Source: a bacterium (GTDB lineage Bacteria; Fidelibacterota; Marinisomatia; Marinisomatales; UBA1611). Taken from it: a DNA stretch of 64,000 nucleotides. The stretch covers positions 47,959 to 111,958 of the forward strand of contig SGYO01000002.1 of assembly GCA_004321745.1 (NCBI GenBank). Direction: 5' to 3'. The notes beneath the pieces were generated by a model. It was not told the DNA's origin and did not search any database. It was given only the letters and a program-made list of their open reading frames with translations. Position numbers and translations under genes: made by a program. Position 1 is the first letter of the stretch. Each line of letters opens with the position of its first letter. Shown here piece after piece: positions 1 through 64,000 of the stretch.

Positions 1-1720
1 TAATGCTGTAGCTTGATTCACTTGGCAGGGCCTGCATTGCCTTTGGAGGATTAATACCGCCACTCCCCCAGGCACCTCTAGTTTTCAAGATAGACTTACC
101 AAAATTAAGTAAATAAGAAAAACCTAGTCGAGGGCTAGAATGAGTGCCGTAATCTTTCCCAAAATACTCATTCTGTTCAATTCTCTGACCAATTGTGACA
201 AAAAATTTATCTCTAAAATCTGCTACTAGCTCAGCGTAAAAACCTGAATTCTTATTACTTTGATCAACAATAGAAGCATTATCAAAGTCTTCATAATAAT
301 ACTGATCTTTCACTTCGTCGAGCTTACCAGACAATCTCAAATGATTGCTTATTGTTTGCTGCAATCCTGTGGTAAAATCTATTTTTAAGGCTTCATTAAT
401 TGGTTTCTTATAATTCCAAAAATAATTTAGTGTATATCTATTCCAATCTTCGGTTAAATACGACTGCTCTGAACTTTCATAATATTTTTTGTATAAAAAC
501 TTCTTTGAGTCATTTCCGATAACCAAGCTGTGATAAAGATTATTACTAAAACTCTGTGAAATATTTAAACTAAATCCAGGTTTATAATATTCTGTCCCAC
601 CATTTGATAAAGAGTCATCCCAATGAGATGGTGCATCATCCCAAGACCTATCATTTTTATATTCAAGTAAATGAAATAAGTTGCTAATAAATCCTTGACT
701 CCCCCAACTATGATATGTCTTAAGGTCAATTACTGCAGATCCAATCTTAGTATTTATAGAACCATGCATTTTAAGCCTATCAATATCACTTCCATTACTG
801 GGCATTACCTCCTCATCGATAGATTTATTCACTCCTAGACTATAGCTTGTTTTAGCGCTGCTACCTCCGCTTAACGTAAACATCATCTCCCTGCCTGATG
901 CATTTTTATCAAGAATAGGAGCCTCAGTAATTTTGCTGGCAAGCTTCATGCGTATTTTAGTCCTGTTTAAACTGGATCCTTTTTTTGTAAATATTTGAAT
1001 GATACCGCTCTGAGCATTTGAACCGTGAAGGGTTGATCCCATAGGTCCTCTTAATACTTCAATCTTTTCAATATCGGATGGGTCAACAAAATCAGCTATA
1101 CCTGGGTAAGACTGCATATCAAACCCTAATAGCTCTATACCATCTATATAGATCTTAACATCGCCAAGAGGCCTTCCAGAGCCGCTAGTACCACCTCTTA
1201 TCGTAAATGCAGAATTATTCTGCCCTGGCCTAGAGGGGAGGCTAGCAAATCCACCAGGAACATTACCTGTTAAGACCTCATCAATGCTTCTTACTGGCAT
1301 TTTCCTTAACTCATCTTGAGAAATTATAGTCACTGGAGATGCTTGAGCACGTTTTTTCCTCTCACTAAAACTTGCAGCCACTACTACTTCATCGAGATCT
1401 ACTAAAGACATGACAAGCTCAAAATCTATTTTTATTTTAGATTTATCTGGGTCAATTATATCTTTTGTCATTGTCCTATGACCAATGAACATCGCAGTAA
1501 TAGTAAATTTTTTACCAGATGGAATTTTCTTTATTTGATAGTTACCTTCAATGTCAGTTGCAGATCCTAAAGCAGTGCCGTCGATAAAAACATTGGCACC
1601 TATGAGAGGCTGACCTTTTTCATTTAAGACAGTGCCAGAGACAGAAAAAGATTGTGCATGTAGTTGTACGAATGAAATAAAGAAAAGAAAAAGGATCGGT
1701 TTAATCAAACTGTGAGTCAC
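1..1720 (-). CDS. TonB-dependent receptor, N-terminal part (C-terminus runs off the window)
   Basis: Not in the ORF track because it is truncated. My translation from GTG at 1720 reads MTHSLIKPILFLFFISFVQLHAQSFSVSGTVLNEKGQPLIGANVFIDGTALGSATDIEGNYQIKKIPSGK. That is a signal peptide plus a CarboxypepD_reg-like domain. A plug-like segment follows (...DIEKIEVLRGPMGSTLHGSNAQSGIIQIFTKKG). The start overlaps the upstream stop by 1 nt (TAGTG). Confidence 0.8.
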   Translation of the reverse strand, partial: MTHSLIKPILFLFFISFVQLHAQSFSVSGTVLNEKGQPLIGANVFIDGTALGSATDIEGNYQIKKIPSGKKFTITAMFIGHRTMTKDIIDPDKSKIKIDFELVMSLVDLDEVVVAASFSERKKRAQASPVTIISQDELRKMPVRSIDEVLTGNVPGGFASLPSRPGQNNSAFTIRGGTSGSGRPLGDVKIYIDGIELLGFDMQSYPGIADFVDPSDIEKIEVLRGPMGSTLHGSNAQSGIIQIFTKKGSSLNRTKIRMKLASKITEAPILDKNASGREMMFTLSGGSSAKTSYSLGVNKSIDEEVMPSNGSDIDRLKMHGSINTKIGSAVIDLKTYHSWGSQGFISNLFHLLEYKNDRSWDDAPSHWDDSLSNGGTEYYKPGFSLNISQSFSNNLYHSLVIGNDSKKFLYKKYYESSEQSYLTEDWNRYTLNYFWNYKKPINEALKIDFTTGLQQTISNHLRLSGKLDEVKDQYYYEDFDNASIVDQSNKNSGFYAELVADFRDKFFVTIGQRIEQNEYFGKDYGTHSSPRLGFSYLLNFGKSILKTRGAWGSGGINPPKAMQALPSESSYSI

Positions 1721-2505
1721 TACTTTAATAAGGTCATTTTCCCAAACATAATTTGATTCATGCTTTTGATTTTATAAACATACACCCCTGATGGAACGGC
1801 ATTGTACTTATCATTCAATCCATTCCATTCAACAAAATTTGTTCCAATATCAAAATATTTTGCAGGATACGATTTTATTAAATCTCCGTTGAGGGAAAAT
1901 ATTTTTAGATCAATTTGAGATCTTTCTAGCGCATGAAAATAAATTTGAGTGGATGGATTGAAAGGGTTAGGGAAATTGCCTTTAAGACTTATCCTCTCTG
2001 GCAAAATACTATCATCAATTGATAATGTTCCTATGACAAAAGAATCAATTTCAGTAGAAGATTGTTCTCCACTAGTGTTTAAGGCAGTAACCCACCAATA
2101 AATTTTATTACCATTGCCATAGGGATCTATGCGCTTTATATAATGATAATTTTGATACAAAAGATTATACAGTCTAGGCATTGCACGCATATAAATTGGA
2201 GCACTCAAAGAATTTTCCTGCCAATTTAAAACAACACCACCAGGTTCAATATCGTCTTCGTCTACACCTCCGTTAACTAGAACATCAACAAGAACTTCTG
2301 TATAAGGAGGTATATAATCTGGTAGAGTATCAACGGTGTTAAGGCCAACATGGTCTATAACAATAGTTGGTGGAGTGAGCATTAAGGCCTGAGTGCTCTG
2401 TGCGTTTAAAGAACTAGCTTCATCTGAAATATAGTCAGAATTTGCAAAGCAAAATGCCATAATAAAAAAACTGAATAGAATTACTTTATTACATTGGTAG
2501 ATCAT
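1720..2505 (-). CDS. Secreted protein with T9SS/Por-type C-terminal sorting domain
   Basis: Track ORF is 1720..2562. I prefer ATG 2505, which is preceded by GTAGGAGGGGGAGAT (AGGAGG SD) and gives the signal peptide MIYQCNKVILFSFFIMAFCFANS. The C-terminus (GNFPNPFNPSTQIYF...GVYVYKIKS...GKMTLLK) is a type-A sorting-domain signature. Confidence 0.7.
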   Translation of the reverse strand: MIYQCNKVILFSFFIMAFCFANSDYISDEASSLNAQSTQALMLTPPTIVIDHVGLNTVDTLPDYIPPYTEVLVDVLVNGGVDEDDIEPGGVVLNWQENSLSAPIYMRAMPRLYNLLYQNYHYIKRIDPYGNGNKIYWWVTALNTSGEQSSTEIDSFVIGTLSIDDSILPERISLKGNFPNPFNPSTQIYFHALERSQIDLKIFSLNGDLIKSYPAKYFDIGTNFVEWNGLNDKYNAVPSGVYVYKIKSMNQIMFGKMTLLK

Positions 2506-2521
2506 ATCTCCCCCTCCTACA

Positions 2522-3931
2522 TTATGAAGTTTTAAACTTAACCACTTTTGGTTTATTGTCATTTAAATGGCTATCAATGAATGCTTTTATATTTTCTGAA
2601 GATGGCCTCGGTGCATGTGCAGTAATAATCTTTCCCTCTCTATCCACCATCATAAATCTAGGAATTAAACTAACGCTAAAAGATTTCATAAAGGATGAAT
2701 TTAGACCCTCAGGATCATAAAGCTGTATCCCACCAACGTTTTTCTCGGGTACCATTTTTCTCCATTTCTGGTAATCTTTTTCACTATCTATAGATACACT
2801 AACAAATTCGATATCTTTACCTTCGTAATAGTCTACAAGTTCTTTAAGAGCTGGCATTTCTTTGATACATGGGCCGCACCATGTAGCCCAAACATCGATA
2901 TACACAATCTTGCCAGACAAATCTTTAAGCGAAGTCCTTCCTCCTTCAAAATTTTCATAGTTAAAATCGACTGCAACAGCTCCCGATGTATTTTCTTTTG
3001 CAGATTTATACCTGAGCAAAAGTTTATCTTTCATTCTCTCTGTAGTTAAAAGTGAATCAATTCTGATATAGTCCCTGTCTATATTTGAATTAGACTGCTT
3101 CATTTGCCTGATCAACATACTTGTAAATTGCTCTTTTATATCTTGACTATTCATCTTTTTAATTTGCCCTTCAACAAAATCAATAATATCAATTTGTTGA
3201 TTTTCTGCTAATGCTTTTTTGGAGGACAATCTAAAATTTTCAACCACTAAATTCCTGTACGCTCTAGAATACCTGAACATTTCATCATCGTTAAGATCCA
3301 TATTAATTACAGGTTCATAATAATCAGGATGAAGATCTGCGTTTACTTTTTTATGATAGCTGTAAAACTTTTGATAATTATTGTAGGCTTGTAGGTATTC
3401 ATAATGAATTATTCTTTTTTCAATTTTTTTAGTCTTTTCACTTAGTTGAGTATTACTATCCAATAATTGTAAAAGTTGTCTTTTGGTATTCTCTATTTTT
3501 GACAGGAATTCATCCAAAGGAACAACAAAATATTCCTTAGCATCCCCAACAAGCTTTGATCGAAGTTTTGACTTTGAGACATTATAATTATTTTCTTTTT
3601 GTAATGTACCTGAATAAGAAATTTTCTGGAAAAAGCTATCTGCATCTATATCTACGAATACTTTATTATTAGGAGAAAAAAATACTGTTGTGTATGACCT
3701 GCCTATTTGAAAGTAATAATAGCCTTCTTCATCTATCAAAAAGGAACCATTAAAATTCCCCGAAGAATCAATCTGAATTTCCTCACTCAAGCTGCTTTTG
3801 TAGTTCGATACCTTGACAATGGACTCAGTATTATTCTTTATCTTGCCCGCAAAAGTGATATTACTTTTTTCAATTCCTGAGCAAGAAAATAATAGTATAA
3901 GAAATATGGTAAGACTTAAATGAAACTTCAT
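2522..3931 (-). CDS. TlpA/ResA-like thiol:disulfide oxidoreductase lipoprotein (thioredoxin fold)
   Basis: 469 aa with lipobox LLFSCSG. The C-terminal thioredoxin domain carries the WATWCGPC active site. The N-terminal beta-rich domain plus helical linker is typical of long TlpA-family proteins. Confidence 0.8.
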   Translation of the reverse strand: MKFHLSLTIFLILLFSCSGIEKSNITFAGKIKNNTESIVKVSNYKSSLSEEIQIDSSGNFNGSFLIDEEGYYYFQIGRSYTTVFFSPNNKVFVDIDADSFFQKISYSGTLQKENNYNVSKSKLRSKLVGDAKEYFVVPLDEFLSKIENTKRQLLQLLDSNTQLSEKTKKIEKRIIHYEYLQAYNNYQKFYSYHKKVNADLHPDYYEPVINMDLNDDEMFRYSRAYRNLVVENFRLSSKKALAENQQIDIIDFVEGQIKKMNSQDIKEQFTSMLIRQMKQSNSNIDRDYIRIDSLLTTERMKDKLLLRYKSAKENTSGAVAVDFNYENFEGGRTSLKDLSGKIVYIDVWATWCGPCIKEMPALKELVDYYEGKDIEFVSVSIDSEKDYQKWRKMVPEKNVGGIQLYDPEGLNSSFMKSFSVSLIPRFMMVDREGKIITAHAPRPSSENIKAFIDSHLNDNKPKVVKFKTS

Positions 3932-3987
3932 TGACTATAAAGTTAAATTAATTAACTGATCATTTCCTATTTTATATGACTAGAACT

Positions 3988-6900
3988 TTAGAATGTCGAA
4001 CTAAATAACTCAGGTAAATTAGAGAAATTTATTTCATCTTTTGAACCATTAGGCCATTTTATAATCATTTTTTTGATATCAGATTTATTGCCAATATAGA
4101 TCACAGGTCCAGATTGTGATAAATATCCTGAACTACCACTAAGCTGATGCATTTGAATGTTTCCATTGTTAAAATGAAGCCAGATCTTTGCTCCTATGAA
4201 ATGCTTGCCCTTAGGAAGATCTGATAATCTTATTGCACTACCATTAAAATCAATATCATTTATAAATGAAAGAAATTTCCCATTGTTAACTCCTACTAGA
4301 AAATCAACTTTACCATCTTGATCAACATCATTCATAGTTAAACTTTTTGCATCAGCACTGACCACTAATCCACTTTCATTTGGGGAAATTGCTCTAAAAT
4401 TACCCGTACCATCTCCGATTAGAAGATGGCTTACGCCACCTCGCATGTATCCCGTTTCTCTTTGAGGCCCTGAAAAATTTTGGACAACATATAGATCTAA
4501 ATTACCATCACCATTAACATCGCATAATGCGGTACCAAATATCGGGCTAGATTGAACTATCCTTGGAAGAGGCTGGAAGGAAAATTGAATTTTACCCTCC
4601 TTAGTTGTTCTGTTTTCTATAATAGCTGAAGCAAGCTCATTCACTTCAAATTTTTGAGCTTTATCTAATAACTCTGGAGAATAAATCTGATCGACTGATG
4701 AAATAGCAAACTGGTGATAAGTCGGAAATCGTTCTTTAATAATTGGCATAGCATCACTAGAACAGCCTAGCCCTCTACGAGGAAAGCATACATTATCTTC
4801 AAATTTTGCCTCGACAATATTTTTCTTACCATTGCCCTCAAAATCTCCATAATATAAGATCTCGGGGTTTGAATATGAGGCCTTATATTTCGTATTATAT
4901 CCTGTATTTCCAACAATGAAATCGATATCTCCATCGTTATCAATATCACCAGGGCTTATACTACTAAACCATCCTATTTTAGAATCAAGGCCAACCATAG
5001 ATGTCTTATCATATAATCTCCCTTTATTATTAAGATAAAAACGAACTGGTCCCCATTCATACGTAACAAGAAGATCTGGCCAATCATCATTATTTACATC
5101 AGAAAAAATAGCTGAGGTAACCATTCCAGCATTAGCTAATGATGGTGCAACCTTTTGAGTTTCATTGATAAACCTCGCTCCAGAATTAATTAAAATGAAG
5201 GAACGTGGGCTTGAAGGGTAATTACCTGGGACAGTTCTACCTCCAATAAAAAGGTCGTCTCTACCATCCTGATTAACATCCGCGACTGATACTACGCTAC
5301 CACTCTCATATAGTTTGGGTATTAAACCATCAGCTGCCCTACCAAAATTACCATTCCCATCATTTATGTATAGTCTATCTTGTAATATTGGATCACCAGG
5401 ATCGCACTCCACTCCTCCACTAACAACAAATAGGTCAAGATCGCCATCTCGATCAGGATCAAAAAACACTGAGCCCATGTCTTCATATTTTGAATCATTT
5501 ATAAAAACAGGCTGAAATTTATTTTCAAATTTCTGTTTGCCTTTGTTGATGTAAAGTGTCGAAGGAAAGCCCTTTGACCCGCCAACAAAAATATCATCAT
5601 CCCCATCACCATCAATATCTCCCCATGAAACGCCAGAGCCAAGTTGCGATAATTTATTTGGTAACAGGTTCTCCCTTTTAAAATCATCATATATTTTCTC
5701 CTGATGAACAATTTTTGATAGACTACCTCTATCCTTCACAAACATTGGATTGACTTTAGACTCTCTTTTTTCAGATGAGGCTTTTTCTTTAATTCTGTAT
5801 GTTAAATTAGCAGGCAGGTTAGAAATAGATTGTTTAGTACCTGAAGGCCAGTAAATAAATAAACTATCTATTTTTTCTTCTTTTGCTATTCCAAAGTGTA
5901 ATACAGATTCGCTAGAGCTCATAAAACCACGAGAACTAGATAAATATCTTGTCAGCTTTTTTCCCCCATCATAAATAGCAATAACCTTACAGCCAAGGCC
6001 TTGAACATTACTATCTGAACCCTCTAGAATTACCCGTACTGAGTTTCCAGATTTAAGTTCATTGCGATAAATACGAATTTCTTCATCAAAGCCATTCATT
6101 ACAATGTCAAGATCACCATCATTATCTAAATCGCCTAAAGCGGACCCTGTGCTTACCCCAAAATAATCTAGGTTCCATTTTATACTGGTATCCTTAAATT
6201 TATAATTACCTAAGTTTTTAAATACCATATTACTTAGCTTATATGGTTTTTCATTTTCCCAGAGATCTGACTCTTTCAAAGCTTTTTCATCATTATTTGT
6301 TATGACCCTGAACCTGTCCTTTAAATCTCCGTTTACAAAATCCCTGGACATCCCATTTGTAAAGTAAACATCCTCAAAACCATCATTATCTAGATCTCCA
6401 AATTTTACAGTCCAGGTCCAGTCTGTCGCTGCTAGTCCAGCTAAATATGCTATTTCCATAAATCTTTCAGTACCAGTATTCAAAAATAAAGTGTTCCTCA
6501 TATACTGAGGAGGATTTGGAAAATTTAAAAACCATGCTTCGCTATTTGGCCCACTCATCGAACCCATTGATACTTTATCTCTGTAATGATTACTGCCAGC
6601 CATATCTGAAGCCATCAAATCCATTAGTCCATCATTGTTAATGTCGCTATAATCAGACCCCATTGAAAACCATGGGGTGTAAGGAAGAGCACTTGAAACA
6701 ACATCTTTAAATTGAGTAATTCCATCCTTATCTTGCCCTATATTCTGAAATAAATGATCTGGTCCCATATAATCATTTGCAACATAAAGATCAGGTAATC
6801 CATCGTCATTATAATCCCACCAAGTTGCCGATAATCCGTAATAAGGATTTTTACCTATACCAGATTCTTTGGTCACATTAATAAATTTACCATTATCATT

Positions 6901-7797
6901 GAGATATAGGTGATCAAACTGCCCTGCATTTACCAGCAATGGGACTTTACCAGGTCTTTTAATAAAGTACCCCACCTCTTCATATTTTGGATCTATAACG
7001 TATGGATCAGGTTTGTTTTTGAGCGTTTTAACATTTAGCGTTGAATCAGTATCCTGAAGTCTATTGGTAATTAAATATGCATCTAGATCTCCATCTAAAT
7101 CGATGTCAGCAAATGACATCGATACGCTCGCGCCGCTAAAATCTAATCCAAATTCTCCAGCAGACTCATTGAATTTGCCACGATTGTTTATATAAAGTTT
7201 GTTAGGACTATCGAAAGCGCAAACATAAATATCCAACCAGCCATCGTTATTAATATCAATAAAAGAAACACCTGTACTCCAAAAAGGAGCTGAGTTAATA
7301 CCTACCTTTTTTGTAACATCTTTAAATTTAAACCCACCAATATTCTGAAAAAGTTTTCCTCCGTCCTGCTGTCTAGCTAAATATAAATCCTGTAAACCAT
7401 CATTATTGTAATCTCCTACAGCAACACCTGCGGAAATAAATGAATTACCTAGCTGACCTTTATATTTCTTATCTGGATTCCAACTATTTTTAAAATTAAA
7501 ACCGGATGAAACTGAATCAACATGAATGTACTCTCCAGCAAGTTTGTCATTATCTTCTGATTGGAAAAATGGCCTAGCTTCTACAATGTAATCTCCATCT
7601 AATAAAGCATTTAACATATCCTGCATCTCATCAGATAGTTTTACTTTATTTTTACTAGTAGAACCGGAGGAATCGCAACTGAAAAAAAAGCTCACTAAAA
7701 TGACCATTGATAATTTGATTAATGAAAGCATGATTAAATTTTGCGAGAAAAAAATTTTAAAAACTAAATTGGAGGTGGATATATTTTTTTTACTCAT
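3988..7797 (-). CDS. Giant FG-GAP/VCBS-repeat lipoprotein with two tandem CRTAC1/ASPIC-UnbV-type modules
   Basis: 1269 aa with lipobox FFFSCDS. It has repeated Ca-binding FG-GAP motifs (DYNNDGLQDLY, DINNDGWLDIY, DLDNDGDLDI, DIDGDGDDDIF, DIDNDGDIDF, DVNGDGNLDLY). There are two UnbV/ASPIC-like segments (VRVILEGSDSNVQGLGCKV...SSRGFMSSSE and GAKIWLHFNNGN...GSSGYLSQSG). The true start may be ATG 7731 (MLSLIKLSMVILVSFFFSC). Confidence 0.75.
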   Translation of the reverse strand: MSKKNISTSNLVFKIFFSQNLIMLSLIKLSMVILVSFFFSCDSSGSTSKNKVKLSDEMQDMLNALLDGDYIVEARPFFQSEDNDKLAGEYIHVDSVSSGFNFKNSWNPDKKYKGQLGNSFISAGVAVGDYNNDGLQDLYLARQQDGGKLFQNIGGFKFKDVTKKVGINSAPFWSTGVSFIDINNDGWLDIYVCAFDSPNKLYINNRGKFNESAGEFGLDFSGASVSMSFADIDLDGDLDAYLITNRLQDTDSTLNVKTLKNKPDPYVIDPKYEEVGYFIKRPGKVPLLVNAGQFDHLYLNDNGKFINVTKESGIGKNPYYGLSATWWDYNDDGLPDLYVANDYMGPDHLFQNIGQDKDGITQFKDVVSSALPYTPWFSMGSDYSDINNDGLMDLMASDMAGSNHYRDKVSMGSMSGPNSEAWFLNFPNPPQYMRNTLFLNTGTERFMEIAYLAGLAATDWTWTVKFGDLDNDGFEDVYFTNGMSRDFVNGDLKDRFRVITNNDEKALKESDLWENEKPYKLSNMVFKNLGNYKFKDTSIKWNLDYFGVSTGSALGDLDNDGDLDIVMNGFDEEIRIYRNELKSGNSVRVILEGSDSNVQGLGCKVIAIYDGGKKLTRYLSSSRGFMSSSESVLHFGIAKEEKIDSLFIYWPSGTKQSISNLPANLTYRIKEKASSEKRESKVNPMFVKDRGSLSKIVHQEKIYDDFKRENLLPNKLSQLGSGVSWGDIDGDGDDDIFVGGSKGFPSTLYINKGKQKFENKFQPVFINDSKYEDMGSVFFDPDRDGDLDLFVVSGGVECDPGDPILQDRLYINDGNGNFGRAADGLIPKLYESGSVVSVADVNQDGRDDLFIGGRTVPGNYPSSPRSFILINSGARFINETQKVAPSLANAGMVTSAIFSDVNNDDWPDLLVTYEWGPVRFYLNNKGRLYDKTSMVGLDSKIGWFSSISPGDIDNDGDIDFIVGNTGYNTKYKASYSNPEILYYGDFEGNGKKNIVEAKFEDNVCFPRRGLGCSSDAMPIIKERFPTYHQFAISSVDQIYSPELLDKAQKFEVNELASAIIENRTTKEGKIQFSFQPLPRIVQSSPIFGTALCDVNGDGNLDLYVVQNFSGPQRETGYMRGGVSHLLIGDGTGNFRAISPNESGLVVSADAKSLTMNDVDQDGKVDFLVGVNNGKFLSFINDIDFNGSAIRLSDLPKGKHFIGAKIWLHFNNGNIQMHQLSGSSGYLSQSGPVIYIGNKSDIKKMIIKWPNGSKDEINFSNLPELFSSTF

Positions 7798-7908
7798 TAA
7801 AATGTATTAAATCTTAAACAGGTTAATTTTTAAAATAAATAAAACTTCGTACCAATATTAAAAATACGCTACTTTTAAACTTAGAAGATATATAAATAAT
7901 TACAAGTA

Positions 7909-8565
7909 ATGAAAAATAATGAAAGCCTGATGGTTATTGACCCAGCGGTGGTCACACCCTCTTTAGAGTCTTTTAACCGTATCGTTAAAGTAGCCCCTTT
8001 CAAGGTTACATACCACCTACCAGCTCTTTACGGTACAAAAAGTATGCATAACGAATTCAATAAAAACACATTAGGTATCCTTATCCTTGGCAGCGCTACA
8101 TCAGTAAATGATAAGAATAAGTGGCAAGATGAAATAGAAAAAGTGATTTTACAAGCTACAGAAATTAATATTCCAATTATGGGGTTGTGCTACGGCCATC
8201 AACTAATTGGTAAAATTTTTGGTGGAATAGTAGAGCCGCTTTGGAATGAAAAGATTGCGAGAGGAAATCGTAAAGTAAACATTAAAAAAAGTTCTATGTG
8301 GGGGAGTTCTAAATCTGGATTATTGCTCTACTCTCATCAGGATGGAATTACAACACCCCCGCCAACGTTTAATGTAATTGCTTCGAGCGAAATGGTTGAT
8401 ATTGAAGGGATTGAATCAACAGAAAAACCAATTTGGGGATTCCAGGCACATTTAGAGGCAACGGAAGCATTTGTTGAGGAGCATAACCTTGGAATTGAGG
8501 GAGCTAATGAGTCATTCAATTTTGGACATATGCTACTTGATACATTTGTTTTATCATTAAAATGA
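7909..8565 (+). CDS. Class I glutamine amidotransferase-like protein (GATase1/peptidase C26 fold)
   Basis: 218 aa. The nucleophile-elbow motif is GLCYGHQL and the His-Glu motif is FQAHLE. It overlaps the next gene by 4 nt. Confidence 0.7.
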   Translation: MKNNESLMVIDPAVVTPSLESFNRIVKVAPFKVTYHLPALYGTKSMHNEFNKNTLGILILGSATSVNDKNKWQDEIEKVILQATEINIPIMGLCYGHQLIGKIFGGIVEPLWNEKIARGNRKVNIKKSSMWGSSKSGLLLYSHQDGITTPPPTFNVIASSEMVDIEGIESTEKPIWGFQAHLEATEAFVEEHNLGIEGANESFNFGHMLLDTFVLSLK

Positions 8566-9980
8566 TTGATATGTTTAAGCAGAGCTTCAATTTTATTTTA
8601 CTTTTTTTTGCAGCAATAATTTCGAGCTGCACGCCTCCAAAATCTTTCTACAAAATGGAAGGTTCAATAGACCTTAGAAATAAGATCAATAAAATCATTG
8701 AAAATTCTGAAATCGATTTAAATATGAGCATTCAAGTCATATCTCTAAAAGATAATAAAGTAATTTATGACTATAATAGCCAAAAACTATTAATGCCAGC
8801 TAGTACAAATAAACTCTACGCCTGTGCTGCCGCATTAAATTTTTTAGAAAAGGATCATCAATTTGGAACTGATGTTTTTTCTGATACAAAGAACCTAATT
8901 CTAAAGGGAGGTGGAGACCCAGACTTATCTATCATAGAATTAGATTCTCTTGCCTTAGAGGTATCAAAAAAATATAAAAATATTGATACCCTTTTTATCG
9001 ATGATACCTTTCTTGATAGTTTAAACTATGGAGAGGGCTGGATGTGGGATGAAGGGGCATGGTGGTATGCAGCTCCAATAAGTGCTCTTTCAGTAAATGA
9101 TAATTGTATTGATTTTTACATTAAACCAGGTCCTGCAGGAAAGGCTGCATTCATTGATTACTATCCTAAAACATCTTTTATTAATCTTAAAAATGAATCA
9201 ATTACTGTTCAGGATTCTGTACAAAAAAGATTAAAAATTGACAGAGATTGGGTTTTGAACAAAAATAACTTTAATGCATATGGGGAAATCAATGACACTT
9301 CTGGTGTAGATACGCTTTACAGGAATATTTACGACCCTTCTACTTTCACTGGGGTAGTATTTAAAGAATCTCTAGAAAAGTATGGAGCAAGAGTAAAAAC
9401 CATTTCAAAAAAGAAGACATCAAATAAAAGCTATAAAAAAGTAAGCAATCATCTATCAAAGCCTTTAATACATTCTGCTACAAACTTAATGAATGAGAGT
9501 GATAACCTTTCTGCCGAACTTTTTGTTAAATCTATCGGAGCTTTAGATACATTACCTGGTACATGGAAAGTTGGCTTAGATAGCATAAAATCTTTTCTAG
9601 CGAAAGAAGTACTGATCGATACATCCAATATAAGACTAGCTGATGCGTCTGGCGTTTCTAGATATAATTTGACCAGCGCAGCTCAGTTAAATTCATTGCT
9701 TAAATGGATGTATAATAGTGAATATAAAGATGATTTTATTTCAACTCTTCCTAGAGGAGGCTCGAAGAACAGTACTCTAGAAAAGCGTTTAATAGATGAG
9801 GGCGAACTAGTAAGGGCAAAAACTGGTGGATTATCAGGAGTTCGAAACCTTGCTGGCTATATAAAATCAAAAAAGTATGGTGATGTGGCATTTTCCATTC
9901 TAATGAATGGCTATACTGACTACTCTTCCAGATATGCCCGCGTTCAGGATCAAATTGTAAAAAGTATTATATATGATTAA
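8562..9980 (+). CDS. dacB: D-alanyl-D-alanine carboxypeptidase/endopeptidase, PBP4 type (peptidase S13)
   Basis: 472 aa with lipobox IISSCTP. It has the SxxK motif PASTNKL and the KTG motif AKTGGLSG. Length and layout are PBP4-like. Confidence 0.8.
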   Translation: MIDMFKQSFNFILLFFAAIISSCTPPKSFYKMEGSIDLRNKINKIIENSEIDLNMSIQVISLKDNKVIYDYNSQKLLMPASTNKLYACAAALNFLEKDHQFGTDVFSDTKNLILKGGGDPDLSIIELDSLALEVSKKYKNIDTLFIDDTFLDSLNYGEGWMWDEGAWWYAAPISALSVNDNCIDFYIKPGPAGKAAFIDYYPKTSFINLKNESITVQDSVQKRLKIDRDWVLNKNNFNAYGEINDTSGVDTLYRNIYDPSTFTGVVFKESLEKYGARVKTISKKKTSNKSYKKVSNHLSKPLIHSATNLMNESDNLSAELFVKSIGALDTLPGTWKVGLDSIKSFLAKEVLIDTSNIRLADASGVSRYNLTSAAQLNSLLKWMYNSEYKDDFISTLPRGGSKNSTLEKRLIDEGELVRAKTGGLSGVRNLAGYIKSKKYGDVAFSILMNGYTDYSSRYARVQDQIVKSIIYD

Positions 9981-10905
9981 ACCAAAAGCACTTCATAAAA
10001 ACTCTACTATTGGAATCGTTAGCCCTTCCTATTGGTTAGATGTAGAAATATTATCCTTAACATCTAAATATTTTACAAACCTAGGATATAAACTGAAATT
10101 TGGGAAAAGTAATGATCTTAAATGGGGACCTTTTGCCGGACTTCCTGAGCAAAGAGCAGATGACATTAATGAAATGTTTGGAAGCTCAGATATCGATGCT
10201 ATTTTTTGCGCTCGAGGAGGTTATGGTGCCAATAGAGTTTTACCACTATTAGATTATAATTTAATAAAAGAGAACCCTAAAGTTTTCATTGGGTACAGTG
10301 ATATCACAGCTTTGCTGACGTCAATTACTCAAAAAACCTCCATAGTCACATTCCATGGACCGATGCTTACAACCTACAGAGATTCATGGGTTGAGTATAA
10401 CTACAGCCTAATGCAGAGAGTGCTTGCGGGAGAAAAATTTATTAAAATCTATAGCCCAGAAGGGCTAGAAACCAAAATACTAAAACATGGTGTTGCTTCT
10501 GGACCTTTATGGGGTGGTAATATGTGTCTGCTAATTAACAGACTAGGGACTGATGACAGTTTAAATACAGATGGAACCATTTTATTTTTGGAAGACATCG
10601 ATGAGTATTTATATTCCTTTGAAAGGATGCTTGTTCATATGAGAGAAGCTGGCATGTTTGATAACATCAAAGGATTAATTTTTGGTGAATTAAAAGATAT
10701 GAAAGACCAAGAAGTAAAATTTGAAAGGAATATTGATCAAATTATTTTAGATATCTGTGGAGACCTTAACGTTCCTATATTATCAAATTTCCCTTGCGGT
10801 CATGGAAAATTCCAATCAACATTACCTCTTTCCATTAACACTGAAATTGATACAAAAAACAAAGAAATGCCGGTTACTTTAATTGATAACGCGGTTCAAC
10901 TATAG
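9973..10905 (+). CDS. ldcA: LD-carboxypeptidase (muramoyltetrapeptide carboxypeptidase, peptidase S66)
   Basis: 310 aa. It has the nucleophile motif GYSDITAL, the ARGGYGANR motif and a C-terminal FPCGHG (His). It overlaps dacB by 8 nt. Confidence 0.8.
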   Translation: MIKPKALHKNSTIGIVSPSYWLDVEILSLTSKYFTNLGYKLKFGKSNDLKWGPFAGLPEQRADDINEMFGSSDIDAIFCARGGYGANRVLPLLDYNLIKENPKVFIGYSDITALLTSITQKTSIVTFHGPMLTTYRDSWVEYNYSLMQRVLAGEKFIKIYSPEGLETKILKHGVASGPLWGGNMCLLINRLGTDDSLNTDGTILFLEDIDEYLYSFERMLVHMREAGMFDNIKGLIFGELKDMKDQEVKFERNIDQIILDICGDLNVPILSNFPCGHGKFQSTLPLSINTEIDTKNKEMPVTLIDNAVQL

Positions 10906-10913
10906 ATTTATTT

Positions 10914-11513
10914 ATGCTTAATTATATCTGGTTTGGACTCATTTTAATATCTGTAGTTGTCGGGACAATTACAGGAAGAATAGATCAAGTAACTGAAGCT
11001 GCAATTTCTATGTCAAAAACCTCCGTAGAAATAGCTATAGGCTTAATTGGTATTATGGCGCTTTGGCTAGGTATAATGAAAATTGCTGAGGAATCCGGCC
11101 TTATTAATATCATTGCAAGGCTAATACGCCCAATAACAATAAAACTATTCCCAGATGTCCCAAGTGATCATCCTGCAATAGGTTCCATTATTCTTAATAT
11201 GGCAGCAAATATGCTTGGGTTAGGAAATGCTGCAACACCTTTAGGTCTTAAGGCAATGAAGCAGCTTCAAAGTCTGAACAAACAAAAAGATACCGCAACA
11301 GATGCTATGTGTACCTTTTTAGCGATCAATACCTCAAGTGTTCAAATCATTTTGCCTGCTACTGTAGTAGGTCTAATGGGTGCGTCATCTAGTCAAATAT
11401 TTATAACAACGATATTTGCAACTTCTCTTTCCACAGTAGCAGCTATAGTATCAGTCAAGATGTTGTCAAAAATGGGTCGATTTAAATTGGACAACAGCGG
11501 GGAATTAACATGA
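10914..11513 (+). CDS. spmA: SpmA-like nucleoside-recognition (Gate) domain membrane protein
   Basis: 199 aa polytopic membrane protein with the pattern MLNYIWFGLILISVVVG...GLGNAATPLGLKAM typical of SpmA/YjiH-type Gate-domain proteins. It is paired with an SpmB-like gene. Confidence 0.65.
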   Translation: MLNYIWFGLILISVVVGTITGRIDQVTEAAISMSKTSVEIAIGLIGIMALWLGIMKIAEESGLINIIARLIRPITIKLFPDVPSDHPAIGSIILNMAANMLGLGNAATPLGLKAMKQLQSLNKQKDTATDAMCTFLAINTSSVQIILPATVVGLMGASSSQIFITTIFATSLSTVAAIVSVKMLSKMGRFKLDNSGELT

Positions 11514-12058
11514 TCGATAGCTTTATCCTATTAACAAACCAGATCTCAAAATATATTATTCCATTTTTGCTAGTTGGCATACCATTTTATGGTCTAGTTT
11601 TTAAAAAAATAAAAGTTTATGAATCATTTGTTGATGGAGCAAAAGATGGCTTTGATATTGCAGTTCGAATAATGCCATATCTCATAGCAATTCTTGTTGC
11701 CATAGGAATGTTTAGAGCCTCTGGCGCAATGGAATTATTTATTTCCCTAATATCTCCTTTTTTAAATGCTATCGGCTTCCCTCCAGAAAATGTCCCTCTT
11801 GCTATAATGAGACCATTATCAGGAAGTGGATCATTAGGTCTGTTCACAGACCTTGTAAATGAATATGGTACAGATTCATTGTTTACAAAAATAGGAGCAA
11901 CAATGTTTGGATCTACTGAAACCACCTTTTATGTATTAGCTGTCTATTTTGGATCTGTTGGTATAAGAAAATCAAGACATGCTCTCATAGCAGGTTTGAT
12001 TGCTGATGCCGTTGGAGTAATTGCAGCAGTATACATTTGTAAAATCATTTTCATATAG
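11510..12058 (+). CDS. spmB: SpmB-like membrane protein
   Basis: 182 aa membrane protein with MRPLSGSGSLG and TETTFYVLAVYFG motifs typical of SpmB. It has a 4-nt overlap with spmA. Confidence 0.65.
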   Translation: MIDSFILLTNQISKYIIPFLLVGIPFYGLVFKKIKVYESFVDGAKDGFDIAVRIMPYLIAILVAIGMFRASGAMELFISLISPFLNAIGFPPENVPLAIMRPLSGSGSLGLFTDLVNEYGTDSLFTKIGATMFGSTETTFYVLAVYFGSVGIRKSRHALIAGLIADAVGVIAAVYICKIIFI

Positions 12059-12068
12059 AAAACTCATC

Positions 12069-13445
12069 TTGACAGATTACAAGAAAAATTTAGGAATCAA
12101 AGAATCAACTGCAATTGTAATTAGCAGGATTATTGGATCAGGAATTTTTCGGACACCAGCCCCAATAATGGCGTTAGTGGGTTGCACCTCTCTTTTTGGG
12201 CTAGTTTGGGTACTCGGCGGTATAATTACCATTTTTGGTGCAGTAGTCTACGCAGAACTAACTGCAATGATCCCAAAATCAGGAGGTCCATATGTTTTTT
12301 TGAAAGAGGCTTACGGACCATATATCGCCTTTTTGAGAGGGTGGGCAATGTTCTTTGTATCAGAGACAGCCTCAATAGTAGCTGTATCACTTGTTTTTAC
12401 AGAATTCATTAACGCAATTTTTCAAATCATTTCTGGTGAGCCCTTTGGAATCTTTCCCACTTTTATTCTATCATTATTTACCATTTGGCTTTTAACAGGA
12501 ATAAACCTCTTTGGGGTAAGCTTAAGTGGAAAATTTCAAGTTATTTTTGGTGCTACTAAAGTAATTGCTGTAGGCGCAATTATAGGTATCACTTTAACAG
12601 GGTTTTCTACTGGTAATACAAGTCACTTCACAGATCCCTTCTGGCCTGAGAATTTTGGATGGCATACTGTATTAGCTATAGGAGCAGCATTAAGATATTC
12701 CTTCTTTGCCTTTAGTGGATGGGAAGGTGCAACATACATGGCCGAAGAGGTCAAAAACCCAGGAAAAACTTTACCTATTTCTTTATTTTTAGGAATATCT
12801 GGAATAATGGTCTTATATGTAGGAGCGAATGTTGGCTATTTATATCAATTAGACATTGAAACCATAAAGGAAAATAAATGGGTTGCCACAAAAGCAGTTG
12901 AGGTTGTCATGGGCGCTACAGGAGGAATTTTAATTTCAATTGCAGTGGCCATAAATGCCTTCGGCAATATAAGCACTCAAATTCTGTGTAAGGGCCGATC
13001 ATGGCACGCCATGGCAAGAGATGGACTTTTTTTTGACAGTTTTAAAAAGCTTCATCCAACCTATGCCACTCCAAATAATGCTCTAATTGGACAAGGAGCA
13101 TGGGCTACCGTATTACTCACTGGTGCAATTCTATCAAGCTATTTTCAGTCTGGGAATGCAGGCAATAATATGTATGAAACTGTAATTGATTTTTTTTCTG
13201 CTACGAGCACTATTTTTAATATACTAACTTTCGGCTCTATTTATATTTTGAGAAAAAAATATCCTGATAAGAAGAGACCCTATAAAGCTTTTCTCTATCC
13301 AACCAGCATGATAGTTGTATTAGTATTATATACTTCTTTTCTAATATTAACCTTAATAACTGCCTCAATCCCATCGCTACTTGGAATCGGACTTACAGCA
13401 ACTGGCAGTATATATTATTTCAAGAAAGTACGTAAAAAGGTCTAA
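12069..13445 (+). CDS. APC-family amino acid/polyamine permease
   Basis: Track ORF starts at TTG 12021 and would overlap spmB by 38 nt. An in-frame TTG at 12069 lies just after the spmB stop and is preferred. There are about 12 TM segments, and the N-terminal motif IGSGIFRTP is typical of APC transporters. Confidence 0.75.
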   Translation: MTDYKKNLGIKESTAIVISRIIGSGIFRTPAPIMALVGCTSLFGLVWVLGGIITIFGAVVYAELTAMIPKSGGPYVFLKEAYGPYIAFLRGWAMFFVSETASIVAVSLVFTEFINAIFQIISGEPFGIFPTFILSLFTIWLLTGINLFGVSLSGKFQVIFGATKVIAVGAIIGITLTGFSTGNTSHFTDPFWPENFGWHTVLAIGAALRYSFFAFSGWEGATYMAEEVKNPGKTLPISLFLGISGIMVLYVGANVGYLYQLDIETIKENKWVATKAVEVVMGATGGILISIAVAINAFGNISTQILCKGRSWHAMARDGLFFDSFKKLHPTYATPNNALIGQGAWATVLLTGAILSSYFQSGNAGNNMYETVIDFFSATSTIFNILTFGSIYILRKKYPDKKRPYKAFLYPTSMIVVLVLYTSFLILTLITASIPSLLGIGLTATGSIYYFKKVRKKV

Positions 13446-13816
13446 AGTACTAAGAAAGAGTCAGCGTAAAGTTTCTTATTTTTGACTATACCTTTAACCT
13501 TTACAATTCTGACAACATTACAGAACCCATCCTTAGCATGGGAATCAATGTGAGCGTCAATATCTACATTTACAACCTTAATCACATCTCTACCTATTTT
13601 AACAGATAAACCACAATTTTTTTCGCCAGTATCAAAATTACACATTCCGCATGATGCAAATGCTTTTCCATCAATCTTACCACTAGATGAAATATTTTCA
13701 ACAAAGGCTTTTTTTGTCTTATTCCTATCAGCTGCGCAAGAGCCACAACCTGCATCAAGCTGATTTAAAAAGAATGAGATAAATATTACAATATAAGTTA
13801 TGTACTTAACATTCAT
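13442..13816 (-). CDS. Small secreted Cys-rich protein (DUF6370-like, tentative)
   Basis: 124 aa with a signal peptide and 8 Cys arranged GCGSC...SCGMCNFDTGEKNCGLSV...DGFCNVV. The family label is from memory only. Confidence 0.45.
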   Translation of the reverse strand: MNVKYITYIVIFISFFLNQLDAGCGSCAADRNKTKKAFVENISSSGKIDGKAFASCGMCNFDTGEKNCGLSVKIGRDVIKVVNVDIDAHIDSHAKDGFCNVVRIVKVKGIVKNKKLYADSFLVL

Positions 13817-13827
13817 GATGTTTGCTC

Positions 13828-14022
13828 CTAATATTGTTTTTTACGAGACTGTTGCGATGCTATGAGTTTATACTGCCTTTTGATAAAAAGATAGTTTAAA
13901 ATCACTATGCTAAGCATAATAGCATATTTGTAATGTTCAAAGTGTGTGCCATATCCAAGCAATAATGAAAAAAACTCTATCGCTATCAATGAGACTATAA
14001 ATAAATTTATATTTTTTAGCAT
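13828..14022 (-). CDS. Small two-TM membrane protein, hypothetical
   Basis: 64 aa with two hydrophobic helices and a basic tail. It is tightly packed between the Rieske-like and Cys-rich genes (gaps of 12 and 11 nt). Confidence 0.4.
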   Translation of the reverse strand: MLKNINLFIVSLIAIEFFSLLLGYGTHFEHYKYAIMLSIVILNYLFIKRQYKLIASQQSRKKQY

Positions 14023-14034
14023 AATATTCTCTTT

Positions 14035-14508
14035 CTAACCAAAAATAGTTAAGGTATTGTTTTCTAAAGTTGTGTTGTAAGAAGCAAGGTTTGCGTTAGG
14101 AGGGCCAGCAGCAACTTGTCCACTCGTGTTGAAGCTGCCGCCATGGCCAGAGCTACAAACTGCTAAACCTTGACTGTTGAATGCATTTACTCGATAAGAA
14201 GAGTGGGTACACCTCCTAGAAAATGCTTTAATTTTTGTTTCAGAAGATCGTATCAAAAGCAATCCCAATGAATCAATTGAATTTGAACTCATTACAGCGG
14301 TGCCACCAACATTAGTTAAACTTTGATATTGAGAGTCTTGTAAGCTAACGACTATTTGATTATCACTATCAGAAGTGCCCCCTCCCTCATTGGTATTCTG
14401 TTCATAAGCTTTATTATCTTCACAACTTTGAAGTAAACTGATAGCAGATATACCTACACAAGCGCATGCGAAACCACAGCTGTTTTTGATAAATTCTCTT
14501 CTATTCAT
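14035..14508 (-). CDS. Tat-exported Rieske-like [2Fe-2S] domain protein (atypical second motif)
   Basis: 157 aa with a twin-arginine signal (MNRREFIKNS). It has the CxH box RRCTHSS, then 15 residues, then VCSSGHGGSF. That is C-x3-H rather than the canonical C-x2-H. Confidence 0.6.
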   Translation of the reverse strand: MNRREFIKNSCGFACACVGISAISLLQSCEDNKAYEQNTNEGGGTSDSDNQIVVSLQDSQYQSLTNVGGTAVMSSNSIDSLGLLLIRSSETKIKAFSRRCTHSSYRVNAFNSQGLAVCSSGHGGSFNTSGQVAAGPPNANLASYNTTLENNTLTIFG

Positions 14509-14553
14509 ATTTCAGTATAGCATTAAAAAAGATAAAATAACAAATTAAATTTA

Positions 14554-14715
14554 CTATAAAACGTTCAAAACGTTCTTTTTATTGCTACCTGAGCATTTTT
14601 TTGAACAATACTTTACTTCATCCCAGTTCAATCTCCATTTCTTTCTCCATGTAAATGGTCGATCACAAATAGGGCACATCTTCGATGGTAAATATCTTTT
14701 ATTTTGTTTGGACAT
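14554..14715 (-). CDS. DUF2256 zinc-ribbon protein (53 aa, absent from ORF track)
   Basis: My translation is MSKQNKRYLPSKMCPICDRPFTWRKKWRLNWDEVKYCSKKCSGSNKKNVLNVL, ending at stop TAG 14554-14556. It carries the CxxC...CxxxC plus WRKKW...W.EVKYCS signature of DUF2256. The start overlaps the upstream stop (TGATG). Confidence 0.75.
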   Translation of the reverse strand: MSKQNKRYLPSKMCPICDRPFTWRKKWRLNWDEVKYCSKKCSGSNKKNVLNVL

Positions 14716-15152
14716 CAATCCCAACTGTAAGTCCTATAAAGTACTCTACGCAAAAAAATTGGTAAAATGAGAACTGGTGCTACAAAAAACATGATAAGAC
14801 TATTTGGCCCTTTGAAATTTAATTCATCAACAATTTCTACATTGTTTTCTTTTTTTAAAACAATGTGGGTATGCTCCCATTTCGATAACCCAAAAGGCAA
14901 AACAGAACCAATATCTTTGAACGAAAATAAGTTTTTCTCACTCCTATTTTCGCCATGAGTAACTTTAAAATCTTTCCATCCAAAAAACCAAAACTTCATA
15001 TGCGCCTCTGCCCCATCATACGTACCATCCCAATTAATTATTTTTACCGGCTGAAGGGCTATCAAATATTTTAAAAACTTAATATCATTAAACGTTTCAT
15101 TTGCTTTTTGAAGCGTTACATTTTTAATAATCACAGACTGTCTATACTTCAT
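14715..15152 (-). CDS. SRPBCC-superfamily ligand-binding protein (COG4276-like)
   Basis: 145 aa. The LPFGLSKWEHTHIV and C-terminal IFLRRVLYR patterns resemble COG4276 SRPBCC proteins, which are commonly encoded near photolyase genes. Confidence 0.55.
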   Translation of the reverse strand: MKYRQSVIIKNVTLQKANETFNDIKFLKYLIALQPVKIINWDGTYDGAEAHMKFWFFGWKDFKVTHGENRSEKNLFSFKDIGSVLPFGLSKWEHTHIVLKKENNVEIVDELNFKGPNSLIMFFVAPVLILPIFLRRVLYRTYSWD

Positions 15153-15167
15153 TAAGCACCCTCCACA

Positions 15168-15584
15168 TTATTCTAATCCTTTTACTAAACCTGGCTCATT
15201 AATGAGCCTTTCAATTATCAACAAATCACCAGATATAAAATTATAATTATTAATAGAATCGAGGTCTACCCATTCAAGTTCATCATGTACTATCTTCTTT
15301 ATGGAACCTTTGAATGAGATCACTTCGAAAAAAGATATATCATAGATCAAATTTTTAAAGCGATGTAAATACTGCATTATTTTTTTTGGTTTGCGAACAA
15401 CGATTTCAATCTCCTCATTTAGCTCTCTAATAACCGCATCTTCACTAGACTCATCAATTTCAATTTTGCCACCAGGAAATTCCCAAAGTCCACCTCCATT
15501 ATCACTCTTAGAGCGCAAACCAATAAGTACTTTATTATTTTGGATGATTAGTCCAGATGATACTGGTATGACCGGAAATTTCAT
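15168..15584 (-). CDS. NUDIX hydrolase (MutT-like)
   Basis: The Nudix box is GGLWEFPGGKIEIDESSEDAVIRELNEEIEI. I prefer ATG 15584 (MKFPVIPV), 1 nt after the upstream stop, over track start 15629. Confidence 0.8.
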   Translation of the reverse strand: MKFPVIPVSSGLIIQNNKVLIGLRSKSDNGGGLWEFPGGKIEIDESSEDAVIRELNEEIEIVVRKPKKIMQYLHRFKNLIYDISFFEVISFKGSIKKIVHDELEWVDLDSINNYNFISGDLLIIERLINEPGLVKGLE

Positions 15585-15585
15585 A

Positions 15586-16800
15586 TTAATCAGAGTTAAA
15601 TAAAGGCATATTCCAAAATGGAGATACAATTGTTTTTATATTTTTCTTCAACTTAAAAAAACCTTTATCAGCATGTTTCCAAAACAACTTATCCCAGTCA
15701 TGAAAAAAATAAGATGATTTAACATCTAACTTTTTAAACGTAGAAGGAATTAGTTTTTCAAACTTTCCTACAGTTGGTGAGATTATTTCAACCTCATCTA
15801 TTTTATTTGTATTGACCCAATCGTTTATTTTTTCTACGTTACTCCATTTAAAAGTAGCTACGTTTTTACTGATATTTTTTTTACAATTCTCCAAAGCACT
15901 TTCTAATGCTCTATCAGAAAAAGACTTTACGTTTTCACTTTGACCAAATGGGTTATAAGACTCAGATTGGATTATAACTGGACTATCTTTCATTATATTC
16001 TCAAATGAAAGATCATCCTCAACTACCATGTAACCTATGTTTTTTGACTTCGTGGCATTGTTTTCTAATACTTGATAATTAGGCTCATAATAAACATAAT
16101 TATCAGTCTCTCTATCAGATAAGATGAAATTATCTGGAAAACTGAACCTACTATCAGTAAAGCGATCAATATTTTCTCTATAGGTTATGTACTTTTTACC
16201 TTGCGTCTGAAGGCCCGCTACCCATCTCCATGACAGCGTATTTGATGCAGAATCTGCATCAATTAAATTTTGATAGAAAAACTCCGCTCCAAGTTGCCAC
16301 GGTAAATTAAAGTAAAATATCCAAATGCTTGCAAACCACATTCTAGAGTGGTTGTGTAGATACCCAAATTCCAAAAGATCTTTTACCCAGGAGTCAAAAC
16401 ATTCTAAACCTGTATTCCCTTCAATTGACTTATTATAGAGTGGATTATTGACTTTTACATCCTCAAAATTCTCTAACTTGGATAAATAGTCATACCAAAC
16501 TGCTGGCCGGTGCTCAAGCCAACCCTTCCAATATGTACGCCAACATATTTCATCTACAAATTTTTCAATTTGAGCAAATGAAAATTGACTGGATACATGC
16601 TTAATGACTTCTTTTTCAGTAATGATTCTTCTAGAAAGGGCTGGTGATAAGGCACTTACAAAATTTTTTTCATAGCTGCCGTAATCAAAGTTTCTTTTAC
16701 TTTTATAGTTCGCCAATTTTTGATCAGTGAAATTTTCCAATAACTCTTTAGCACCATTTCGAGAAATAATACTGCTAAAATAATGACTGTCTAACTTCAA
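15586..16800 (-). CDS. Atypical cryptochrome/photolyase-family protein: FAD-binding helical domain first, then about 170 aa of extra C-terminal domain
   Basis: 404 aa with a TTG start. Residues ~15-230 align to the photolyase FAD_binding_7 domain (LSPALSRRIIT, WRTYWKGWLEH, GYLHNHSRMWFASIW, DADSASNTLSWRWVAG). No N-terminal alpha/beta photolyase domain is present. Confidence 0.7.
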   Translation of the reverse strand: MKLDSHYFSSIISRNGAKELLENFTDQKLANYKSKRNFDYGSYEKNFVSALSPALSRRIITEKEVIKHVSSQFSFAQIEKFVDEICWRTYWKGWLEHRPAVWYDYLSKLENFEDVKVNNPLYNKSIEGNTGLECFDSWVKDLLEFGYLHNHSRMWFASIWIFYFNLPWQLGAEFFYQNLIDADSASNTLSWRWVAGLQTQGKKYITYRENIDRFTDSRFSFPDNFILSDRETDNYVYYEPNYQVLENNATKSKNIGYMVVEDDLSFENIMKDSPVIIQSESYNPFGQSENVKSFSDRALESALENCKKNISKNVATFKWSNVEKINDWVNTNKIDEVEIISPTVGKFEKLIPSTFKKLDVKSSYFFHDWDKLFWKHADKGFFKLKKNIKTIVSPFWNMPLFNSD

Positions 16801-16851
16801 TTTTGGCCCCTCATATCTTTAGGATGCATTTGAACATGGTAATTTCAGATC

Positions 16852-17214
16852 TCATTTATCGATATTTTTTTTCATTGCACTATTGATTATAAATGCTTCA
16901 AAAATATGTGTTATAAACCAAAAAAAAGTTAACAGTGGAATATATATTTTGAAGTCTAATCCAATATAAGAAACTCCAAGCCAGGTTAAAAATACCATTC
17001 CAGCTGTTTTGGAAACAAAGCCTATAGCTGAGAATCCAACCCCAAAGGTATTTCCTTGATTTTTTGTTATAAAAAGCCCTACACCCAGATGAATTAGGTT
17101 AAGCACGATTGGCGCTAGAACACCCAAAAGGAAATATTTCATAATAATTCTATGTACAACAAAAATATAGACATTGACTAATTGAATATTAATAAGATTG
17201 TTAGACGGTACCAT
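16852..17214 (-). CDS. Small membrane protein, hypothetical
   Basis: 120-aa ORF. ATG 17142 (MKYFLLGVLAPIV) is also a possible start. It has 3-4 TM helices and is the first gene of the photolyase-related operon. Confidence 0.4.
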   Translation of the reverse strand: MVPSNNLINIQLVNVYIFVVHRIIMKYFLLGVLAPIVLNLIHLGVGLFITKNQGNTFGVGFSAIGFVSKTAGMVFLTWLGVSYIGLDFKIYIPLLTFFWFITHIFEAFIINSAMKKNIDK

Positions 17215-17413
17215 GTATTAAAATACATATTTATTATGGATAATTAGGGAGGGGTGCTGGATGAATCCTAATCCACCCAACACCATTTCATGACGTTGAA
17301 AACATAACTTATAAAATGTATGCAAAAATCATCCCAAATAAATAAAAAATGAAACATTGAAACATTTTAAAACAATTTTAATAATTTTAACTTTTAATAA
17401 CGCTCAAATCGTT

Positions 17414-17445
17414 CAAATATAAATTGTAAGAAATTGAAATGTCAA
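17414..17445 (-). promoter_or_regulatory. Candidate promoter of the 17214->14554 operon
   Basis: The minus strand reads TTGACA-N18-TATATTTG. This fits both a sigma70-like -35/-10 and the FCB-type TAnnTTTG -7 element. It lies in the 301-bp gap. Confidence 0.35.
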
Positions 17446-17515
17446 AACATAAATGGTTTACTAAAATGTGTTAATAGTAAAAACACCTATTAGGTGATAA
17501 TTTGATAGATTTTTT

Positions 17516-18745
17516 CTAAATAGTTTTAAACAAGCTAAGGTCGGGCAACATTTTTTTATATCTTTTTAGCTCAAGGTCGTAGATTTTTCTCCCAAGACTG
17601 GCAAGAAAAGGTATAGAAATTTTTTCATATTCGTATTCATCGTCATTCATCGTTTGATTGGAATTGCTGTAAATGACCGCAGTCAATAAAAATTCAATAT
17701 TATTTTTGGTATCAATAATGTAGGCATTATCAATCACGAAACCGTAAGCTAGCCCAACTTTATTAAATATTTTGATATTATCTGGTATTTCATCTTTAGT
17801 ATCACCGTACAAAAAGAATTTACAATATCCATCATAAAATTTATCATAATCTGGAAAACCAGGGTAATCGCTCTGCCTAGGCAGCATTGACATTTCCCTA
17901 TATAGAAACTGATAATCACTTTCACTTAAGCTAAACTGCTCTTCTTTTGCATAATTTTTTGGAAATATTATACGCTTGAGAAGCTCATGCTGTTCTGGCA
18001 AATTCATATAGTTTTTTGTACTAAAATTTAAAGGGCCATCTTTTTTCTCTCCTTCAAAAAAATGATATTTACCAATTTTATAATCTTTTACATTCAATTC
18101 AAGAGGCATAGAAGCTATTTGACTATCTTGTTTATAAATAATTTTTGATTTATCATAAAAATTCATTGGGTGAGTAAATCTATTCTCCTCATCAGAAAGA
18201 CGAATACTTAAACGGTGCCTTATTCTTGTACTATTAAGGCTAAGATCCCATAATCTTTTATTGATATAATCTCTTCCTAAAAAATCATACAGATAATTAT
18301 TAGCTGAATTATCAGATATGATAAATAGATTCCTAATTGAATGAGCTAAACTAGGATAACCAGTCTCAGAGCTAATATCCTTATCGACGCCCATTCTATA
18401 AACTGGCCCAGGCAAAATTTGAAACTTATCATAAATATCAATTTCATTTATCATTCTAGCTTTTTCTACAGCTAATACTGCAATTGGAAGTTTAGTTGAG
18501 CTAGCAGGATAAAAATACCTTGACGTATCAACACCAAATGAAAATGTTTTAAAAGTGGGCTGGTTTTTTTGATTTCTATTTATTTGAGTGTAAAGGATCT
18601 GCAAACGGTGTTTTTCTCGGTTCCTAACAATATTTGGAAATTCAGCGCCCATACTATCGATGATTTCATTCAAAGTATTTTCATTTTGGTTTGTACTACA
18701 GGACATATTCATCACTATAATCAAACAAGCTAAATATCTTAACAT
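17516..18745 (-). CDS. Serine hydrolase, beta-lactamase/PBP-like lipoprotein
   Basis: 409 aa with lipobox NMSCS and the SxxK motif YPASSTKLPIA. It overlaps the upstream LD-carboxypeptidase gene by 1 nt. Confidence 0.65.
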   Translation of the reverse strand: MLRYLACLIIVMNMSCSTNQNENTLNEIIDSMGAEFPNIVRNREKHRLQILYTQINRNQKNQPTFKTFSFGVDTSRYFYPASSTKLPIAVLAVEKARMINEIDIYDKFQILPGPVYRMGVDKDISSETGYPSLAHSIRNLFIISDNSANNYLYDFLGRDYINKRLWDLSLNSTRIRHRLSIRLSDEENRFTHPMNFYDKSKIIYKQDSQIASMPLELNVKDYKIGKYHFFEGEKKDGPLNFSTKNYMNLPEQHELLKRIIFPKNYAKEEQFSLSESDYQFLYREMSMLPRQSDYPGFPDYDKFYDGYCKFFLYGDTKDEIPDNIKIFNKVGLAYGFVIDNAYIIDTKNNIEFLLTAVIYSNSNQTMNDDEYEYEKISIPFLASLGRKIYDLELKRYKKMLPDLSLFKTI

Positions 18746-19779
18746 TAATTTATAACAGCAGATTCAAGAAGTCTGAAAACCTGAGTGTCTGTATTTATCT
18801 CAACAAGAATACCTAATGGAAGGGAAATGTTCTTAGCGCCATGACCAGATGGAAAATTATAAATTACAGGAAATTCAGACTTTGAAAAATACTGTTTAAA
18901 AACCTCTTCCATTGTAAAATCAGTTGGTTTATCTGGTACCTCGCTGCTTCTTCTTGAAAACCTTCCGATTACTACCCCTCTAACGCTTTTAAACTTACCT
19001 GCCAATTTAAGTTCTTGAAGATACCTATCCACTCTATACGGGGACTCACCAACATCTTCGATGAATAATATTGAATTATCTGTGGATATTTCATACTTAG
19101 AGCCCATGGCAGAGCAAATTAAAGACAAATTACCACCAACAAGGATACCTGATGATACTCCTTCAACCAATGTTTTTACTTTAAGAGAATCACCATAAAT
19201 ATCAAATGGAATTTCATACTCATCCTCACTGTTCATAAGAAGTGACCAAAAATACAGCTCGGATATAGGCTCTAGACCTTTATCACTACCAAGACCATAC
19301 ATTGGGTTAGGAGTATGAAAAGTGACTAGTTTTGAGAGACCATTAAATGCAACGTGAAGAGCGGTTATATCACTGAAGCCGATAAAAATTTTTGGATTAT
19401 TATTTATAATGTTATATTCAAGAAGTGATAATATTCTAGTAGCGCCGTAACCACCTGTGCCAGGAAAAATTGCTTTTATACTTTTATCTTCAAAGTATCT
19501 CATAAGCTCATTAGCTCGGATGTTATCTTTCCCAGCTAAATATCCCCAGTTTCGGAAAAGAGAATCATCATAGACAATGTGGAATCCTTTTTCTATTAAC
19601 CTTTTTTTAGCTAGGGACATTCTTGAAGAATCTAAAAATCCTGAGGGCGCACAAAATGCTATTGTATCACCCACCTCCAACCTTGCCGGTTTCACTAGTT
19701 CTAATTTTGACTCTAAACTGCAGGAAAAAATCATTATTGCCGATATAAGATAAGATAGAGTGATTTTATAAAGATTCAA
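18745..19779 (-). CDS. LD-carboxypeptidase (peptidase S66), exported paralogue
   Basis: 344 aa with lipobox IFSCS. Motifs are GGYGATR, GFSDITAL (Ser nucleophile) and FPSGHG. Confidence 0.8.
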   Translation of the reverse strand: MNLYKITLSYLISAIMIFSCSLESKLELVKPARLEVGDTIAFCAPSGFLDSSRMSLAKKRLIEKGFHIVYDDSLFRNWGYLAGKDNIRANELMRYFEDKSIKAIFPGTGGYGATRILSLLEYNIINNNPKIFIGFSDITALHVAFNGLSKLVTFHTPNPMYGLGSDKGLEPISELYFWSLLMNSEDEYEIPFDIYGDSLKVKTLVEGVSSGILVGGNLSLICSAMGSKYEISTDNSILFIEDVGESPYRVDRYLQELKLAGKFKSVRGVVIGRFSRRSSEVPDKPTDFTMEEVFKQYFSKSEFPVIYNFPSGHGAKNISLPLGILVEINTDTQVFRLLESAVIN

Positions 19780-19796
19780 GGCCTTGCAGAAATATG

Positions 19797-20618
19797 TTAT
19801 ATTGAAGATATTTTGTAAAACATTACACCGTCAAATTTTGATTCTTTTTTACCACTTAAATAATCTAATAAATCTTCCTGAATTGTTTTTTTACTGGCAG
19901 AGGAAGCATGTATCAATGTTTTTTGATCAATCACAAAACCCTCATGAGCGATTAAAATTCCATTTTTAATGTACGATTTTTTTACAAAGGCAACCCCACA
20001 CACTGGTGGTAATTTTTCAAGCAATTTATCGTTAACAAACTCTGAACGAATGAAATCAAATCTGCCATTCAAATTCCAGTTTATTTTTAAAAACTCACTG
20101 CCATCACTTTTCTCATTTAGTGTCAGCTCGATTTCTTCCAGCTCATTTTTTGATGCTAATTCATTTGTGATATTTACAGTATATGGATTATTTAATATTC
20201 TATCAGATGTATAATGCCACCTTTTTTCATACTCAGGTTGCTTTATATTTTGCTCATTAGGTTTATAATGAATGTCGATCATCTTATTTTTTGTTTCACC
20301 CCAACTTCTGCTTGAATTCATTGCAATACTAGTAAGGACATGTATAGTACAATCGGTTGTATCGATTCTCAATATGGGATCTGAATCTGGCTCTTTTTCC
20401 TCTCCAGATTTAAATATTCCATATGGAGTACCTATTCTCCATATATTGATGGCTTTTAGCCTATCATCAAAGTCAGGAAAATATTTTATAAACTTTGGAA
20501 GTATTTCATCATACTTACTTTTATCTATTGTCCAAGGCTTCGGAAGCGACCTGACCCAATCGTATGGATCCTGAGCGTTACATGAAAAAAATAAGATGAA
20601 AGAAAATAATATTCTCAT
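19797..20618 (-). CDS. DUF1460-type (N-acetylmuramoyl-L-alanine amidase-like) protein
   Basis: 273 aa with a signal peptide. DTTDCTIHVLTSIAM and ILIAHEGFVIDQKTLIHASSASKKTIQEDLLDYL...GVMFYKI match my recollection of DUF1460 signatures. Confidence 0.5.
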   Translation of the reverse strand: MRILFSFILFFSCNAQDPYDWVRSLPKPWTIDKSKYDEILPKFIKYFPDFDDRLKAINIWRIGTPYGIFKSGEEKEPDSDPILRIDTTDCTIHVLTSIAMNSSRSWGETKNKMIDIHYKPNEQNIKQPEYEKRWHYTSDRILNNPYTVNITNELASKNELEEIELTLNEKSDGSEFLKINWNLNGRFDFIRSEFVNDKLLEKLPPVCGVAFVKKSYIKNGILIAHEGFVIDQKTLIHASSASKKTIQEDLLDYLSGKKESKFDGVMFYKISSI

Positions 20619-20621
20619 ATT

Positions 20622-21317
20622 TTATTCAACCACGAATGACAATGAAGTAGAATTATTTTGAATTAATTTTGCTTCAATAATATCACCTTTTTGCAGCTGC
20701 CCCACACCTGAAGGGGTGCCAGTAAAAATAAGATCACCAGCTTTTAAAGGAATTGTTTGGGATAAAATGGATATTAATTCGAAGACATTCCAAATCATTT
20801 TATTACAACCAGTGAATTGCTTTCTTTTTCCATTTACTTCTAAAGAAATTTTTATATCATCAGGATGATAAGAATCCTCTTTTGGAACTATATCAGATAT
20901 CATAGCTGAACCGTAAAAAACCTTAGCTGAAAACCATGGTTCCCCGCTATTTTTGGAAATTTTCTGCAAGTCCCTCTTTGTTATATCAACTCCAACAGCG
21001 TAGCCAAATACTTTATTTTTTGCTTCATGTAAACCTACTTTAAAAGCATCTTTAGATATTGCTACTACTAGTTCGACCTCATATTGAAGATCGCTAGTAT
21101 CCTTTGGATATAAGAGCTCGGAGCCATTTTTTATTAGTATATCTGAAGTTTTTTGAAAAAAAAATGGTTTCTCCCTTTGTGGATCACCTCCCATCTCTAT
21201 GGCATGATCTCTGTAATTTCTGCCAACACAATAAATATTTCTTGATGGAAATTGTAGCGACTCATTTAATACATCGCATTCCACAGGAATAGAGCTTTTT
21301 ATTATCCAATCATTCAT
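20622..21317 (-). CDS. Fumarylacetoacetate hydrolase (FAH) family protein
   Basis: 231 aa with GRNYRDHAIEMG, EVELVVAI, GYAVGVDITKRDLQ and GDLIFTGTPSGVG motifs. Confidence 0.8.
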   Translation of the reverse strand: MNDWIIKSSIPVECDVLNESLQFPSRNIYCVGRNYRDHAIEMGGDPQREKPFFFQKTSDILIKNGSELLYPKDTSDLQYEVELVVAISKDAFKVGLHEAKNKVFGYAVGVDITKRDLQKISKNSGEPWFSAKVFYGSAMISDIVPKEDSYHPDDIKISLEVNGKRKQFTGCNKMIWNVFELISILSQTIPLKAGDLIFTGTPSGVGQLQKGDIIEAKLIQNNSTSLSFVVE

Positions 21318-22118
21318 TTAAACACAAAATAATATAAACCGCATAATATCATCAAAATCCTTACTTTCGTAGATAATAGATTTTGCATTCAGCATAATTG
21401 CACTTGGGTACTGTGACGCCTTGTAGGCATCAACGTGCTTCATGTAACGGATTTTTAGTTTAAATTTATTAGGATGTGCCCACGTACATAATTTCATATC
21501 CAATTTCAAAGCTTTTTCAACTTTCTTCTTAATCTGCATAATGGAAAGTTCAGGCTGCATGCTTATTGTAGAATCTCCCACCCCATGCATTGTACAATGT
21601 GTTATTGTTAAGGGGTTAATCTTTCTTATCTCTTTGCATATGCCAAAATCGCCCGAAACAAAAACTAACGGAACGTGATATTTTGAGGCAATGGTACCAT
21701 GCAATAATAGTTCTGAAGCGGGCCTATCATTCAGGATGATCCGTTCAATTTTTGAACTAGACATTGTATGGGCTAATGGATTACCACCGCTTCCTGCTTT
21801 TGAATGATAACCAACCATTAACAATGCATCAAACTTATTATTTAATTCTTGCACCATTGATGAAGGATGCCCACTCCATCCCCTTATGATCTTAACATTT
21901 TTTGGTAAAAATGATGGGATTATATTTCTTGCAGAGTAGTGCGCATCTTTAACAAATATCTCTTTTGCACCAGCTAAATTTGCGCCCTCACATGCAGCTG
22001 CGACCTCTTTAGACATTTGCTCTTGAAAATATGAGTATGGAGGTTTGTTGTGATCTACTTCGTCCCAATGAGCTACACCAGTTATGCCTTCCATATCGGC
22101 ACTAATATAAACTTTCAT
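21318..22118 (-). CDS. dppA: D-aminopeptidase DppA family (peptidase M55)
   Basis: 266 aa. The N-terminus MKVYISADMEGITGV is diagnostic for M55. It abuts the FAH gene with no gap. Confidence 0.8.
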   Translation of the reverse strand: MKVYISADMEGITGVAHWDEVDHNKPPYSYFQEQMSKEVAAACEGANLAGAKEIFVKDAHYSARNIIPSFLPKNVKIIRGWSGHPSSMVQELNNKFDALLMVGYHSKAGSGGNPLAHTMSSSKIERIILNDRPASELLLHGTIASKYHVPLVFVSGDFGICKEIRKINPLTITHCTMHGVGDSTISMQPELSIMQIKKKVEKALKLDMKLCTWAHPNKFKLKIRYMKHVDAYKASQYPSAIMLNAKSIIYESKDFDDIMRFILFCV

Positions 22119-22220
22119 TTAAACCCTTTAGAATTACTATCTAAAGGTAAGGCTTACAGAAAAAAAGTAAAAGATTCTAAAACTATAAAGATTTCTATTC
22201 TTTTAATAAACGTTTAAACC

Positions 22221-22808
22221 TTAAATGAAATCATCAGCTAGTGAATTTTTCATATTGTCATCAAGTACAATGCTGTGACTGTATTCACCATAGTGTATAT
22301 TTATTGATATTGAACTTGAATCATTAACAAAATTATTTTTTTGCTCTTCAGTAAATGGAAATCTAATGTAATGAACAGAACTTATATTATCTTCCTTCTC
22401 TCTTCCTTCTTCAAATTCTGCTGCTACCTTCTCTCCATCAATTTCAAAAAATACATTTACGCCTTCAGTTAGACCAATAAAACTGTCTAGCACCGGCCTT
22501 ATTTTTTCAGGATCTGTGATTTCAATAAATAACGTAGCGCTAAGTTCATCACCACTAGGTATTAACGGATTATAAACGTTTAGCTCCTCTTCAATCTGGC
22601 TATCATGAACCATTCTTTCAGCTCTCATCATTTCCTGTATCTGAAATTTCATCGTTTTACTATTCTCAAATGTTATCAGGATATTTGGACCAAGTTTAAA
22701 TCGTCTATTTTTTTTGTAATCAATTAATTCTGACCTGTAAGTATCTCTCTGCTTTTCATAATCAATTATGTTCAGTAAATCAGATTTTTGTATTAATGTA
22801 TTCATCAT
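22221..22808 (-). CDS. DUF3501 family protein
   Basis: 195 aa. FQIQEMMRAERM, YNPLIPSGDELSATLFIE and SSVHYIRFPF match the DUF3501 pattern. It has a 1-nt overlap with the Fe-S gene. Confidence 0.7.
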   Translation of the reverse strand: MMNTLIQKSDLLNIIDYEKQRDTYRSELIDYKKNRRFKLGPNILITFENSKTMKFQIQEMMRAERMVHDSQIEEELNVYNPLIPSGDELSATLFIEITDPEKIRPVLDSFIGLTEGVNVFFEIDGEKVAAEFEEGREKEDNISSVHYIRFPFTEEQKNNFVNDSSSISINIHYGEYSHSIVLDDNMKNSLADDFI

Positions 22809-24244
22809 TATTTCCTTTCACTATCATTAAAGCCATAAGCTTTATGTAACTCAATTATTGGATGGCTTGGTTTAATTTTTTCTTCACTAGCCTGTTTTAT
22901 CTGATGACTGGCTAGAGAGCAATCTGAGCAAGCTACATCAGATTCTTTAGCGCTAATATCATTTACGCATCTATCAGCTACTTTCATTGACTCTTCAAAA
23001 AACTCAGATTTCATTCCCCATCCACCATCCATTCCACTGCACTGATTAATCAGATTTACTTTCGTATCAGGAACCATTCTTAAAACATCCCTGCTTTTGT
23101 AGCCGATTCGCTGCGCTTTTAAATGACAACTCACATGATAATTAACAGTTCCAATGCTGTTTTTGAAATCTGTTTTGATTTTATCCTCTTTTTTCAGCAT
23201 TGCTAAATATTCAGAAATATCATATGTGCTTTCTGATATCTTCTGTACTTTATCACTCATTTCTAAGTAATCGGGATACTCGGATTTTAAAGTTAAACTG
23301 CATGTAGGCGGACCTGTTACTATAATCTTGTACCCCTTAGAAACCCATTTATATAGTTCATCAACATTAGGATCAGCCTGTTTTTTGAAACTATCAAAGT
23401 CTCCAGGGCTTAAATGCGGCGCGCCACAACATTGCTGTTTGGGGTAAACACATTCCACATTATTGTGTTCTAGGATTTCCACAGCACTTATGCCTAGGTC
23501 TACATCATTTGAATTAGTATAACAAGTGCCGAAAATAACTACTTTATCAATTGGATCTTCAACTGCAGACTTATGATTTTTAAACCATTTCTCAAAAGTC
23601 AAAGTGGCCAGCTCTGGAAGCTTTCTATCTTTATGGATCCCGATTATCTTATCGATAAACCATCTGACAATACTGATACGATTAACGAAATTAATTAACG
23701 GTCCAAAATATGAACCCAATGTACCTAGTAAATCAGTCTTTGAAAGAAAAACGTCATTCAGTTTTAAGCCCCTATCTTTTGTCCTGATTGCCTGAGCACG
23801 GGTCATCAGCTTAGGAAAATCAAGCTCAAACTCATGCTCTTTACCAGGGGTGTAAGGACAGATAGGGTCACACAATTTACATTGATAGCATAAATCTACA
23901 ACTTCCCATTTCTGCTCAGTAGAAAGCTCGGTCACTTCACCACGAAAATCAACCTCAATACTAGCCTCACTGGCGTGCTCACCCTCAGGAAGGTCTAAAT
24001 ATGCACGGTCTGAGTCTTCTTTTTCTACAATCCCTTTGGTTTCAGCTTCTCTTCGTTTTTCATCGCCAATGCCATCAATGGAATTGAATAATGATGGAAA
24101 TGAAGGACATAAGTTGAAACAAAGCCTACAACCTATACAAATATCGTAAACCCTGTTGAGCTCATTATCTAAAGAGGACTTATCCCAGTAGCTAGGATTA
24201 GTAATGTCGTATATAGCATTTTTTGTGTCAGAATGATTAAGCAT
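22808..24244 (-). CDS. (Fe-S)-binding CCG-domain oxidoreductase (HdrD/GlpC-like)
   Basis: 478 aa with two ferredoxin-type motifs (CIGCRLCFNLCP, CYQCKLCDPICP). Cys-rich CCG-type segments follow (QCCGAP, CSGMDGGWG). Confidence 0.75.
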   Translation of the reverse strand: MLNHSDTKNAIYDITNPSYWDKSSLDNELNRVYDICIGCRLCFNLCPSFPSLFNSIDGIGDEKRREAETKGIVEKEDSDRAYLDLPEGEHASEASIEVDFRGEVTELSTEQKWEVVDLCYQCKLCDPICPYTPGKEHEFELDFPKLMTRAQAIRTKDRGLKLNDVFLSKTDLLGTLGSYFGPLINFVNRISIVRWFIDKIIGIHKDRKLPELATLTFEKWFKNHKSAVEDPIDKVVIFGTCYTNSNDVDLGISAVEILEHNNVECVYPKQQCCGAPHLSPGDFDSFKKQADPNVDELYKWVSKGYKIIVTGPPTCSLTLKSEYPDYLEMSDKVQKISESTYDISEYLAMLKKEDKIKTDFKNSIGTVNYHVSCHLKAQRIGYKSRDVLRMVPDTKVNLINQCSGMDGGWGMKSEFFEESMKVADRCVNDISAKESDVACSDCSLASHQIKQASEEKIKPSHPIIELHKAYGFNDSERK

Positions 24245-24253
24245 AATTTACTC

Positions 24254-24293
24254 CAAAAAAATAGCATCAATGGACTATATGCCCATTGATGCT
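24254..24293 (-). terminator. Intrinsic terminator/attenuator between rubrerythrin and the Fe-S gene
   Basis: The minus strand reads AGCATCAATGG-GCATATAGT-CCATTGATGCT, an 11-bp perfect stem. It is followed by ATTTTTTT and then GGAGTAAATT-ATG of the next gene. Confidence 0.6.
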
Positions 24294-24305
24294 AAGATAT
24301 AAGTT

Positions 24306-24725
24306 CTATAAAGAATCTAAGGTCTCTTGAAATTTCCCAGCATGAGATTTTTCAGCTCTTGCTAGAGTTTCAAACCATTCAGCAATATCATCAAACCCCT
24401 CTTCTCTGGCTGTAGCAGCAAAACCTGGATACATTTCGGTATACTCATATGTTTCACCTGCTACTGCAGCTTTAAGGTTATCTTCTGTTTCACCGAACTG
24501 AAGACCTGATGCAGGATCTCCTGCACCACCTTTTTCAAGGTATTCAAGGTGTCCAAAAGCATGGCCAGTTTCACCATCCGCAGTATTTTTAAAGACTCCT
24601 GCTGCCTCAGGGTAACCTTCAATGTCTGCTGCTCTTGCAAAATATAGGTACCTTCTATTCGCTTGAGATTCTCCAGCAAAAGCTGCCTTTAAATTCTCAT
24701 GGGTTTTGGTTCCATCTAAACTCAT
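24306..24725 (-). CDS. Rubrerythrin-family diiron protein (no rubredoxin domain)
   Basis: It has ExxH pairs (ETGHA, EKSHA) and the [12 protein letters not shown] motif. I prefer ATG 24725, preceded by AAAAAGGAGATAGAA (SD), over track start 24764. Confidence 0.85.
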
Positions 24726-24738
24726 TTCTATCTCCTTT

Positions 24739-25104
24739 TTATTTATGTTTATTACATTTTCCAATTATGAAAAATTTTGTTTTTTCTGGTTTGAAATTGT
24801 ATTTGCTAACTATATCCTTTTCATCAAAATTTGATTTTAAATTCGTATCAATTAAAACTCCACAATCACTGCATTTAAGGTGATGGTGTTCTTCTGTGTT
24901 TCCGTCATATCTAATCAAATTTTCATCGTATATTATTTGGATCGATCCAATTTCTTCCAATGTCTTCAAATTCCTGTATACAGTACCTAAGCTTATGTTA
25001 TCAATCTTCTTTTTTGCTTCTGAATAAACCCAATCTGCTGTTGGATGGGATTTGGTTGAGCAAATGATTTCTCTTATAACTTCTCTTTGGTAACTATACC
25101 TCAC
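24739..25104 (-). CDS. Fur-family transcriptional regulator, likely PerR-type
   Basis: 121 aa with a GTG start. It has a winged-helix region (GTVYRNLKTLEEIG), HHHLKCSDCG, and a C-terminal GKCNKHK in which the second CxxC is degenerate. It is flanked by rubrerythrin and a divergent peroxiredoxin. Confidence 0.7.
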   Translation of the reverse strand: MRYSYQREVIREIICSTKSHPTADWVYSEAKKKIDNISLGTVYRNLKTLEEIGSIQIIYDENLIRYDGNTEEHHHLKCSDCGVLIDTNLKSNFDEKDIVSKYNFKPEKTKFFIIGKCNKHK

Positions 25105-25121
25105 AACGAAAATTAAATAGG

Positions 25122-25134
25122 AATAGTTACTATT
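25122..25134. promoter_or_regulatory. Candidate Fur/PerR operator (6-1-6 perfect palindrome)
   Basis: AATAGTTACTATT lies in the 117-bp divergent region. It overlaps a TTTACA -35-like hexamer, and TATAAT follows 15 nt later upstream of the peroxiredoxin gene. Confidence 0.45.
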
Positions 25135-25221
25135 TACAAAAACAATTTTCCTTTATAATTATTTTTTTAAAATGAAAACAGTAAATTGAGAAGAGAATTT
25201 TAATACAATAAAGGAATAATT

Positions 25222-25686
25222 ATGATTGAACTAAATGATAAAGCACCTGAATTCACCCTTAAAAATACAAAAAAAGAAGACGTTTCATTATCTGACTTCA
25301 GTGATAGGTCAGTAGTAATAGCATTTTATCCGGGAGCTTTTACTGGAGTATGCGATACTGAAATGTGTACTTTGCAAGACAACCTAAAGTCTTTCAATGA
25401 TCTTGATGCCACGGTTTTAGGAATTAGCGTTGATTCACCATGGGCAAACGCAGGATTTTCTGGTAAATATGATCTTGAATTTGATTTACTGTCTGATATA
25501 GATAGATCTGTAATCAAATCTTATGATGTTTTATTTGAGGGCCTTGGTGGAATTGAAGGATACACATGCGCAAATAGAGCAGTTTTCATTGTAAAAAATG
25601 GCGATGTAAAGTATAAATGGGTTGCCCCAAGTCCGGGAGAAGAGCCTGATTATGATGAAATTCAAGAAAAATTAAAAGAAATTTAG
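25222..25686 (+). CDS. Peroxiredoxin (AhpC/TSA family, AhpE/Bcp-like)
   Basis: 154 aa with the peroxidatic Cys motif FYPGAFTGVCDTEMC. An AGGA SD lies 7 nt upstream. Confidence 0.8.
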   Translation: MIELNDKAPEFTLKNTKKEDVSLSDFSDRSVVIAFYPGAFTGVCDTEMCTLQDNLKSFNDLDATVLGISVDSPWANAGFSGKYDLEFDLLSDIDRSVIKSYDVLFEGLGGIEGYTCANRAVFIVKNGDVKYKWVAPSPGEEPDYDEIQEKLKEI

Positions 25687-25746
25687 AATTTCACTCAATT
25701 ATAATCTGATTATTAGTAGGCTGTGATGTCTACTAATCTTTAATTA

Positions 25747-25780
25747 AAGAGGCTCTAAAATGAGCCTCTTTTATTTTTTT
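25747..25780 (+). terminator. Intrinsic terminator, probably bidirectional
   Basis: AAGAGGCTC-TAAAAT-GAGCCTCTT is followed by TTATTTTTTT. It sits between the convergent peroxiredoxin and EamA genes. A second hairpin, ATTAGTAG-N10-CTACTAAT, lies at 25712-25737. Confidence 0.7.
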
Positions 25781-26589
25781 AATAATCCTCTGAAAACGAC
25801 TGAGCCTAGTACTAAAGCCCCACCTAAAAAAGCCCAAGGACCTAAGGCTTCTCCTAAAATAAAAAAAACAAGTATTGGATTTAATATTGGCTCTATAACT
25901 GGAAAAATTATTGCATCTAAAGCTGTTACATGCTTTATCGCTGTTGTATAAAAAATATAAGGTACGCCTAACTGTACGATTCCAAGAACTAAAATCAAAA
26001 TAGTTGAATGCAGGTTAAACGATGTTTCACTAACTATTATGGGCAAGCCAATTATTAAAGTTAGAATGTTTCCGAGTAAAATTGAGTCGGAGGGGTTATT
26101 GTCTTTTTGTTTACGTAATGAAATGGTCAATGCCGCAAAAGACATTCCGGATAATATTGCAAGAGCGTTTCCTAAAAACCCATCAAAACTTAAATCGTCT
26201 AGAAAAAATAATGCTAGACCTCCTAGCATAATGAATATTGTTACCCAGTCAATTAGGTTAGACTTTTCGCCTAAGAACATATAGCCAAATAGAGCTACGT
26301 AAACTGGAGCAGTATACTGAAGAAGTATAGCGTTTCCAGCTGTTGTTAATTTATTCGATATAACAAATAATGTAACGACCAAAGTGTAGAAGCAAGCAGC
26401 AAGAATTTTATCAAAGGTAATAATTATCTTTTTATCTTTTGAAAATGTATAAATGACAATGGCTGCAATACCTCCTCGCATTCCTGATATTGCCAACGGG
26501 TGCCAAGGAATACTTTTTATAAGTAGCCCTCCTAAAGACCACATCGAGCCGGCAACCAATAATAGAACTATAGCATTTTTTCTTTCCAA
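25771..26589 (-). CDS. EamA/DMT-family transporter
   Basis: 272 aa with about 10 TM segments and two EamA-like halves. Confidence 0.7.
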   Translation of the reverse strand: MERKNAIVLLLVAGSMWSLGGLLIKSIPWHPLAISGMRGGIAAIVIYTFSKDKKIIITFDKILAACFYTLVVTLFVISNKLTTAGNAILLQYTAPVYVALFGYMFLGEKSNLIDWVTIFIMLGGLALFFLDDLSFDGFLGNALAILSGMSFAALTISLRKQKDNNPSDSILLGNILTLIIGLPIIVSETSFNLHSTILILVLGIVQLGVPYIFYTTAIKHVTALDAIIFPVIEPILNPILVFFILGEALGPWAFLGGALVLGSVVFRGLLKK

Positions 26590-26611
26590 AATTTTATTGT
26601 GTACTGATAGT

Positions 26612-26639
26612 AAAAAGCCCCAGTTCCCTGGGGCTTTTT
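26612..26639 (-). terminator. Intrinsic terminator after the 26668..27465 gene
   Basis: AAAAAGCCCCAG-TTCC-CTGGGGCTTTTT is a 12-bp stem including flanking A/T runs, symmetric on both strands. Confidence 0.7.
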
Positions 26640-26667
26640 ACTATTGAAGTCTAATATTAGTTAAGCT

Positions 26668-27465
26668 CTAGAAACCCTTGATTGTAGCAGATTTCTTGTA
26701 AAGCTGAAATACAATGTGCCATCCAATAATAACTATTAGCATAGGCAATACCCATGAAAATTCAGCAGGTATGCCAAGTGCAGTGGGAGCTGTTACATGA
26801 TGCTGATTATGCATAGTCCAAACTAAAGGTACAGACATATAAGTATTGTGCTTTGATCTTAATCCAGCTAATGCCAACAAGTTTGCATCAGGAGCATCAC
26901 CGTTTTTTATGGCGTTTATAATTTTTTGCTGAGCAGGCCATATTCTGAACCAAACATTAAATGCCATAATTGTTCCGAACATGGCACCTAAATGAATGTT
27001 AACTGCCCTGTATTCGAAACCACCCAATGTTTGCATTGCATAAACGTAAGCAGTAATAAGTAGAAAACTCACAATTGTAACTGCTCTAACATTTGATGCT
27101 AATGGGCTTTTATATAGAGCGTCGTAGGCAAATACAGCTACAAACGTAAATAGTAAAAGAAAATGTATAAACATATTTGCAGACTCACCAGTCACATCAT
27201 TCGAAGTAAAATCTGCTGGCATCATACCTCCAGCCCAATATATAACGTAAAGTAGCACTATACCAGTACCCCAAGTCCAGGCCGCACCCATTCTAAAAAA
27301 ATATAACGTCCTAGGCATTAGTTCTGGGACAACCTTTTTCTTTGTATCTGCATCCATTGTTGGAGCAAAAGCGGTATTCACAAAATTAAAAAAATACAGT
27401 AAGCCGATCCACATTATCCCAGCTACTACATGTAACCATTTAAAAATTGGATGAATTAGTTCCAT
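26668..27465 (-). CDS. Integral membrane protein, Urate_ox_N/DUF989-like (tentative)
   Basis: 265 aa. The N-terminus FKWLHVVAGIMWIGLLYFFNFVN resembles the membrane domain of PuuD-type proteins, but there is no cytochrome c domain. A strong SD (AGAGGAGAAAC-ATG) is present. Confidence 0.35.
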   Translation of the reverse strand: MELIHPIFKWLHVVAGIMWIGLLYFFNFVNTAFAPTMDADTKKKVVPELMPRTLYFFRMGAAWTWGTGIVLLYVIYWAGGMMPADFTSNDVTGESANMFIHFLLLFTFVAVFAYDALYKSPLASNVRAVTIVSFLLITAYVYAMQTLGGFEYRAVNIHLGAMFGTIMAFNVWFRIWPAQQKIINAIKNGDAPDANLLALAGLRSKHNTYMSVPLVWTMHNQHHVTAPTALGIPAEFSWVLPMLIVIIGWHIVFQLYKKSATIKGF

Positions 27466-27550
27466 GTTTCTCCTCTTTTCATTTTTAAGTCAATTTATTT
27501 GTTAAATAATGTAATATTAAAATATAAAATCAATTTATATACGTACAAAG

Positions 27551-28783
27551 TTATCCTTCCCTCAAATTATAAGCGGTACTAACGCGATCAATTGCAACCA
27601 TAAAAGAGGCAATACGCATTGGGACATTTTTATTTTGTTTTACAGAATATACTTCATTAAAAGCTGCGACCATTTTTTGCTCTAGCTTTTGATTGATCTC
27701 ATCTTCAGGCCATTTAAATTGCTGTAAGTTTTGTACCCATTCAAAATAGGAAACTGTGACGCCTCCTGCGTTAGTTAGAATATCTGGGATAATAGCTATC
27801 TTCTTTTTCCATAACTTATCAGCTGCCTCACCAGTGACAGGACCGTTTGCAGCTTCAATTATAATTTTACAATTTAACGAATCTACGTTATCTTCATTAA
27901 TAGCACTACCTAACGCAGCTGGAATTAAAAAATCACACTCTAAAGCCAACAGCTCTTCGTTTGTGATCTTTTTACCATACTGATAACCATCTATAGTTCT
28001 GTGCTCATAATTATAATCAAAAAGCTCCTCTACATCAAAACCATCTGGAGCATAGAGACCTCCGCTGATATCACTCACACCAATGATTTTACAACCATAT
28101 TCATGTAAAAATTTTGCAGCATATGAACCAACATTACCAAAGCCCTGGACTACTACTTTCGCACCTTTTAGATCAATATTCCATTTTTCAGCAGCTTCAC
28201 GAGTGATTATAGCAGTACCTCTGCCTGTGGCGGCTTCTCTACCCTCTGACCCACCTAGCTCAAGTGGCTTCCCAGTAACAATTCCAGGTGTATAACCATG
28301 TGTTTGACTGTATTCGTCCATGAACCAACTCATCACCTGTGCATTTGTATTTACATCAGGAGCTGGTATATCTATATTGACGCCAATGATTGGATCAATG
28401 GCTCTAAAAAATTTCCTGGAAATTCTTTCCAACTCTACTTTACTATAATCACTTGGCTTGATTCCAATCCCACCTTTTCCACCGCCATAAGGAATGTCAA
28501 CCAAAGCAGTTTTCCAAGTCATTAGCGTAGCTAATGATCTAACTTCATCAATATCAACATGATGATGATATCTAATTCCCCCTTTGAAAGGACCTCGAGT
28601 ATTATTGTGCTGAACTCGGTAACCTACTACACTATCAATTTCCCCATTATCTCTACGAAATGAAATCTCTACTTTGAGTTCTCTATCTGGTATCTCTAAA
28701 GCTCTAGCAATATTAGACTTAAGACCTAATTTTTCTACTGCACTTTTATAAGCAGCTTCAGTTGGATTTGAGCTTGATGACAT
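27551..28783 (-). CDS. gdhA: Glutamate dehydrogenase (Glu/Leu/Phe/Val dehydrogenase family)
   Basis: 410 aa with FKGGIRYHHHV, the catalytic-Lys motif PYGGGKGGI and the Rossmann motif VQGFGNVG. Confidence 0.9.
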   Translation of the reverse strand: MSSSSNPTEAAYKSAVEKLGLKSNIARALEIPDRELKVEISFRRDNGEIDSVVGYRVQHNNTRGPFKGGIRYHHHVDIDEVRSLATLMTWKTALVDIPYGGGKGGIGIKPSDYSKVELERISRKFFRAIDPIIGVNIDIPAPDVNTNAQVMSWFMDEYSQTHGYTPGIVTGKPLELGGSEGREAATGRGTAIITREAAEKWNIDLKGAKVVVQGFGNVGSYAAKFLHEYGCKIIGVSDISGGLYAPDGFDVEELFDYNYEHRTIDGYQYGKKITNEELLALECDFLIPAALGSAINEDNVDSLNCKIIIEAANGPVTGEAADKLWKKKIAIIPDILTNAGGVTVSYFEWVQNLQQFKWPEDEINQKLEQKMVAAFNEVYSVKQNKNVPMRIASFMVAIDRVSTAYNLREG

Positions 28784-28848
28784 ATTTTATTCCTTAATTG
28801 ATTTTCAAAGTTAATTAAATAATACCTATTAAACTCGCTTTTTGATAT

Positions 28849-29733
28849 TTACTTCACAATTAGGATTGGCACATCACATTCATTCATAACTGATAGAGGG
28901 ATACTTCCCTTTAAAAACCTTTTAATTGGGCTCATGTCTGATGCTTTCATCACAATTATCTTATTTTTATCCGCTTTTTTAATAATCTGCTCGACTATTT
29001 CACCCTGTTTTTCCTCATGAGAGTATTGGACTCCAGATCTGCGAATGAACTTGATAATTTTACTAAAATAATTTGAACCTTTTTTTTGAGATTTATCTTT
29101 ATCAAATACTGTAAAAATATCAATGCCAACATTTAAGGCCAGAGCTACCCTAATTGCATACTTAGCAACTTTCAGCATTCCATCTTTATAATCTAGCGGC
29201 AAAAGAATTTTATCAAATTTCTGGTCTTCATAATCGTTCACAATTAATAAAGAGCTGTTTATGTACTGCAGCAGATCATGAGACATATTCCTCTTCCTAC
29301 TTTTACCAAGTATGGTTACATCATATTCTCCAAACTGAACTTCTTCCCTAAGCTCTGCTATTATGTCCCCATTGCGGAGAATCAAGTTAACATCTTCACA
29401 TGCCGTGCCTGATAAATACACCATTTTTCTGCCTTCACCATCATCAATTAACCTGTTTTTGGGAAACCCAGTCTCCGTCTGTTTTGTATCTATTAGTTTA
29501 TTTTGCGATAAATAGTTAAACGCCCATTCTAAAACATCTACCCCAGGTGCATCGAAATCCCACGACTCTAATTGATCTTGAGCAAGTTCTACTAGTTGCG
29601 AACTAAATTCACTTATTTTTTCACCAACATCTATTATTGTAGTTTTAGCATTGAATGCTTGAGCAACTTTCATACCTAACTTAAGCGTAGGTTTAGAAAA
29701 ATCTTTACTTCCAATTGCAATTAATATTTTCAT
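28849..29733 (-). CDS. Tandem universal stress protein (Usp) domain protein
   Basis: 294 aa with two Usp-like halves (MKILIAIGSKD...; ...CDVPILIVK C-terminus). Confidence 0.5.
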   Translation of the reverse strand: MKILIAIGSKDFSKPTLKLGMKVAQAFNAKTTIIDVGEKISEFSSQLVELAQDQLESWDFDAPGVDVLEWAFNYLSQNKLIDTKQTETGFPKNRLIDDGEGRKMVYLSGTACEDVNLILRNGDIIAELREEVQFGEYDVTILGKSRKRNMSHDLLQYINSSLLIVNDYEDQKFDKILLPLDYKDGMLKVAKYAIRVALALNVGIDIFTVFDKDKSQKKGSNYFSKIIKFIRRSGVQYSHEEKQGEIVEQIIKKADKNKIIVMKASDMSPIKRFLKGSIPLSVMNECDVPILIVK

Positions 29734-29751
29734 AAATAGATCCTATTCAAT

Positions 29752-31164
29752 TCAATTAATTAATGGCCAATAAACATTCACGTAAAATATAAGTAGTATT
29801 ATCGATACAAATCCTACCCTAAATCCAATTTTTAAAAAATCGGAGGCCTTGACCATGCCACTAGAATAGACAATAGTACATGCGGGAGCCGCAACAGCGG
29901 TAAAATAACTGAATGCAGAGGACATAGCAGTTAATAAACCAACATCAAGCATTTCGGGAACCAAATTCAATGTGACAGGACCTAAAACAGCTACTGTGGC
30001 TGAGCTCGATAATACATTTGACATTACTGTTGTCATAAAAATAACTAATAAATCACTAACAAATGGAACAGAAGAAATAACATCTCCAAAGCCATACAAA
30101 ATTTTATCTGATATCCACGTTGCAGCACCTGTCAACCGAATGCTAGTCCCCAAAGAAATTGTAGAACCAAAAAGAATTATAACACCCCAGTGTGTATTTC
30201 TATTTAGATCACTCCACTTCACAAATCCGCCGATGAGATAAATGAAAACACCTGATAAGGCAACAGTGCCCAGACCAAATTTCTCGCTAAGAAACACCCA
30301 ACCTAGTACGATAAGAAAAAATATCAAAACAGTGAGTGTATTTCTACCTGTCATACTTTTAGATCTTGCAACCTTGATTACCAACTTTCTAATACTGCTA
30401 TCAAGAATCTTATATTCTGGTTTAAACGTTCTGTTAATTACCCAATTTACTATTGGTATTTGGAACAATATGAATGGATAAGTTCTTACCATCCACTCAA
30501 AATAGGAGATTGATATATCAGATTGATTAAGATAGTTGATCATGATCACATTTCTTCCACCCCCTGATGGCGTACCAATAGAGCCAATTAAGCATCCATA
30601 TGCTATAGAAAATAAAATAGTAGCAGATAAGCCTTTTATTTGTGATAGGTCTGAAGATGTGAAACGAATTAACGACATACCAATTGGTAACATTATCGCA
30701 GCTACAGTATGTTCGCCAATAAAGGAAGATAACAATGCTGATATTGATAAAAACCCTAGAGCTATGTTCGATGTCTTATTACCCGTAATTTTTAAAATAC
30801 CTAATGCAATTCTTGAGTCCCACCCTTGCCTTATGATTACAACTGCAAGCATGAGCGAACCCATAATGAAAAAAACAGCATCACTCATAAACGATTTTGC
30901 AATGCCATCAACCGAATCTACATTAGAATATATTTGAGATATTATGATAAAAATTGCTACCGCAGGTAAAGGTATTGGCTCTTTAATAATTAATACCAAA
31001 GCTACTACTAAGATAATTATAGCAATTTTTCCTTCATTAGGCAAACCTTCAGGTGAAGGAATATTTAATAAACAGACTCCTAAAATTATCGAGAAAAAAA
31101 ACCATTTTTTTTGCGTAGCCCAAAAAAGAAAATTGCTTAATGAAATATTAGAAAAACCTAACAA
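29752..31164 (-). CDS. SLC13/DASS-type anion permease (ArsB/NhaD superfamily)
   Basis: 470 aa polytopic protein with two repeated halves carrying SxGTPSGGGRN-like and SSAFSYF hairpin motifs. Confidence 0.6.
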   Translation of the reverse strand: MLGFSNISLSNFLFWATQKKWFFFSIILGVCLLNIPSPEGLPNEGKIAIIILVVALVLIIKEPIPLPAVAIFIIISQIYSNVDSVDGIAKSFMSDAVFFIMGSLMLAVVIIRQGWDSRIALGILKITGNKTSNIALGFLSISALLSSFIGEHTVAAIMLPIGMSLIRFTSSDLSQIKGLSATILFSIAYGCLIGSIGTPSGGGRNVIMINYLNQSDISISYFEWMVRTYPFILFQIPIVNWVINRTFKPEYKILDSSIRKLVIKVARSKSMTGRNTLTVLIFFLIVLGWVFLSEKFGLGTVALSGVFIYLIGGFVKWSDLNRNTHWGVIILFGSTISLGTSIRLTGAATWISDKILYGFGDVISSVPFVSDLLVIFMTTVMSNVLSSSATVAVLGPVTLNLVPEMLDVGLLTAMSSAFSYFTAVAAPACTIVYSSGMVKASDFLKIGFRVGFVSIILLIFYVNVYWPLIN

Positions 31165-31319
31165 AGAATACTCGAAATTGACTTAAAAAGAATTAATAAT
31201 GAATGAGTATTAATATTAAGCGTTATTGATGTATTATTAATTATAAAAAATATTTTAAGGTTATTACGTATATCAAATATATTTATACTACTATTTACTT
31301 AACAATTAATAATATAATT

Positions 31320-31904
31320 ATGTACACTATTCCTTTGTTTCCACTAAATATGGTCGTCCTTCCTTTTGAACAAGTTCCCTTGCATATTTTTGAGCCACGC
31401 TACAAAAAAATGATTGATGAGTCTTTAAAAAATAATACACCATTTGGGATTGTATCAAAAAATAATGGCTCAGTTGATAGTATTGGCTGTTCGCTAAAAG
31501 TAACAAAAATTATCAACCACTATAAAAGCGGTGAATATGATTTGATAGCTACCGGTGATAAGTGTTTCCAAGTAATTGAAAGATCAAAAGTCAACGGTCT
31601 TTGGGTCGGAAATATCGAGTATATGAAAACGCCAGAAATTGAAGACAAAAATATTTTAAAGTCCGTACAAAATAAATATCTTGAATTACTTATTAAACTA
31701 AAGAATGAAAAAAATTTTGAATTTCTTATGGATAAAGATATATCTTTTCAATTTTTAACAGGAATATCACTCCCAATTGATATAAAAAGAAGTATTCTTA
31801 TGCTTGATAATGAAACCAAGCGCTTAGTTTATATAAACGACTTGTTTCAGAAAATATTGTCACAGAAAATACAAAACACTGAAAATAATTTTCCAGAGGC
31901 TTAG
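31320..31904 (+). CDS. LON substrate-binding (Lon N-terminal) domain protein
   Basis: 194 aa. The N-terminus IPLFPLNMVVLPFEQVPLHIFEPRYKKMI is the LON N-domain signature. Confidence 0.75.
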   Translation: MYTIPLFPLNMVVLPFEQVPLHIFEPRYKKMIDESLKNNTPFGIVSKNNGSVDSIGCSLKVTKIINHYKSGEYDLIATGDKCFQVIERSKVNGLWVGNIEYMKTPEIEDKNILKSVQNKYLELLIKLKNEKNFEFLMDKDISFQFLTGISLPIDIKRSILMLDNETKRLVYINDLFQKILSQKIQNTENNFPEA

Positions 31905-32345
31905 TTAATTTTCATCAAGTTTTTCTATTCTTCTTTGATGTCGACCAGATTCAAAATCAGTAGACAGCCATAACTCAATAATCTTATACATTTTCTTCTT
32001 AGACATAAACCTAGCACCTAAGGATAAAATATTTGCGTTATTATGTTGTCTTGATAACTTAATAATTTCATCTGGACCATTGTAAAACACCGCAGCTCTT
32101 ACCCCTTTGACTCTATTTGCGGCCATTGCTTCTCCCTGCCCAGAACCGCCAAGTATTATTCCTTTACTTTCAGGGTCATTTGATACTGCATTTGCGCAAG
32201 GAAAAATAAAATCTGGATAGTCATCAAGCGCATCATATTCGTATGCTCCATGATCGATCACTTCATAGTTTAAATCAGATAAATACAATTTAACTTTTTC
32301 TTTTAGCTCTAAACCAGCATGATCAGTTGCTAGATGAATTTTCAT
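31905..32345 (-). CDS. rpiB: Ribose-5-phosphate isomerase B
   Basis: 146 aa with MKIHLATDHAGLELKE and GGSGQGEAMAANR motifs. It has a 4-nt overlap with tkt. Confidence 0.9.
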   Translation of the reverse strand: MKIHLATDHAGLELKEKVKLYLSDLNYEVIDHGAYEYDALDDYPDFIFPCANAVSNDPESKGIILGGSGQGEAMAANRVKGVRAAVFYNGPDEIIKLSRQHNNANILSLGARFMSKKKMYKIIELWLSTDFESGRHQRRIEKLDEN

Positions 32346-34369
32346 AACAAATTTCTTAAAGCCTCATTAATTTTTTCTATAACTTTTTCTGGGGTAAAAC
32401 CAAATTCCTCAGCTAAATCTGATGCTGGTGCTGAACTTCCGAAATGATTGAGACCAATTGATATACCGTTATTTCCTATATACTTTTCCCAGCCATGAGT
32501 AATACCAGCCTCAATAGATACTTTTAAATTCCCTCTAATTGGTATCAACTCTGCTTTGTAGTCATCGGATTGCTTTTCATACAACTCCCAACATGGCATA
32601 CTAACGACGCGGACTCTCTTATTGTTTAATTTTTTTGCTACCTCTATTGCTAGGCTAACCTCAGAACCGGTAGCTAAAATTACTATTTCAGGCAAACCAT
32701 CACCTTCAAAAACTGTATACGCACCTCTAGATACATATGCATCAATCTGCTTTTGATCTTTTTCTAATACAGGGACACCTTGCCTAGTAAGAAGTAATGC
32801 TGATGGTGAATTTTTATTTTTCAATGCAAGCTTAATGCACGAAGCAGTTTCCTTTGCATCAGCTGGCCTGTAAACATTAAAGTTTGGTATAGCTCGAAGA
32901 CTCATCGCTTGCTCCACAGGCTGGTGCGTAGGTCCATCCTCACCGACATAAAACGAATCATGTGTAAACTCATGAATCACCCTAATATTCTGAATTGCTG
33001 CCAGTCTCAAGGCTGGCCTTTCATAATCAGCAAAAACTAAAAAGGTACCGCCAAACGGAATAACACCTCCATGTAATGCCATTCCATTCATCATAGCAGC
33101 CATAGGGAATTCTCTTACACCAAAAGGGATATTTCTACCTGAATGGTTATCTTTCGTGAAATCACCAAACTTCTTCGCAAAGTTTCCAGTGTAATTTGAT
33201 GGCTCTAAATCTGCAGAACCACCAACTAATTGAGGTAGAGAATCAGCTATTGAATCTAGAACGGCTCCAAAGGCTTTTCTTGTAGCAAGTGTTTCACCTG
33301 AATCAAAATCTGGCATCTTAAGACCTGAAACCATTTTTTCACCAATGGTATTTTCGATAATATTCTTAAAATTTGAATCCTTAGATAGTTGACCAAAGCG
33401 TACGCTCCATTTTTCAGCTTCTTTGGTTAGATCAGCGTACCTGGCTCGAAAATGTTCAATAACCTCAGCAGGCACGTAAAATTTTTTATCAGGCAAACCC
33501 AATTTCTCTTTTGTAAGATCTATTTCATCTTGAGGCAAAGGTGCACCATGTGTATTGTGATCTTTTTCCATGTTAGCCGAGCCTTTAGCCATTATAGTAT
33601 TACCTATAATTATACTTGGCTTATCCATTACTTTAGCAGTCTCTATTGCAAAATGCATTGCGCTATGATCATGGCCATCAATTGTTTGCACGTTCCAACC
33701 TAACCCATCAAAAACAGTAGCATAATCAACAGAATCTGACCTTGAAACAGTTCCTGATATTTGAGCATCGTTTGCATCATAATAGACTACAAGTTTTTTT
33801 AATCCCAAATGCCCAGCAATAGCTGCAGCACCCAGCGCTACAGGCTCCTGAAGATCCCCATCTGTGGCAAGAACGTAAGTGTAATGGTCTACTACTTTTT
33901 GCTCTACATCATCTGATTTTGTAATATCTGCAAGATAAGCTTCAGCAAAGGCCATACCCACACCCATTGCAAAGCCCTGTCCAAGAGGACCAGTTGTACA
34001 TTCGACGCCTTTTATTTCCACTTCAGGGTGCCCAGGCGTTTGACTACCTAACTGTCTGAACTTTTTTAAATCATATATTTTCATCCAGCCAAGCATATGT
34101 AAAATACCATATTGTAACATTGACATGTGCCCGCCTGAGAGAATGAATCGATCACGATCAAACCACGAAGGGTCCTTGGGGTTAAACTTTATATAATCTT
34201 TAAATAACAAGTAAATGAAATCAGCAGAACTCATAGCTCCACCAGGATGACCACTATTTGCTTTTCTTACTCCATCCATCACCAATCCTTTTAATACAGC
34301 TATGCTAAACTGGTCTTTATCCGTTGTGGACCAATATTCGAAAGAGTCTAAATCTTTATAACTGTGCAT
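32342..34369 (-). CDS. tkt: Transketolase
   Basis: 675 aa with GHPGGAMS and DGDLQEP (TPP-binding) motifs and typical length. Confidence 0.95.
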   Translation of the reverse strand: MHSYKDLDSFEYWSTTDKDQFSIAVLKGLVMDGVRKANSGHPGGAMSSADFIYLLFKDYIKFNPKDPSWFDRDRFILSGGHMSMLQYGILHMLGWMKIYDLKKFRQLGSQTPGHPEVEIKGVECTTGPLGQGFAMGVGMAFAEAYLADITKSDDVEQKVVDHYTYVLATDGDLQEPVALGAAAIAGHLGLKKLVVYYDANDAQISGTVSRSDSVDYATVFDGLGWNVQTIDGHDHSAMHFAIETAKVMDKPSIIIGNTIMAKGSANMEKDHNTHGAPLPQDEIDLTKEKLGLPDKKFYVPAEVIEHFRARYADLTKEAEKWSVRFGQLSKDSNFKNIIENTIGEKMVSGLKMPDFDSGETLATRKAFGAVLDSIADSLPQLVGGSADLEPSNYTGNFAKKFGDFTKDNHSGRNIPFGVREFPMAAMMNGMALHGGVIPFGGTFLVFADYERPALRLAAIQNIRVIHEFTHDSFYVGEDGPTHQPVEQAMSLRAIPNFNVYRPADAKETASCIKLALKNKNSPSALLLTRQGVPVLEKDQKQIDAYVSRGAYTVFEGDGLPEIVILATGSEVSLAIEVAKKLNNKRVRVVSMPCWELYEKQSDDYKAELIPIRGNLKVSIEAGITHGWEKYIGNNGISIGLNHFGSSAPASDLAEEFGFTPEKVIEKINEALRNLL

Positions 34370-34400
34370 TATATTAGAATTGAAATGTACTTATTTTTAA

Positions 34401-34985
34401 TTAATTTGAAGGCTCATCGTAAATATTATCTAAATTAATATCAACGTCTTTTTTCTTTTTTTCATCAACTTTAAACATTTCCTCTGATGCTAGGCTCATA
34501 GAGTTAGCGATGAAAGCGTCAGGTAATGATTGAATACGAATGTTATAATTATTTACACTTTCATTATAAAGTTCACGTCTATCAGCAATATCATTTTCTA
34601 GCCCACTTATTCTTTCTTGGAGTTTAAGAAAATTATCATTGGATTTTAATTCAGGGTAGGCCTCTGAAAGAGCAAAAATAGACTTTAAAGCACTAGACAT
34701 TTCGCTGTCTGCATCTGCTTTCTCAGAAACGCTACTGGCGCCTAAATAGAAGGACCTGGCTTCCATAATACTATCAAACATTTTCTTTTCATGCTTTACA
34801 AATGACTTTAACACTTTAACCAATTTTGGAATTTCATCAGACCTTTGCATTAATAGAACATCAATATTAGCCCATGATTTTTTTATATTTTCCTTAACCT
34901 GAATTAAACCATTATAAACTGTAAGAAACCAAGAAATAAGACTAATAAGAATTAGAACCAGAATAAATATGATTACATAGCTCAT
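34401..34985 (-). CDS. LemA family protein
   Basis: 194 aa with an N-terminal TM and YNGLIQVKENIKKSWANIDVLLMQRSDEIPKLV. Confidence 0.8.
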   Translation of the reverse strand: MSYVIIFILVLILISLISWFLTVYNGLIQVKENIKKSWANIDVLLMQRSDEIPKLVKVLKSFVKHEKKMFDSIMEARSFYLGASSVSEKADADSEMSSALKSIFALSEAYPELKSNDNFLKLQERISGLENDIADRRELYNESVNNYNIRIQSLPDAFIANSMSLASEEMFKVDEKKKKDVDINLDNIYDEPSN

Positions 34986-35001
34986 AGGTTATACTTTATA
35001 T

Positions 35002-35682
35002 TCAAATTGATACAGTAGATTTTGCATTGGCATAGAAATCTTTAATTACTTTTTGAGGATTCTCAGACCCAAAAACTTCTGATCCAGCCACCAAAATATC
35101 TCCACCAGCAGAAATAACCTCGTTAGCATTATGAAGTTTTATACCACCATCAACTTGAATTTGAACTCGTTCCAAGCAATTATCTTTTAAATATTTTTTA
35201 ATTTCCATAATTCTAGCCGTTGAGCCTTCAATGTATCCTTGCCCGCCGAACCCTGGCTCGACGCTCATTACAAGCACTAAATCAACTTTATCCAAATAAG
35301 GTTTTATTTCACTAAAAGGTGTAGATGGCTTTAATGAAATTCCAACCATTTTACCTGTGCCACGAATCAAATCAATCACCTCATCTGGATTATCAGTAGC
35401 TTCAATATGAAATGTAATATTGTCCGCACCTGCCCTTGCAAAAGGCTCAACTAAATTTTCGGGATTTATCACCATCATGTGGACATCAATAAATTTTTCA
35501 GTATTTTTTCTTAAAGACTTGACCACAGGGGGACCGATAGTAAGATTTGGTACAAATTGATTGTCCATTACATCTACATGAATCCAATCAGCACCACCTT
35601 CATCACAGATGTTCAGTGCACCTTTAAGATCAGAGAAATCAGCAGACAGTATAGATGGGGCAAGTTTGAATTCTGAAAGCAT
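35002..35682 (-). CDS. rpe: Ribulose-phosphate 3-epimerase
   Basis: 226 aa with APSILSADF, HVDVMD and VMSVEPGFGGQ motifs. Confidence 0.95.
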   Translation of the reverse strand: MLSEFKLAPSILSADFSDLKGALNICDEGGADWIHVDVMDNQFVPNLTIGPPVVKSLRKNTEKFIDVHMMVINPENLVEPFARAGADNITFHIEATDNPDEVIDLIRGTGKMVGISLKPSTPFSEIKPYLDKVDLVLVMSVEPGFGGQGYIEGSTARIMEIKKYLKDNCLERVQIQVDGGIKLHNANEVISAGGDILVAGSEVFGSENPQKVIKDFYANAKSTVSI

Positions 35683-35734
35683 ATATTGTATGACAAATTA
35701 ACAATATTTTTTCAAGAGATGCATATCATTACGT

Positions 35735-36139
35735 TTAAATATATGTAAATGATATGTCCTTTTTCATATCGGGGTGCAAACTTTTATGAACTGGGCATGC
35801 CAATGCGGCTTTTTCAAGGCGTATTCTATCTTTTTGTGCTAGGTATTTACTCATTTTAATTTCAATGACGATATCGCTAATTGTTCTGGGATTTGCACCC
35901 ATAATCTTTTTCACATTAGCGCTAGTTTTTGAAACATCTATATTATTTTTTTCTGCTGCAATAGCTATAATTGTTATCATGCACGATGCTAGAGCTGTCG
36001 CAACTAAGTCAGTCGGTGAAAATGCTTCACCCCTGCCATTATTATCAATTGGGGCGTCAGTTAGAATAACCTGACCAGAAGCAGTGTGTGTTGCTTCAGT
36101 CCTTAAGTTGTTTTTATATAAAATTGTAGATGTACTCAT
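35735..36139 (-). CDS. OsmC/Ohr-family protein
   Basis: 134 aa with two conserved Cys contexts (ALASCM, ALACPVHKSL). Confidence 0.8.
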   Translation of the reverse strand: MSTSTILYKNNLRTEATHTASGQVILTDAPIDNNGRGEAFSPTDLVATALASCMITIIAIAAEKNNIDVSKTSANVKKIMGANPRTISDIVIEIKMSKYLAQKDRIRLEKAALACPVHKSLHPDMKKDISFTYI

Positions 36140-36143
36140 GAAC

Positions 36144-37334
36144 TTACTTACAGACCTCCTTAAAAATACGTTTAAAATTATTACCTAAAATTTTTCTTAC
36201 TTCTCTAATTGTATAACCATGCTCAATTAATTTTTTGGTCAAAAATGGTAATTTGGTGACATTCTCTAAACCAGTTGGCATAATTTCAACACCATCATAA
36301 TCTGAACCTATACCAACATAATCAATTCCAACTAAATCCACTACATATTTTATGTGTTTAACTACATCATTTATGCTGGGAGCAATTCTTGCTTTTTCAT
36401 GTTTCAACAACTTCATCTCTTCATACCAATATTCATTTGAAAGAGTGTCATACTTACTTGCAAGCATATCTAATTCGGTATCATACATCATATTTACTAT
36501 GTTTGCTTTCTCAGAAAATGTACTGTCAATGTAGCCAGGATAAAAATTTATAAACACAGCACCACCTGATTTGGCTATTGCTTTAATTTGAGCATCTTTG
36601 AGATTTCTGTAGTGAGGACAAAGTTTATGAACAGATGAGTGTGATGCAATGATAGGATCATTTGTAGTATTAACAACGTCCCAGAAAGCTTGTTCTCCAA
36701 TATGCGAGACATCAACAATCACACCAATCTCATTACAACGCCTAACTACTTGCCTGCCGAAATCAGTAAGCCCAACAAATGGTAATGACTCTCCTTTTGT
36801 ATACTCATCTTTTGCTGAGGAGGCTAATTTATTTGAATTGTTCCATGTAAGTCCTAAATACCTCATCCCATTTTCATATAATATATCTAATTTTTCTATA
36901 TCTTCACCAATCACGTGCCCGCCCTCTACACCGATAACACATGACATTTTGTTTTTCCTATTATTATACATTACATCTTGATAAGATTTTGCAATATTCC
37001 ACTGATCTGGAACTCTCGTCACTAAAAAATTAAGTTTATTAATCATATCATTTGCGTCTTGAAAAAACCTTTTCTGATCATCAAAAGGGCTGACCCAAAT
37101 AGAAAACACCTGAAGATCAACGCCCCCCTGCTTAAATTTTTCTATATCAGAATGCGATTCTGGGTGGTAGGAGAGAATGTCTTCGCCTTCCATAGCTCTT
37201 AATAAAATGTCATTGTGCGCATCAGCTACAAACGCCTCCCTATGAATGTCGTATGTAGATTTTTCACAACTTGAAAACAAAAAGAGAGAAGATACTAATA
37301 TAAAGATAGTTGAACTGAATTTAATCCCACTCAA
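36144..37334 (-). CDS. Membrane dipeptidase (peptidase M19) lipoprotein
   Basis: 396 aa with a TTG start and lipobox LFSSCEK. Motifs are DAHNDILLR, DVSH and GSDYDG. Confidence 0.85.
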   Translation of the reverse strand: MSGIKFSSTIFILVSSLFLFSSCEKSTYDIHREAFVADAHNDILLRAMEGEDILSYHPESHSDIEKFKQGGVDLQVFSIWVSPFDDQKRFFQDANDMINKLNFLVTRVPDQWNIAKSYQDVMYNNRKNKMSCVIGVEGGHVIGEDIEKLDILYENGMRYLGLTWNNSNKLASSAKDEYTKGESLPFVGLTDFGRQVVRRCNEIGVIVDVSHIGEQAFWDVVNTTNDPIIASHSSVHKLCPHYRNLKDAQIKAIAKSGGAVFINFYPGYIDSTFSEKANIVNMMYDTELDMLASKYDTLSNEYWYEEMKLLKHEKARIAPSINDVVKHIKYVVDLVGIDYVGIGSDYDGVEIMPTGLENVTKLPFLTKKLIEHGYTIREVRKILGNNFKRIFKEVCK

Positions 37335-37668
37335 AACCAGTCACCTGATTGCTGTATGAATCTATTTCTATAATGTTATAATCTTGGATTTTATCAACAA
37401 AATAATATAAAAATTTTGTAGAATCATTTTCGCTACGCCAAACCGAGTCTGGCAGACCTATATTATCTAAAACAACATTTTCACTTGGCTTATCCCTTAA
37501 AAATTCCCATATCTCATAATCTGTCATTAAGCCTAGACTGAACATTGTTTTTTCGACTAGATCAGGTCTACTACTTTTTGTTGGCGGGAGTGAATATAAT
37601 TTCGGTGATTTAACTTCCGATGCACATGAAAAAAATAATGTTATTAGAGCTAATATTATAATATGCAC
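37321..37668 (-). CDS. Small lipoprotein, hypothetical
   Basis: 115 aa with lipobox LFFSCAS and no recognisable domain. It overlaps the dipeptidase start by 14 nt. Confidence 0.4.
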   Translation of the reverse strand: MHIIILALITLFFSCASEVKSPKLYSLPPTKSSRPDLVEKTMFSLGLMTDYEIWEFLRDKPSENVVLDNIGLPDSVWRSENDSTKFLYYFVDKIQDYNIIEIDSYSNQVTGFEWD

Positions 37669-37761
37669 CCTGAAAAATAAGATATCTGAATTCCATGATA
37701 CAAGTGAACTAATTTTAATATTTTGTTTTAACTTCCTACCAAGCTAAGCTCAAGTTTTACT

Positions 37762-38574
37762 ATGGGAAATACAAAAGAAAAAAATAGATTTTATTTTAAT
37801 AAAAAATTTCTTTCCTCCCCTGAAGGGAGATCAGTTAGAATTCTTTCTGAATATTATGGACCGCTAAGAAATATTAAGGAGAATAAAATTTTTGATACCA
37901 TTGTATTTTTTGGTTCTGCAAGAATTAAATCCGAAAAAGAGGCTAAGACAATATTTGATAGCGTCAGCAGCTCTGCTACACAACAAGAGATTAATAGAGC
38001 TAAAAAAGATGTTGATATGAGCAGGTATTATGAAGATGCTCGCAGACTAGCTAAAAAATTCACAGAATGGAGTAAAGGGCTTAATAGCAAAAAATCTCGC
38101 TACATTATAACATCTGGTGGCGGAGGTGGAATAATGGAAGCAGCAAACAGGGGGGCAAAAGAAGCAGATGGAATTTCCGTTGGATTAACCATATCACTTC
38201 CTTTTGAACAAACTAGTAACGAGTACATTACGAATGGGTTAGATCTAAAATTTCATTATTTCTTTATGAGGAAGTTTTGGTTTATTTACTTAGCTAAAGC
38301 ATTAGTAGTATGGCCTGGCGGGTTCGGTACATTAGATGAAGTGATGGAGCTTTTAACATTGATCCAAACTGAAAAAATTAAAAAAAAGTTACCTATCGTT
38401 CTTTACGGATCTGAATTTTGGAATAATGTAGTTAATTGGGACTACCTGGTTGAATGTGGTACCATTTCACAATCTGATTTAGATCTGTTCTATATTACAG
38501 ATGACATAGATGATGCGTTTCAATTCATTGTGCAATACATTGAAGACAATAAACTAAAAGGTCCTAATTTTTAA
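37762..38574 (+). CDS. LOG-family protein (TIGR00730; nucleotide 5'-monophosphate nucleosidase type)
   Basis: 270 aa with GGGGGIMEAANRGA and PGGFGTLDE motifs. Confidence 0.8.
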   Translation: MGNTKEKNRFYFNKKFLSSPEGRSVRILSEYYGPLRNIKENKIFDTIVFFGSARIKSEKEAKTIFDSVSSSATQQEINRAKKDVDMSRYYEDARRLAKKFTEWSKGLNSKKSRYIITSGGGGGIMEAANRGAKEADGISVGLTISLPFEQTSNEYITNGLDLKFHYFFMRKFWFIYLAKALVVWPGGFGTLDEVMELLTLIQTEKIKKKLPIVLYGSEFWNNVVNWDYLVECGTISQSDLDLFYITDDIDDAFQFIVQYIEDNKLKGPNF

Positions 38575-38575
38575 C

Positions 38576-41500
38576 ATGCAAAAAATTTTAGTCTTAGTTT
38601 TTATACCAATTTTTCTATTCGGCCAATTAAAACCTGTTGAAAACCTTCAAAAAAATGCCCCTAGAGTTTGGACTTTAACTAATGCAATGATCCATACTTC
38701 TCCTGGCGATTTTATCAAAAGCGGGTCTATCGTCATTAGAAATGGCAAAATAGAAGCAGTAGGCAGATACATCAAGTCGCCAAAAGATTCTTACGAAATA
38801 GATATGCAAAGAGCCCACATATATGCAGGTTTTCTTGAAACATGGCTTGAAACAAAATCGTATGATTCAAAATCAAAAAGTAAAAGAAAGCATTGGGACT
38901 CAAAAGTAAGACCCGATTACAGAGCTGTTGATAACATAGAAGTAAAGGATAAAGCATTAAAAGAGCTTCGAAGCTTAGGATTTACAACAGCTCACATCGC
39001 ACCAGATCAAGGTATTTTCAGAGGACAAACAGGTGTAATAAGCTTGTCAGATCAATTGAATTCAATTAATTCCTCAGTTGCACAAGCTATAGATTTTAAA
39101 TACCGGGCCAAAAAAAACAGAGAATACCCTAGATCTTTATTAGGGGTCATTGCTCATATTAGACAGACGTTTTATGACTCTGATTGGTATTTAAAGGCTC
39201 AAGAGATTGTACAGGAATATCCATCTGAGAACGAGCCCATATCTTCGAACTCATCTTTAGAAAGTCTTGGCCTGTCTAGAGCCTTAAACAAACCATTTGT
39301 TTTTATTTCATCAAATGAAAACTCTTCATCTAGAGCAATTAATATCGTAAAGGAGTTCAACCTTTCACCTTGGATTTTAGGCAGCGGATATGAATACAGG
39401 GTTCTTGATTATTTTGATGAAGTAAAACCTTTTTTCATCATGCCGATCAACTTTCCAGCAAAGCCAAATATCACAAAACCAATGAGCGATCTACAATTTT
39501 CTACTAGGGAATTAAAGCATTGGGATATGGCTCCTGACAATTTATTTTATCTTACAAATTCAGAATTTGACTTTTCAATTACTAGTCATGGCCTCAAGAA
39601 AAAAAATGATTTTCGCAAAAATCTTCAAAGAATCATTGAAAGAGGCTTAAATAAAGATATCGTTTTAGCAGCGCTGACAACCCAACCTGCTGAAGCACTA
39701 GGACTAGAAGAATCTTTCGGGAAAATAGCTAAAGGGTATAATGCAAACTTGGTTGTAGTTGATGGAGATTATTTTGATCATAAATCTAAAGTAGTTAGTG
39801 TTTGGATTGATGGAGAAGAAATATTTATTTCATCAAAAAAAGGCCCATCTTTTTTAGGAACATGGTCTCTTAAATACAAAGGGACTGCTTATGACTTAGA
39901 AATTAAAGACCTTCTTAAAGGTCAAACCAGCATTGCTACTAATAAAATTTACAGCGGTACAATTAGCTATCAAGGTAGGAAAACTGATTTATACAACATA
40001 GATATCTATGAATCTTCAATTTCTTTTTCAGTCGATGGCGCTAGCCTCGATCAAAAAGGTACATTAACGTTTAACGGAGATTTGACTGACTCACAAATCA
40101 TTGGGACTGGAAAAGGTTTATCTCAAGAATCATCACCCTTCCAAGCAGACAGAAAGAATAAGGATGTAGAAAAAGATTCTAATTTAGAACCTGCAAGTAA
40201 GTTATCTGTATTTAAACCTGAAGGTACTTATGGTCTCATAAAAAAACACCAAAAACCTAATGCAATACTAATTAATGATGCTACACTTTGGACATGCGGA
40301 CCAAAGGGCACTTTAGCTGAATGGGATATATTATTTGTTGATGGAAAAATTGAACAAGTTGCTCCTGACATAACAGTGCCACAAGGAAGTGCAATCCTAA
40401 TAGAAGGAGCAGGAAAACATGTAACCCCAGGTCTAATTGATTGCCATAGCCATTCTGCTGCAAGTAGTATAAATGAAGGCACTCAATATATTACATCCGA
40501 AGTAAGAATGAGAGACGTTTTAGACCCAACAGATATAAATATTTATAGGCAACTTGGCGGCGGGTTAACTACTGCAAATGTTTTACATGGCTCAGCGAAC
40601 CCAATAGGAGGACAAAATGCAGTTATTAAACTTCGCTGGGGCAGCAACACAAACCAACTTTTGTTTAAAAATGCACCAGAGGGAATAAAGTTTGCTTTAG
40701 GCGAAAATGTAAAACAGGCTAATTGGGGTGGTACAAACCGGTACCCACAAACTCGTATGGGTGTAGAGCAAGTAATGAGGGATGCTTTTAGAGCAGCTCT
40801 TGATTACAAACATGCAAATGATAACTATATGCGTAATGCAAAATATCAAAGAACAAAAATACCCCCTAGAAGAGACCTAGAGCTTGACGCAATTGTTGAA
40901 ATACTTGAAGGTGAGAGATTAGTTCATTGTCATTCATATCGTCAAGATGAAATAATAATGCTCACTAGAGTAGCAGAGGATTTTGGCTTTAAAATTGCAA
41001 CCTTCCAACATGTTCTTGAAGGGTATAAAGTTGCAGATCGGCTCGCTGAACATGGTGCTGGCGCTTCAACTTTTTCTGATTGGTGGCAATACAAATATGA
41101 AGTAATCGATGCAATACCATATAATGGTAGTATGATGGTAAAAAGCAATGTTCTAGTATCTTTTAATTCTGATGACGATGAACTTGCGAGAAGATTAAAT
41201 ACCGAGGCCGCTAAAGCTATTCAGTATGGTAATCTAGATCCTAACGAAGCTTTAAAGTTGGTAACTATAAATCCAGCAAAGCAATTAAAAATTGATAAAT
41301 ACGTTGGTTCTTTGGAACCCAAAAAGGATGCTGATTTTGTTATCTGGGATGGTGAACCACTATCTATATATAGTAAAGTTGAAGAAACATGGATCGATGG
41401 CATTAGATATTATTCTCAGAAGGATAATAAGTTACTTGAAGAAAGGGACGCAGAGCTAAGGAGCAATATCATTCAAAAAATATTATCGACGAAAGGCCCA

Positions 41501-41590
41501 AGTACCTTTAGTAGTAGCAAGAAATCATCATCAATGCACAGTGGTCATAAATGCGACATTTTAGATAATACAGGTGTTTATGATGATTAA
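38576..41590 (+). CDS. Large secreted amidohydrolase-superfamily protein
   Basis: 1004 aa with a signal peptide. The C-terminal metallo-hydrolase core includes PGLIDCHSH and a late DADFVIWDG strand. The N-terminal half looks like a degenerate second amidohydrolase-like module. Confidence 0.7.
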   Translation: MQKILVLVFIPIFLFGQLKPVENLQKNAPRVWTLTNAMIHTSPGDFIKSGSIVIRNGKIEAVGRYIKSPKDSYEIDMQRAHIYAGFLETWLETKSYDSKSKSKRKHWDSKVRPDYRAVDNIEVKDKALKELRSLGFTTAHIAPDQGIFRGQTGVISLSDQLNSINSSVAQAIDFKYRAKKNREYPRSLLGVIAHIRQTFYDSDWYLKAQEIVQEYPSENEPISSNSSLESLGLSRALNKPFVFISSNENSSSRAINIVKEFNLSPWILGSGYEYRVLDYFDEVKPFFIMPINFPAKPNITKPMSDLQFSTRELKHWDMAPDNLFYLTNSEFDFSITSHGLKKKNDFRKNLQRIIERGLNKDIVLAALTTQPAEALGLEESFGKIAKGYNANLVVVDGDYFDHKSKVVSVWIDGEEIFISSKKGPSFLGTWSLKYKGTAYDLEIKDLLKGQTSIATNKIYSGTISYQGRKTDLYNIDIYESSISFSVDGASLDQKGTLTFNGDLTDSQIIGTGKGLSQESSPFQADRKNKDVEKDSNLEPASKLSVFKPEGTYGLIKKHQKPNAILINDATLWTCGPKGTLAEWDILFVDGKIEQVAPDITVPQGSAILIEGAGKHVTPGLIDCHSHSAASSINEGTQYITSEVRMRDVLDPTDINIYRQLGGGLTTANVLHGSANPIGGQNAVIKLRWGSNTNQLLFKNAPEGIKFALGENVKQANWGGTNRYPQTRMGVEQVMRDAFRAALDYKHANDNYMRNAKYQRTKIPPRRDLELDAIVEILEGERLVHCHSYRQDEIIMLTRVAEDFGFKIATFQHVLEGYKVADRLAEHGAGASTFSDWWQYKYEVIDAIPYNGSMMVKSNVLVSFNSDDDELARRLNTEAAKAIQYGNLDPNEALKLVTINPAKQLKIDKYVGSLEPKKDADFVIWDGEPLSIYSKVEETWIDGIRYYSQKDNKLLEERDAELRSNIIQKILSTKGPSTFSSSKKSSSMHSGHKCDILDNTGVYDD

Positions 41591-42905
41591 AATAATATTC
41601 ACCTTTTTCCTATTTAGTCTTGGGGTTTCAAATGATCAAATTCCTGGAGAAGAGCAAAAAAGACCAATTATATTAAAAGGAGGTATTCTACATACAGTAT
41701 CTACAGATGTTTTTGAAGGATACGATATACTTTTTTCAAAAGGTAAAATTGTTAGAATAGAAAAAAATATAATGGCGTCTCCAGAAACAGATGTATACGA
41801 TGTTTTTGGTAAACACATAATTCCAGGTTACATCGCGCCAATTACTAGAATCGGATTAGTAGAGATTGGCTTAGTAAAACAGACTAGAGACTTTGCTGAA
41901 AGAGGATCGTTCAATCCCAATGTAAAGGCAAATGTAAGCTACAATCCTGATTCTGACCTTATACCTATCACACGTTCAAACGGAGTCTTAGTTGTAAACT
42001 CAGTTCCTGCTGGAGGTCGCATATCTGGCCAATCATCTGTAATGATGCTTGATGGATGGACATGGGAACGAGCTACATTAAAACATCCATCTGGACTACA
42101 CATTAACTGGCCTTCAATGAGGATAAATTATGGAGCAAATGTAAAAAAATCTGAAAAACAACAAAAAGAAGAAATTCAAAAATCAATTAGAGATCTTGAC
42201 CACATGGTCCGTGATGTTAGAGCATACTTTCAACGTATAAAACAAAGAAGCCGTATCGCAGGCGAAAGACAAAAGTCAGATCTTAGGTTAGAGTCAATGA
42301 TACCATTTGTAGTAGAAAAAAAGAAAATCTTCATTCATGCAGATGAGGCAAGACAGATAAAATCAGCGGTTGAGTGGGCCAAAAAAAATGACCTTAAAAT
42401 TATTATTGTAGGAGGTTCAGATAGTTGGCGACTAACAGATCTATTGGTTAAAAACAACATACCAGTAGTTATTGACCAGGTTGAAAAGATACCTACTCGC
42501 AGATTTGAGCCAATCCATTTGCCATACAAGTTACCTTTCCTGTTAAAGCAAGCAGGAGTACAGTTCTGTTTAAATACGATCATTGGTTACCCAAATGATG
42601 GCAATATACGGAATCTTCCGAATGAGGCTATGCGAGCCGCTGCTTATGGATTGGATAAATCTGAAGCATTACGTTCTATTACTTTAAGCACTGCCGAAAT
42701 TTTAGGAGTTGATGATATGATCGGCTCATTAGATATTGGCAAAGATGCTACATTTTTCATTTCTGAAACACCACCAATGGAAATGAATCCAAAGATTCTT
42801 ATGGCATTTATTCAAGGTAATGAGGTGGATCTCAACAACCATCAAAAAATGCTCTATAAAAAATATCAAGAGAAATATAGAAGACAAGGTCAGCTAAACC
42901 AATAA
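41574..42905 (+). CDS. Secreted amidohydrolase-family protein (partner of the 1004-aa protein)
   Basis: 443 aa with a signal peptide and amidohydrolase-type N- and C-terminal beta-sandwich strands (GGILHTV...; GKDATFFI). It overlaps the upstream gene by 17 nt. Confidence 0.6.
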   Translation: MFMMIKIIFTFFLFSLGVSNDQIPGEEQKRPIILKGGILHTVSTDVFEGYDILFSKGKIVRIEKNIMASPETDVYDVFGKHIIPGYIAPITRIGLVEIGLVKQTRDFAERGSFNPNVKANVSYNPDSDLIPITRSNGVLVVNSVPAGGRISGQSSVMMLDGWTWERATLKHPSGLHINWPSMRINYGANVKKSEKQQKEEIQKSIRDLDHMVRDVRAYFQRIKQRSRIAGERQKSDLRLESMIPFVVEKKKIFIHADEARQIKSAVEWAKKNDLKIIIVGGSDSWRLTDLLVKNNIPVVIDQVEKIPTRRFEPIHLPYKLPFLLKQAGVQFCLNTIIGYPNDGNIRNLPNEAMRAAAYGLDKSEALRSITLSTAEILGVDDMIGSLDIGKDATFFISETPPMEMNPKILMAFIQGNEVDLNNHQKMLYKKYQEKYRRQGQLNQ

Positions 42906-42929
42906 TAAGCAAATTTCTGCAACGATTGT

Positions 42930-44198
42930 ATGCCGTCCAACAATATAAATATTAAAAGTGTAGCTGTAATTGGAGCAGGGGTTATGGGTGCCCAATTAGC
43001 TGCACTTTTTGCAAACAAAGGCATTAGATCATATTTATACGATATCACAACTGATACTGCTACTTTAGGAAAAGATCGGTTAAAAATAATTAAACCACCA
43101 CCTTTGGAGCAGCCTGAGAACATTGAACTAATTCAAGCCTGTGGCCTTGAAGAAGACATCCATAAAATTAAAAAAGTAGATTGGATCATCGAGGCAGTTC
43201 CAGAAAAAATTGAAACTAAAATTGAAGTATTTAATAAAATCTCTCCTTTTATACATAAAGGAGCAATACTATCATCAAACACATCTGGCATTACGTTAAA
43301 TGAACTCATTAGAAATTTATCAGAAAACTTAAAAAGTAGATTTTTGATTACGCACTTTTTTAATCCACCACGGTACATGAAGCTTTTGGAGATTGTAAAA
43401 AATGAGCAAACTTCATTGGAAGTATATAACTCATTAACAAGTTTTTGCAGTTCAAGGTTAACTAAAGGAATAGTACCAGCTAAAGACAGTCCAAACTTTA
43501 TCGGTAATAGAGTAGGAATATTCAGTTTAATGTCAGCAATTAAATTAAGTATCGTTAAAAATATTAAAATTGAGGAAGTAGATTTTTTAACAGGGGCTAT
43601 ATGCGGTAGGCCAAAAAGCGCAACATTTAGAACGGCAGATATTATTGGGTTAGATACACTAGAAAGTGTAGCTATGACCACATTTGACAAATCAAAAGAT
43701 GATGAGTCGATTGAGGTGTTCAAACCTCCAAGCATAATAAAAATACTAATAAAGAATAATTACTTAGGGCAAAAATCAAGCTCAGGTTTTTACAGAAAAA
43801 ATGATAATGGGGAAATACAAGTTTTTAATCCTGAAAAAAATGAATATCAGCATATTCAAAAACTAGATCTTGGAATGAATCAAAACATTATTGATAATGA
43901 GAATATAAGTGATAGACTAAATGCCATAATGAACTTGGATAATAAATATGGCGATTTTCTATGGCACTCTATTTCAGACATGCTTTTATACTGTGCAAAT
44001 CGAGTTCCTGAAATAACATGTGAACCAATCAATATAGATAATGCAATGAAATGGGGTTTTGGCTGGCAATTTGGCCCATTTGAATTATGGCAAATGCTGG
44101 GTTTAGATAAAACTGTAATAAGAATGCAAGAAGATAAAAAAAATATCCCAAATTGGATTAGAGATAAAGTCCTAAAAAAAGAATTAACATTCTTTTAA
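42930..44198 (+). CDS. 3-hydroxyacyl-CoA dehydrogenase family protein
   Basis: 422 aa with the NAD-binding motif VAVIGAGVMGAQLAALFA, HFFNPPRYMKLLE and a C-terminal dimerisation-domain pattern. Confidence 0.8.
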   Translation: MPSNNINIKSVAVIGAGVMGAQLAALFANKGIRSYLYDITTDTATLGKDRLKIIKPPPLEQPENIELIQACGLEEDIHKIKKVDWIIEAVPEKIETKIEVFNKISPFIHKGAILSSNTSGITLNELIRNLSENLKSRFLITHFFNPPRYMKLLEIVKNEQTSLEVYNSLTSFCSSRLTKGIVPAKDSPNFIGNRVGIFSLMSAIKLSIVKNIKIEEVDFLTGAICGRPKSATFRTADIIGLDTLESVAMTTFDKSKDDESIEVFKPPSIIKILIKNNYLGQKSSSGFYRKNDNGEIQVFNPEKNEYQHIQKLDLGMNQNIIDNENISDRLNAIMNLDNKYGDFLWHSISDMLLYCANRVPEITCEPINIDNAMKWGFGWQFGPFELWQMLGLDKTVIRMQEDKKNIPNWIRDKVLKKELTFF

Positions 44199-44218
44199 AA
44201 AGATTCAAAAATACAGAA

Positions 44219-44968
44219 TTATAATCTGGGTATTCTTTTTAAACTACTTTCCCGAAATAATTCAGAATCAACATCCGTATTAATCGATATATAATCAATG
44301 TAAATTTCTGTTTTATGATTTTTTTGGATGTCTTGGACCAAAATTTTTGAAACTAGTTCATAACTCTTCACCATTTTATATGAATATATTTTTACTTTTT
44401 TCAATTCATCATTTTTGCCAAATGATTGTTCTTTGAGAATGGTAAGATTTTTTTTTGAAACCCATAGAGTATGTTTGCTATAAGCACTTTTCAACTCTGG
44501 CTTTGATATAACATTTAAAATATAACAATCGATACCATTAAATAGCTCATCATTTAAACGGTCATAATCATTATCAGAGAGCGCCCTGCTATTTAAATCT
44601 TCATAGCTCAGATCTGAACCCATAAATGAATCATTCATCCTGTTTGAATTTATTCTGCGAATTTTATTAAAGGCAGGCAGCCACATTCGTATTTCATTAT
44701 CTTTGTCTTCATATTCTTTTCTTAAGAAAGATATGCCTCTATCTGCCTTCGGTTTTAAAACCCATATGATCTGATTCTTGCCAATGTTATTTGATTTCGA
44801 TAGTAATATATTTTCACGGGATTTATTTTTTGAATTTGTTAGCACCATGGAAATTCTACTAAATACACTTTGTGGCCTTTCCTTATTATCAAGTTTTTGT
44901 GCTATATCAAGACCAGATTGTGAAAAAGAAATCGTTACGCTACAAAAAAGTGGAACAAACGTCCTCAT
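44219..44968 (-). CDS. Outer-membrane lipoprotein-sorting (LolA-like, PF17131-type) protein, copy 1
   Basis: 249 aa. MWLPAFNKIRRINSNRMNDSFMGSDLSYEDL matches the LolA_like signature. It has an ATGA overlap with the MMPL gene. Confidence 0.65.
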   Translation of the reverse strand: MRTFVPLFCSVTISFSQSGLDIAQKLDNKERPQSVFSRISMVLTNSKNKSRENILLSKSNNIGKNQIIWVLKPKADRGISFLRKEYEDKDNEIRMWLPAFNKIRRINSNRMNDSFMGSDLSYEDLNSRALSDNDYDRLNDELFNGIDCYILNVISKPELKSAYSKHTLWVSKKNLTILKEQSFGKNDELKKVKIYSYKMVKSYELVSKILVQDIQKNHKTEIYIDYISINTDVDSELFRESSLKRIPRL

Positions 44969-47262
44969 AATATTTGTTTTTTTTTCAAAATTTCAGTTAA
45001 AGAAGCTAATAAAGTAAGTGTACCCATAGAAGTTGCAAACATTGCAAAAACCATTAATCCCCCGACAAATTGTACAGGTATGAAATTAGAAAAAATTAAC
45101 GCACCAAAAGACATATTTGAAGCTGAATCAAGTACTATTGGATAACCAACTTCATTGAATATTTCGGTTGAGTTTTTGTCTGATTTACCTTTAGAGCGAT
45201 TAGCTTTAAAATGATATATATAATGAATAGAAAAATCAACGCCCACCCCAATGATAACAGATGATAATAAAGCAGTAACGTGACTTAAATAAATTCCTGA
45301 AAACCCCATTAATCCGAAGTTAATTATTATTGCAGAAAGCAATGGGATAATTGAAAGTATACCCCATGCTATACTTTTAAAAAATAAAGAGGTAATAAAA
45401 CAGATACAGAACAAAGAAGCCACTAGACTTATAATAGAAGATTCTATAACTAAATAAATCAAATCTCTAATAACAACTCCCATTCCTGTAACAGACACAC
45501 TATCAATTATCTCTAAATCATTTACGTGACTATGAATGTGTTCTACAAACGAAATTATTTGGTCAGTGCTCATCATACTACTTAAAGCTGTAATTAGACT
45601 AATATTATAATTATAATCTACTACGGAGTCTAAATCATCGCCATCCCCAGACATTGAATACATGGCAAGTAGATTACTGATTTTATTTCCATTTTTTGGA
45701 ATGGTATTAAACTCAGGATTGTTATCCATTAAAGTAAAATGCATTTGCTTAACAGCATCAGCAATAGAATAAGTAGCATTTATAGATGGATTTTCTTTAA
45801 GTGCTTTTTGAAGCTGTTCAATTTCATATAATACGCCAGGATCTTTTACATCACCTTCAACCCGGACACGGAAATCCATAGTACCTGCCATCTGCTCATC
45901 AATGAAATCTATGCTTTTTCTAAATTCAGTTCCTTTTTTGAAAAAGTTGGCAATATTTACATCTACTTTTACAAACATTAACCCAGAAAAACCAAACAGA
46001 ATGATAATGAGTCCAGTTTTTAATATTTTTAGAGGATTAGGTATTATAACTACTCCAATATTTCTTATTGTTTTTTCAAGGATACTTTCTTTTGATATAG
46101 AAATTGACTCAAGATTCCATTTCTTAAATGATATAGCTGCTGGTAAAAAAGTAACACTAAGTATAAAAGCATATAAAATGCCTATACTTAAACATACACC
46201 ATATCCTAGTAACTGGTTTATTGGGGCAAAGTAGAGTGCTAGAAATGCAGCAATTGTAGTTATACTTGTTAAAAATATTGGCATTAATAACTTATCAATT
46301 GAGGCAGATATAGCCTGCCTAGTTACTTTTCCACTCCTCATTTCTTTAAAAAATCTTGTCACAAAATGAACTCCATCTGAATTAGCAATAGTGAGTAAAA
46401 TAATTGGCATGGAAGAGTTTATTATGGTGAAATAAAAATATTTAGATCCTGTATAATAGGTTATCCAACCCATAACGCCCGCCATCACTATAAGTGACTG
46501 AATTATTATAGAGAATATCAAAAAAACACTAAATATATTTCTAATATTTAGAACAAGTACTCCACACATTAGTCCTAAACCAATAATAATTAAGGTGGAA
46601 ATGTCTTTTTTGATCATTGTTGGCACAGACCCAGTTATATACGCTATGCCGCCATAATGAATATCATAATTTCTAGATAATAGACTATCGCCTACTTGCA
46701 CTACCCTATGCCTTAATATATCATGAGGTACATTGGGTGAAGGTTGAATTATGATATTAAAATAATCTTCATATTTACTAACCATTCTATTTTTAATCGC
46801 AGAGTTAGCATTTACATAATTTGCAATATCTTCAATTGTATGTTCACTTAATTCTCTATTTTTTTGAAGGTCCTCAATTTCAAGAAATCCGTCATTACTA
46901 AAAATTTTAGGAATGTTAGAAATGCTAGTAACTTTTTCAACTTCTTTAATCTTTTCTAACTTTCTAGTAACGTCCCATAATTGAGAAAGCGCTTCTTTAT
47001 TAAAAATATTTTCACCCTCATTACCAAAAGCAACAAAAATAGATTCTGTACTACCAAATTCATTTTGTACTGCATCCCAAGTCATTCTTGATTCCATTTT
47101 TGTTGGTAGCATTGCCATCATATTATCGTCTACTATTATAAAACGAAGACCAGAGCCAATGATAAACGTTAAAAAAATGGGGATAAAAATTGATTTCAGA
47201 GGATTATCTAGGACAATTTTTGAAATCCTAGATTCTTGATATTTACTACCCTCTGCTATCAC
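44965..47262 (-). CDS. MMPL/COG1033-type RND-superfamily exporter, copy 1
   Basis: 765 aa with a GTG start (GTGA overlap with the upstream gene). Two blocks of about 6 TM each follow a large soluble loop, the classic RND/SSD layout. Confidence 0.75.
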   Translation of the reverse strand: MIAEGSKYQESRISKIVLDNPLKSIFIPIFLTFIIGSGLRFIIVDDNMMAMLPTKMESRMTWDAVQNEFGSTESIFVAFGNEGENIFNKEALSQLWDVTRKLEKIKEVEKVTSISNIPKIFSNDGFLEIEDLQKNRELSEHTIEDIANYVNANSAIKNRMVSKYEDYFNIIIQPSPNVPHDILRHRVVQVGDSLLSRNYDIHYGGIAYITGSVPTMIKKDISTLIIIGLGLMCGVLVLNIRNIFSVFLIFSIIIQSLIVMAGVMGWITYYTGSKYFYFTIINSSMPIILLTIANSDGVHFVTRFFKEMRSGKVTRQAISASIDKLLMPIFLTSITTIAAFLALYFAPINQLLGYGVCLSIGILYAFILSVTFLPAAISFKKWNLESISISKESILEKTIRNIGVVIIPNPLKILKTGLIIILFGFSGLMFVKVDVNIANFFKKGTEFRKSIDFIDEQMAGTMDFRVRVEGDVKDPGVLYEIEQLQKALKENPSINATYSIADAVKQMHFTLMDNNPEFNTIPKNGNKISNLLAMYSMSGDGDDLDSVVDYNYNISLITALSSMMSTDQIISFVEHIHSHVNDLEIIDSVSVTGMGVVIRDLIYLVIESSIISLVASLFCICFITSLFFKSIAWGILSIIPLLSAIIINFGLMGFSGIYLSHVTALLSSVIIGVGVDFSIHYIYHFKANRSKGKSDKNSTEIFNEVGYPIVLDSASNMSFGALIFSNFIPVQFVGGLMVFAMFATSMGTLTLLASLTEILKKKQIL

Positions 47263-48734
47263 CGATTATAATTCATTATATTGTAAATGTAAGCCATAAT
47301 ATCTTGAAAATTAACTAATGAATCTTCGTTATAATCTGCTGGTGGTGATTGAGGATAAAACCCGTAATGCATGTCCAAAGCATAAAATAAATCAAATACA
47401 TCAATTTGGGAGTCAAAATTTATGTCCCCAACTGTATAATCTGGGAATGCTGTAGAGTCACCTCCAAAAAATTCAACAGAATACTTTTGTGCTCTTGCAA
47501 TCATAATATTTACACCTGGATATTCATAATCCCATAAAGTATTACCAGCAGAATCAATCTCAAATATCTTTGCATCATCAGCTACAGATATTAATGTGTT
47601 ACCATTTTGTAATCTAAAAGCTCCACTTTGAACATTTGAATGAAATCCTCCCGTGTACATCCACTCTATTTGATCTGGTCCGAAAGGGTCTGTATCATTA
47701 ATGACATAATTTATACTATCTGTATCAAGAGGTGGTACTATTTCAAAAATAGCTGAAGTTAAATTTCCGTAATTATTATTGTATAATATCAAATTACCTG
47801 CACCAGGATATCCCTCTTTGATCCAGTTGATACCATGCTGACTTTCAAGTCTCTGGGATGAATTAGACCCTCGATCATAAGCTGCAGGATTTCCCCAACG
47901 GTACAAGAAGTCGCCTCCTTTCCCAGAATTACCACCTGTGTGACCTGATGCTTCTTCTGTTGTTGTGCTATGATCAATTATATATATCTCATTTTGGTGC
48001 CTAGAGCTAATTACAATCTGATCAAGTAGCGGATTATAGTCAATCGCATTAATATGCATCCAATCAGCATTACTTCCACCAGGACCTCCTCCACCTCCCA
48101 CATCACCATAGTTAATATCCATTAACTCTGGATGCTCTGAAACAACGCCATACCCTGACAAACTCGGATCAGAATCTTGAATCAAATGATCCCATAGGTG
48201 CCACTCCCAAACAATATTAGCACCATTTGGAGGAACTATTTCAAGCTCTAAAATAGCCGTTGACCACATTTCACCTAAAGGATTATTGATAGAAACCCTA
48301 CCCATTGCATAGGCCTCCGTAGCAGATTTTCTTTCCCATACTATTACTAGAACGTTCCCATTGGGAAGTGGCTGGACATCATGATGATGTTGATATGTTT
48401 CGTTAGATATCACGTACTGCCAAATCAGCGTCCCATCCCAAGATATATGGGCAATGCCTCCTCCAACACCGCCAGCACTCATGGTAGGGTTTTCAACTCT
48501 ATATGGATATATAATAGAGCTATCCGCAAGAAGATAAGGCATACTAGCTGCACCTCTACTGTGCTCCCAAGTATGAATTACATCCATATTATTATTTAAT
48601 AGATAGCTTATGCCTCCGGTAGCACCATTAGGCCCGCCACCTGTTGGGGAAAACAATGTATAGCCATTAAATACTTCAGCACTTAAAAATGATAATGTGA
48701 TTATCAACTTTAATAAATACCTGAAGATCATCAT
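47259..48734 (-). CDS. Exported arylsulfotransferase (ASST)-like beta-propeller protein with C-terminal dockerin-like module
   Basis: Track ORF runs to TTG 48755. I prefer ATG 48734 (MMIFRYLLKLIITLSFLSAEV, a signal peptide). ASST-like motifs are YQHHHDVQPLPNGN and DWMHINAIDYN...ISSRHQNEIYIID. The tail GDINFDSQIDVFDL...DYNEDSLVNFQDI forms two dockerin-type Ca loops. Confidence 0.65.
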   Translation of the reverse strand: MMIFRYLLKLIITLSFLSAEVFNGYTLFSPTGGGPNGATGGISYLLNNNMDVIHTWEHSRGAASMPYLLADSSIIYPYRVENPTMSAGGVGGGIAHISWDGTLIWQYVISNETYQHHHDVQPLPNGNVLVIVWERKSATEAYAMGRVSINNPLGEMWSTAILELEIVPPNGANIVWEWHLWDHLIQDSDPSLSGYGVVSEHPELMDINYGDVGGGGGPGGSNADWMHINAIDYNPLLDQIVISSRHQNEIYIIDHSTTTEEASGHTGGNSGKGGDFLYRWGNPAAYDRGSNSSQRLESQHGINWIKEGYPGAGNLILYNNNYGNLTSAIFEIVPPLDTDSINYVINDTDPFGPDQIEWMYTGGFHSNVQSGAFRLQNGNTLISVADDAKIFEIDSAGNTLWDYEYPGVNIMIARAQKYSVEFFGGDSTAFPDYTVGDINFDSQIDVFDLFYALDMHYGFYPQSPPADYNEDSLVNFQDIMAYIYNIMNYNR

Positions 48735-48803
48735 ATATATCCAATAACTTCTCAAAATAATTTAGGTGAGCATTTAAATACTCATTACATAACTATAAGT
48801 CTC

Positions 48804-48866
48804 TTAACGATTAAAATAGTTAAGTAAATTATGTACATAAGTTAATACAATTATGGTAATCGTTAA
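48804..48866. promoter_or_regulatory. Nested inverted repeats in the divergent promoter region (candidate operator)
   Basis: TTAACGATTA (48804-48813) and TAATCGTTAA (48857-48866) form a perfect 10-bp inverted repeat. They are nearly centred on the palindrome ATGTACAT (48831-48838). Confidence 0.4.
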
Positions 48867-48890
48867 TTTTCCTAAATCAACATTTCAAAG

Positions 48891-49967
48891 ATGAACAGAA
48901 GACTAAAAGCATATAAAATTATCAGTAAGACATTCGGAGTTTGGCTGTCTACCATTTTTACTGGTTTATTGCTCACTTTGATGAAATTTCTTGTTTCATT
49001 TTTTTTATTTATGGACAAAATATTTATTAATGTTCCAAACAATTCAATTTTTAAAAAGCCAATAATAATCGTTGGAAATCCAAGGTCTGGCACCACTTTT
49101 TTGCAAAGGTATTTGATCAATAATGGACTAGGTACTGGGTCTCAGCTGTGGCAATTGATTTATCCCTCTATTTTACTACAAAAAATAATAAAACCATTTT
49201 TACCTCTGTTAGAAAAAATAAGTCCTGCTAGACACCATTCAACTGAAGCACATAAAACAAGCCTGACTTCTGTTGAGACTGATGATGTTAGTCTTTTATT
49301 TAGGCATTTTGATGGTTTTTTTTTGTATGGGTTTATTTTTGCTTTTGACGAGGAAGATTTATTTGAATTTTTTGACCCAATGTTTCGAGACACAAACGTT
49401 AGAGATTTTGAATGGTTTGAAAACATTTGGAAAAACAACTCATATGAACATAACGCCCCATATATTGGAAAGCTATTCTCGCTAAGTGCTAAACTGCCTG
49501 CATTTCAAAAAAAATTTCCTGATTCTAAAGTACTGTATATGATTAGAGACCCAATAGATGTTATACCTTCAGGATTAAGCTTAGTTACTGGAGTTCTTGA
49601 CAAAAGGTTTGGCTTTTGGAACTTGGAAAAAAATATTCAATCTAGATATATAAAAAGACTTTACAATGCGCTTGTGACTTTATTAATTCGTTTTCATCAT
49701 GATTGGGTCAATGACAATATTGATAAATCAAAAGTTTTGATTATTAAGTATGATAAAATGATGTCCAATTTTGAAATAATAATGAATGATATTTTTTCAT
49801 TTCTAGATCACAATCCATCAAAAAAATTAATCAATGACATACAAAAGACTGCTGAAAAGCAAAAGATTTATAAGAGCAAGCACAAGTATGATCTTAAGAA
49901 ATTTGGACTCTCAGAGAAAAAAATTAAAAAAGATTGTCTTCCAATTTATGAGACATTTTTAACATAA
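48891..49967 (+). CDS. Membrane-anchored PAPS-dependent sulfotransferase family protein
   Basis: 358 aa with N-terminal TM segments. The 5'-PSB loop is VGNPRSGTTFLQRYL and the 3'-PB motif is MIRDPIDVIPS. Confidence 0.75.
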   Translation: MNRRLKAYKIISKTFGVWLSTIFTGLLLTLMKFLVSFFLFMDKIFINVPNNSIFKKPIIIVGNPRSGTTFLQRYLINNGLGTGSQLWQLIYPSILLQKIIKPFLPLLEKISPARHHSTEAHKTSLTSVETDDVSLLFRHFDGFFLYGFIFAFDEEDLFEFFDPMFRDTNVRDFEWFENIWKNNSYEHNAPYIGKLFSLSAKLPAFQKKFPDSKVLYMIRDPIDVIPSGLSLVTGVLDKRFGFWNLEKNIQSRYIKRLYNALVTLLIRFHHDWVNDNIDKSKVLIIKYDKMMSNFEIIMNDIFSFLDHNPSKKLINDIQKTAEKQKIYKSKHKYDLKKFGLSEKKIKKDCLPIYETFLT

Positions 49968-50578
49968 TGACCGTATATAGAGCAAAGTTTTTTATAATAA
50001 TATTTTTTCTATCAAACTTCATTATTTGTCAGAATGAAAAGTATATGAGTAATTATGAAAATCTTAATGAATGGGAAACAATTCAAGAAACCGATGTTAA
50101 TTTAAAATGGACTAACCAAAATGGTTTTCCTATTGTAAAAGCTACAGCAAAGATGCCATTTCCTATAGATTCAATTTCTAAAATAATCGAAGATGTTAAA
50201 AACTATCCTAATGTGTTTAGAAGAGTTCATGAAGTTCAAATTCTTGATAAAAACATCATCCATATAATGATTGATATGCCATTTTTACTTTCTGATCGCG
50301 ATTATGTAATTCAATATTCTAAAAATAAATCAAAAACCACATGGAAGTTCTCATTCAATGCTATAGATCATGGAAGTGCTCCTGCCACAGAAAAATATGT
50401 TAGATTAATAAATGCATTTGGTAAATGGGAATTAAGTCCAACAAATGAAAATGAAACATTGCTAGTTTATACATGGAATGGAGAACTTTTAGGAGATTTT
50501 CCTGAATTTGCTTTAAAAAGAGCATGGAAGACACAAGGGAATGAAATAATACACTGGATTAAAGATGAGCTTAAATAA
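49967..50578 (+). CDS. Exported START/SRPBCC-like lipid-binding protein
   Basis: 203 aa with a signal peptide. The START-like pattern includes W..i....v.l, PFLLSDRDYVIQY, GKWEL and GDFPEFALKRAW. It has a TAATG overlap with the sulfotransferase gene. Confidence 0.55.
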   Translation: MTVYRAKFFIIIFFLSNFIICQNEKYMSNYENLNEWETIQETDVNLKWTNQNGFPIVKATAKMPFPIDSISKIIEDVKNYPNVFRRVHEVQILDKNIIHIMIDMPFLLSDRDYVIQYSKNKSKTTWKFSFNAIDHGSAPATEKYVRLINAFGKWELSPTNENETLLVYTWNGELLGDFPEFALKRAWKTQGNEIIHWIKDELK

Positions 50579-52004
50579 AATAATAATGTTAATCCTTTTA
50601 TTAAGTATCGCACATAGTCAATCTAAAAATGCATTTAACGGTTTTCTAGATTTTAATTATATATCACGAATCTCAGATGGATCAATAATTAATCTACCCT
50701 ATAGATTATTTAGTTTAAGGATTGACCATGAAAATGAAGATATTTTGATAAAATCAAACTTGGTCATTGAACATAAAATAAGGGAAGAAACCCATTTTTT
50801 ATCTAATGAATCTCCATCAGATTTTAATCTTGATTTAAGAGAACTTTATTTGCAATTATTTACTTCATGGGGGGAATTAAAAATTGGAAAAATCATTCAT
50901 ACCTGGGGTAATGTCGATGAAAATAGTCCTGTTGATATTGTTAGTCCATATGACTACTATTTTACTTTTGATTCAGGAATTGATAAAAAAATGGGGATTT
51001 TCTCATCTGCTATAGATATTTATGCTATTAATTATAAGCTTGGGTTTACTTTTTCTCCCATTCACAATACTCATAGGACCCCTCTAGAAAAAGATGATTT
51101 TCCAATAAAACTGCCAACATATCCTTATGAAAATGAATTTATGAAAATTAGTGGGAGCCCTATAGAATATGGTTTTTATGGCTTGAAGACACTAAGCAAA
51201 GGAGATATCTCTATTCATTATTTTAATGGATATGATCGACTGTTTAATCTGTCAGGTGTGAATGTATATGCGAATGGCCCTGATAAAAGTTTTTCAATCA
51301 TAGATATAATATATAGTTACAGAAAAACAAAAATGCTTGGAGTAGGTACTAATCTTTTTGTCGGCAATGCAACATTTAGAGGAGATGCCGCATTTTTTAA
51401 CACATCAGATGTGAATGGCGAAGATAAATTTCTTGAGAGAAAAAGCTCTTATCTGCCAACAATATATGACTCATTACATTATTCTTACCCTTTAAAAGAG
51501 GAAGTAAATTATTTCCAAGCAACATTACAGTTTGACATCGAATTACCCTTTGATATTCAATTTACAGGTCAATTTTTTACTTATGATACCTTAGATTATA
51601 AATCTGACAGTCTACCCCTTGATGAGGACATATCCATTCCAAACTTAGAAATCACAGCTGATGAATTGAACCCAAAAAATATTTTTACACCAGGATATGG
51701 GTCATCGATTGGAATTTTAACAAAAAAAGCAGCAATTATATCACTCCAAAAAAGCTTTTTAAATGATCAACTGAATTTTAAACTATCATCGCTCTTAGAT
51801 ATTGATAATAAGAACTATCACAATTCTATACCAGGAATTATACTCTCCCTAGAAACATCATACAGATTAAATGACAACCTTATTATTGACATTGGTTATA
51901 CAAAAATAACAGGAGATAGTAATCATCCTCTAGGCGAGGATTATCGATTAAATATTATGGAAGATTTTTCACATTTCCGTACAAATTTAAAATATAACTT
52001 TTAG
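50565..52004 (+). CDS. Outer-membrane beta-barrel protein (DUF1302-like, tentative)
   Basis: 479 aa with a signal peptide. It shows alternating beta-strand patterning, LRELYLQLFTSWGELKIGKIIHTWGNVDE and a C-terminal ...NLKYNF aromatic terminus. Confidence 0.5.
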   Translation: MSLNKIIMLILLLSIAHSQSKNAFNGFLDFNYISRISDGSIINLPYRLFSLRIDHENEDILIKSNLVIEHKIREETHFLSNESPSDFNLDLRELYLQLFTSWGELKIGKIIHTWGNVDENSPVDIVSPYDYYFTFDSGIDKKMGIFSSAIDIYAINYKLGFTFSPIHNTHRTPLEKDDFPIKLPTYPYENEFMKISGSPIEYGFYGLKTLSKGDISIHYFNGYDRLFNLSGVNVYANGPDKSFSIIDIIYSYRKTKMLGVGTNLFVGNATFRGDAAFFNTSDVNGEDKFLERKSSYLPTIYDSLHYSYPLKEEVNYFQATLQFDIELPFDIQFTGQFFTYDTLDYKSDSLPLDEDISIPNLEITADELNPKNIFTPGYGSSIGILTKKAAIISLQKSFLNDQLNFKLSSLLDIDNKNYHNSIPGIILSLETSYRLNDNLIIDIGYTKITGDSNHPLGEDYRLNIMEDFSHFRTNLKYNF

Positions 52005-52017
52005 TGGATATTATGAA

Positions 52018-52980
52018 ATGAGTATTCAAATAATAGGATCTGGATTTTATTTACCCCCATACATTGAAAACTCAAAAACTACTGGTCGAATCATTCGTAA
52101 AAATGAAGATTGGATCATTTCAAAAACTGGAGTAAAAGAAAGAAGAATTTCAAAAATCGACGTTGATAAGATGGGTGCAATAGCTGCCGAAAAAGCTTTA
52201 AATGGTAATGGCTCTCCTGATTTAATTATCAATGCCTCAGGAGTACCAAAGCAAACAATACCTGATACATCCGTCTTTTTTCAAAAAGAGCTTGGTCTAA
52301 AATCGATCCCCTGTTTCAGTATTCATGGTACATGCTTATCATTTCTAATAGCATTAAACAATGCAAGATCACTAATTAACACAAACGTATATGAAAGAAT
52401 TTTGATTATCTCATCAGATCGAGGAAGTTTAGGTAGAAACCCCAAAGAACCTGAAAGTGCTGCACTATTAGGAGATGCTGCAGCAGCAATACTTGTTGAA
52501 AAAGGAAAATCAGATTCAAATAATTTTCATTACTGGAAAATGAATACGTGGTCTAATGATGCTGCATTGACTGAAGTTAGAGGTGGCGGTACATTCAAGC
52601 ATCCACTCGACCCGAACACAAAAATTGAAGATAATTTGTTTACGATGGATGGACCAGCAGTATATAAATCCGCGAGAAAAAAGGCCTATAGAATGGTTTT
52701 AGAAACATTTAAGAACACCAAATTCAATAAAGAAGATATCGATTGGCTAATTCCACATCAAGCTTCCCTTAAAGCAATAAATGCATATAGTGAATATGGA
52801 AATTTTGATATGAATAAAATTATAAATATAGTGCCGACAACTGGAAATTGCGTAGCCGCTTCAATGCCTTTAGCATTAGCTACAGCAATACATGATGGAA
52901 GAATTCAAAGAGGAGACCTGTTATACTTTATTGGCACTGGAGCAGGTCTATCAATGGCTTGCGCTTTACTAACCTACTAG
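52018..52980 (+). CDS. KAS III (FabH)-like condensing enzyme
   Basis: 320 aa. The N-terminus IIGSGFYLPP...DWIISKTGVKERRI is FabH-like. Triad positions are Cys (HGTCLSF), His (IPHQAS) and Asn (TGNCVAASMP). Confidence 0.75.
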   Translation: MSIQIIGSGFYLPPYIENSKTTGRIIRKNEDWIISKTGVKERRISKIDVDKMGAIAAEKALNGNGSPDLIINASGVPKQTIPDTSVFFQKELGLKSIPCFSIHGTCLSFLIALNNARSLINTNVYERILIISSDRGSLGRNPKEPESAALLGDAAAAILVEKGKSDSNNFHYWKMNTWSNDAALTEVRGGGTFKHPLDPNTKIEDNLFTMDGPAVYKSARKKAYRMVLETFKNTKFNKEDIDWLIPHQASLKAINAYSEYGNFDMNKIINIVPTTGNCVAASMPLALATAIHDGRIQRGDLLYFIGTGAGLSMACALLTY

Positions 52981-52982
52981 TA

Positions 52983-54050
52983 TTATTTTATTAAAATAAC
53001 TTTTTTTACAAATGTCTTTTTTGTGGTATTTATTTTCATTAAATAAATGCCGTTGCTGTAATCACCTGCATCCCAATTAAAAGTGTGTTCACCTGCATCT
53101 AATTTTTGGCCATTTAATATTTGAATCAAGCTACCTTTTAAATCATAAATTAAAATATCCACCATCCCCCTTTTTTTTAAATCTATTCTAATACTTGTTT
53201 TAGGATTAAATGGGTTAGGGTAAGGATTTTCGATTTTAATTTCATATGGAATGTTGCTATGATCATTGATATTTGCAAAATCACACTCTTGTGGAGAATC
53301 AATTTGAAAAGAATAATAAAATTGATCGAGACTAATATTAAAGTTCTCGCTATTGGAAATGCATTCTGGAATATTTTCGCATAAACTATTACCCCCAATA
53401 GCAAAAAAAGGGAACCATGCACTATCATCACTGCTCCAATCAATATTCATATCACACATGCACTCCGGCAGCGAAGACAAATTATTATTAAATAGCCATA
53501 GATACTGTAATTCTGCCAAGGAGCAAATTGAGATTGGTAATTGATTAATCTTATTATAGCCTAGATCTAGATATTTAAGGTTAGATAAACTATCTAAATT
53601 TTCAATTACACCCTCTAAAATATTATTTGATATATATAATGATCTGAGCTCTTTTAAATTTTCAAAACTTGATGGCAATGATGATATCCTATTCCATTCT
53701 AAGTATAAGCCGCTTAAACCTGTCCAGTTCCCAATCGACTCTGGTAAACTAAAAATTGTGTCATTAACACCAGAACTATTGCCATAATTTCCAGCTACTA
53801 AAATCTTTAATCGTCCATTGAACCATGATTGCGTTCCTATTCCAAAAGCGTTATCATAATCTAAATTATTAATACTAATTAAATCAGATAAGCCCTCTAA
53901 ATCATCATTGTAAAAACAACTATCACCCAGTAGGATATTAATATTATTTGAAAGGGTGTTATTATATGTAAACCCCTCTTCACACTGGCAAATCAAGTTT
54001 TCACATATGAGCGAGAATAGAACTAAAATGTATTGAAAAGACCTATTCAT
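52983..54050 (-). CDS. Leucine-rich-repeat surface protein with T9SS C-terminal sorting domain
   Basis: 355 aa with a signal peptide. LRRs include LSGLYLEWNRISSLPSSFENLKELRSLYISNN and LKYLDLGYNKINQLP. The tail is YPNPFNPKTSI...GIYLMKINT...KKVILIK. Confidence 0.75.
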   Translation of the reverse strand: MNRSFQYILVLFSLICENLICQCEEGFTYNNTLSNNINILLGDSCFYNDDLEGLSDLISINNLDYDNAFGIGTQSWFNGRLKILVAGNYGNSSGVNDTIFSLPESIGNWTGLSGLYLEWNRISSLPSSFENLKELRSLYISNNILEGVIENLDSLSNLKYLDLGYNKINQLPISICSLAELQYLWLFNNNLSSLPECMCDMNIDWSSDDSAWFPFFAIGGNSLCENIPECISNSENFNISLDQFYYSFQIDSPQECDFANINDHSNIPYEIKIENPYPNPFNPKTSIRIDLKKRGMVDILIYDLKGSLIQILNGQKLDAGEHTFNWDAGDYSNGIYLMKINTTKKTFVKKVILIK

Positions 54051-54051
54051 T

Positions 54052-56127
54052 TCATTTAATAAACATAATTTTCTTTATTTGATTGTTAAATGGTTTATTT
54101 AACTTCAAAAAATAAATACCAGAGGAAAAACCCGCGCCATCCCAATTAGAGTAAAAAGTCTCTGAAAGATCATTTAAAGGGATACTATGAATTATTTTAC
54201 CACTTATGTCGTATATATCAATTTTTAAACCAACTTCATAAATATCTTTGACACCAATTTTTATATTTGAGTTGAATGGGTTTGGAAATGGTTCTAATAA
54301 AGTTGCCTCAATAGATTTGTTTGGCAGTTCATGAGCTGTTGATAAAGAATTTAATTTTAGATCAAAACTATACGTTCTAGCTAGGGATACTTTTTTTGAA
54401 GGGATTATTAATAAATCAAAACTACTATTAATTGCAGAATTACTAGTTATACCATTAAAAGTAATAGTTCCCGCAGACCCTGGCTCTATTTCTATGGAAC
54501 CACTAAAATCTTCGAACCAATCTAATTGCTCTATAAACTGATAATTAAAGGTTTCAGTTATTGATCCCTCATTTTTTAATGTAAATGAAATTTCAGCATT
54601 TCCCAATGGGAGATTTACAGCTGGCTGAGACTCATAGCCTTCAACATTGTTTTCCGAAAGTTCATCAACTATTAGGCTAAATGCGATTGGATATAAACTA
54701 GGTATTCGGTTAGCACGGTAAACTGCGCAAATTGGCTCACATAAATTATAATTCCCTCTCCAAACCTCCTCACCAATGTTTGTAACCTCTAATGAAGTAC
54801 CATTTCCTCCAACTGTTGTAATTAAATAATTTCCATTATCAAGTTTTTGAGCATTCCCTGAAGCAAAACCAAAAAGTTCCTCAGGTAGAGAGTATTCCCA
54901 CACTATTTGAGCTTGATTATTATTTAAACTAATCTCCAATACTCTCGAAGTCGGATATTCAGTACCTAAAAAACTTTCACTTAAATTACCATTATCAAAT
55001 GTTACAATATTTCCATTATCTAGTATTTGAAGTCCATGCTGAAAACTAAATCCAATATCATTACCCATAGAAACATCCCCTGATGGCATATCTCTGCCCA
55101 TGTTCCAAATTATATCACCACTGGGATAAGATATTTTTGTTATTCTAGATAAATGTCTAGTTGATATATATAAAGCACTTTCTTGCTCAGAAAAAATTAA
55201 AGCATTGACATGCGTCCAATCGTATTTTTGAAAACCAGTAGATGAGGATAACCACGTACCTCCAAGTTCGTCAAAATCGTCCATTGAAAAATGATCAAAT
55301 ACGCTCCATGTCCAAACTATTTCTTTTGTATCTTTATCCCATTCTATTAATTTATCCCCTACCCAAGGAAATTCAACAGTAATTCCGTTAGCAGTAAATC
55401 CAAAGTCTTGATAATCACCGGTCCAAGGACCGATAGGAATCGGACCCAACTGAGATGTTTCAACTATGCCTATATAATTACCATTCGGAAGTTTAATTAG
55501 GTCATGATGGAGGAACTGATCATTTGGCTCCTCCCAAACAAAATTGGTGTTTAGACTAAATTCTATCCCAGGAAGATTGTGTTCTAATGAATTGTCAGAA
55601 TAACATCCTAAAAGATCTAGGGCATCATTTGTATTATAATAAACAATGTTATTTTCGCCTGTGTTCCAAATTTCTCTACCATTAAAGTCGATCATAGCAC
55701 TATAGTAGTTATAAAATGAACTAAAAATAGTAATACCATGGTTTATATTATTTTCATCATAAATAATTGCAGTCGCATTCGAACGTTTTGAACCAGTTGA
55801 GAAGCTGAATGAATCGATCCAATCACTAAAGAACGGAGAATCATAGTTCGGACGCACTCTCCAATAATAATTTGAATCCCAATCTATACTTTCTTCTTCT
55901 ATAAAGACTAACGAGGTGACAGTAGCAACTTTGATGATTTCATCAAACTGAGAATCATAAGCTATCTCTACATTATAACTACTTGCTCCGGGTACTTGAT
56001 CCCATTCAAAAAGAACATGAATATAGTTAAGCTCGCTGTTGTTAGGAGGATTAATTAAGCCCGCAGTTAATGTCGTAAAAAATAAAGTATGAATGAAAAA
56101 AAGATAAAAAGTGCAATACCTAATCAT
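54052..56127 (-). CDS. Exported ASST-like beta-propeller protein with T9SS C-terminal sorting domain
   Basis: I prefer ATG 56127 (MIRYCTFYLFF...), 4 nt after the sat/cysC stop; the track start is 56151. ASST-like motifs are FLHHDLIKLPNGN and DWTHVNALIF...ISTRHLSRITKI. The tail is FPNPFNSNIKI...GIYFLKLN...KKIMFIK. Confidence 0.65.
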   Translation of the reverse strand: MIRYCTFYLFFIHTLFFTTLTAGLINPPNNSELNYIHVLFEWDQVPGASSYNVEIAYDSQFDEIIKVATVTSLVFIEEESIDWDSNYYWRVRPNYDSPFFSDWIDSFSFSTGSKRSNATAIIYDENNINHGITIFSSFYNYYSAMIDFNGREIWNTGENNIVYYNTNDALDLLGCYSDNSLEHNLPGIEFSLNTNFVWEEPNDQFLHHDLIKLPNGNYIGIVETSQLGPIPIGPWTGDYQDFGFTANGITVEFPWVGDKLIEWDKDTKEIVWTWSVFDHFSMDDFDELGGTWLSSSTGFQKYDWTHVNALIFSEQESALYISTRHLSRITKISYPSGDIIWNMGRDMPSGDVSMGNDIGFSFQHGLQILDNGNIVTFDNGNLSESFLGTEYPTSRVLEISLNNNQAQIVWEYSLPEELFGFASGNAQKLDNGNYLITTVGGNGTSLEVTNIGEEVWRGNYNLCEPICAVYRANRIPSLYPIAFSLIVDELSENNVEGYESQPAVNLPLGNAEISFTLKNEGSITETFNYQFIEQLDWFEDFSGSIEIEPGSAGTITFNGITSNSAINSSFDLLIIPSKKVSLARTYSFDLKLNSLSTAHELPNKSIEATLLEPFPNPFNSNIKIGVKDIYEVGLKIDIYDISGKIIHSIPLNDLSETFYSNWDGAGFSSGIYFLKLNKPFNNQIKKIMFIK

Positions 56128-56131
56128 CAAT

Positions 56132-57787
56132 TCATTCAGAAATAAAACCACGTTCTTCTATATAGTTATAAATTTTTTCTACAAGTTTTTCAGGCTCAAC
56201 TCCACTAGAATCAATTTTCAACTCAGCTTTTATTGGGTCTTCATAAGGGTCAGAAATTCCAGTAAACTCTTTTAATTTCCCTTCCCTAGCTAACTTGTAT
56301 AAACCTTTTACATCTCTTTCTTCACATTTTTCTAACGAAGTTGCAACATGTACCTCAATGTATCCACCCAGTTTAGAAATCAATTTCCTATTATAATTTC
56401 TATCGCTTTCATATGGAGCAATTGGAGCGCAAATAGCAATACCTCCATTTTTTGTTATCTCACTGGCAACATAACCTATACGTTTAACATTTATAGATCT
56501 ATGTTCCTTTGAAAATCCTAATTCGCTTGATAAATGTGTTCTAATGATATCGCCATCTAATAAAGTAACAGGCCTACTACCTTTTTCAAGAAGCTTTACT
56601 AAAAGCCCATTGGCTAAAGTAGATTTACCAGAGCCAGACAAACCCGTAAAGAAGACTGTAAATCCTCTTTTTGAGACTGGAGGACGAGATTTTTGGAGTT
56701 CATTTGCGACCTCACTATAGGTAAACCAACTTGGTATATCTTTGCCTTTATCAAGCAAATCTCTCAGCTCTGTACCAGAAACAGTTTTATAATTAGTATC
56801 CTTCGCAATTTCATCAATTGGGATATAACGATTCTCATCAGGTAAATATACTAAAAATTTAAAGGGAACCATTTTTATACCAATTTCTTGCTCATACTGA
56901 CTAAGTATTTCTTGAGCGGCATAAGGGCCATAAAATGGTTTGCCGTTGCTATCAAGCCCAGGGCCAGCATGATCTCTACCAACAATGAAATGAGAACATC
57001 CATAATTTTTTCTAACAATGGCATGCCATAGAGCTTCTCGAGGGCCTGCCATGCGCATAGCTAGGGGAATTAAACTTAAAAAAGCTTTATCATTTGGGTA
57101 TTTGCTTAAAACGTGCTTGTAACATCTTACTCTAGTATAATGATCAACATCTCCAGGTTTAGTCATCCCTACTACAGGATGAATTAAAAGGTTTGCATCT
57201 AACTCATCAATCGCCCTAAGCGTCATCTCAACATGAGCTTTGTGTAGAGGATTACGTGTTTGAAAAGCTACAATATTTGACCATCCCAATTCTTTGAATT
57301 TTTTCTTTAGCGATTTAGGGTCATGACGAATTTCTTTATAATCATAATGATTTGGTTTGCTTACGGCTCTTATTTTGCCTCCAACATAAATTGGATTGCT
57401 TTGATTCAATAGGTAATCTACCCCTGGATGAGTATTATCAGTGGTCCCATAAACTAACATACATTCTTTTTTTAGATCAGGGCCCCAAATATCTTCAATA
57501 TCAATTATAGCAATCGAGAAACCTTCCCTATCTTTCAAAGTTAATTTATCACCAGGATTTATTTTTCTTGAAAACTCCTTATTGACATCTAAGTTAATCG
57601 GAATCGGCCAAAGGCTACCATTTTTTAGGCGCATACTTAATAATACACTTTCGTAATCATCTTTATTGAGAAAACAATTTAAAGGCGCAAAACCTCCATT
57701 AAGAATCATCTCTAAATCACATATCTGACGCTCATTCAGCACCCAGGATTTATAATTCAATGATTCATTTTTTAATTCAATATTCAC
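56132..57787 (-). CDS. sat: Bifunctional sulfate adenylyltransferase / adenylylsulfate kinase (PAPS synthase, Sat-CysC fusion)
   Basis: 551 aa with a GTG start. The ATP sulfurylase part has QTRNPLHKAH and VGRDHAG motifs. The C-terminal APS kinase part has the P-loop FTGLSGSGKSTLA. Confidence 0.9.
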   Translation of the reverse strand: MNIELKNESLNYKSWVLNERQICDLEMILNGGFAPLNCFLNKDDYESVLLSMRLKNGSLWPIPINLDVNKEFSRKINPGDKLTLKDREGFSIAIIDIEDIWGPDLKKECMLVYGTTDNTHPGVDYLLNQSNPIYVGGKIRAVSKPNHYDYKEIRHDPKSLKKKFKELGWSNIVAFQTRNPLHKAHVEMTLRAIDELDANLLIHPVVGMTKPGDVDHYTRVRCYKHVLSKYPNDKAFLSLIPLAMRMAGPREALWHAIVRKNYGCSHFIVGRDHAGPGLDSNGKPFYGPYAAQEILSQYEQEIGIKMVPFKFLVYLPDENRYIPIDEIAKDTNYKTVSGTELRDLLDKGKDIPSWFTYSEVANELQKSRPPVSKRGFTVFFTGLSGSGKSTLANGLLVKLLEKGSRPVTLLDGDIIRTHLSSELGFSKEHRSINVKRIGYVASEITKNGGIAICAPIAPYESDRNYNRKLISKLGGYIEVHVATSLEKCEERDVKGLYKLAREGKLKEFTGISDPYEDPIKAELKIDSSGVEPEKLVEKIYNYIEERGFISE

Positions 57788-57804
57788 TAGATACCTTTTA
57801 CTTA

Positions 57805-58584
57805 CTATTGAGCAGCTATTAAAAATGATTCCGAAAAAACAGCATCATCTAAATCAACATCTGGTTTAAAAGCTTGAACGTTCATAATGGTATAATTCCC
57901 ATTTGGTCTTTTCATCTCTAATAATTTAGGAATCCAATATTTTCCACTTTTTACAATATCTTTAAAAAATAATGTTTTCTCTAATATTAAATTTTCTGAA
58001 AAGTATTCTACTTTGCGAACACGAAATATTTTTGTATCTACAAATATTTTTTTACTTTTATAACTACTATCTTTTACTGGTGTAGATAAAATTATTGCAC
58101 AACTATTCCCATTAATTATTTCTTGACCCTCATATTGGAAAATATCATCATTAATGTTTCTGTTTTCTAGATCCTCATATATGAAATCAGTGGACATAAA
58201 TGATTTTGATTTTTCTTTGGATTTTACTTTTTTTGCCATTTTTAATTTTGGAAGAAAAAACCATTGATCGGAGGATCCATCTTCTTTCGTCCAACTTAGC
58301 AAACCCGTACCTTTCACAGATTTTGGTTCTAAAAATTTGACCAAGGACTTTTGAAAATATTCATTATTCTTATAACGTTTTTCATATCTAATGAAAGCTC
58401 TAGATTTTCTTTTTTCCTTATTAGCTCTTTTTCGAACTATTTCTAGTTTTACTTCCGAAATTGAAGTTGCAGGATTAGGTTGACTAATAACCTTTTCCAT
58501 GATCTTTTTTGCTTTAAAATCATCATCATTTGCGATCAAAAAACTAAAAAGGATTAGAAGATAAAATGATTTATGGGCCATCAT
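57805..58584 (-). CDS. Outer-membrane lipoprotein-sorting (LolA-like) protein, copy 2
   Basis: 259 aa with a signal peptide. WFFLPKLKMAKKVKSKEKSKSFMSTDFIYEDL is the same signature as copy 1. Confidence 0.65.
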   Translation of the reverse strand: MMAHKSFYLLILFSFLIANDDDFKAKKIMEKVISQPNPATSISEVKLEIVRKRANKEKRKSRAFIRYEKRYKNNEYFQKSLVKFLEPKSVKGTGLLSWTKEDGSSDQWFFLPKLKMAKKVKSKEKSKSFMSTDFIYEDLENRNINDDIFQYEGQEIINGNSCAIILSTPVKDSSYKSKKIFVDTKIFRVRKVEYFSENLILEKTLFFKDIVKSGKYWIPKLLEMKRPNGNYTIMNVQAFKPDVDLDDAVFSESFLIAAQ

Positions 58585-58891
58585 TTTTTTCTTCTTTAAT
58601 AAAGAGTAAACCTATCGGTGTAAAAATCAAACTAATTAAAGCCACCACAAGATAATCTTGACGCTGTTTAAACTCTGATATTCCAGCTAATTGTAAACAT
58701 GAAAAGACATATATTATCAAAATAAGATCTGTGTTACTTCTCCCCCATAAAACTAGGGTTCTTAGATTAAAATCTTTAATGCTAGCAGAACCATCTATAT
58801 CCACATAATAATTATAGATCCATAATATTAATAATATTAAAGTTACACACAACATTATTAAACTGACTAGTTTATCATTTGAGTTTTTCAT
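58571..58891 (-). CDS. Small 3-TM membrane protein, hypothetical (MMPL accessory?)
   Basis: 106 aa. It starts immediately after the MMPL stop and overlaps the LolA-like gene by 14 nt. It has no counterpart in the copy-1 module. Confidence 0.4.
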   Translation of the reverse strand: MKNSNDKLVSLIMLCVTLILLILWIYNYYVDIDGSASIKDFNLRTLVLWGRSNTDLILIIYVFSCLQLAGISEFKQRQDYLVVALISLIFTPIGLLFIKEEKNDGP

Positions 58892-61186
58892 TTATTTATA
58901 TAAAAATTTTGGTTTAACTAAGCTAACAAGCGCTGGGAGGATGGCCATCCCACCAATCAAACAGAACCCAATTGATGCCATAATTAATATACTGAACTCT
59001 TTTAAAGGCATGAATACAGAAAACATTAAAACTGAAAAGCCAACGATTACAGAAATGCCATTAAATAATATTCCTTTCCCTGATACTTTCATTGTATTAG
59101 AAATTGCATCATCCAAATTGTCCCCTTCCCTTAGATGTTCTCGGAGATGCCAAAGAAAATGTACAGAATAGTCTATACCAACACCAACTAAAATGCATGT
59201 TAGCAGAGATGTAGTCATATTAAGTGGAATACTAAAATTACCCAATAAGCCAAAAATAAGTATTACAGCCAGCAGCATTGGAAGGCTTGCTAGTACCCCA
59301 CCAATTAATGATCTAAATACTAACGCCATAATACTAAATAAAATTATTGAAGCTATTCCTAAGCTAATGATTTGACCTCTTATTACAGAATGACTTACTG
59401 CACCCAATAATGCTGCCGGGCCCGACAGCATTGGATTAATAGGCTGGCCGTCATAATAGTTTGATTTTATATAATCCTCAGTATCGTCTACTAGGGCCAT
59501 TAGATCTACGGTACTAACTTTTTTTATTCGAACGAATCCCTGAGAATAATTTGGGTCGTCAGTATCATTTAATATTAGATCAAAATCATTATCCTCTCCC
59601 GCAATAGAATATAAAAACATATATTGTTCAATAAGCTCTCGGCTTGAAGGTATCTTTAAGGAATCAGGGTTACCATTATGAAAGGAATAATGCATTTTTT
59701 TTACAACATCTGCAATAGAGTATGTCGAACTAACGATGCTATTTTTTTCTTTTATGTGAGACATCAATTTGTCGATATGCTCTAATGATAAGGGATCATA
59801 AATATCACCCTCAATTAATATATTAAGTTGAGTTGAGCCTCCAAAAACTTCACTAATTACTGCGCTTGATTTTCTAATTTTTGAATCTTTGGGAAAGTAG
59901 TTGTCTGGAACAGTATCAATTGTTATATCTCTTATGCCAAAAGAAAAAATAAACATTATCGAGAATAAAACAGCTAAAAAAGGCACTCTATTCTTGACAA
60001 AAAACTTCCCCCAATTGATTAAAAAATTATTTACTGTTTCTAAGCTTTTTTCTTTTCCTAGGTATGTTGGCCTTGGAACTAAAATAAGAATCGCAGGTAT
60101 TAGAAGAAGACTCAAGAAGAACGAAACTGCAATACCAAAGGATACTAATAATCCAATTTCTCTAACCTTAGAAAGCTCATGAGTAACTAAGCTTAGGAAA
60201 CTAATTACAGTAGTAAATCCAGCGAGGAAAATAGGCATTCCCAACCTTTTCATAGTTCTCTTTAAAATTTCGACTCTATCTAAGTTTAAATCTAATTTGG
60301 TAAACTCATAATAATGAGATATGATATGAATACCATAATTATTTGCAATTGCAATAAGCATAATTGGAATTAAACCGCCTATAATTGGAACGGATATGTC
60401 CAACCAAGCCATTAATCCAAACGTCCATAAAATGGAAAACCCAACTACAAACAAGGGCAAAAAAGTTCCAGTCCAACTTCTAAAGCTTAAAATTAATAGA
60501 AGTATCATTAAACCTAATGCTATAGGTGTAAATGTTCTCATATCTCTTTTTACACTGTCAATAGACTCTGCAGCAGAAATAATTGAACTAGCGATATAAA
60601 TATCTTCAATTCCTTTAAAACTGTCAATGATTTGAAATAAGTTTTCTCTAAATGCTATTTCATCAAAATCAGTAGGGGCGGTAATTTGTGCAATAAAACA
60701 CATAATATTTAGTTCAGCGGATATAAGACTACCGATAATTTCACTAGCCTGAATTTTCTCAATGAAAGCAGATGTCTCCAATGAATCTTCAGGTATTTTG
60801 TTAAGTATTTTTTGTATTTCAAAGCCACCATCATCTGGAACAATATATTTTTGACTATAAATAGAAGCGACCCTGCTTACGGAAGGAATGTTTACTAAAG
60901 AATCATGTAAAGATGAATATTTACCCAAGATTTGCTCTGAAATTAAATTTTCAGATTCTACTGCAATTACCACAATCTCATTACTGCTAAAAAGGTCTTC
61001 AGCAAGCTCCATATTCTTTACAATTTTATGATCTTTAGGTACCAAAGATCTCAGACCTGGATCGATTTTCAACTCATTTATCTTCCACATAAAAAAAATG
61101 GTTAATAGCAATGTAAATGATATTATCGAACGCGGATAATGAGCATCTAACAAAAATAATCGTTTTATTATATTCTTGAGATTCAT
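58892..61186 (-). CDS. MMPL/COG1033-type RND-superfamily exporter, copy 2
   Basis: 764 aa with the same 2 x (soluble loop + ~6 TM) layout as copy 1 and nearly identical length. Confidence 0.75.
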   Translation of the reverse strand: MNLKNIIKRLFLLDAHYPRSIISFTLLLTIFFMWKINELKIDPGLRSLVPKDHKIVKNMELAEDLFSSNEIVVIAVESENLISEQILGKYSSLHDSLVNIPSVSRVASIYSQKYIVPDDGGFEIQKILNKIPEDSLETSAFIEKIQASEIIGSLISAELNIMCFIAQITAPTDFDEIAFRENLFQIIDSFKGIEDIYIASSIISAAESIDSVKRDMRTFTPIALGLMILLLILSFRSWTGTFLPLFVVGFSILWTFGLMAWLDISVPIIGGLIPIMLIAIANNYGIHIISHYYEFTKLDLNLDRVEILKRTMKRLGMPIFLAGFTTVISFLSLVTHELSKVREIGLLVSFGIAVSFFLSLLLIPAILILVPRPTYLGKEKSLETVNNFLINWGKFFVKNRVPFLAVLFSIMFIFSFGIRDITIDTVPDNYFPKDSKIRKSSAVISEVFGGSTQLNILIEGDIYDPLSLEHIDKLMSHIKEKNSIVSSTYSIADVVKKMHYSFHNGNPDSLKIPSSRELIEQYMFLYSIAGEDNDFDLILNDTDDPNYSQGFVRIKKVSTVDLMALVDDTEDYIKSNYYDGQPINPMLSGPAALLGAVSHSVIRGQIISLGIASIILFSIMALVFRSLIGGVLASLPMLLAVILIFGLLGNFSIPLNMTTSLLTCILVGVGIDYSVHFLWHLREHLREGDNLDDAISNTMKVSGKGILFNGISVIVGFSVLMFSVFMPLKEFSILIMASIGFCLIGGMAILPALVSLVKPKFLYK

Positions 61187-61273
61187 AATGTTTTAAAGAA
61201 AGGGAATTTACATAGTAATATTTTTATATGTTAAGAACTACAATATCTAATTTTTTTATTAGTAATATCTCAA

Positions 61274-61900
61274 ATGATTGACTTAAAAAATCCAACAATA
61301 GTGCTTGTAAATGGAGAATTTCCCAAGCATAAATCAGCTTTAGATTTTCTAAACTTTGATTATAATATCATATGCACAGATGGCTCTGCTGATAAATTAG
61401 AAGAGCACGGGATACCTCCAAAAATAATAATTGGTGATTTTGATTCTACTAAAATCATACACAAAAAAAACGAAGCATTATGGATAGAAAGGCAGGACCA
61501 AAATAAAACTGATTTAGAAAAAGCATTTGAATGGTGCTTATCAAAAAATATCAAAAAAATTATTCTACTTGGTGCGGGAGGTTTAAGAGAAGATCATATG
61601 CTTGGTAATTTGTTTGTAGTTTCGAAGTTTTCTGATCTTTTTGAAATTGAAGTAGTAACAAATCATTCTACAATTTTTTGTATTAAAGGTTCAAAAACAA
61701 TAGAAGCAAAAATAGGACAGCAAATATCAATTGTTGCAGCTGAAAATGTCGAAAGAATCACAGTAACTGGATTAAAATATAGTTTAACAAATGAGCCTCT
61801 GAGCCCATCATCAAGAGCAATTTCGAATGAAGCAATTAGAGAAAAATTTTCTATTGAATGCACTGATAAAATTTTTTTATTTCTAAACCACATCGATTAA
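61274..61900 (+). CDS. thiN: Thiamine pyrophosphokinase
   Basis: 208 aa with IICTDGSA, IIGDFDS, DQNKTDLEKA and GAGGLREDHMLGN motifs. Confidence 0.8.
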   Translation: MIDLKNPTIVLVNGEFPKHKSALDFLNFDYNIICTDGSADKLEEHGIPPKIIIGDFDSTKIIHKKNEALWIERQDQNKTDLEKAFEWCLSKNIKKIILLGAGGLREDHMLGNLFVVSKFSDLFEIEVVTNHSTIFCIKGSKTIEAKIGQQISIVAAENVERITVTGLKYSLTNEPLSPSSRAISNEAIREKFSIECTDKIFLFLNHID

Positions 61901-63286
61901 ATGAATATCACAAAAATCGATATTATTATTATTATTGCTTACTTTATCTTTTTAGTTCTACTAGGTTTTTTCAGAAAACCAAAAGCAACTATTAGCCAAA
62001 GAGATTACATAATACATGGAAGAAAATTAAGCTTACCAGGTTTTGTAATTTCGCTAGTAAGTACATGGTACGGTGCTATTTTAGGAGTCGGAGAAAATAC
62101 ATACTTATACGGAATTCAGACTTGGTTTATATTCGGATTACCTTATTATTTTTTTGCAGTAATATATGCTTTTTGGCTTTCAAAAAAAATTTGGAGCAAA
62201 AATATATTATCTATTCCGGATGTATTTCGAAGCAGTTATGGCGAAAACATTGGAATTATCAGCGCTGTTTTTATTTTTTTATTATCTAGCCCGGCACCAT
62301 ATATACTTAGCCTTGGTGTTTTAATTAATTTCGTATTTGACATTGAATTAATTTGGTGCATTTTTATTGCAACTGGCTTTAGCACTATTTATGTATGGAA
62401 TGGGGGTATATCTGCCATAGTAAAAACAGATTTTCTTCAAATGTTTTTGATGTTTGCAGGTTTTTTCATGCTCGTATGCTTTGCATGGTATAATTCTGTT
62501 TCCCCATTAGAATTATATTCATCTTTGCCTGATAGTCACTTGGACCCTCTTGGTGGAAATAGTTTACAATATATTACAGTCTGGTTCTTTATAGCTATTT
62601 GGACAATAATTGACCCTAATTTTTTTCAAAGGGTTGCTTCTGTTAAATCTGCAGAGATAGCAAAAAAAGGCTTAATTGTCTCAATATTTTTGTGGTTTAT
62701 TTTTGATCTAATTACCATCACAGCAGGACTATATGCATTTATTTTCATAGTCCCTGATAATCCTGTTATGTCTTATCCTCTACTAGGACTGAAGGTACTG
62801 CCTCCGGGATTTTTGGGATTATTTATTGTCTCATTATTTGCAATTATTATGTCGACAATCGATTCTATGAGTTTTGTGAATGCCATAACAATTGGAAGAG
62901 ACATAATATGGAGGTTAAGAAAAAAAGATTCAAGAAAAAACCCAGTCTTTTTAATAAAAAATGGGCTAATCATTGTTGCTATTTTATCTATTTCACTTTC
63001 TATTTTAATTCCGTCTGTTGTTAAAATGTTATTTATACTAGGTTCACTTTTTATTCCCGGTGTTATCATACCATTCATAAATGCAATCCTTAACAAAAAA
63101 CTTCACTTTACAGAAAAAAACATGATTATATGGATAGTCATGCCTATTTGCATTTCAACGCTTTCATTTATCATGGCAAAATTAGGCTTTCAACAATTTT
63201 CAGTAATTGAGCCATTTTACCTTGGCATGTTCACATCTATAATATTTTTTGGATATTTTAGAATGAAATCAAATAATAAAACCTAG
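61901..63286 (+). CDS. Sodium:solute symporter (SSS) family transporter
   Basis: 461 aa with about 12-13 TM segments. It starts the nucleotide after the thiN stop. Confidence 0.65.
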   Translation: MNITKIDIIIIIAYFIFLVLLGFFRKPKATISQRDYIIHGRKLSLPGFVISLVSTWYGAILGVGENTYLYGIQTWFIFGLPYYFFAVIYAFWLSKKIWSKNILSIPDVFRSSYGENIGIISAVFIFLLSSPAPYILSLGVLINFVFDIELIWCIFIATGFSTIYVWNGGISAIVKTDFLQMFLMFAGFFMLVCFAWYNSVSPLELYSSLPDSHLDPLGGNSLQYITVWFFIAIWTIIDPNFFQRVASVKSAEIAKKGLIVSIFLWFIFDLITITAGLYAFIFIVPDNPVMSYPLLGLKVLPPGFLGLFIVSLFAIIMSTIDSMSFVNAITIGRDIIWRLRKKDSRKNPVFLIKNGLIIVAILSISLSILIPSVVKMLFILGSLFIPGVIIPFINAILNKKLHFTEKNMIIWIVMPICISTLSFIMAKLGFQQFSVIEPFYLGMFTSIIFFGYFRMKSNNKT

Positions 63287-63287
63287 T

Positions 63288-64000
63288 TCAATCAATTTGC
63301 CCGATAGATCTTAAAATATCAACAAACCATTTTTCTTTGTGGTCAAAAGGTTTTTCTCCTTTTATACGATTGAAATCAATGAGTAATAGTTCACCATTTT
63401 CATCCATATCCAAACCGACTAAACCACTCTCGTGATCTAAAGCACATTTTGCTGCTAATTGGGCAGAGTTTTTGATAAGCTGAAAATCTCTATCATTTGA
63501 TTTAGCTGATCTAGCGAAATACCCACTTTTTTGGACCAATGTTTTTTCAGCGTTTAATGCTTTTGAATACCTTTTTGCAAACCATTGCCCTGGATTGATT
63601 TCATCTAGTTTTACATGGCCGAATGCATCTCTAGGAATTTCCTCCCCATTACTTTCCATTTCTCTAGTAATAGCCTCTAATCCAGCGCCCTCACTTAAAA
63701 AAATATTTACACAATCTTTTTTATCCATAACCTTTTTCAAACGTTCAGCTTCTACCTGAAAATCAAAATCAATTTCTGGAATGTAAATTGCATCTATGCC
63801 CCACCTTTTATCATCAATCAATAACTCGGGAAAAAACACTTTATTTTTAACCCTGTCATTATATTCTAAAGCTGTTTGAGCGGTAAGATACCCACAGTTG
63901 CGTCCCATAACTTCGTGAATAATAAGTTGCCTCGTACTTGTAGTATTTTCATTAACAATATTTTCAAAAAAAATAGCACCTTGCTCTGCTGCAGTCCAAG
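63288..64000 (-). CDS. Phosphofructokinase-family protein (ATP- or PPi-dependent), C-terminal part; N-terminus off window
   Basis: Track ORF starts at an internal Met (63908). The frame stays open to the window edge (...WTAAEQGAIFFENIVNENTTSTRQLIIHEVMGRNCGYLTA). HEVMGRxxGxL is the PFK signature. Confidence 0.8.
   Translation of the reverse strand, partial: WTAAEQGAIFFENIVNENTTSTRQLIIHEVMGRNCGYLTAQTALEYNDRVKNKVFFPELLIDDKRWGIDAIYIPEIDFDFQVEAERLKKVMDKKDCVNIFLSEGAGLEAITREMESNGEEIPRDAFGHVKLDEINPGQWFAKRYSKALNAEKTLVQKSGYFARSAKSNDRDFQLIKNSAQLAAKCALDHESGLVGLDMDENGELLLIDFNRIKGEKPFDHKEKWFVDILRSIGQID

Follow-up and report, generated by a model that had tools for sequence, protein, structure and literature searches.

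Analysis of a 64-kb window of DNA from a Marinimicrobia (SAR406) genome revealed a 13-gene locus that may encode a two-step sulfuryl relay similar to that of the Cpz system, spanning the Gram-negative envelope and with its target outside the cytoplasm; we assign this reading a probability of about 45%. The sequences suggest that a sulfated hydrophobic carrier would ferry sulfate to the cell surface, and to our knowledge no envelope-spanning pathway with such a greasy sulfated carrier has been described. The Marinimicrobia are a phylum abundant in the ocean, and the gene island is kept across the phylum. The genes lie in three operons, A1 to A3 and C1 to C6 on the minus strand and B1 to B4 on the plus strand, with A1 and B1 diverging from a 135-bp intergenic region (48756..48890). 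A preliminary description of this DNA had counted fifteen genes, two too many; every open reading frame was found where that description had placed it, its GTGA overlap at A1/A2 and ATGA overlap at A2/A3 were both read in the sequence, and its domain assignments were borne out by profile searches, some of them (START, DUF1302) via orthologues. The flanking 3HCDH and thiamin pyrophosphokinase genes were also syntenic in many related loci, and some loci encoded a regulator of the TetR type and a Plug protein resembling TonB-dependent receptors.

Two genes of the locus encode exported beta-propellers resembling aryl-sulfotransferases (ASSTs), both with signal-like N-termini. A1 (47259..48755, minus strand, start probably M8 at 48734) is transcribed divergently from the sulfotransferase gene and matched Arylsulfotrans (PF05935) at 1.4e-19. 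Residues H234, N236, R252 and H307 of A1 aligned with H356, N358, R374 and H436 of E. coli AssT and were invariant or nearly so; the structure model of A1 was of low confidence (pLDDT 64). The dockerin-like tail previously ascribed to A1 was weak in A1 itself (E = 0.009) but was recognized as PF00404 in many orthologues. C5 (54052..56151, minus strand, start ambiguous) carries an extra N-terminal domain and a T9SS C-terminal sorting domain, matched PF05935 (2.4e-22), PF14269 (3e-20) and Por_Secre_tail (2e-9), and keeps the catalytic His, Asn, Arg and His. The closest solved relative of the window ASSTs was Cpz4 (5e-18, compared with 3e-10 for E. coli AssT), which C5 matched at 1.6e-14 (9KF4). 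The donors of Cpz4 are triketide pyrones sulfated from PAPS (PMC4257720, PMC6731281). Beside C5 lies C6 (52983..54050, minus strand), an LRR protein with its own T9SS C-terminal sorting domain (LRR_4 and LRR_8 above Pfam cut-offs; Por_Secre_tail 9e-12).

Synthesis of PAPS is assigned to C4 (56132..57787, minus strand), a fused ATP sulfurylase-APS kinase (PUA_2 5e-44, ATP-sulfurylase 6e-84, APS_kinase 1e-56). C4 has no cleavable signal and the N-termini of both ASSTs are signal-like, so that a sulfuryl donor must cross the inner membrane. In agreement with the preliminary description, no assimilatory gene accompanied sat-cysC: neither cysH nor sulfite reductase was present among the 46 open reading frames scanned, which cover the window apart from a few short frames (100-160 aa) in 14035-17214 and 24306-25686. 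Relatives of C4 (74-77% identical) always lay between a LolA-like gene and a T9SS-tailed ASST, and neither cysH nor sulfite reductase was seen beside them; cysH and cysIJ are thus not the usual neighbours of this sat-cysC.

B1 (48891..49967, plus strand) is a PAPS-type sulfotransferase akin to Stf1 and Stf9 of mycobacteria (Sulfotransfer_3, PF13469, 1e-16). Alignment of orthologues revealed that its PAPS-binding loops are intact, with P64-R-S-G-T-T69 and R219/P221/S227 invariant. The top Foldseek matches of an AF2 model were Stf9 (2Z6V; 1e-8, TM 0.62) and Stf1, and no similarity to Cpz8 was detectable. B1 had been described as membrane-anchored; a hydrophobic N-terminal helix is indeed conserved, but it is only a putative transmembrane anchor, and a genuine N-in orientation across the membrane would leave the catalytic domain periplasmic, away from PAPS.

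The last gene of operon B, B4 (52018..52980, plus strand), encodes a KAS III-like ketosynthase with ACP_syn_III and ACP_syn_III_C matches. Its best solved relatives were MxnB (4V2P; 3.7e-49, 35% identity) and CorB (2e-48), compared with 2e-40 for the best FabH, a modest margin (171 versus 142 bits). B4 scored under all FabH NCBIfam cut-offs, its C106/H247/N277 triad was invariant, and an RGGG insertion is common to B4, MxnB and CorB. A separate KAS, encoded in related loci where operon A would lie, was 45-46% identical to the E. coli FabH sequence used for comparison, against 28% for B4. We know of no residue diagnostic of pyrone formation by MxnB and CorB. These two enzymes are alpha-pyrone-forming ketosynthases (PMC5724707), and dialkyl-pyrones can be obtained from one KAS III-like enzyme (PMC4578411). 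On the relay reading, the product of B4 is probably a small hydrophobic carrier, for example an alkyl-pyrone.

The remaining genes point to envelope transport. A2 (44965..47262, minus strand; PF03176 5.6e-25, TIGR00921 HAE3 6e-53; approximately 12 hydrophobic segments) and C1 (58892..61186, minus strand; PF03176 2.8e-44, Sterol-sensing 1e-10, TIGR00921 3.5e-78) are HAE3/MMPL-type RND transporters. A3 (44219..44968, minus strand; PF17131 3.8e-43, DUF1329 weak) and C3 (57805..58584, minus strand; PF17131 2.4e-45) are LolA_like periplasmic carriers, the former TP_0789/DUF1329-related and the latter with 9TP6, 3BK5 and 4Z48 as solved relatives (E = 7e-25 to 2e-20). The 106-aa protein C2 (58571..58891, minus strand) has three hydrophobic segments and matched no family above cut-off; its gene was always located between the operon C MMPL and LolA-like genes, together with C1 and C3 in 12/12 loci. 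B2 (49967..50578, plus strand) gave no direct Pfam match above threshold; however, START (PF01852) was matched by 10 of 15 orthologues (best 7.5e-10) and the orthologue profile matched the solved START protein 3QSZ at 6e-9, which, with a signal-like N-terminus, supports its description as an exported START-domain (SRPBCC) lipid-binding protein. Likewise, B3 (50565..52004, plus strand) gave no direct Pfam match, and its assignment as a DUF1302-like outer-membrane beta-barrel agrees with 28-34% identity to paralogues matching PF06980, DUF1302 matches in 8/19 orthologues and paralogues, a signal peptide and a C-terminal Phe. Hydrophobic cargo is the business of the START, LolA-like, HAE3 and DUF1302 families (AmeABCD, HpnN; PMC6394551).

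Such a transport set could also serve the detoxification of algal hydrophobic phenolics or terpenoids, as a bacterial form of phase II conjugation and phase III efflux: compounds would be sulfated by the ASSTs at the surface and by the PAPS enzyme inside, and expelled by the HAE3 pumps together with the LolA-like proteins and the DUF1302 barrel. AmeABCD, which combines DUF1302, DUF1329 LolA-like and HAE3 proteins, carries out monoterpene efflux (PMC6394551), many phenols can serve as ASST acceptors (PMC13426309), and the TetR and Plug genes of some related loci would suit this role. We nevertheless consider it quite unlikely, given that surface ASSTs would still need an extracellular sulfate donor, that no xenobiotic-sensing-type regulator occurs in the window, and that pure detoxification is hard to square with a dedicated biosynthetic ketosynthase, tied in several lineages to the sulfotransferase, or with a linked dedicated PAPS synthase or CysN-CysC.

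Conservation was measured across 30 related loci whose flanks were complete. A core of divergent ASST, sulfotransferase, START protein and DUF1302-like barrel was kept in 30/30, and the ASST with a T9SS tail (C5 type) was present in 29/30; the link between the ASSTs and the PAPS sulfotransferase is therefore tighter than that of either type to the pumps. A T9SS-tailed LRR protein (C6 type) was found in 26/30, always adjoining C5, and the B4-type ketosynthase in 23/30 (missing from 7). MMPL/LolA-like pairs occurred in 19/30 (missing from 11) and sat-cysC inside the locus in only 4/30 (missing from 26). The START gene followed the sulfotransferase gene directly in 75/75 species-level loci, and a divergent ASST lay upstream in 64/67 loci. 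Outside the phylum, distant sulfotransferase homologues on unrelated contigs of 28-73% GC, some of them high-GC, were adjoined by ASSTs in 9 loci (catalytic His kept in 12/12 proteins), by CysN-CysC in 9 loci, by a DHHA1 protein, and by LolA_like, DUF1302 and KAS genes, and in 7 loci a B4-type KAS gene immediately preceded that of the sulfotransferase. The gene association is thus beyond chance adjacency: it is conserved in relatives and recurs outside the phylum. The combination of sat-cysC, sulfotransferase, MMPL and LolA-like genes that the preliminary description had put forward is not the conserved core.

These data bear on two further explanations. The genes may be neighbours by ancestry only, with an assimilatory Sat-CysC, a housekeeping FabH in B4, and transporters that are general envelope lipid carriers with no role in sulfation. 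This would accommodate the absence of sat-cysC, KAS or pumps from some related loci and the synteny of the housekeeping flanks. It is very improbable in view of the regrouping of the same families next to remote homologues of the sulfotransferase on contigs that differ widely in GC, the lack of cysH or sulfite reductase nearby among the scanned reading frames, and the sub-threshold FabH scores of B4 beside the more FabH-like operon A-position KAS. Alternatively, a sulfated lipid could be the exported end product, as with sulfolipid-1 or sulfomenaquinone: KAS III and the sulfotransferase would build it, the MMPL, LolA-like, START and DUF1302 proteins would place it in the outer membrane, and the ASSTs would be confined to remodelling, trimming or recycling its sulfate, or would have some other substrate. 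The fold of B1 is nearest to Stf9 and Stf1, one B1 orthologue carries a JGI label of Stf3-type sulfomenaquinone sulfotransferase, the pumps are of MMPL/HAE3 type, and a membrane lipid would suit START and LolA-like carriers; sulfolipid is exported by MmpL8 with a small membrane partner (PMC3318749). We regard this explanation as rather unlikely: it leaves unexplained why at least two catalytically intact ASSTs are the tightest partners (30/30, tailed form 29/30) while the pumps are present in 19/30, and why ASSTs adjoin distant sulfotransferase homologues where there is no MMPL gene.

In the envelope-spanning relay, PAPS would be made in the cytoplasm by Sat-CysC, as its domain homology indicates, and the MxnB/CorB-like KAS III would probably make a small hydrophobic carrier bearing an acidic hydroxyl of the enol or phenol type. 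The Stf-type sulfotransferase, held at the membrane's inner face by its hydrophobic N-terminal helix, would transfer sulfate from PAPS to this carrier. Judging from family roles, transit of the sulfated carrier across the envelope would fall to the HAE3/MMPL pumps, partnered by the LolA-like proteins and the 3-TM protein, to the START protein in the periplasm and to the DUF1302-type barrel of the outer membrane. The sulfuryl group would then pass to the catalytic histidine of the exported Cpz4-like ASSTs, one dockerin-tailed and one T9SS-sorted beside the LRR surface protein, and on to a cell-surface acceptor. The product may be a 'lipid', as the preliminary description had it. If the relay operates, genomes with no B4, pumps and LolA-like proteins, or sat-cysC at the locus must supply these steps from elsewhere. 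The preliminary description is partly upheld: the Cpz4-like ASSTs and MxnB/CorB-like KAS support a sulfuryl relay, but its emphasis on a sat-cysC/MMPL core does not stand.

Comparison with the M. tuberculosis sulfolipid systems (Stf0/Pks2/PapA/MmpL8/Sap for SL-1; Stf3 for sulfomenaquinone) revealed a shared Stf-type fold and, in one locus, MMPL-family RND pumps, a small membrane partner and a lipid-building condensing enzyme (PMC3318749). In contrast, this locus encodes a Gram-negative envelope set with LolA-like, START and DUF1302 parts and no PKS or Pap acyltransferase, C2 is no Gap/Sap homologue as far as tested, and the ASSTs that are invariant partners in these loci have no mycobacterial counterpart. 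AmeABCD and the Pseudomonas DUF1302/DUF1329/BNR/RND cassettes for HAE3 hydrophobe transport likewise join an HAE3 RND pump, a LolA-superfamily periplasmic protein and a DUF1302-type outer-membrane protein (PMC6394551); however, this locus has no BNR/COG4447 protein, its LolA-like proteins are of the short PF17131 type, its barrel gene lies in the sulfotransferase operon and not with the pumps, and those cassettes have no link to sulfation. E. coli AssT (3ELQ) is extracytoplasmic and of the same Pfam family, with H356, N358, R374 and the sulfo-histidine H436 kept, but is only a distant relative (3e-10); the locus has no DsbL/DsbI partners, and, in contrast to AssT, which has no known natural donor (PMC13426309), its ASSTs are encoded next to a candidate donor pathway. 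MxnB and CorB, functionally joined by PpyS, share with B4 an end-to-end alignment at 35% identity, the Cys-His-Asn triad and the RGGG insertion. They use carrier-protein-bound chains from large PKS/NRPS lines, whereas this locus encodes no such lines or carrier proteins, and pyrone formation by B4 is putative. In the caprazamycin system of Streptomyces (Cpz6 type III PKS, Cpz8 PAPS sulfotransferase, Cpz4 ASST), the sulfotransferase is of a kind with no detectable similarity to that of the window, and the locus has no type III PKS, its condensing enzyme being a KAS III related to MxnB and CorB; the donor half is therefore analogous and not homologous. The locus also differs in its exported ASSTs (signal peptides, dockerin tail, T9SS sorting domain), in its START, LolA-like, HAE3 and DUF1302 transport genes, and in having no antibiotic pathway. 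The view that no system of this composition had been described thus holds only for the envelope-spanning version, and Cpz6/Cpz8/Cpz4 is the precedent for a relay from PAPS sulfotransferase to ASST: in both, a PAPS sulfotransferase is co-encoded with a PAPS-independent ASST, Cpz4 is the closest solved relative of the window enzymes, and the condensing enzyme that adjoins the sulfotransferase could yield a pyrone-type carrier.

The locus spans window positions 44219-61186, exactly as first delimited, and comprises 13 open reading frames in place of the 15 genes claimed in the preliminary description. These are arranged in three blocks: three genes on the minus strand (A1-A3) joined via GTGA and ATGA overlaps, four genes on the plus strand (B1-B4), and six genes on the minus strand (C1-C6), the last block terminating 2 nt away from the plus-strand block. 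Housekeeping genes flank the locus. Profile searches bore out nearly all of the domain proposals made earlier, and identified two Arylsulfotrans proteins (ASSTs), namely A1 and the T9SS-sorted C5; a Sulfotransfer_3/1 protein (B1); a KAS III enzyme (B4); a PUA_2, ATP-sulfurylase and APS-kinase fusion (C4, Sat-CysC); two MMPL/HAE3 RND pumps (A2 and C1); two LolA_like proteins (A3 and C3); and an LRR protein carrying a T9SS sorting domain (C6). No significant family was returned for the START protein B2, the barrel B3 or the 3-TM protein C2 in direct Pfam and NCBIfam scans, and B2 and B3 were assigned solely via their orthologue sets. Two starts are uncertain: for C5 (window 56132-56151) the mechanical GTG start overlaps Sat-CysC by 20 nt, and for A1 (window 48735-48755) the TTG start lies 7 codons upstream of that in near-identical database proteins. 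Scanning the locus for sigma-70 promoters and terminators gave counts not above those of shuffled sequence, and such a scan is uninformative for an AT-rich, non-proteobacterial genome of this kind; tRNA and Rfam scans of the whole window found none.

Elsewhere in the window, enzymes acting on peptidoglycan peptides are clustered at 8562-10905, 17516-22118 and 36144-37334. The set consists of an S13 DD-carboxypeptidase, two S66 LD-carboxypeptidases, an AmiA-like amidase, a beta-lactamase-like protein, an M55 D-aminopeptidase and an M19 membrane dipeptidase. These predicted functions recall the muropeptide scavenging reported for the cultured relative Fidelibacter multiformis (PMC11652737). A 1269-aa FG-GAP / ASPIC-UnbV repeat protein is encoded at 3988-7797 (minus strand) beside a thioredoxin-like protein; FG-GAP proteins, T9SS-tailed or free-standing, also occur within related sulfation loci.

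B1 exceeded the Pfam gathering cut-offs for PF13469 (62.2 bits vs 27) and PF00685 (40 vs 22). The PAPS-binding residues are intact: the 5'-phosphosulfate loop P64-R-S-G-T-T69 and the 3'-phosphate motif R219, P221, S227 were invariant in 17 sequences. In distant homologues the 3'-phosphate motif was also kept, and so mostly was the loop (P-K/R-x-G-T-T) in those 25-40% identical, with four deviating from the strict motif. In Foldseek analysis the B1 AF2 model (pLDDT 76) came closest to the mycobacterial proteins Stf9 (2Z6V, 1e-8, TM 0.62) and Stf1 (2ZQ5, 6e-7). Sequence searches against solved structures gave nothing beyond a marginal Stf9 match, and an exact look-up of the B1 sequence returned no record. 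The motifs and the modelled fold point to a PAPS-dependent Stf-type sulfotransferase, with activity predicted. In Marinimicrobia the helix at the N-terminus (residues 18-45) is hydrophobic, yet it contains a conserved Arg/Lys within its span, after which comes an invariant Asp (D42); its score is under the transmembrane threshold in many of the distant homologues. We rejected a simple transmembrane anchor, since the helix includes invariant positions and lacks hydrophobic character in many distantly related proteins. Our interpretation is a conserved element facing membrane or lipid, of putative topology.

Both ASSTs scored above the Arylsulfotrans gathering cut-off of 24.2 bits (A1, 70.9; C5, 79.9). 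Using the AssT active-site residue list from PMC13426309, E. coli AssT H356, N358 and R374 corresponded to A1 H234, N236 and R252, which were invariant or nearly so in a profile of 24 ASST-like proteins. The sulfo-histidine H436 of E. coli AssT aligned on A1 H307, invariant in 24 and 21 sequences. An invariant H-H-D motif (A1 H124-H125-D126) is a candidate H252 equivalent, the alignment to 3ELQ having stopped short of this region. The best solved relative of both ASSTs was 9KF4/9KF6 (profile 5e-18 vs 3e-10 for E. coli AssT; C5 alone, 1.6e-14), which according to the fold-search description is Cpz4 of caprazamycin biosynthesis; a literature search on '9KF4' returned no paper. For the predicted six-bladed beta-propeller fold, the best Foldseek matches of the low-confidence A1 model (pLDDT 64) were Cpz4 and AssT, at TM 0.3-0.4. 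The dockerin-like tail proposed for A1 is weak in the window copy, with two D-x-N-x-D calcium-loop-like repeats at the C-terminus (window 47259-47450), and is recognised by Pfam as type I dockerin in many orthologues. The window showed no cohesin partner for it.

A scan of one genome per species identified B1 relatives in 239 genomes, and all source-named B1 homologues were from Candidatus Marinimicrobia / Neomarinimicrobiota. The best 80 loci, all from Marinimicrobia, carried proteins 53-93% identical to B1. We located counterparts of the 13 window proteins in these loci and in further metagenome loci, using for counts the 30 loci with at least 8 kb on either side. The divergent ASST, the START protein and the DUF1302-like barrel were each present in 30/30 loci, the T9SS-tailed ASST in 29/30 and the T9SS-tailed LRR protein in 26/30. 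The ketosynthase was found in 23/30 loci, the MMPL pump and the LolA-like protein in 19/30 each, the 3-TM protein in 12/30 and Sat-CysC in 4/30. START lay directly 3' of the sulfotransferase in 75/75 loci, and the divergent ASST lay upstream in 64/67. The association therefore holds across related loci and is real, though the core stressed in the preliminary description (sat-cysC, sulfotransferase, MMPL and LolA-like) is not the fixed one, its pumps and PAPS synthase being variable. The fixed core is both sulfotransferase kinds together with the START/barrel pair.

Many other Marinimicrobia have a longer operon A (L001-L003, e.g. L001:1-9143) that encodes TetR, MMPL, FabH-like ketosynthase and LolA_like proteins, together with a Plug/TonB-receptor-like protein, a 363-aa protein and a second DUF1302-like barrel. 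One 6.8-kb contig with ASST, sulfotransferase, START and barrel genes (L043, CAXRJK010000049.1) is filed under a Winogradskyella MAG; this assignment is probably a binning error and not a transfer to Bacteroidota.

A full HMMER scan of cluster representatives detected full-length B1 homologues at 24-41% identity, and the alignment of these distant homologues was then used to scan metagenome contigs. The yield was 38 loci that form a class apart and range in GC content from 28% to 73%. CysN-CysC fusions were encoded in 9 of these loci, often followed by a DHHA1 protein. Fifteen ASST copies were spread over 9 loci, and the catalytic histidine was present in 12/12. Other neighbours were LolA_like, DUF1302 and KAS trios, AHSA1/SRPBCC and FadL-type proteins, and sulfate transporters. 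A B4-type ketosynthase (38-50% identical) lay directly upstream of the sulfotransferase in 7 distant loci. The recurrence of the same families around the sulfotransferase in unrelated genomes is strong evidence of functional coupling. It contradicts the explanation that the genes are neighbours by chance or ancestry, and chance adjacency was ruled out by conservation and cross-lineage recurrence together.

In high-GC loci (L090, L120, L126, L127, L151 and L158) a DHHA1 protein of 320-328 aa was often directly upstream of the sulfotransferase, and in several it lay between CysN-CysC and the sulfotransferase; it could be a PAP phosphatase that recycles the sulfation by-product. A metagenome contig of 35% GC (L097:3411-18840) carried five ASST paralogues of 715-960 aa around a ketosynthase, sulfotransferase and CysC trio.

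Neither cysH nor sulfite reductase was found in the 46 scanned ORFs of the 64-kb window, which took in all but a few ORFs of 100-160 aa, and sulfur assimilation was rejected on these grounds. The earlier observation that no assimilatory gene accompanies sat-cysC extended to its relatives of 74-77% identity, which cysH never adjoins and which in every case have the LolA-like gene on one side and the tailed ASST on the other. A Na_sulph_symp / DASS transporter (2e-50) is encoded at window 28849-31164 (minus strand), 13 kb from the locus and beside a universal stress protein. It could import sulfate for PAPS synthesis, in a family that also carries dicarboxylates; a Na_sulph_symp gene was also present in one distant sulfotransferase locus.

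The best solved relatives of the ketosynthase B4 were MxnB (4V2P, 3.7e-49, 35% identity end to end) and then CorB, with bit scores of 171 and 168 compared with 142 for the top FabH. The triad C106/H247/N277 was invariant, and an RGGG insertion was common to B4, MxnB and CorB. B4 scored under the cut-off of every FabH model (TIGR00747, 195 vs 292; PRK09352, 210 vs 249; PRK07204, 263 vs 402). Against an E. coli FabH sequence whose 30% identity to MxnB agrees with the published 29%, B4 was 28% identical, and a different ketosynthase, encoded where operon A lies in related loci, was 45-46% identical. The failed cut-offs and the distinct FabH-like paralogue ruled out a housekeeping FabH role for B4; its lead over FabH in these sequence comparisons is modest. 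MxnB and CorB are ketosynthases that close alpha-pyrone rings (PMC5724707), and one KAS III-like enzyme suffices to make dialkyl-pyrones from fatty-acyl thioesters (PMC4578411). A 3-hydroxyacyl-CoA dehydrogenase gene (window 42930-44198, plus strand) is convergent with the LolA-like gene and syntenic in 14/30 related loci. The enzyme could feed a pyrone-forming ketosynthase with 3-ketoacyl-CoA, or its position may simply reflect conserved gene order.

The envelope proteins were resolved to differing degrees. The START-like assignment of B2 (203 aa) was confirmed by PF01852 matches in 10/15 orthologues and by an orthologue profile that found the solved START protein 3QSZ (6e-9). B3 (479 aa), the proposed outer membrane beta-barrel, gave no direct Pfam match and is probably a DUF1302 homologue by way of its paralogues, which matched PF06980 weakly (best 6e-6); it begins with a signal peptide and its last residue is Phe. 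Both pumps exceeded the Pfam MMPL cut-off and matched HAE3 TIGR00921 (6e-53 for A2, 3.5e-78 for C1) under the subfamily trusted cut-off. Beside each lies a LolA-superfamily partner (PF17131, 4e-43 and 2e-45), for which solved relatives were also found. Precedents for transport roles are lipid transport by HpnN and MmpL and hydrophobe efflux by AmeABCD (PMC6394551, PMC3318749).

Two other uses of this machinery were weighed. If, as in mycobacteria, the locus made a sulfolipid as its end product, the Stf fold of B1 and the MMPL pumps would fit, and the invariant ASSTs would have no account. Detoxification, in which hydrophobic phenolics are conjugated and expelled, agrees with AmeABCD-type efflux and with ASST promiscuity; it would still need an external donor and leaves the dedicated ketosynthase unexplained.

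We favor instead a sulfuryl relay across the envelope, built on the gene content, conservation, motifs and predicted compartments of the locus. PAPS would come from Sat-CysC, or in most relatives from CysN-CysC or another enzyme encoded elsewhere. B4 would form a hydrophobic enol or pyrone-type carrier, which B1 would sulfate at the cytoplasmic face of the membrane. The HAE3 pumps with the LolA-like and 3-TM proteins, the periplasmic START protein and the DUF1302-type barrel may then carry it outward, roles assigned by family precedent. The exported ASSTs would receive the sulfuryl group on the histidine that they conserve, then hand it on to an acceptor close to the LRR surface protein. What we infer here is which molecule the carrier is, that it is exported and serves as donor, and what accepts the sulfate; weak points are that B4, the pumps and Sat-CysC are each missing from some loci. 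We put at roughly one in three the probability that a membrane-soluble sulfated enol or pyrone serves as a portable stand-in for PAPS in Marinimicrobia and some unrelated bacteria, where it would be loaded in the cytoplasm, taken out by lipid-type carriers and unloaded by surface aryl-sulfotransferases.

Bacterial aryl-sulfotransferases are in wide use as biocatalysts, and such a carrier could serve as a cheap enzymatic sulfate donor. According to a 2026 review, neither natural substrates nor physiological roles are known for most bacterial ASSTs, and it is only in caprazamycin biosynthesis that donors, acceptors and roles have been established (PMC13426309). With two ASSTs adjoining a candidate donor pathway and export machinery, the question of ASST function is open to direct experiments. 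If the relay is real, a Gram-negative cell would sulfate targets where PAPS is absent, by a dedicated route to cell-surface or external molecules, and the long-sought natural donor of bacterial ASSTs would be revealed. START, LolA-like (PF17131) and DUF1302 proteins would gain a function, and the organic sulfur cycle of a very abundant dark-ocean phylum would gain a new sink and carrier.

In the literature searched, no paper connected Marinimicrobia with sulfotransferases, and none outside mycobacteria connected sulfotransferases with LolA/RND export. A PAPS-linked cluster for cholesterol sulfation occurs in gut Bacteroides and is not known to include ASSTs or envelope carriers. With cassettes of HAE3, LolA-superfamily and DUF1302 proteins the window shares the pump and the LolA-type partner but not the BNR/COG4447 periplasmic protein, which a domain search found in none of the 13 locus proteins. 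In caprazamycin biosynthesis, the PAPS-dependent Cpz8 sulfates triketide pyrones and the ASST Cpz4 then draws sulfate from them (PMC4257720, PMC6731281). As in this relay, a PAPS sulfotransferase and an ASST are encoded together, here in 30/30 related and 9 distant loci, and the window ASSTs are homologous to Cpz4. In contrast, B1 has no detectable similarity to Cpz8 (no tblastn match at E<=10; HMM E 0.5), as judged from Cpz8 DNA machine-read from a supplement with reading errors, and Cpz8 (~213 aa) lacks the N-terminal extension present in B1. The window also has no type III PKS, its sole condensing enzyme being a KAS III of the MxnB/CorB kind, and the donor half is thus analogous, not homologous, to the Cpz system. 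Taken together, the locus would be a Cpz-type relay combined with hydrophobe export machinery.

Follow-up and report, generated by a model that had tools for sequence, protein, structure and literature searches.

The window analysed here is a stretch of 64,000 nucleotides from a bacterium of the Fidelibacterota (GTDB lineage Marinisomatia; Marinisomatales; UBA1611), corresponding to positions 47,959 to 111,958 of contig SGYO01000002.1. ORF and domain calls delineate in this window (44219-61186) a cluster of 13 genes covering about 17 kb, around three previously flagged genes that encode the PAPS synthase Sat-CysC, the ASST-like protein ASST1 and a leucine-rich repeat (LRR) protein:

44219..44968, minus strand: LolA2, second exported LolA-like/DUF1329-like carrier, 249 aa (LolA_like 3.8e-43)
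44965..47262, minus strand: MMPL2, second RND/MMPL transporter, 765 aa (MMPL 5.6e-25)
47259..48734, minus strand: ASST2, paralogue of ASST1 with a dockerin-like tail, 491 aa from ATG, 498 aa from TTG at 48755 (Pfam Arylsulfotrans 1.4e-19)
48891..49967, plus strand: ST358, sulfotransferase of the PAPS-dependent type, anchored in the membrane by a hydrophobic N-terminus, 358 aa (Pfam)
49967..50578, plus strand: START203, exported START-domain lipid-transfer protein, 203 aa (orthologue profile, signal peptide)
50565..52004, plus strand: OMP479, outer-membrane beta-barrel, 479 aa (signal peptide, C-terminal ...KYNF beta-signal)
52018..52980, plus strand: KAS3, ketosynthase of the KAS III type akin to the alpha-pyrone-forming MxnB and CorB, 320 aa (PDB and profile searches)
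52983..54050, minus strand: LRR protein, 355 aa (ORF, Pfam and NCBIfam calls)
54052..56127, minus strand: ASST1, 691 aa from ATG (ORF, Pfam and NCBIfam calls)
56132..57787, minus strand: Sat-CysC, bifunctional ATP sulfurylase/APS kinase, 551 aa, cytoplasmic (Pfam, NCBIfam)
57805..58584, minus strand: LolA1, exported LolA-like lipid carrier, 259 aa (LolA_like PF17131 2.4e-45, signal-like N-terminus)
58571..58891, minus strand: small membrane protein, 106 aa, between MMPL1 and LolA1
58892..61186, minus strand: MMPL1, HAE3/MMPL-type RND transporter with which the minus-strand run begins, 764 aa (Pfam)

A preliminary description had placed the Sat-CysC, ASST-like and LRR genes one after the other with gaps of 4 nt and then 1 nt, and ORF calls reproduce this arrangement on the minus strand; the interval flagged at the time (52983-56151) stops short of Sat-CysC, which sits just outside. 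The 4-nt gap between the Sat-CysC stop codon and ASST1 results from the ATG start of ASST1, the one that most gene callers use, and an alternative GTG start gives a protein of 699 aa (54052-56151). The spacing of the three genes suggests that they are co-transcribed; promoter and terminator scans at the locus gave scores no better than those of shuffled sequence.

The genomic context was compared in 73 species-level loci of Marinimicrobia, gene counts being given over 59, 60 or 67 of them. The cluster core is retained in about 70 species, and Sat-CysC, ASST1 and the LRR gene are one arm of a locus conserved across this uncultured marine phylum (SAR406). The conserved core consists of the sulfotransferase (ST358, 53/60 loci), the ketosynthase (KAS3, 42/60, hence absent from the cluster in 18/60, about 30% of species), the START protein (START203, 54/60) and the barrel (OMP479, 55/60), whereas adjacency of the PAPS synthase is lineage-specific. 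ASST2 is present in 47 of the 60 loci and MMPL1 in 26, and ST358 co-occurs with ASST1 and ASST2 in 53/60. At two loci (L008 and L009), the genes for ST358, START203, OMP479, KAS3, ASST1 and the LRR protein are all six co-directional.

Sat-CysC carries both PAPS-synthase domains in a single chain, with PUA_2, ATP-sulfurylase (5.8e-84) and APS_kinase (1e-56) matches, and scores above the equivalog cut-off of the bifunctional-enzyme model NF004040 in NCBIfam (867.1 bits, cut-off 669), as well as above those of TIGR00339 (441 bits, cut-off 323) and TIGR00455 (181 bits, cut-off 139). Its product should be PAPS, since an APS-kinase domain is present. It adjoins ASST1, directly upstream, in 12 of the 59 species loci and in two different arrangements. 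In the window's lineage, the Sat-CysC gene is placed inside the putative ASST1 operon, in the order MMPL1, small membrane protein, LolA1, Sat-CysC, ASST1, LRR; in a second lineage, it is found together with a gene for a CysQ-like PAP phosphatase (Inositol_P 1.7e-48), which is followed by an ASST1-LRR fusion. Sat-CysC is absent from the cluster in the other 47/59 loci, so that PAPS supply is presumably encoded elsewhere in most species.

ASST1 is composed of a signal peptide, an N-terminal beta-sandwich, an ASST-type beta-propeller, a second beta-sandwich and a T9SS type A C-terminal domain, with Pfam matches to Arylsulfotrans (2.3e-22) and Arylsulfotran_2 (3.1e-20). Its closest solved structure by sequence is Cpz4 (9kf4, 9kf6; 1.5e-14, and 8e-18 with a profile), and the same two structures are the top Foldseek matches of its AF2 model (pLDDT 76; E 7.6e-18, TM 0.62 on target). 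In a profile alignment, H306, N308, R324 and H364 of ASST1 align to H356, N358, R374 and H436 of EcAST, the stretch W304-T-H306-V-N308...R324 falling on W354-A-H356-V-N358...R374 and Q363-H364 on Q435-H436. In EcAST, His436 is transiently sulfated, and His252, His356, Asn358, Arg374 and Thr501 coordinate the sulfuryl group (PMC13426309). The four aligned residues are invariant among ASST1 orthologues, in agreement with a 71-sequence conservation check, and an invariant H-H-D motif (207-209) is located about 100 residues before WxHxN, with a spacing similar to that of EcAST His252 (a match by position); no counterpart of Thr501 was identified.

ASST2 consists of a signal peptide, an ASST-type propeller and a C-terminal dockerin-like domain. 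A pairwise alignment of the two paralogues, as proposed in the preliminary description, gives 23% identity with the HHD, WxHxN, R and QH motifs lined up; in ASST2, HHD (124-126), WxHxN, R and QH (QH307, aligned to the ASST1 QH) are invariant in 49 sequences, and the W-M-H-I-N...R stretch aligns to EcAST W354...R374. The sulfo-histidine site is intact in both propellers, equivalents of EcAST His436, His356, Asn358 and Arg374 being invariant in both the ASST1 and the ASST2 families. The window ASSTs resemble the periplasmic AssT of E. coli (PDB 3ELQ) in their exported beta-sandwich and beta-propeller architecture and in these retained residues (PMC13426309), but sequence similarity to it is marginal (E 0.004-0.02), and E. 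coli AssT has no known link to a PAPS enzyme and lacks both an LRR partner and an anchor of the T9SS or dockerin kind.

The two paralogues differ in their anchoring devices, as had been supposed. In ASST1, the tail is a T9SS sorting domain (Por_Secre_tail 38.1 bits, cut-off 27; TIGR04183 44.0 bits, cut-off 23), as in the LRR protein (45.5 and 40.4 bits against the same cut-offs), and the FPNPFN...IK and YPNPFNP...IK motifs reported for the pair are both present. ASST1 and the LRR protein have hydrophobic N-termini, and thus combine the two features of T9SS type A cargo, a signal peptide and a sorting domain; the latter is retained in 59 of 70 orthologues of each. According to a 2017 review, the T9SS is restricted to Bacteroidetes (PMC5445135), and homologues from Marinimicrobia are labelled by NCBI as 'T9SS type A sorting domain-containing protein'. 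No match to T9SS machinery families (PorK/L/M/N, SprA, PorU/V) was detected among the window ORFs scanned, a set from which several smaller ORFs were left out. The tail of ASST2 contains two dockerin Ca-loops and scores below the Dockerin_1 (PF00404) cut-off in the window (14.8 bits, cut-off 22.9); the tails of its orthologues match this family in 22 out of 22 cases (best 2.8e-11), with both Ca-loops conserved. A dockerin score exactly at the cut-off was also obtained for the ASST1-LRR fusion of locus L067.

The LRR protein presents a signal peptide, a Cys-rich N-terminus and leucine-rich repeats (LRR_14, LRR_4 and LRR_8 in Pfam) before its sorting domain. Its gene lies directly after ASST1 in all 67 species-level loci with downstream sequence, with gaps mostly between -4 and +2 nt, and the two are naturally fused in six species (L065, L067, L069, L070, L071 and L083). 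This pairing exceeds chance. The invariant adjacency and the fusions support the earlier suggestion that the LRR protein is a partner of ASST1, and point to an obligate one.

Two further enzymes, ST358 and KAS3, belong to the core. ST358 matches Sulfotransfer_3 (1.1e-16) and Sulfotransfer_1 (3.8e-10) in Pfam, and 63 sequences retain its 5'-PSB loop GNPRSGTT together with its 3'-PB motif RDPxDxxxS. Its anchor is flanked by basic residues on both sides, so that a cytoplasmic location of the catalytic domain can only be assumed. The only solved structures that it matches, weakly, are 2z6v and 2zq5, which we take to be mycobacterial Stf-type enzymes. For KAS3, the best PDB matches are MxnB (4v2p, 3.7e-49) and CorB (4yuc, 2.2e-48), ahead of the best FabH (2.3e-40); with a profile, MxnB and CorB reach 255.8 and 253.6 bits, and the best FabH, at 206.8 bits, comes about 49 bits lower. 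KAS3 scores below the NCBIfam FabH cut-offs, its Cys-His-Asn triad is invariant, and it has in common with MxnB and CorB an insertion that is gapped in 2ebd, the single FabH for which the alignment was compared. The cluster has no type III PKS; the Chal_sti_synt_N match of KAS3 (1.8e-4) is below the cut-off.

KAS3 thus resembles MxnB and CorB (PDB 4V2P and 4YUC; PMC5724707) in structure match, triad and insertion, but those enzymes join two PKS-bound chains within large PKS clusters, whereas no PKS, ACP, adenylation or CoA ligase gene was found in the cluster or its flanks. By analogy with PpyS (PMC4578411), the substrates of KAS3 would have to derive from fatty-acid metabolism.

The remaining genes encode envelope and export parts, among them two pairs of an RND pump and a LolA-like protein. 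Signal peptides were recognised by inspection in START203, OMP479 and LolA1, as in ASST1, ASST2 and the LRR protein; the N-terminus of LolA2 is less clear. MMPL1 matches MMPL (2.8e-44) and Sterol-sensing (1.2e-10), as well as TIGR00921 HAE3 (3.5e-78, below its cut-off), and is paralogous to MMPL2 (27% identity). The 106-aa membrane protein has no significant Pfam match; its orthologues, detected in 32 loci, always lie between MMPL1 and LolA1. LolA2 also reaches the DUF1329 cut-off (4.5e-5; 23.4 bits, cut-off 23.1). The START203 orthologue profile retrieves from the PDB a STAR-related lipid transfer protein (3qsz, 6.8e-8) and a PC-transfer protein (0.009), and START203 itself has a weak Polyketide_cyc match. 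The all-beta AF2 model of OMP479 (pLDDT 84.9, pTM 0.83) is most similar in Foldseek to the alginate exporter AlgE and to porins (2.6e-10); DUF1302 (PF06980) is not matched by the window protein, and only weakly by 4 of 25 orthologues (best 8e-4). The RND and LolA parts are not obligatory, since nine species have no RND/LolA genes beside the cluster.

Taken together, the locus appears to serve the production of an activated sulfate carrier inside the cell, its export, and its use for sulfation at the cell surface. The closest parallel is the caprazamycin pathway of Tang et al. (2013), as described in PMC4257720, in which pyrones sulfated by the PAPS-dependent sulfotransferase Cpz8 are in turn the sulfate donors used by the ASST Cpz4, Cpz6 being the type III PKS of the pathway. 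As in that pathway, one locus encodes a PAPS-dependent sulfotransferase, PAPS-independent ASST-type enzymes and an enzyme related to producers of hydroxypyrones, and no solved structure is closer to ASST1 than Cpz4 in either sequence or fold. KAS3, although of a different family, could be the functional analogue of the type III PKS that makes the carrier. Unlike the Cpz steps, which all take place within a Streptomyces secondary-metabolite pathway, the ASSTs studied here are predicted to be exported, with a T9SS domain or a dockerin-like tail. The Marinimicrobia cluster adds lipid carriers, RND pumps, an outer-membrane barrel and the apparently obligate LRR partner; it has no antibiotic biosynthesis genes and is conserved phylum-wide, whereas caprazamycin is a single biosynthetic cluster. 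Our preferred reading, about as likely as not, is that the cluster carries out the two-step sulfation of caprazamycin biosynthesis in an exported form.

Under this reading, Sat-CysC would make PAPS in the cytoplasm, as its domains predict, and KAS3 would join two acyl thioesters to give a lipophilic 4-hydroxy-alpha-pyrone, or else a related enol or phenol lipid, as expected from its closest characterised relatives. Membrane-anchored ST358, by analogy with Cpz8, would use PAPS to sulfate the hydroxyl of this product. The amphiphilic sulfate ester may then cross the envelope, for which the candidate parts, assigned by fold or family, are the pumps (RND/MMPL), the carriers (LolA-like and START) and the outer-membrane barrel (AlgE/DUF1302-like). 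Outside the cytoplasm, the Cpz4-like ASST1 and ASST2 would transfer the sulfuryl group, independently of PAPS, from this carrier to an acceptor, whose recruitment or positioning is probably the task of the LRR module. Of this last step, the localisation signals, the catalytic residues and the ASST1-LRR coupling are seen at the sequence level. The sulfated carrier crossing the envelope that had been postulated in the preliminary description gains much plausibility from this context, i.e. the PAPS-dependent sulfotransferase, the MxnB/CorB-like ketosynthase, the lipid-export parts and the likeness to Cpz4. The accompanying statement that ASSTs shuttle sulfate between phenols holds for classical ASSTs, which do so without PAPS (PMC12297285; PMC13426309), but is too narrow for enzymes of the Cpz4 type, which can also use sugar hydroxyls as acceptors (PMC13426309).

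We also considered that the sulfated lipid is itself the end product, inserted in the outer membrane by the RND, LolA-like, START and barrel proteins, the ASSTs only trimming, exchanging or remodelling its sulfate or acting on other phenolics. Lipid-handling parts do dominate the cluster (two MMPL, two LolA-like, START and barrel proteins), and the weak matches of ST358 are to presumed Stf-type structures. In mycobacteria, the sulfolipid-1 pathway likewise combines a PAPS-dependent sulfotransferase, Stf0, with an MMPL-family lipid exporter, MmpL8; to our knowledge, this pathway, from a different phylum with a different envelope, includes no ASST, T9SS cargo, LRR, START or barrel protein. The layout is also reminiscent of a four-part Pseudomonas module (DUF1302, DUF1329, BNR propeller and RND) for which a role in the export of some cell-wall component has been suggested (bioRxiv 10.1101/2020.07.04.188060). 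However, an end-product lipid leaves unexplained why conservation is tightest for the LRR partner and for two ASSTs with intact catalytic residues, and why the closest characterised ASST, Cpz4, consumes a PAPS-derived carrier; we consider it unlikely.

The same Pseudomonas module raises the idea that the propellers have a structural or binding function within an envelope exporter of the DUF1302/DUF1329/RND type, standing in place of the BNR propeller and transferring no sulfate. Both systems combine a barrel in the outer membrane with a carrier (LolA-like/DUF1329-like), an RND pump and a propeller, and MMPL2 lies directly after ASST2 in 31/42 loci, with a 4-nt ORF overlap in the window. Here, however, the propeller is of the ASST and not the BNR type, the resemblance of the barrel to DUF1302 is weak, and the cluster has sulfation enzymes as well as START and LRR proteins besides. 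Moreover, 71 ASST1 and 49 ASST2 sequences, with identities down to about 40%, all share the ASST residues for catalysis and sulfate binding, ASST1 is exported differently and has the LRR protein, not a pump, as its coupled partner, and the nine species mentioned above retain both ASSTs with no adjacent RND gene, which makes a purely structural role highly improbable. It is just as doubtful that surface ASSTs merely scavenge or shuffle sulfate among environmental phenolic sulfates beside a PAPS synthase devoted to ordinary sulfur assimilation, as the PAPS-free chemistry of classical ASSTs and the many cluster versions lacking Sat-CysC might suggest, given that the latter, with an APS-kinase domain indicating PAPS as its product, adjoins ASST1 in two arrangements, once with the PAP phosphatase, and that a PAPS-dependent sulfotransferase is a near-universal member of the cluster.

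Returning to the exported carrier, we tentatively propose an extracytoplasmic sulfation relay, in which a lipid-like hydroxypyrone sulfate, or that of a related enol, would be charged from PAPS at the inner membrane, exported as a substitute for PAPS and used by surface ASST-LRR complexes. Its acceptors might, with similar reserve, be located at the cell surface or in the environment, e.g. glycans, tyrosines or phenolic organic matter. If true, such a relay would provide a bacterium with a general way, shared across the phylum, to sulfate molecules beyond the reach of PAPS, and would mean that organosulfates form in the deep ocean by a route that has so far gone unrecognised.

The cluster comprises 13 genes (44219-61186) arranged in three runs. 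A six-gene minus-strand run encodes the RND transporter MMPL1, a small membrane protein, LolA1, the PAPS synthase Sat-CysC, ASST1 and the LRR protein, with the Sat-CysC/ASST1/LRR trio at its downstream end. A four-gene plus-strand run (ST358, START203, OMP479 and KAS3) converges on this end, and a third run (ASST2, MMPL2 and LolA2) diverges from ST358.

Genes of the cluster at 44219-61186
44219-44968, minus strand: LolA2, second LolA-like protein, same run as ASST2
44965-47262, minus strand: MMPL2, second MMPL transporter, same run as ASST2
47259-48755, minus strand: ASST2, ASST-like paralogue with a two-repeat dockerin-like tail
48891-49967, plus strand: ST358, PAPS-dependent-type sulfotransferase (Sulfotransfer_3, 1.1e-16) with an N-terminal hydrophobic anchor
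Run with ST358, OMP479 and KAS3, plus strand: START203, exported START protein, 203 aa
Run with ST358, START203 and KAS3, plus strand: OMP479, exported outer-membrane barrel, 479 aa
52018-52980, plus strand: KAS3, KAS III-type ketosynthase
52983-54050, minus strand: LRR protein, 355 aa, leucine-rich repeats and T9SS type A sorting domain (Pfam, NCBIfam)
54052-56151, minus strand: ASST1, 699 aa from a GTG start, 691 aa from the ATG at 56127
56132-57787, minus strand: Sat-CysC, 551 aa, bifunctional ATP sulfurylase / APS kinase (NF004040, 867 bits against a cut-off of 669; Pfam, NCBIfam)
57805-58584, minus strand: LolA1, LolA-like carrier
58892-61186, minus strand: MMPL1, HAE3/MMPL RND transporter, heading the six-gene co-directional run

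The preliminary description had reported at 52983-56151 a PAPS synthase gene followed, after gaps of 4 nt and 1 nt, by ASST-like and LRR genes for T9SS-sorted proteins. Pfam and NCBIfam confirm this trio, Sat-CysC lying just outside that interval, and both gaps hold with the ATG at 56127, the ASST1 start picked by most gene callers in identical contigs. This spacing suggests that the three genes are co-transcribed. Simple promoter and terminator scans of 44000-61500 predicted no more sites than in shuffled sequence and are thus uninformative on operon structure, and an Rfam search of 44000-61600 (E <= 0.1) returned no RNA families. The stop codons of KAS3 (plus strand) and the LRR gene (minus strand) are convergent and 2 nt apart (52980-52983), with no terminator-like site there, and the 3′ ends of the two transcripts may overlap. 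Elsewhere in the window, we found no further ASST besides ASST1 and ASST2, no second KAS III and no CysQ-like gene. Genes for peptidoglycan-peptide turnover are concentrated at 8562-22118 (an S13 D-Ala-D-Ala carboxypeptidase, two S66 LD-carboxypeptidases, an AmiA-like amidase, an M55 D-aminopeptidase and a beta-lactamase-family protein).

Homologues of ASST1 belong to Candidatus Marinimicrobia / Neomarinimicrobiota in every source that names the organism, and marine metagenome contigs carry identical copies of the locus. A one-genome-per-species scan led to 75 Marinimicrobia loci, onto which all 13 proteins were mapped by tblastn. The LRR gene directly follows ASST1 in 67/67 loci with at least 1.5 kb downstream, with gaps mostly of -4 to +2 nt. 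Among the 60 loci whose sequence extends 8 kb or more to one side, OMP479 is present in 55, START203 in 54, ST358 in 53, ASST2 in 47 and KAS3 in 42, which defines a conserved core of ASST1, LRR protein, ST358, START203, OMP479 and ASST2, usually with KAS3. In two loci (L008 and L009), ST358, START203, OMP479, KAS3, ASST1 and LRR genes all lie on one strand. RND/LolA pairs are common (an MMPL gene directly follows ASST2 in 31 of 42 loci); nine species have none in the cluster.

Some loci present additional features. In L007, a 1.2-Mb contig of a polished long-read assembly, ST358 (8316-9399), START203 (9403-10004) and KAS3 (14578-15544) are each broken into two ORFs, probably by frameshift errors rather than as pseudogenes. 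Extra ASST1-like paralogues occur in L024 (9560-12135) and L015 (about 13216); in L024, a second ASST1-LRR pair stands in tandem, its proteins being 26% and 52% identical to those of the window. Further T9SS-sorted genes separate the LRR gene from OMP479 in some species (L049, 13131-18375; L077, 13134-16618). One codes for a laccase-like multicopper oxidase carrying a Laminin_G_3 domain (phenol chemistry); others code for a beta-helix protein and a member of the beta-lactamase family.

In addition to its T9SS type A sorting domain, ASST1 matches the Pfam families Arylsulfotrans (2.3e-22) and Arylsulfotran_2 (3.1e-20). According to a 2026 review, from which we took the list of active-site residues, His436 of the E. 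coli aryl sulfotransferase EcAST becomes sulfated, and His252, His356, Asn358, Arg374 and Thr501 form the site (PMC13426309). In a profile of 18 ASST1 orthologues, W304-T-H306-V-N308...R324 aligns with W354-A-H356-V-N358...R374 of EcAST, and Q363-H364 with Q435-H436; the aligned residues are invariant in the 18 sequences, and a check of conservation in 71 sequences concurs. ASST2, 23% identical to ASST1, has its HHD, WxHxN, R and QH positions at the same places in a pairwise alignment and retains them in 49 sequences. The nearest solved relative of ASST1 is 9kf4/9kf6 (E 1.5e-14 for the single sequence, 8e-18 for the profile), which Foldseek also places first (7.6e-18) for the AlphaFold model of ASST1 (pLDDT 76). 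These structures correspond to Cpz4, the Streptomyces ASST of caprazamycin biosynthesis.

For most bacterial ASSTs, the natural sulfuryl acceptor and physiological role are unidentified (PMC13426309). The caprazamycin pathway, as Tang et al. (2013) are reported in PMC4257720, is a two-step system in which triketide pyrones sulfated by the PAPS-dependent Cpz8 then serve as donors for the PAPS-independent Cpz4. This account provides an exact precedent for the intermediate sulfated carrier that the preliminary description had placed between PAPS and the ASST. Cpz4 favours a sugar hydroxyl as acceptor (PMC13426309); the acceptor in the window system therefore need not be a phenol. The candidate counterpart of Cpz8 is ST358, in which the PAPS-binding motifs GNPRSGTT and RDPxDxxxS are conserved and which gives marginal matches only in the PDB.

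KAS3 has an invariant Cys-His-Asn triad and scores under the FabH cut-offs (195 bits against 292 for TIGR00747, 263 against 402 for NF005541). Its best solved relatives are MxnB (4v2p, 3.7e-49) and CorB (4yuc, 2.2e-48), compared with 2.3e-40 for the best FabH, and a 23-sequence profile gives 255.8 and 253.6 bits for MxnB and CorB against 206.8 for FabH. Given these cut-offs and the difference of about 49 bits, we consider a housekeeping FabH the less likely reading. An insertion, RGGGT.KHP.DP.T...DNLFTMDG, is common to KAS3, MxnB and CorB and gapped in the one FabH alignment displayed (2ebd). MxnB and CorB couple two acyl chains head-to-head into a 4-hydroxy-alpha-pyrone (PMC5724707; PMC4578411). 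By analogy, we infer that KAS3 may make a dialkyl-hydroxypyrone, a lipid whose enolic hydroxyl would correspond to that of the Cpz6 pyrones. No PKS or carrier protein is encoded near KAS3, and about 30% of species have a cluster that lacks KAS3. In a few species, a different, FabH-like KAS III, 24-25% identical to KAS3, lies between MMPL2 and LolA2 (L030, 20348-21358; L023; L052); two of these species have no KAS3 in the cluster. In at least 10 species, LolA2 is flanked by genes of fatty-acid beta-oxidation, such as a 3-hydroxyacyl-CoA dehydrogenase in the window (42930-44198, plus strand) and FadB-like and thiolase genes in relatives (L007, 155-3634). They may provide KAS3 with 3-ketoacyl thioesters, unless the synteny is incidental.

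Sat-CysC adjoins ASST1 in only 12 of 59 loci; this pairing is thus lineage-specific. It occurs in two arrangements: in the clade of the window (L011-L015, L080), Sat-CysC lies between LolA1 and ASST1, and a second clade (L065, L067, L069-L071, L083) has, downstream of Sat-CysC, first a 256-aa gene of the Inositol_P family (1.7e-48), that of CysQ-type PAP phosphatases, and then ASST1. Together with the near-universal PAPS-dependent sulfotransferase, these two arrangements make the link between the cluster and PAPS chemistry firmer than it would be from the adjacency in the window alone. Horizontal acquisition of Sat-CysC was considered; the GC content of the gene (0.348) is near the window mean (0.334) and inside the range found for the neighbouring genes of the cluster (0.277-0.376). 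A 470-aa DASS-family Na+/sulfate symporter encoded some 13 kb away from the cluster (29752-31164, minus strand; Na_sulph_symp, 2.1e-50) could supply sulfate; members of this family also carry dicarboxylates.

Several proteins of the cluster resemble export components. START203 has a signal peptide, and its orthologue profile matches the bacterial START lipid-transfer protein 3qsz (6.8e-8) and PC-transfer protein. OMP479 combines a signal peptide with an aromatic beta-signal at its C-terminus. Since its orthologue profile matched no sequence in the PDB, its structure had to be predicted; the AlphaFold model, confident (pLDDT 84.9, pTM 0.83) and all-beta, is similar to porins and to AlgE, the alginate exporter with 18 strands (Foldseek). 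OMP479 orthologues weakly match DUF1302 (4 of 25) and LolA2 weakly matches DUF1329. Genes of the DUF1302 and DUF1329 families in Pseudomonas show cofitness with those of an RND pump and a BNR propeller, and a role in exporting a cell-wall component has been proposed for them (bioRxiv 10.1101/2020.07.04.188060). The window cluster has the same four kinds of parts, but its propeller is of the ASST type.

The LRR protein, suggested earlier as a partner of ASST1, is indeed linked to it by invariant adjacency, by stop and start codons that overlap or abut, and by natural fusions: in the six species of the second clade (L065, L067, L069-L071, L083), propeller and LRR module form a single ORF of 959-968 aa. 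These features are strong evidence at the sequence level that the two proteins physically work together. The fusion ends in a dockerin (Dockerin_1 at gathering score), with no T9SS domain. In the L067 fusion (9992-12871), the propeller-LRR linker (residues about 590-700) is rich in repeated C-G-V-C-x-G-D-x-S-T-C motifs, and in free-standing LRR proteins a conserved Cys-rich N-terminus occupies this position. The dockerin-like tail noted on ASST2 scores weakly in the window copy (14.8 bits) and is recognized in 22/22 orthologue tails (best E 2.8e-11). No scanned window ORF, several smaller ORFs falling outside the scan, matched T9SS machinery families. A protein with a T9SS-type C-terminal domain just under the Pfam cut-off (1720-2562, minus strand) lies near a 1269-aa FG-GAP / UnbV_ASPIC repeat protein (3988-7797, minus strand).

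We propose, with about even confidence, that the cluster is an exported version of two-step sulfation. Sat-CysC would produce PAPS, which ST358, presumably at the inner membrane, would use to charge a lipophilic hydroxyl compound, the putative carrier, made by KAS3. The RND pumps, the LolA-like and START carriers and the barrel would move the sulfate ester outward, and the exported Cpz4-like ASSTs would take it as donor for a putative acceptor, ASST2 being held by its dockerin and ASST1 located at the surface with its LRR partner. A rather unlikely alternative is that the sulfated lipid is itself the outer-membrane product, the ASSTs being secondary. It is quite improbable that the propellers belong to a DUF1302/DUF1329-type exporter as non-catalytic parts, since their catalytic residues are invariant. 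We give equally little credence to the idea that the ASSTs scavenge among environmental phenol sulfates next to an incidental PAPS synthase, given the near-universal PAPS-type sulfotransferase and the arrangement that groups Sat-CysC with a CysQ-like gene.

The two-step logic of the proposed exported sulfation is already known from one antibiotic pathway, the Streptomyces cluster, the sole pathway with a PAPS-charged carrier feeding an ASST that we found in the literature; searches for ASSTs with T9SS, and for Marinimicrobia with sulfotransferases or type IX secretion, returned nothing relevant. What appears to be new are the exported, anchored ASSTs, the LRR partner and its fusions, a KAS III replacing the type III PKS, the lipid-export parts and the phylum-wide conservation. 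Our analysis suggests that a whole phylum, prevalent in low-oxygen marine waters (PMC8359478), uses this logic constitutively and has moved it to the cell surface. If this is right, candidate genes are now named for donor synthesis, charging from PAPS, export through the envelope and surface transfer to an acceptor, and a candidate function is offered for three poorly understood elements, namely non-cellulosomal dockerins, T9SS-sorted LRR proteins and the DUF1302/DUF1329-type modules of barrel, LolA-like, RND and propeller proteins. In that case, organisms carrying this cluster might also contribute to the sulfated organic matter of the ocean.
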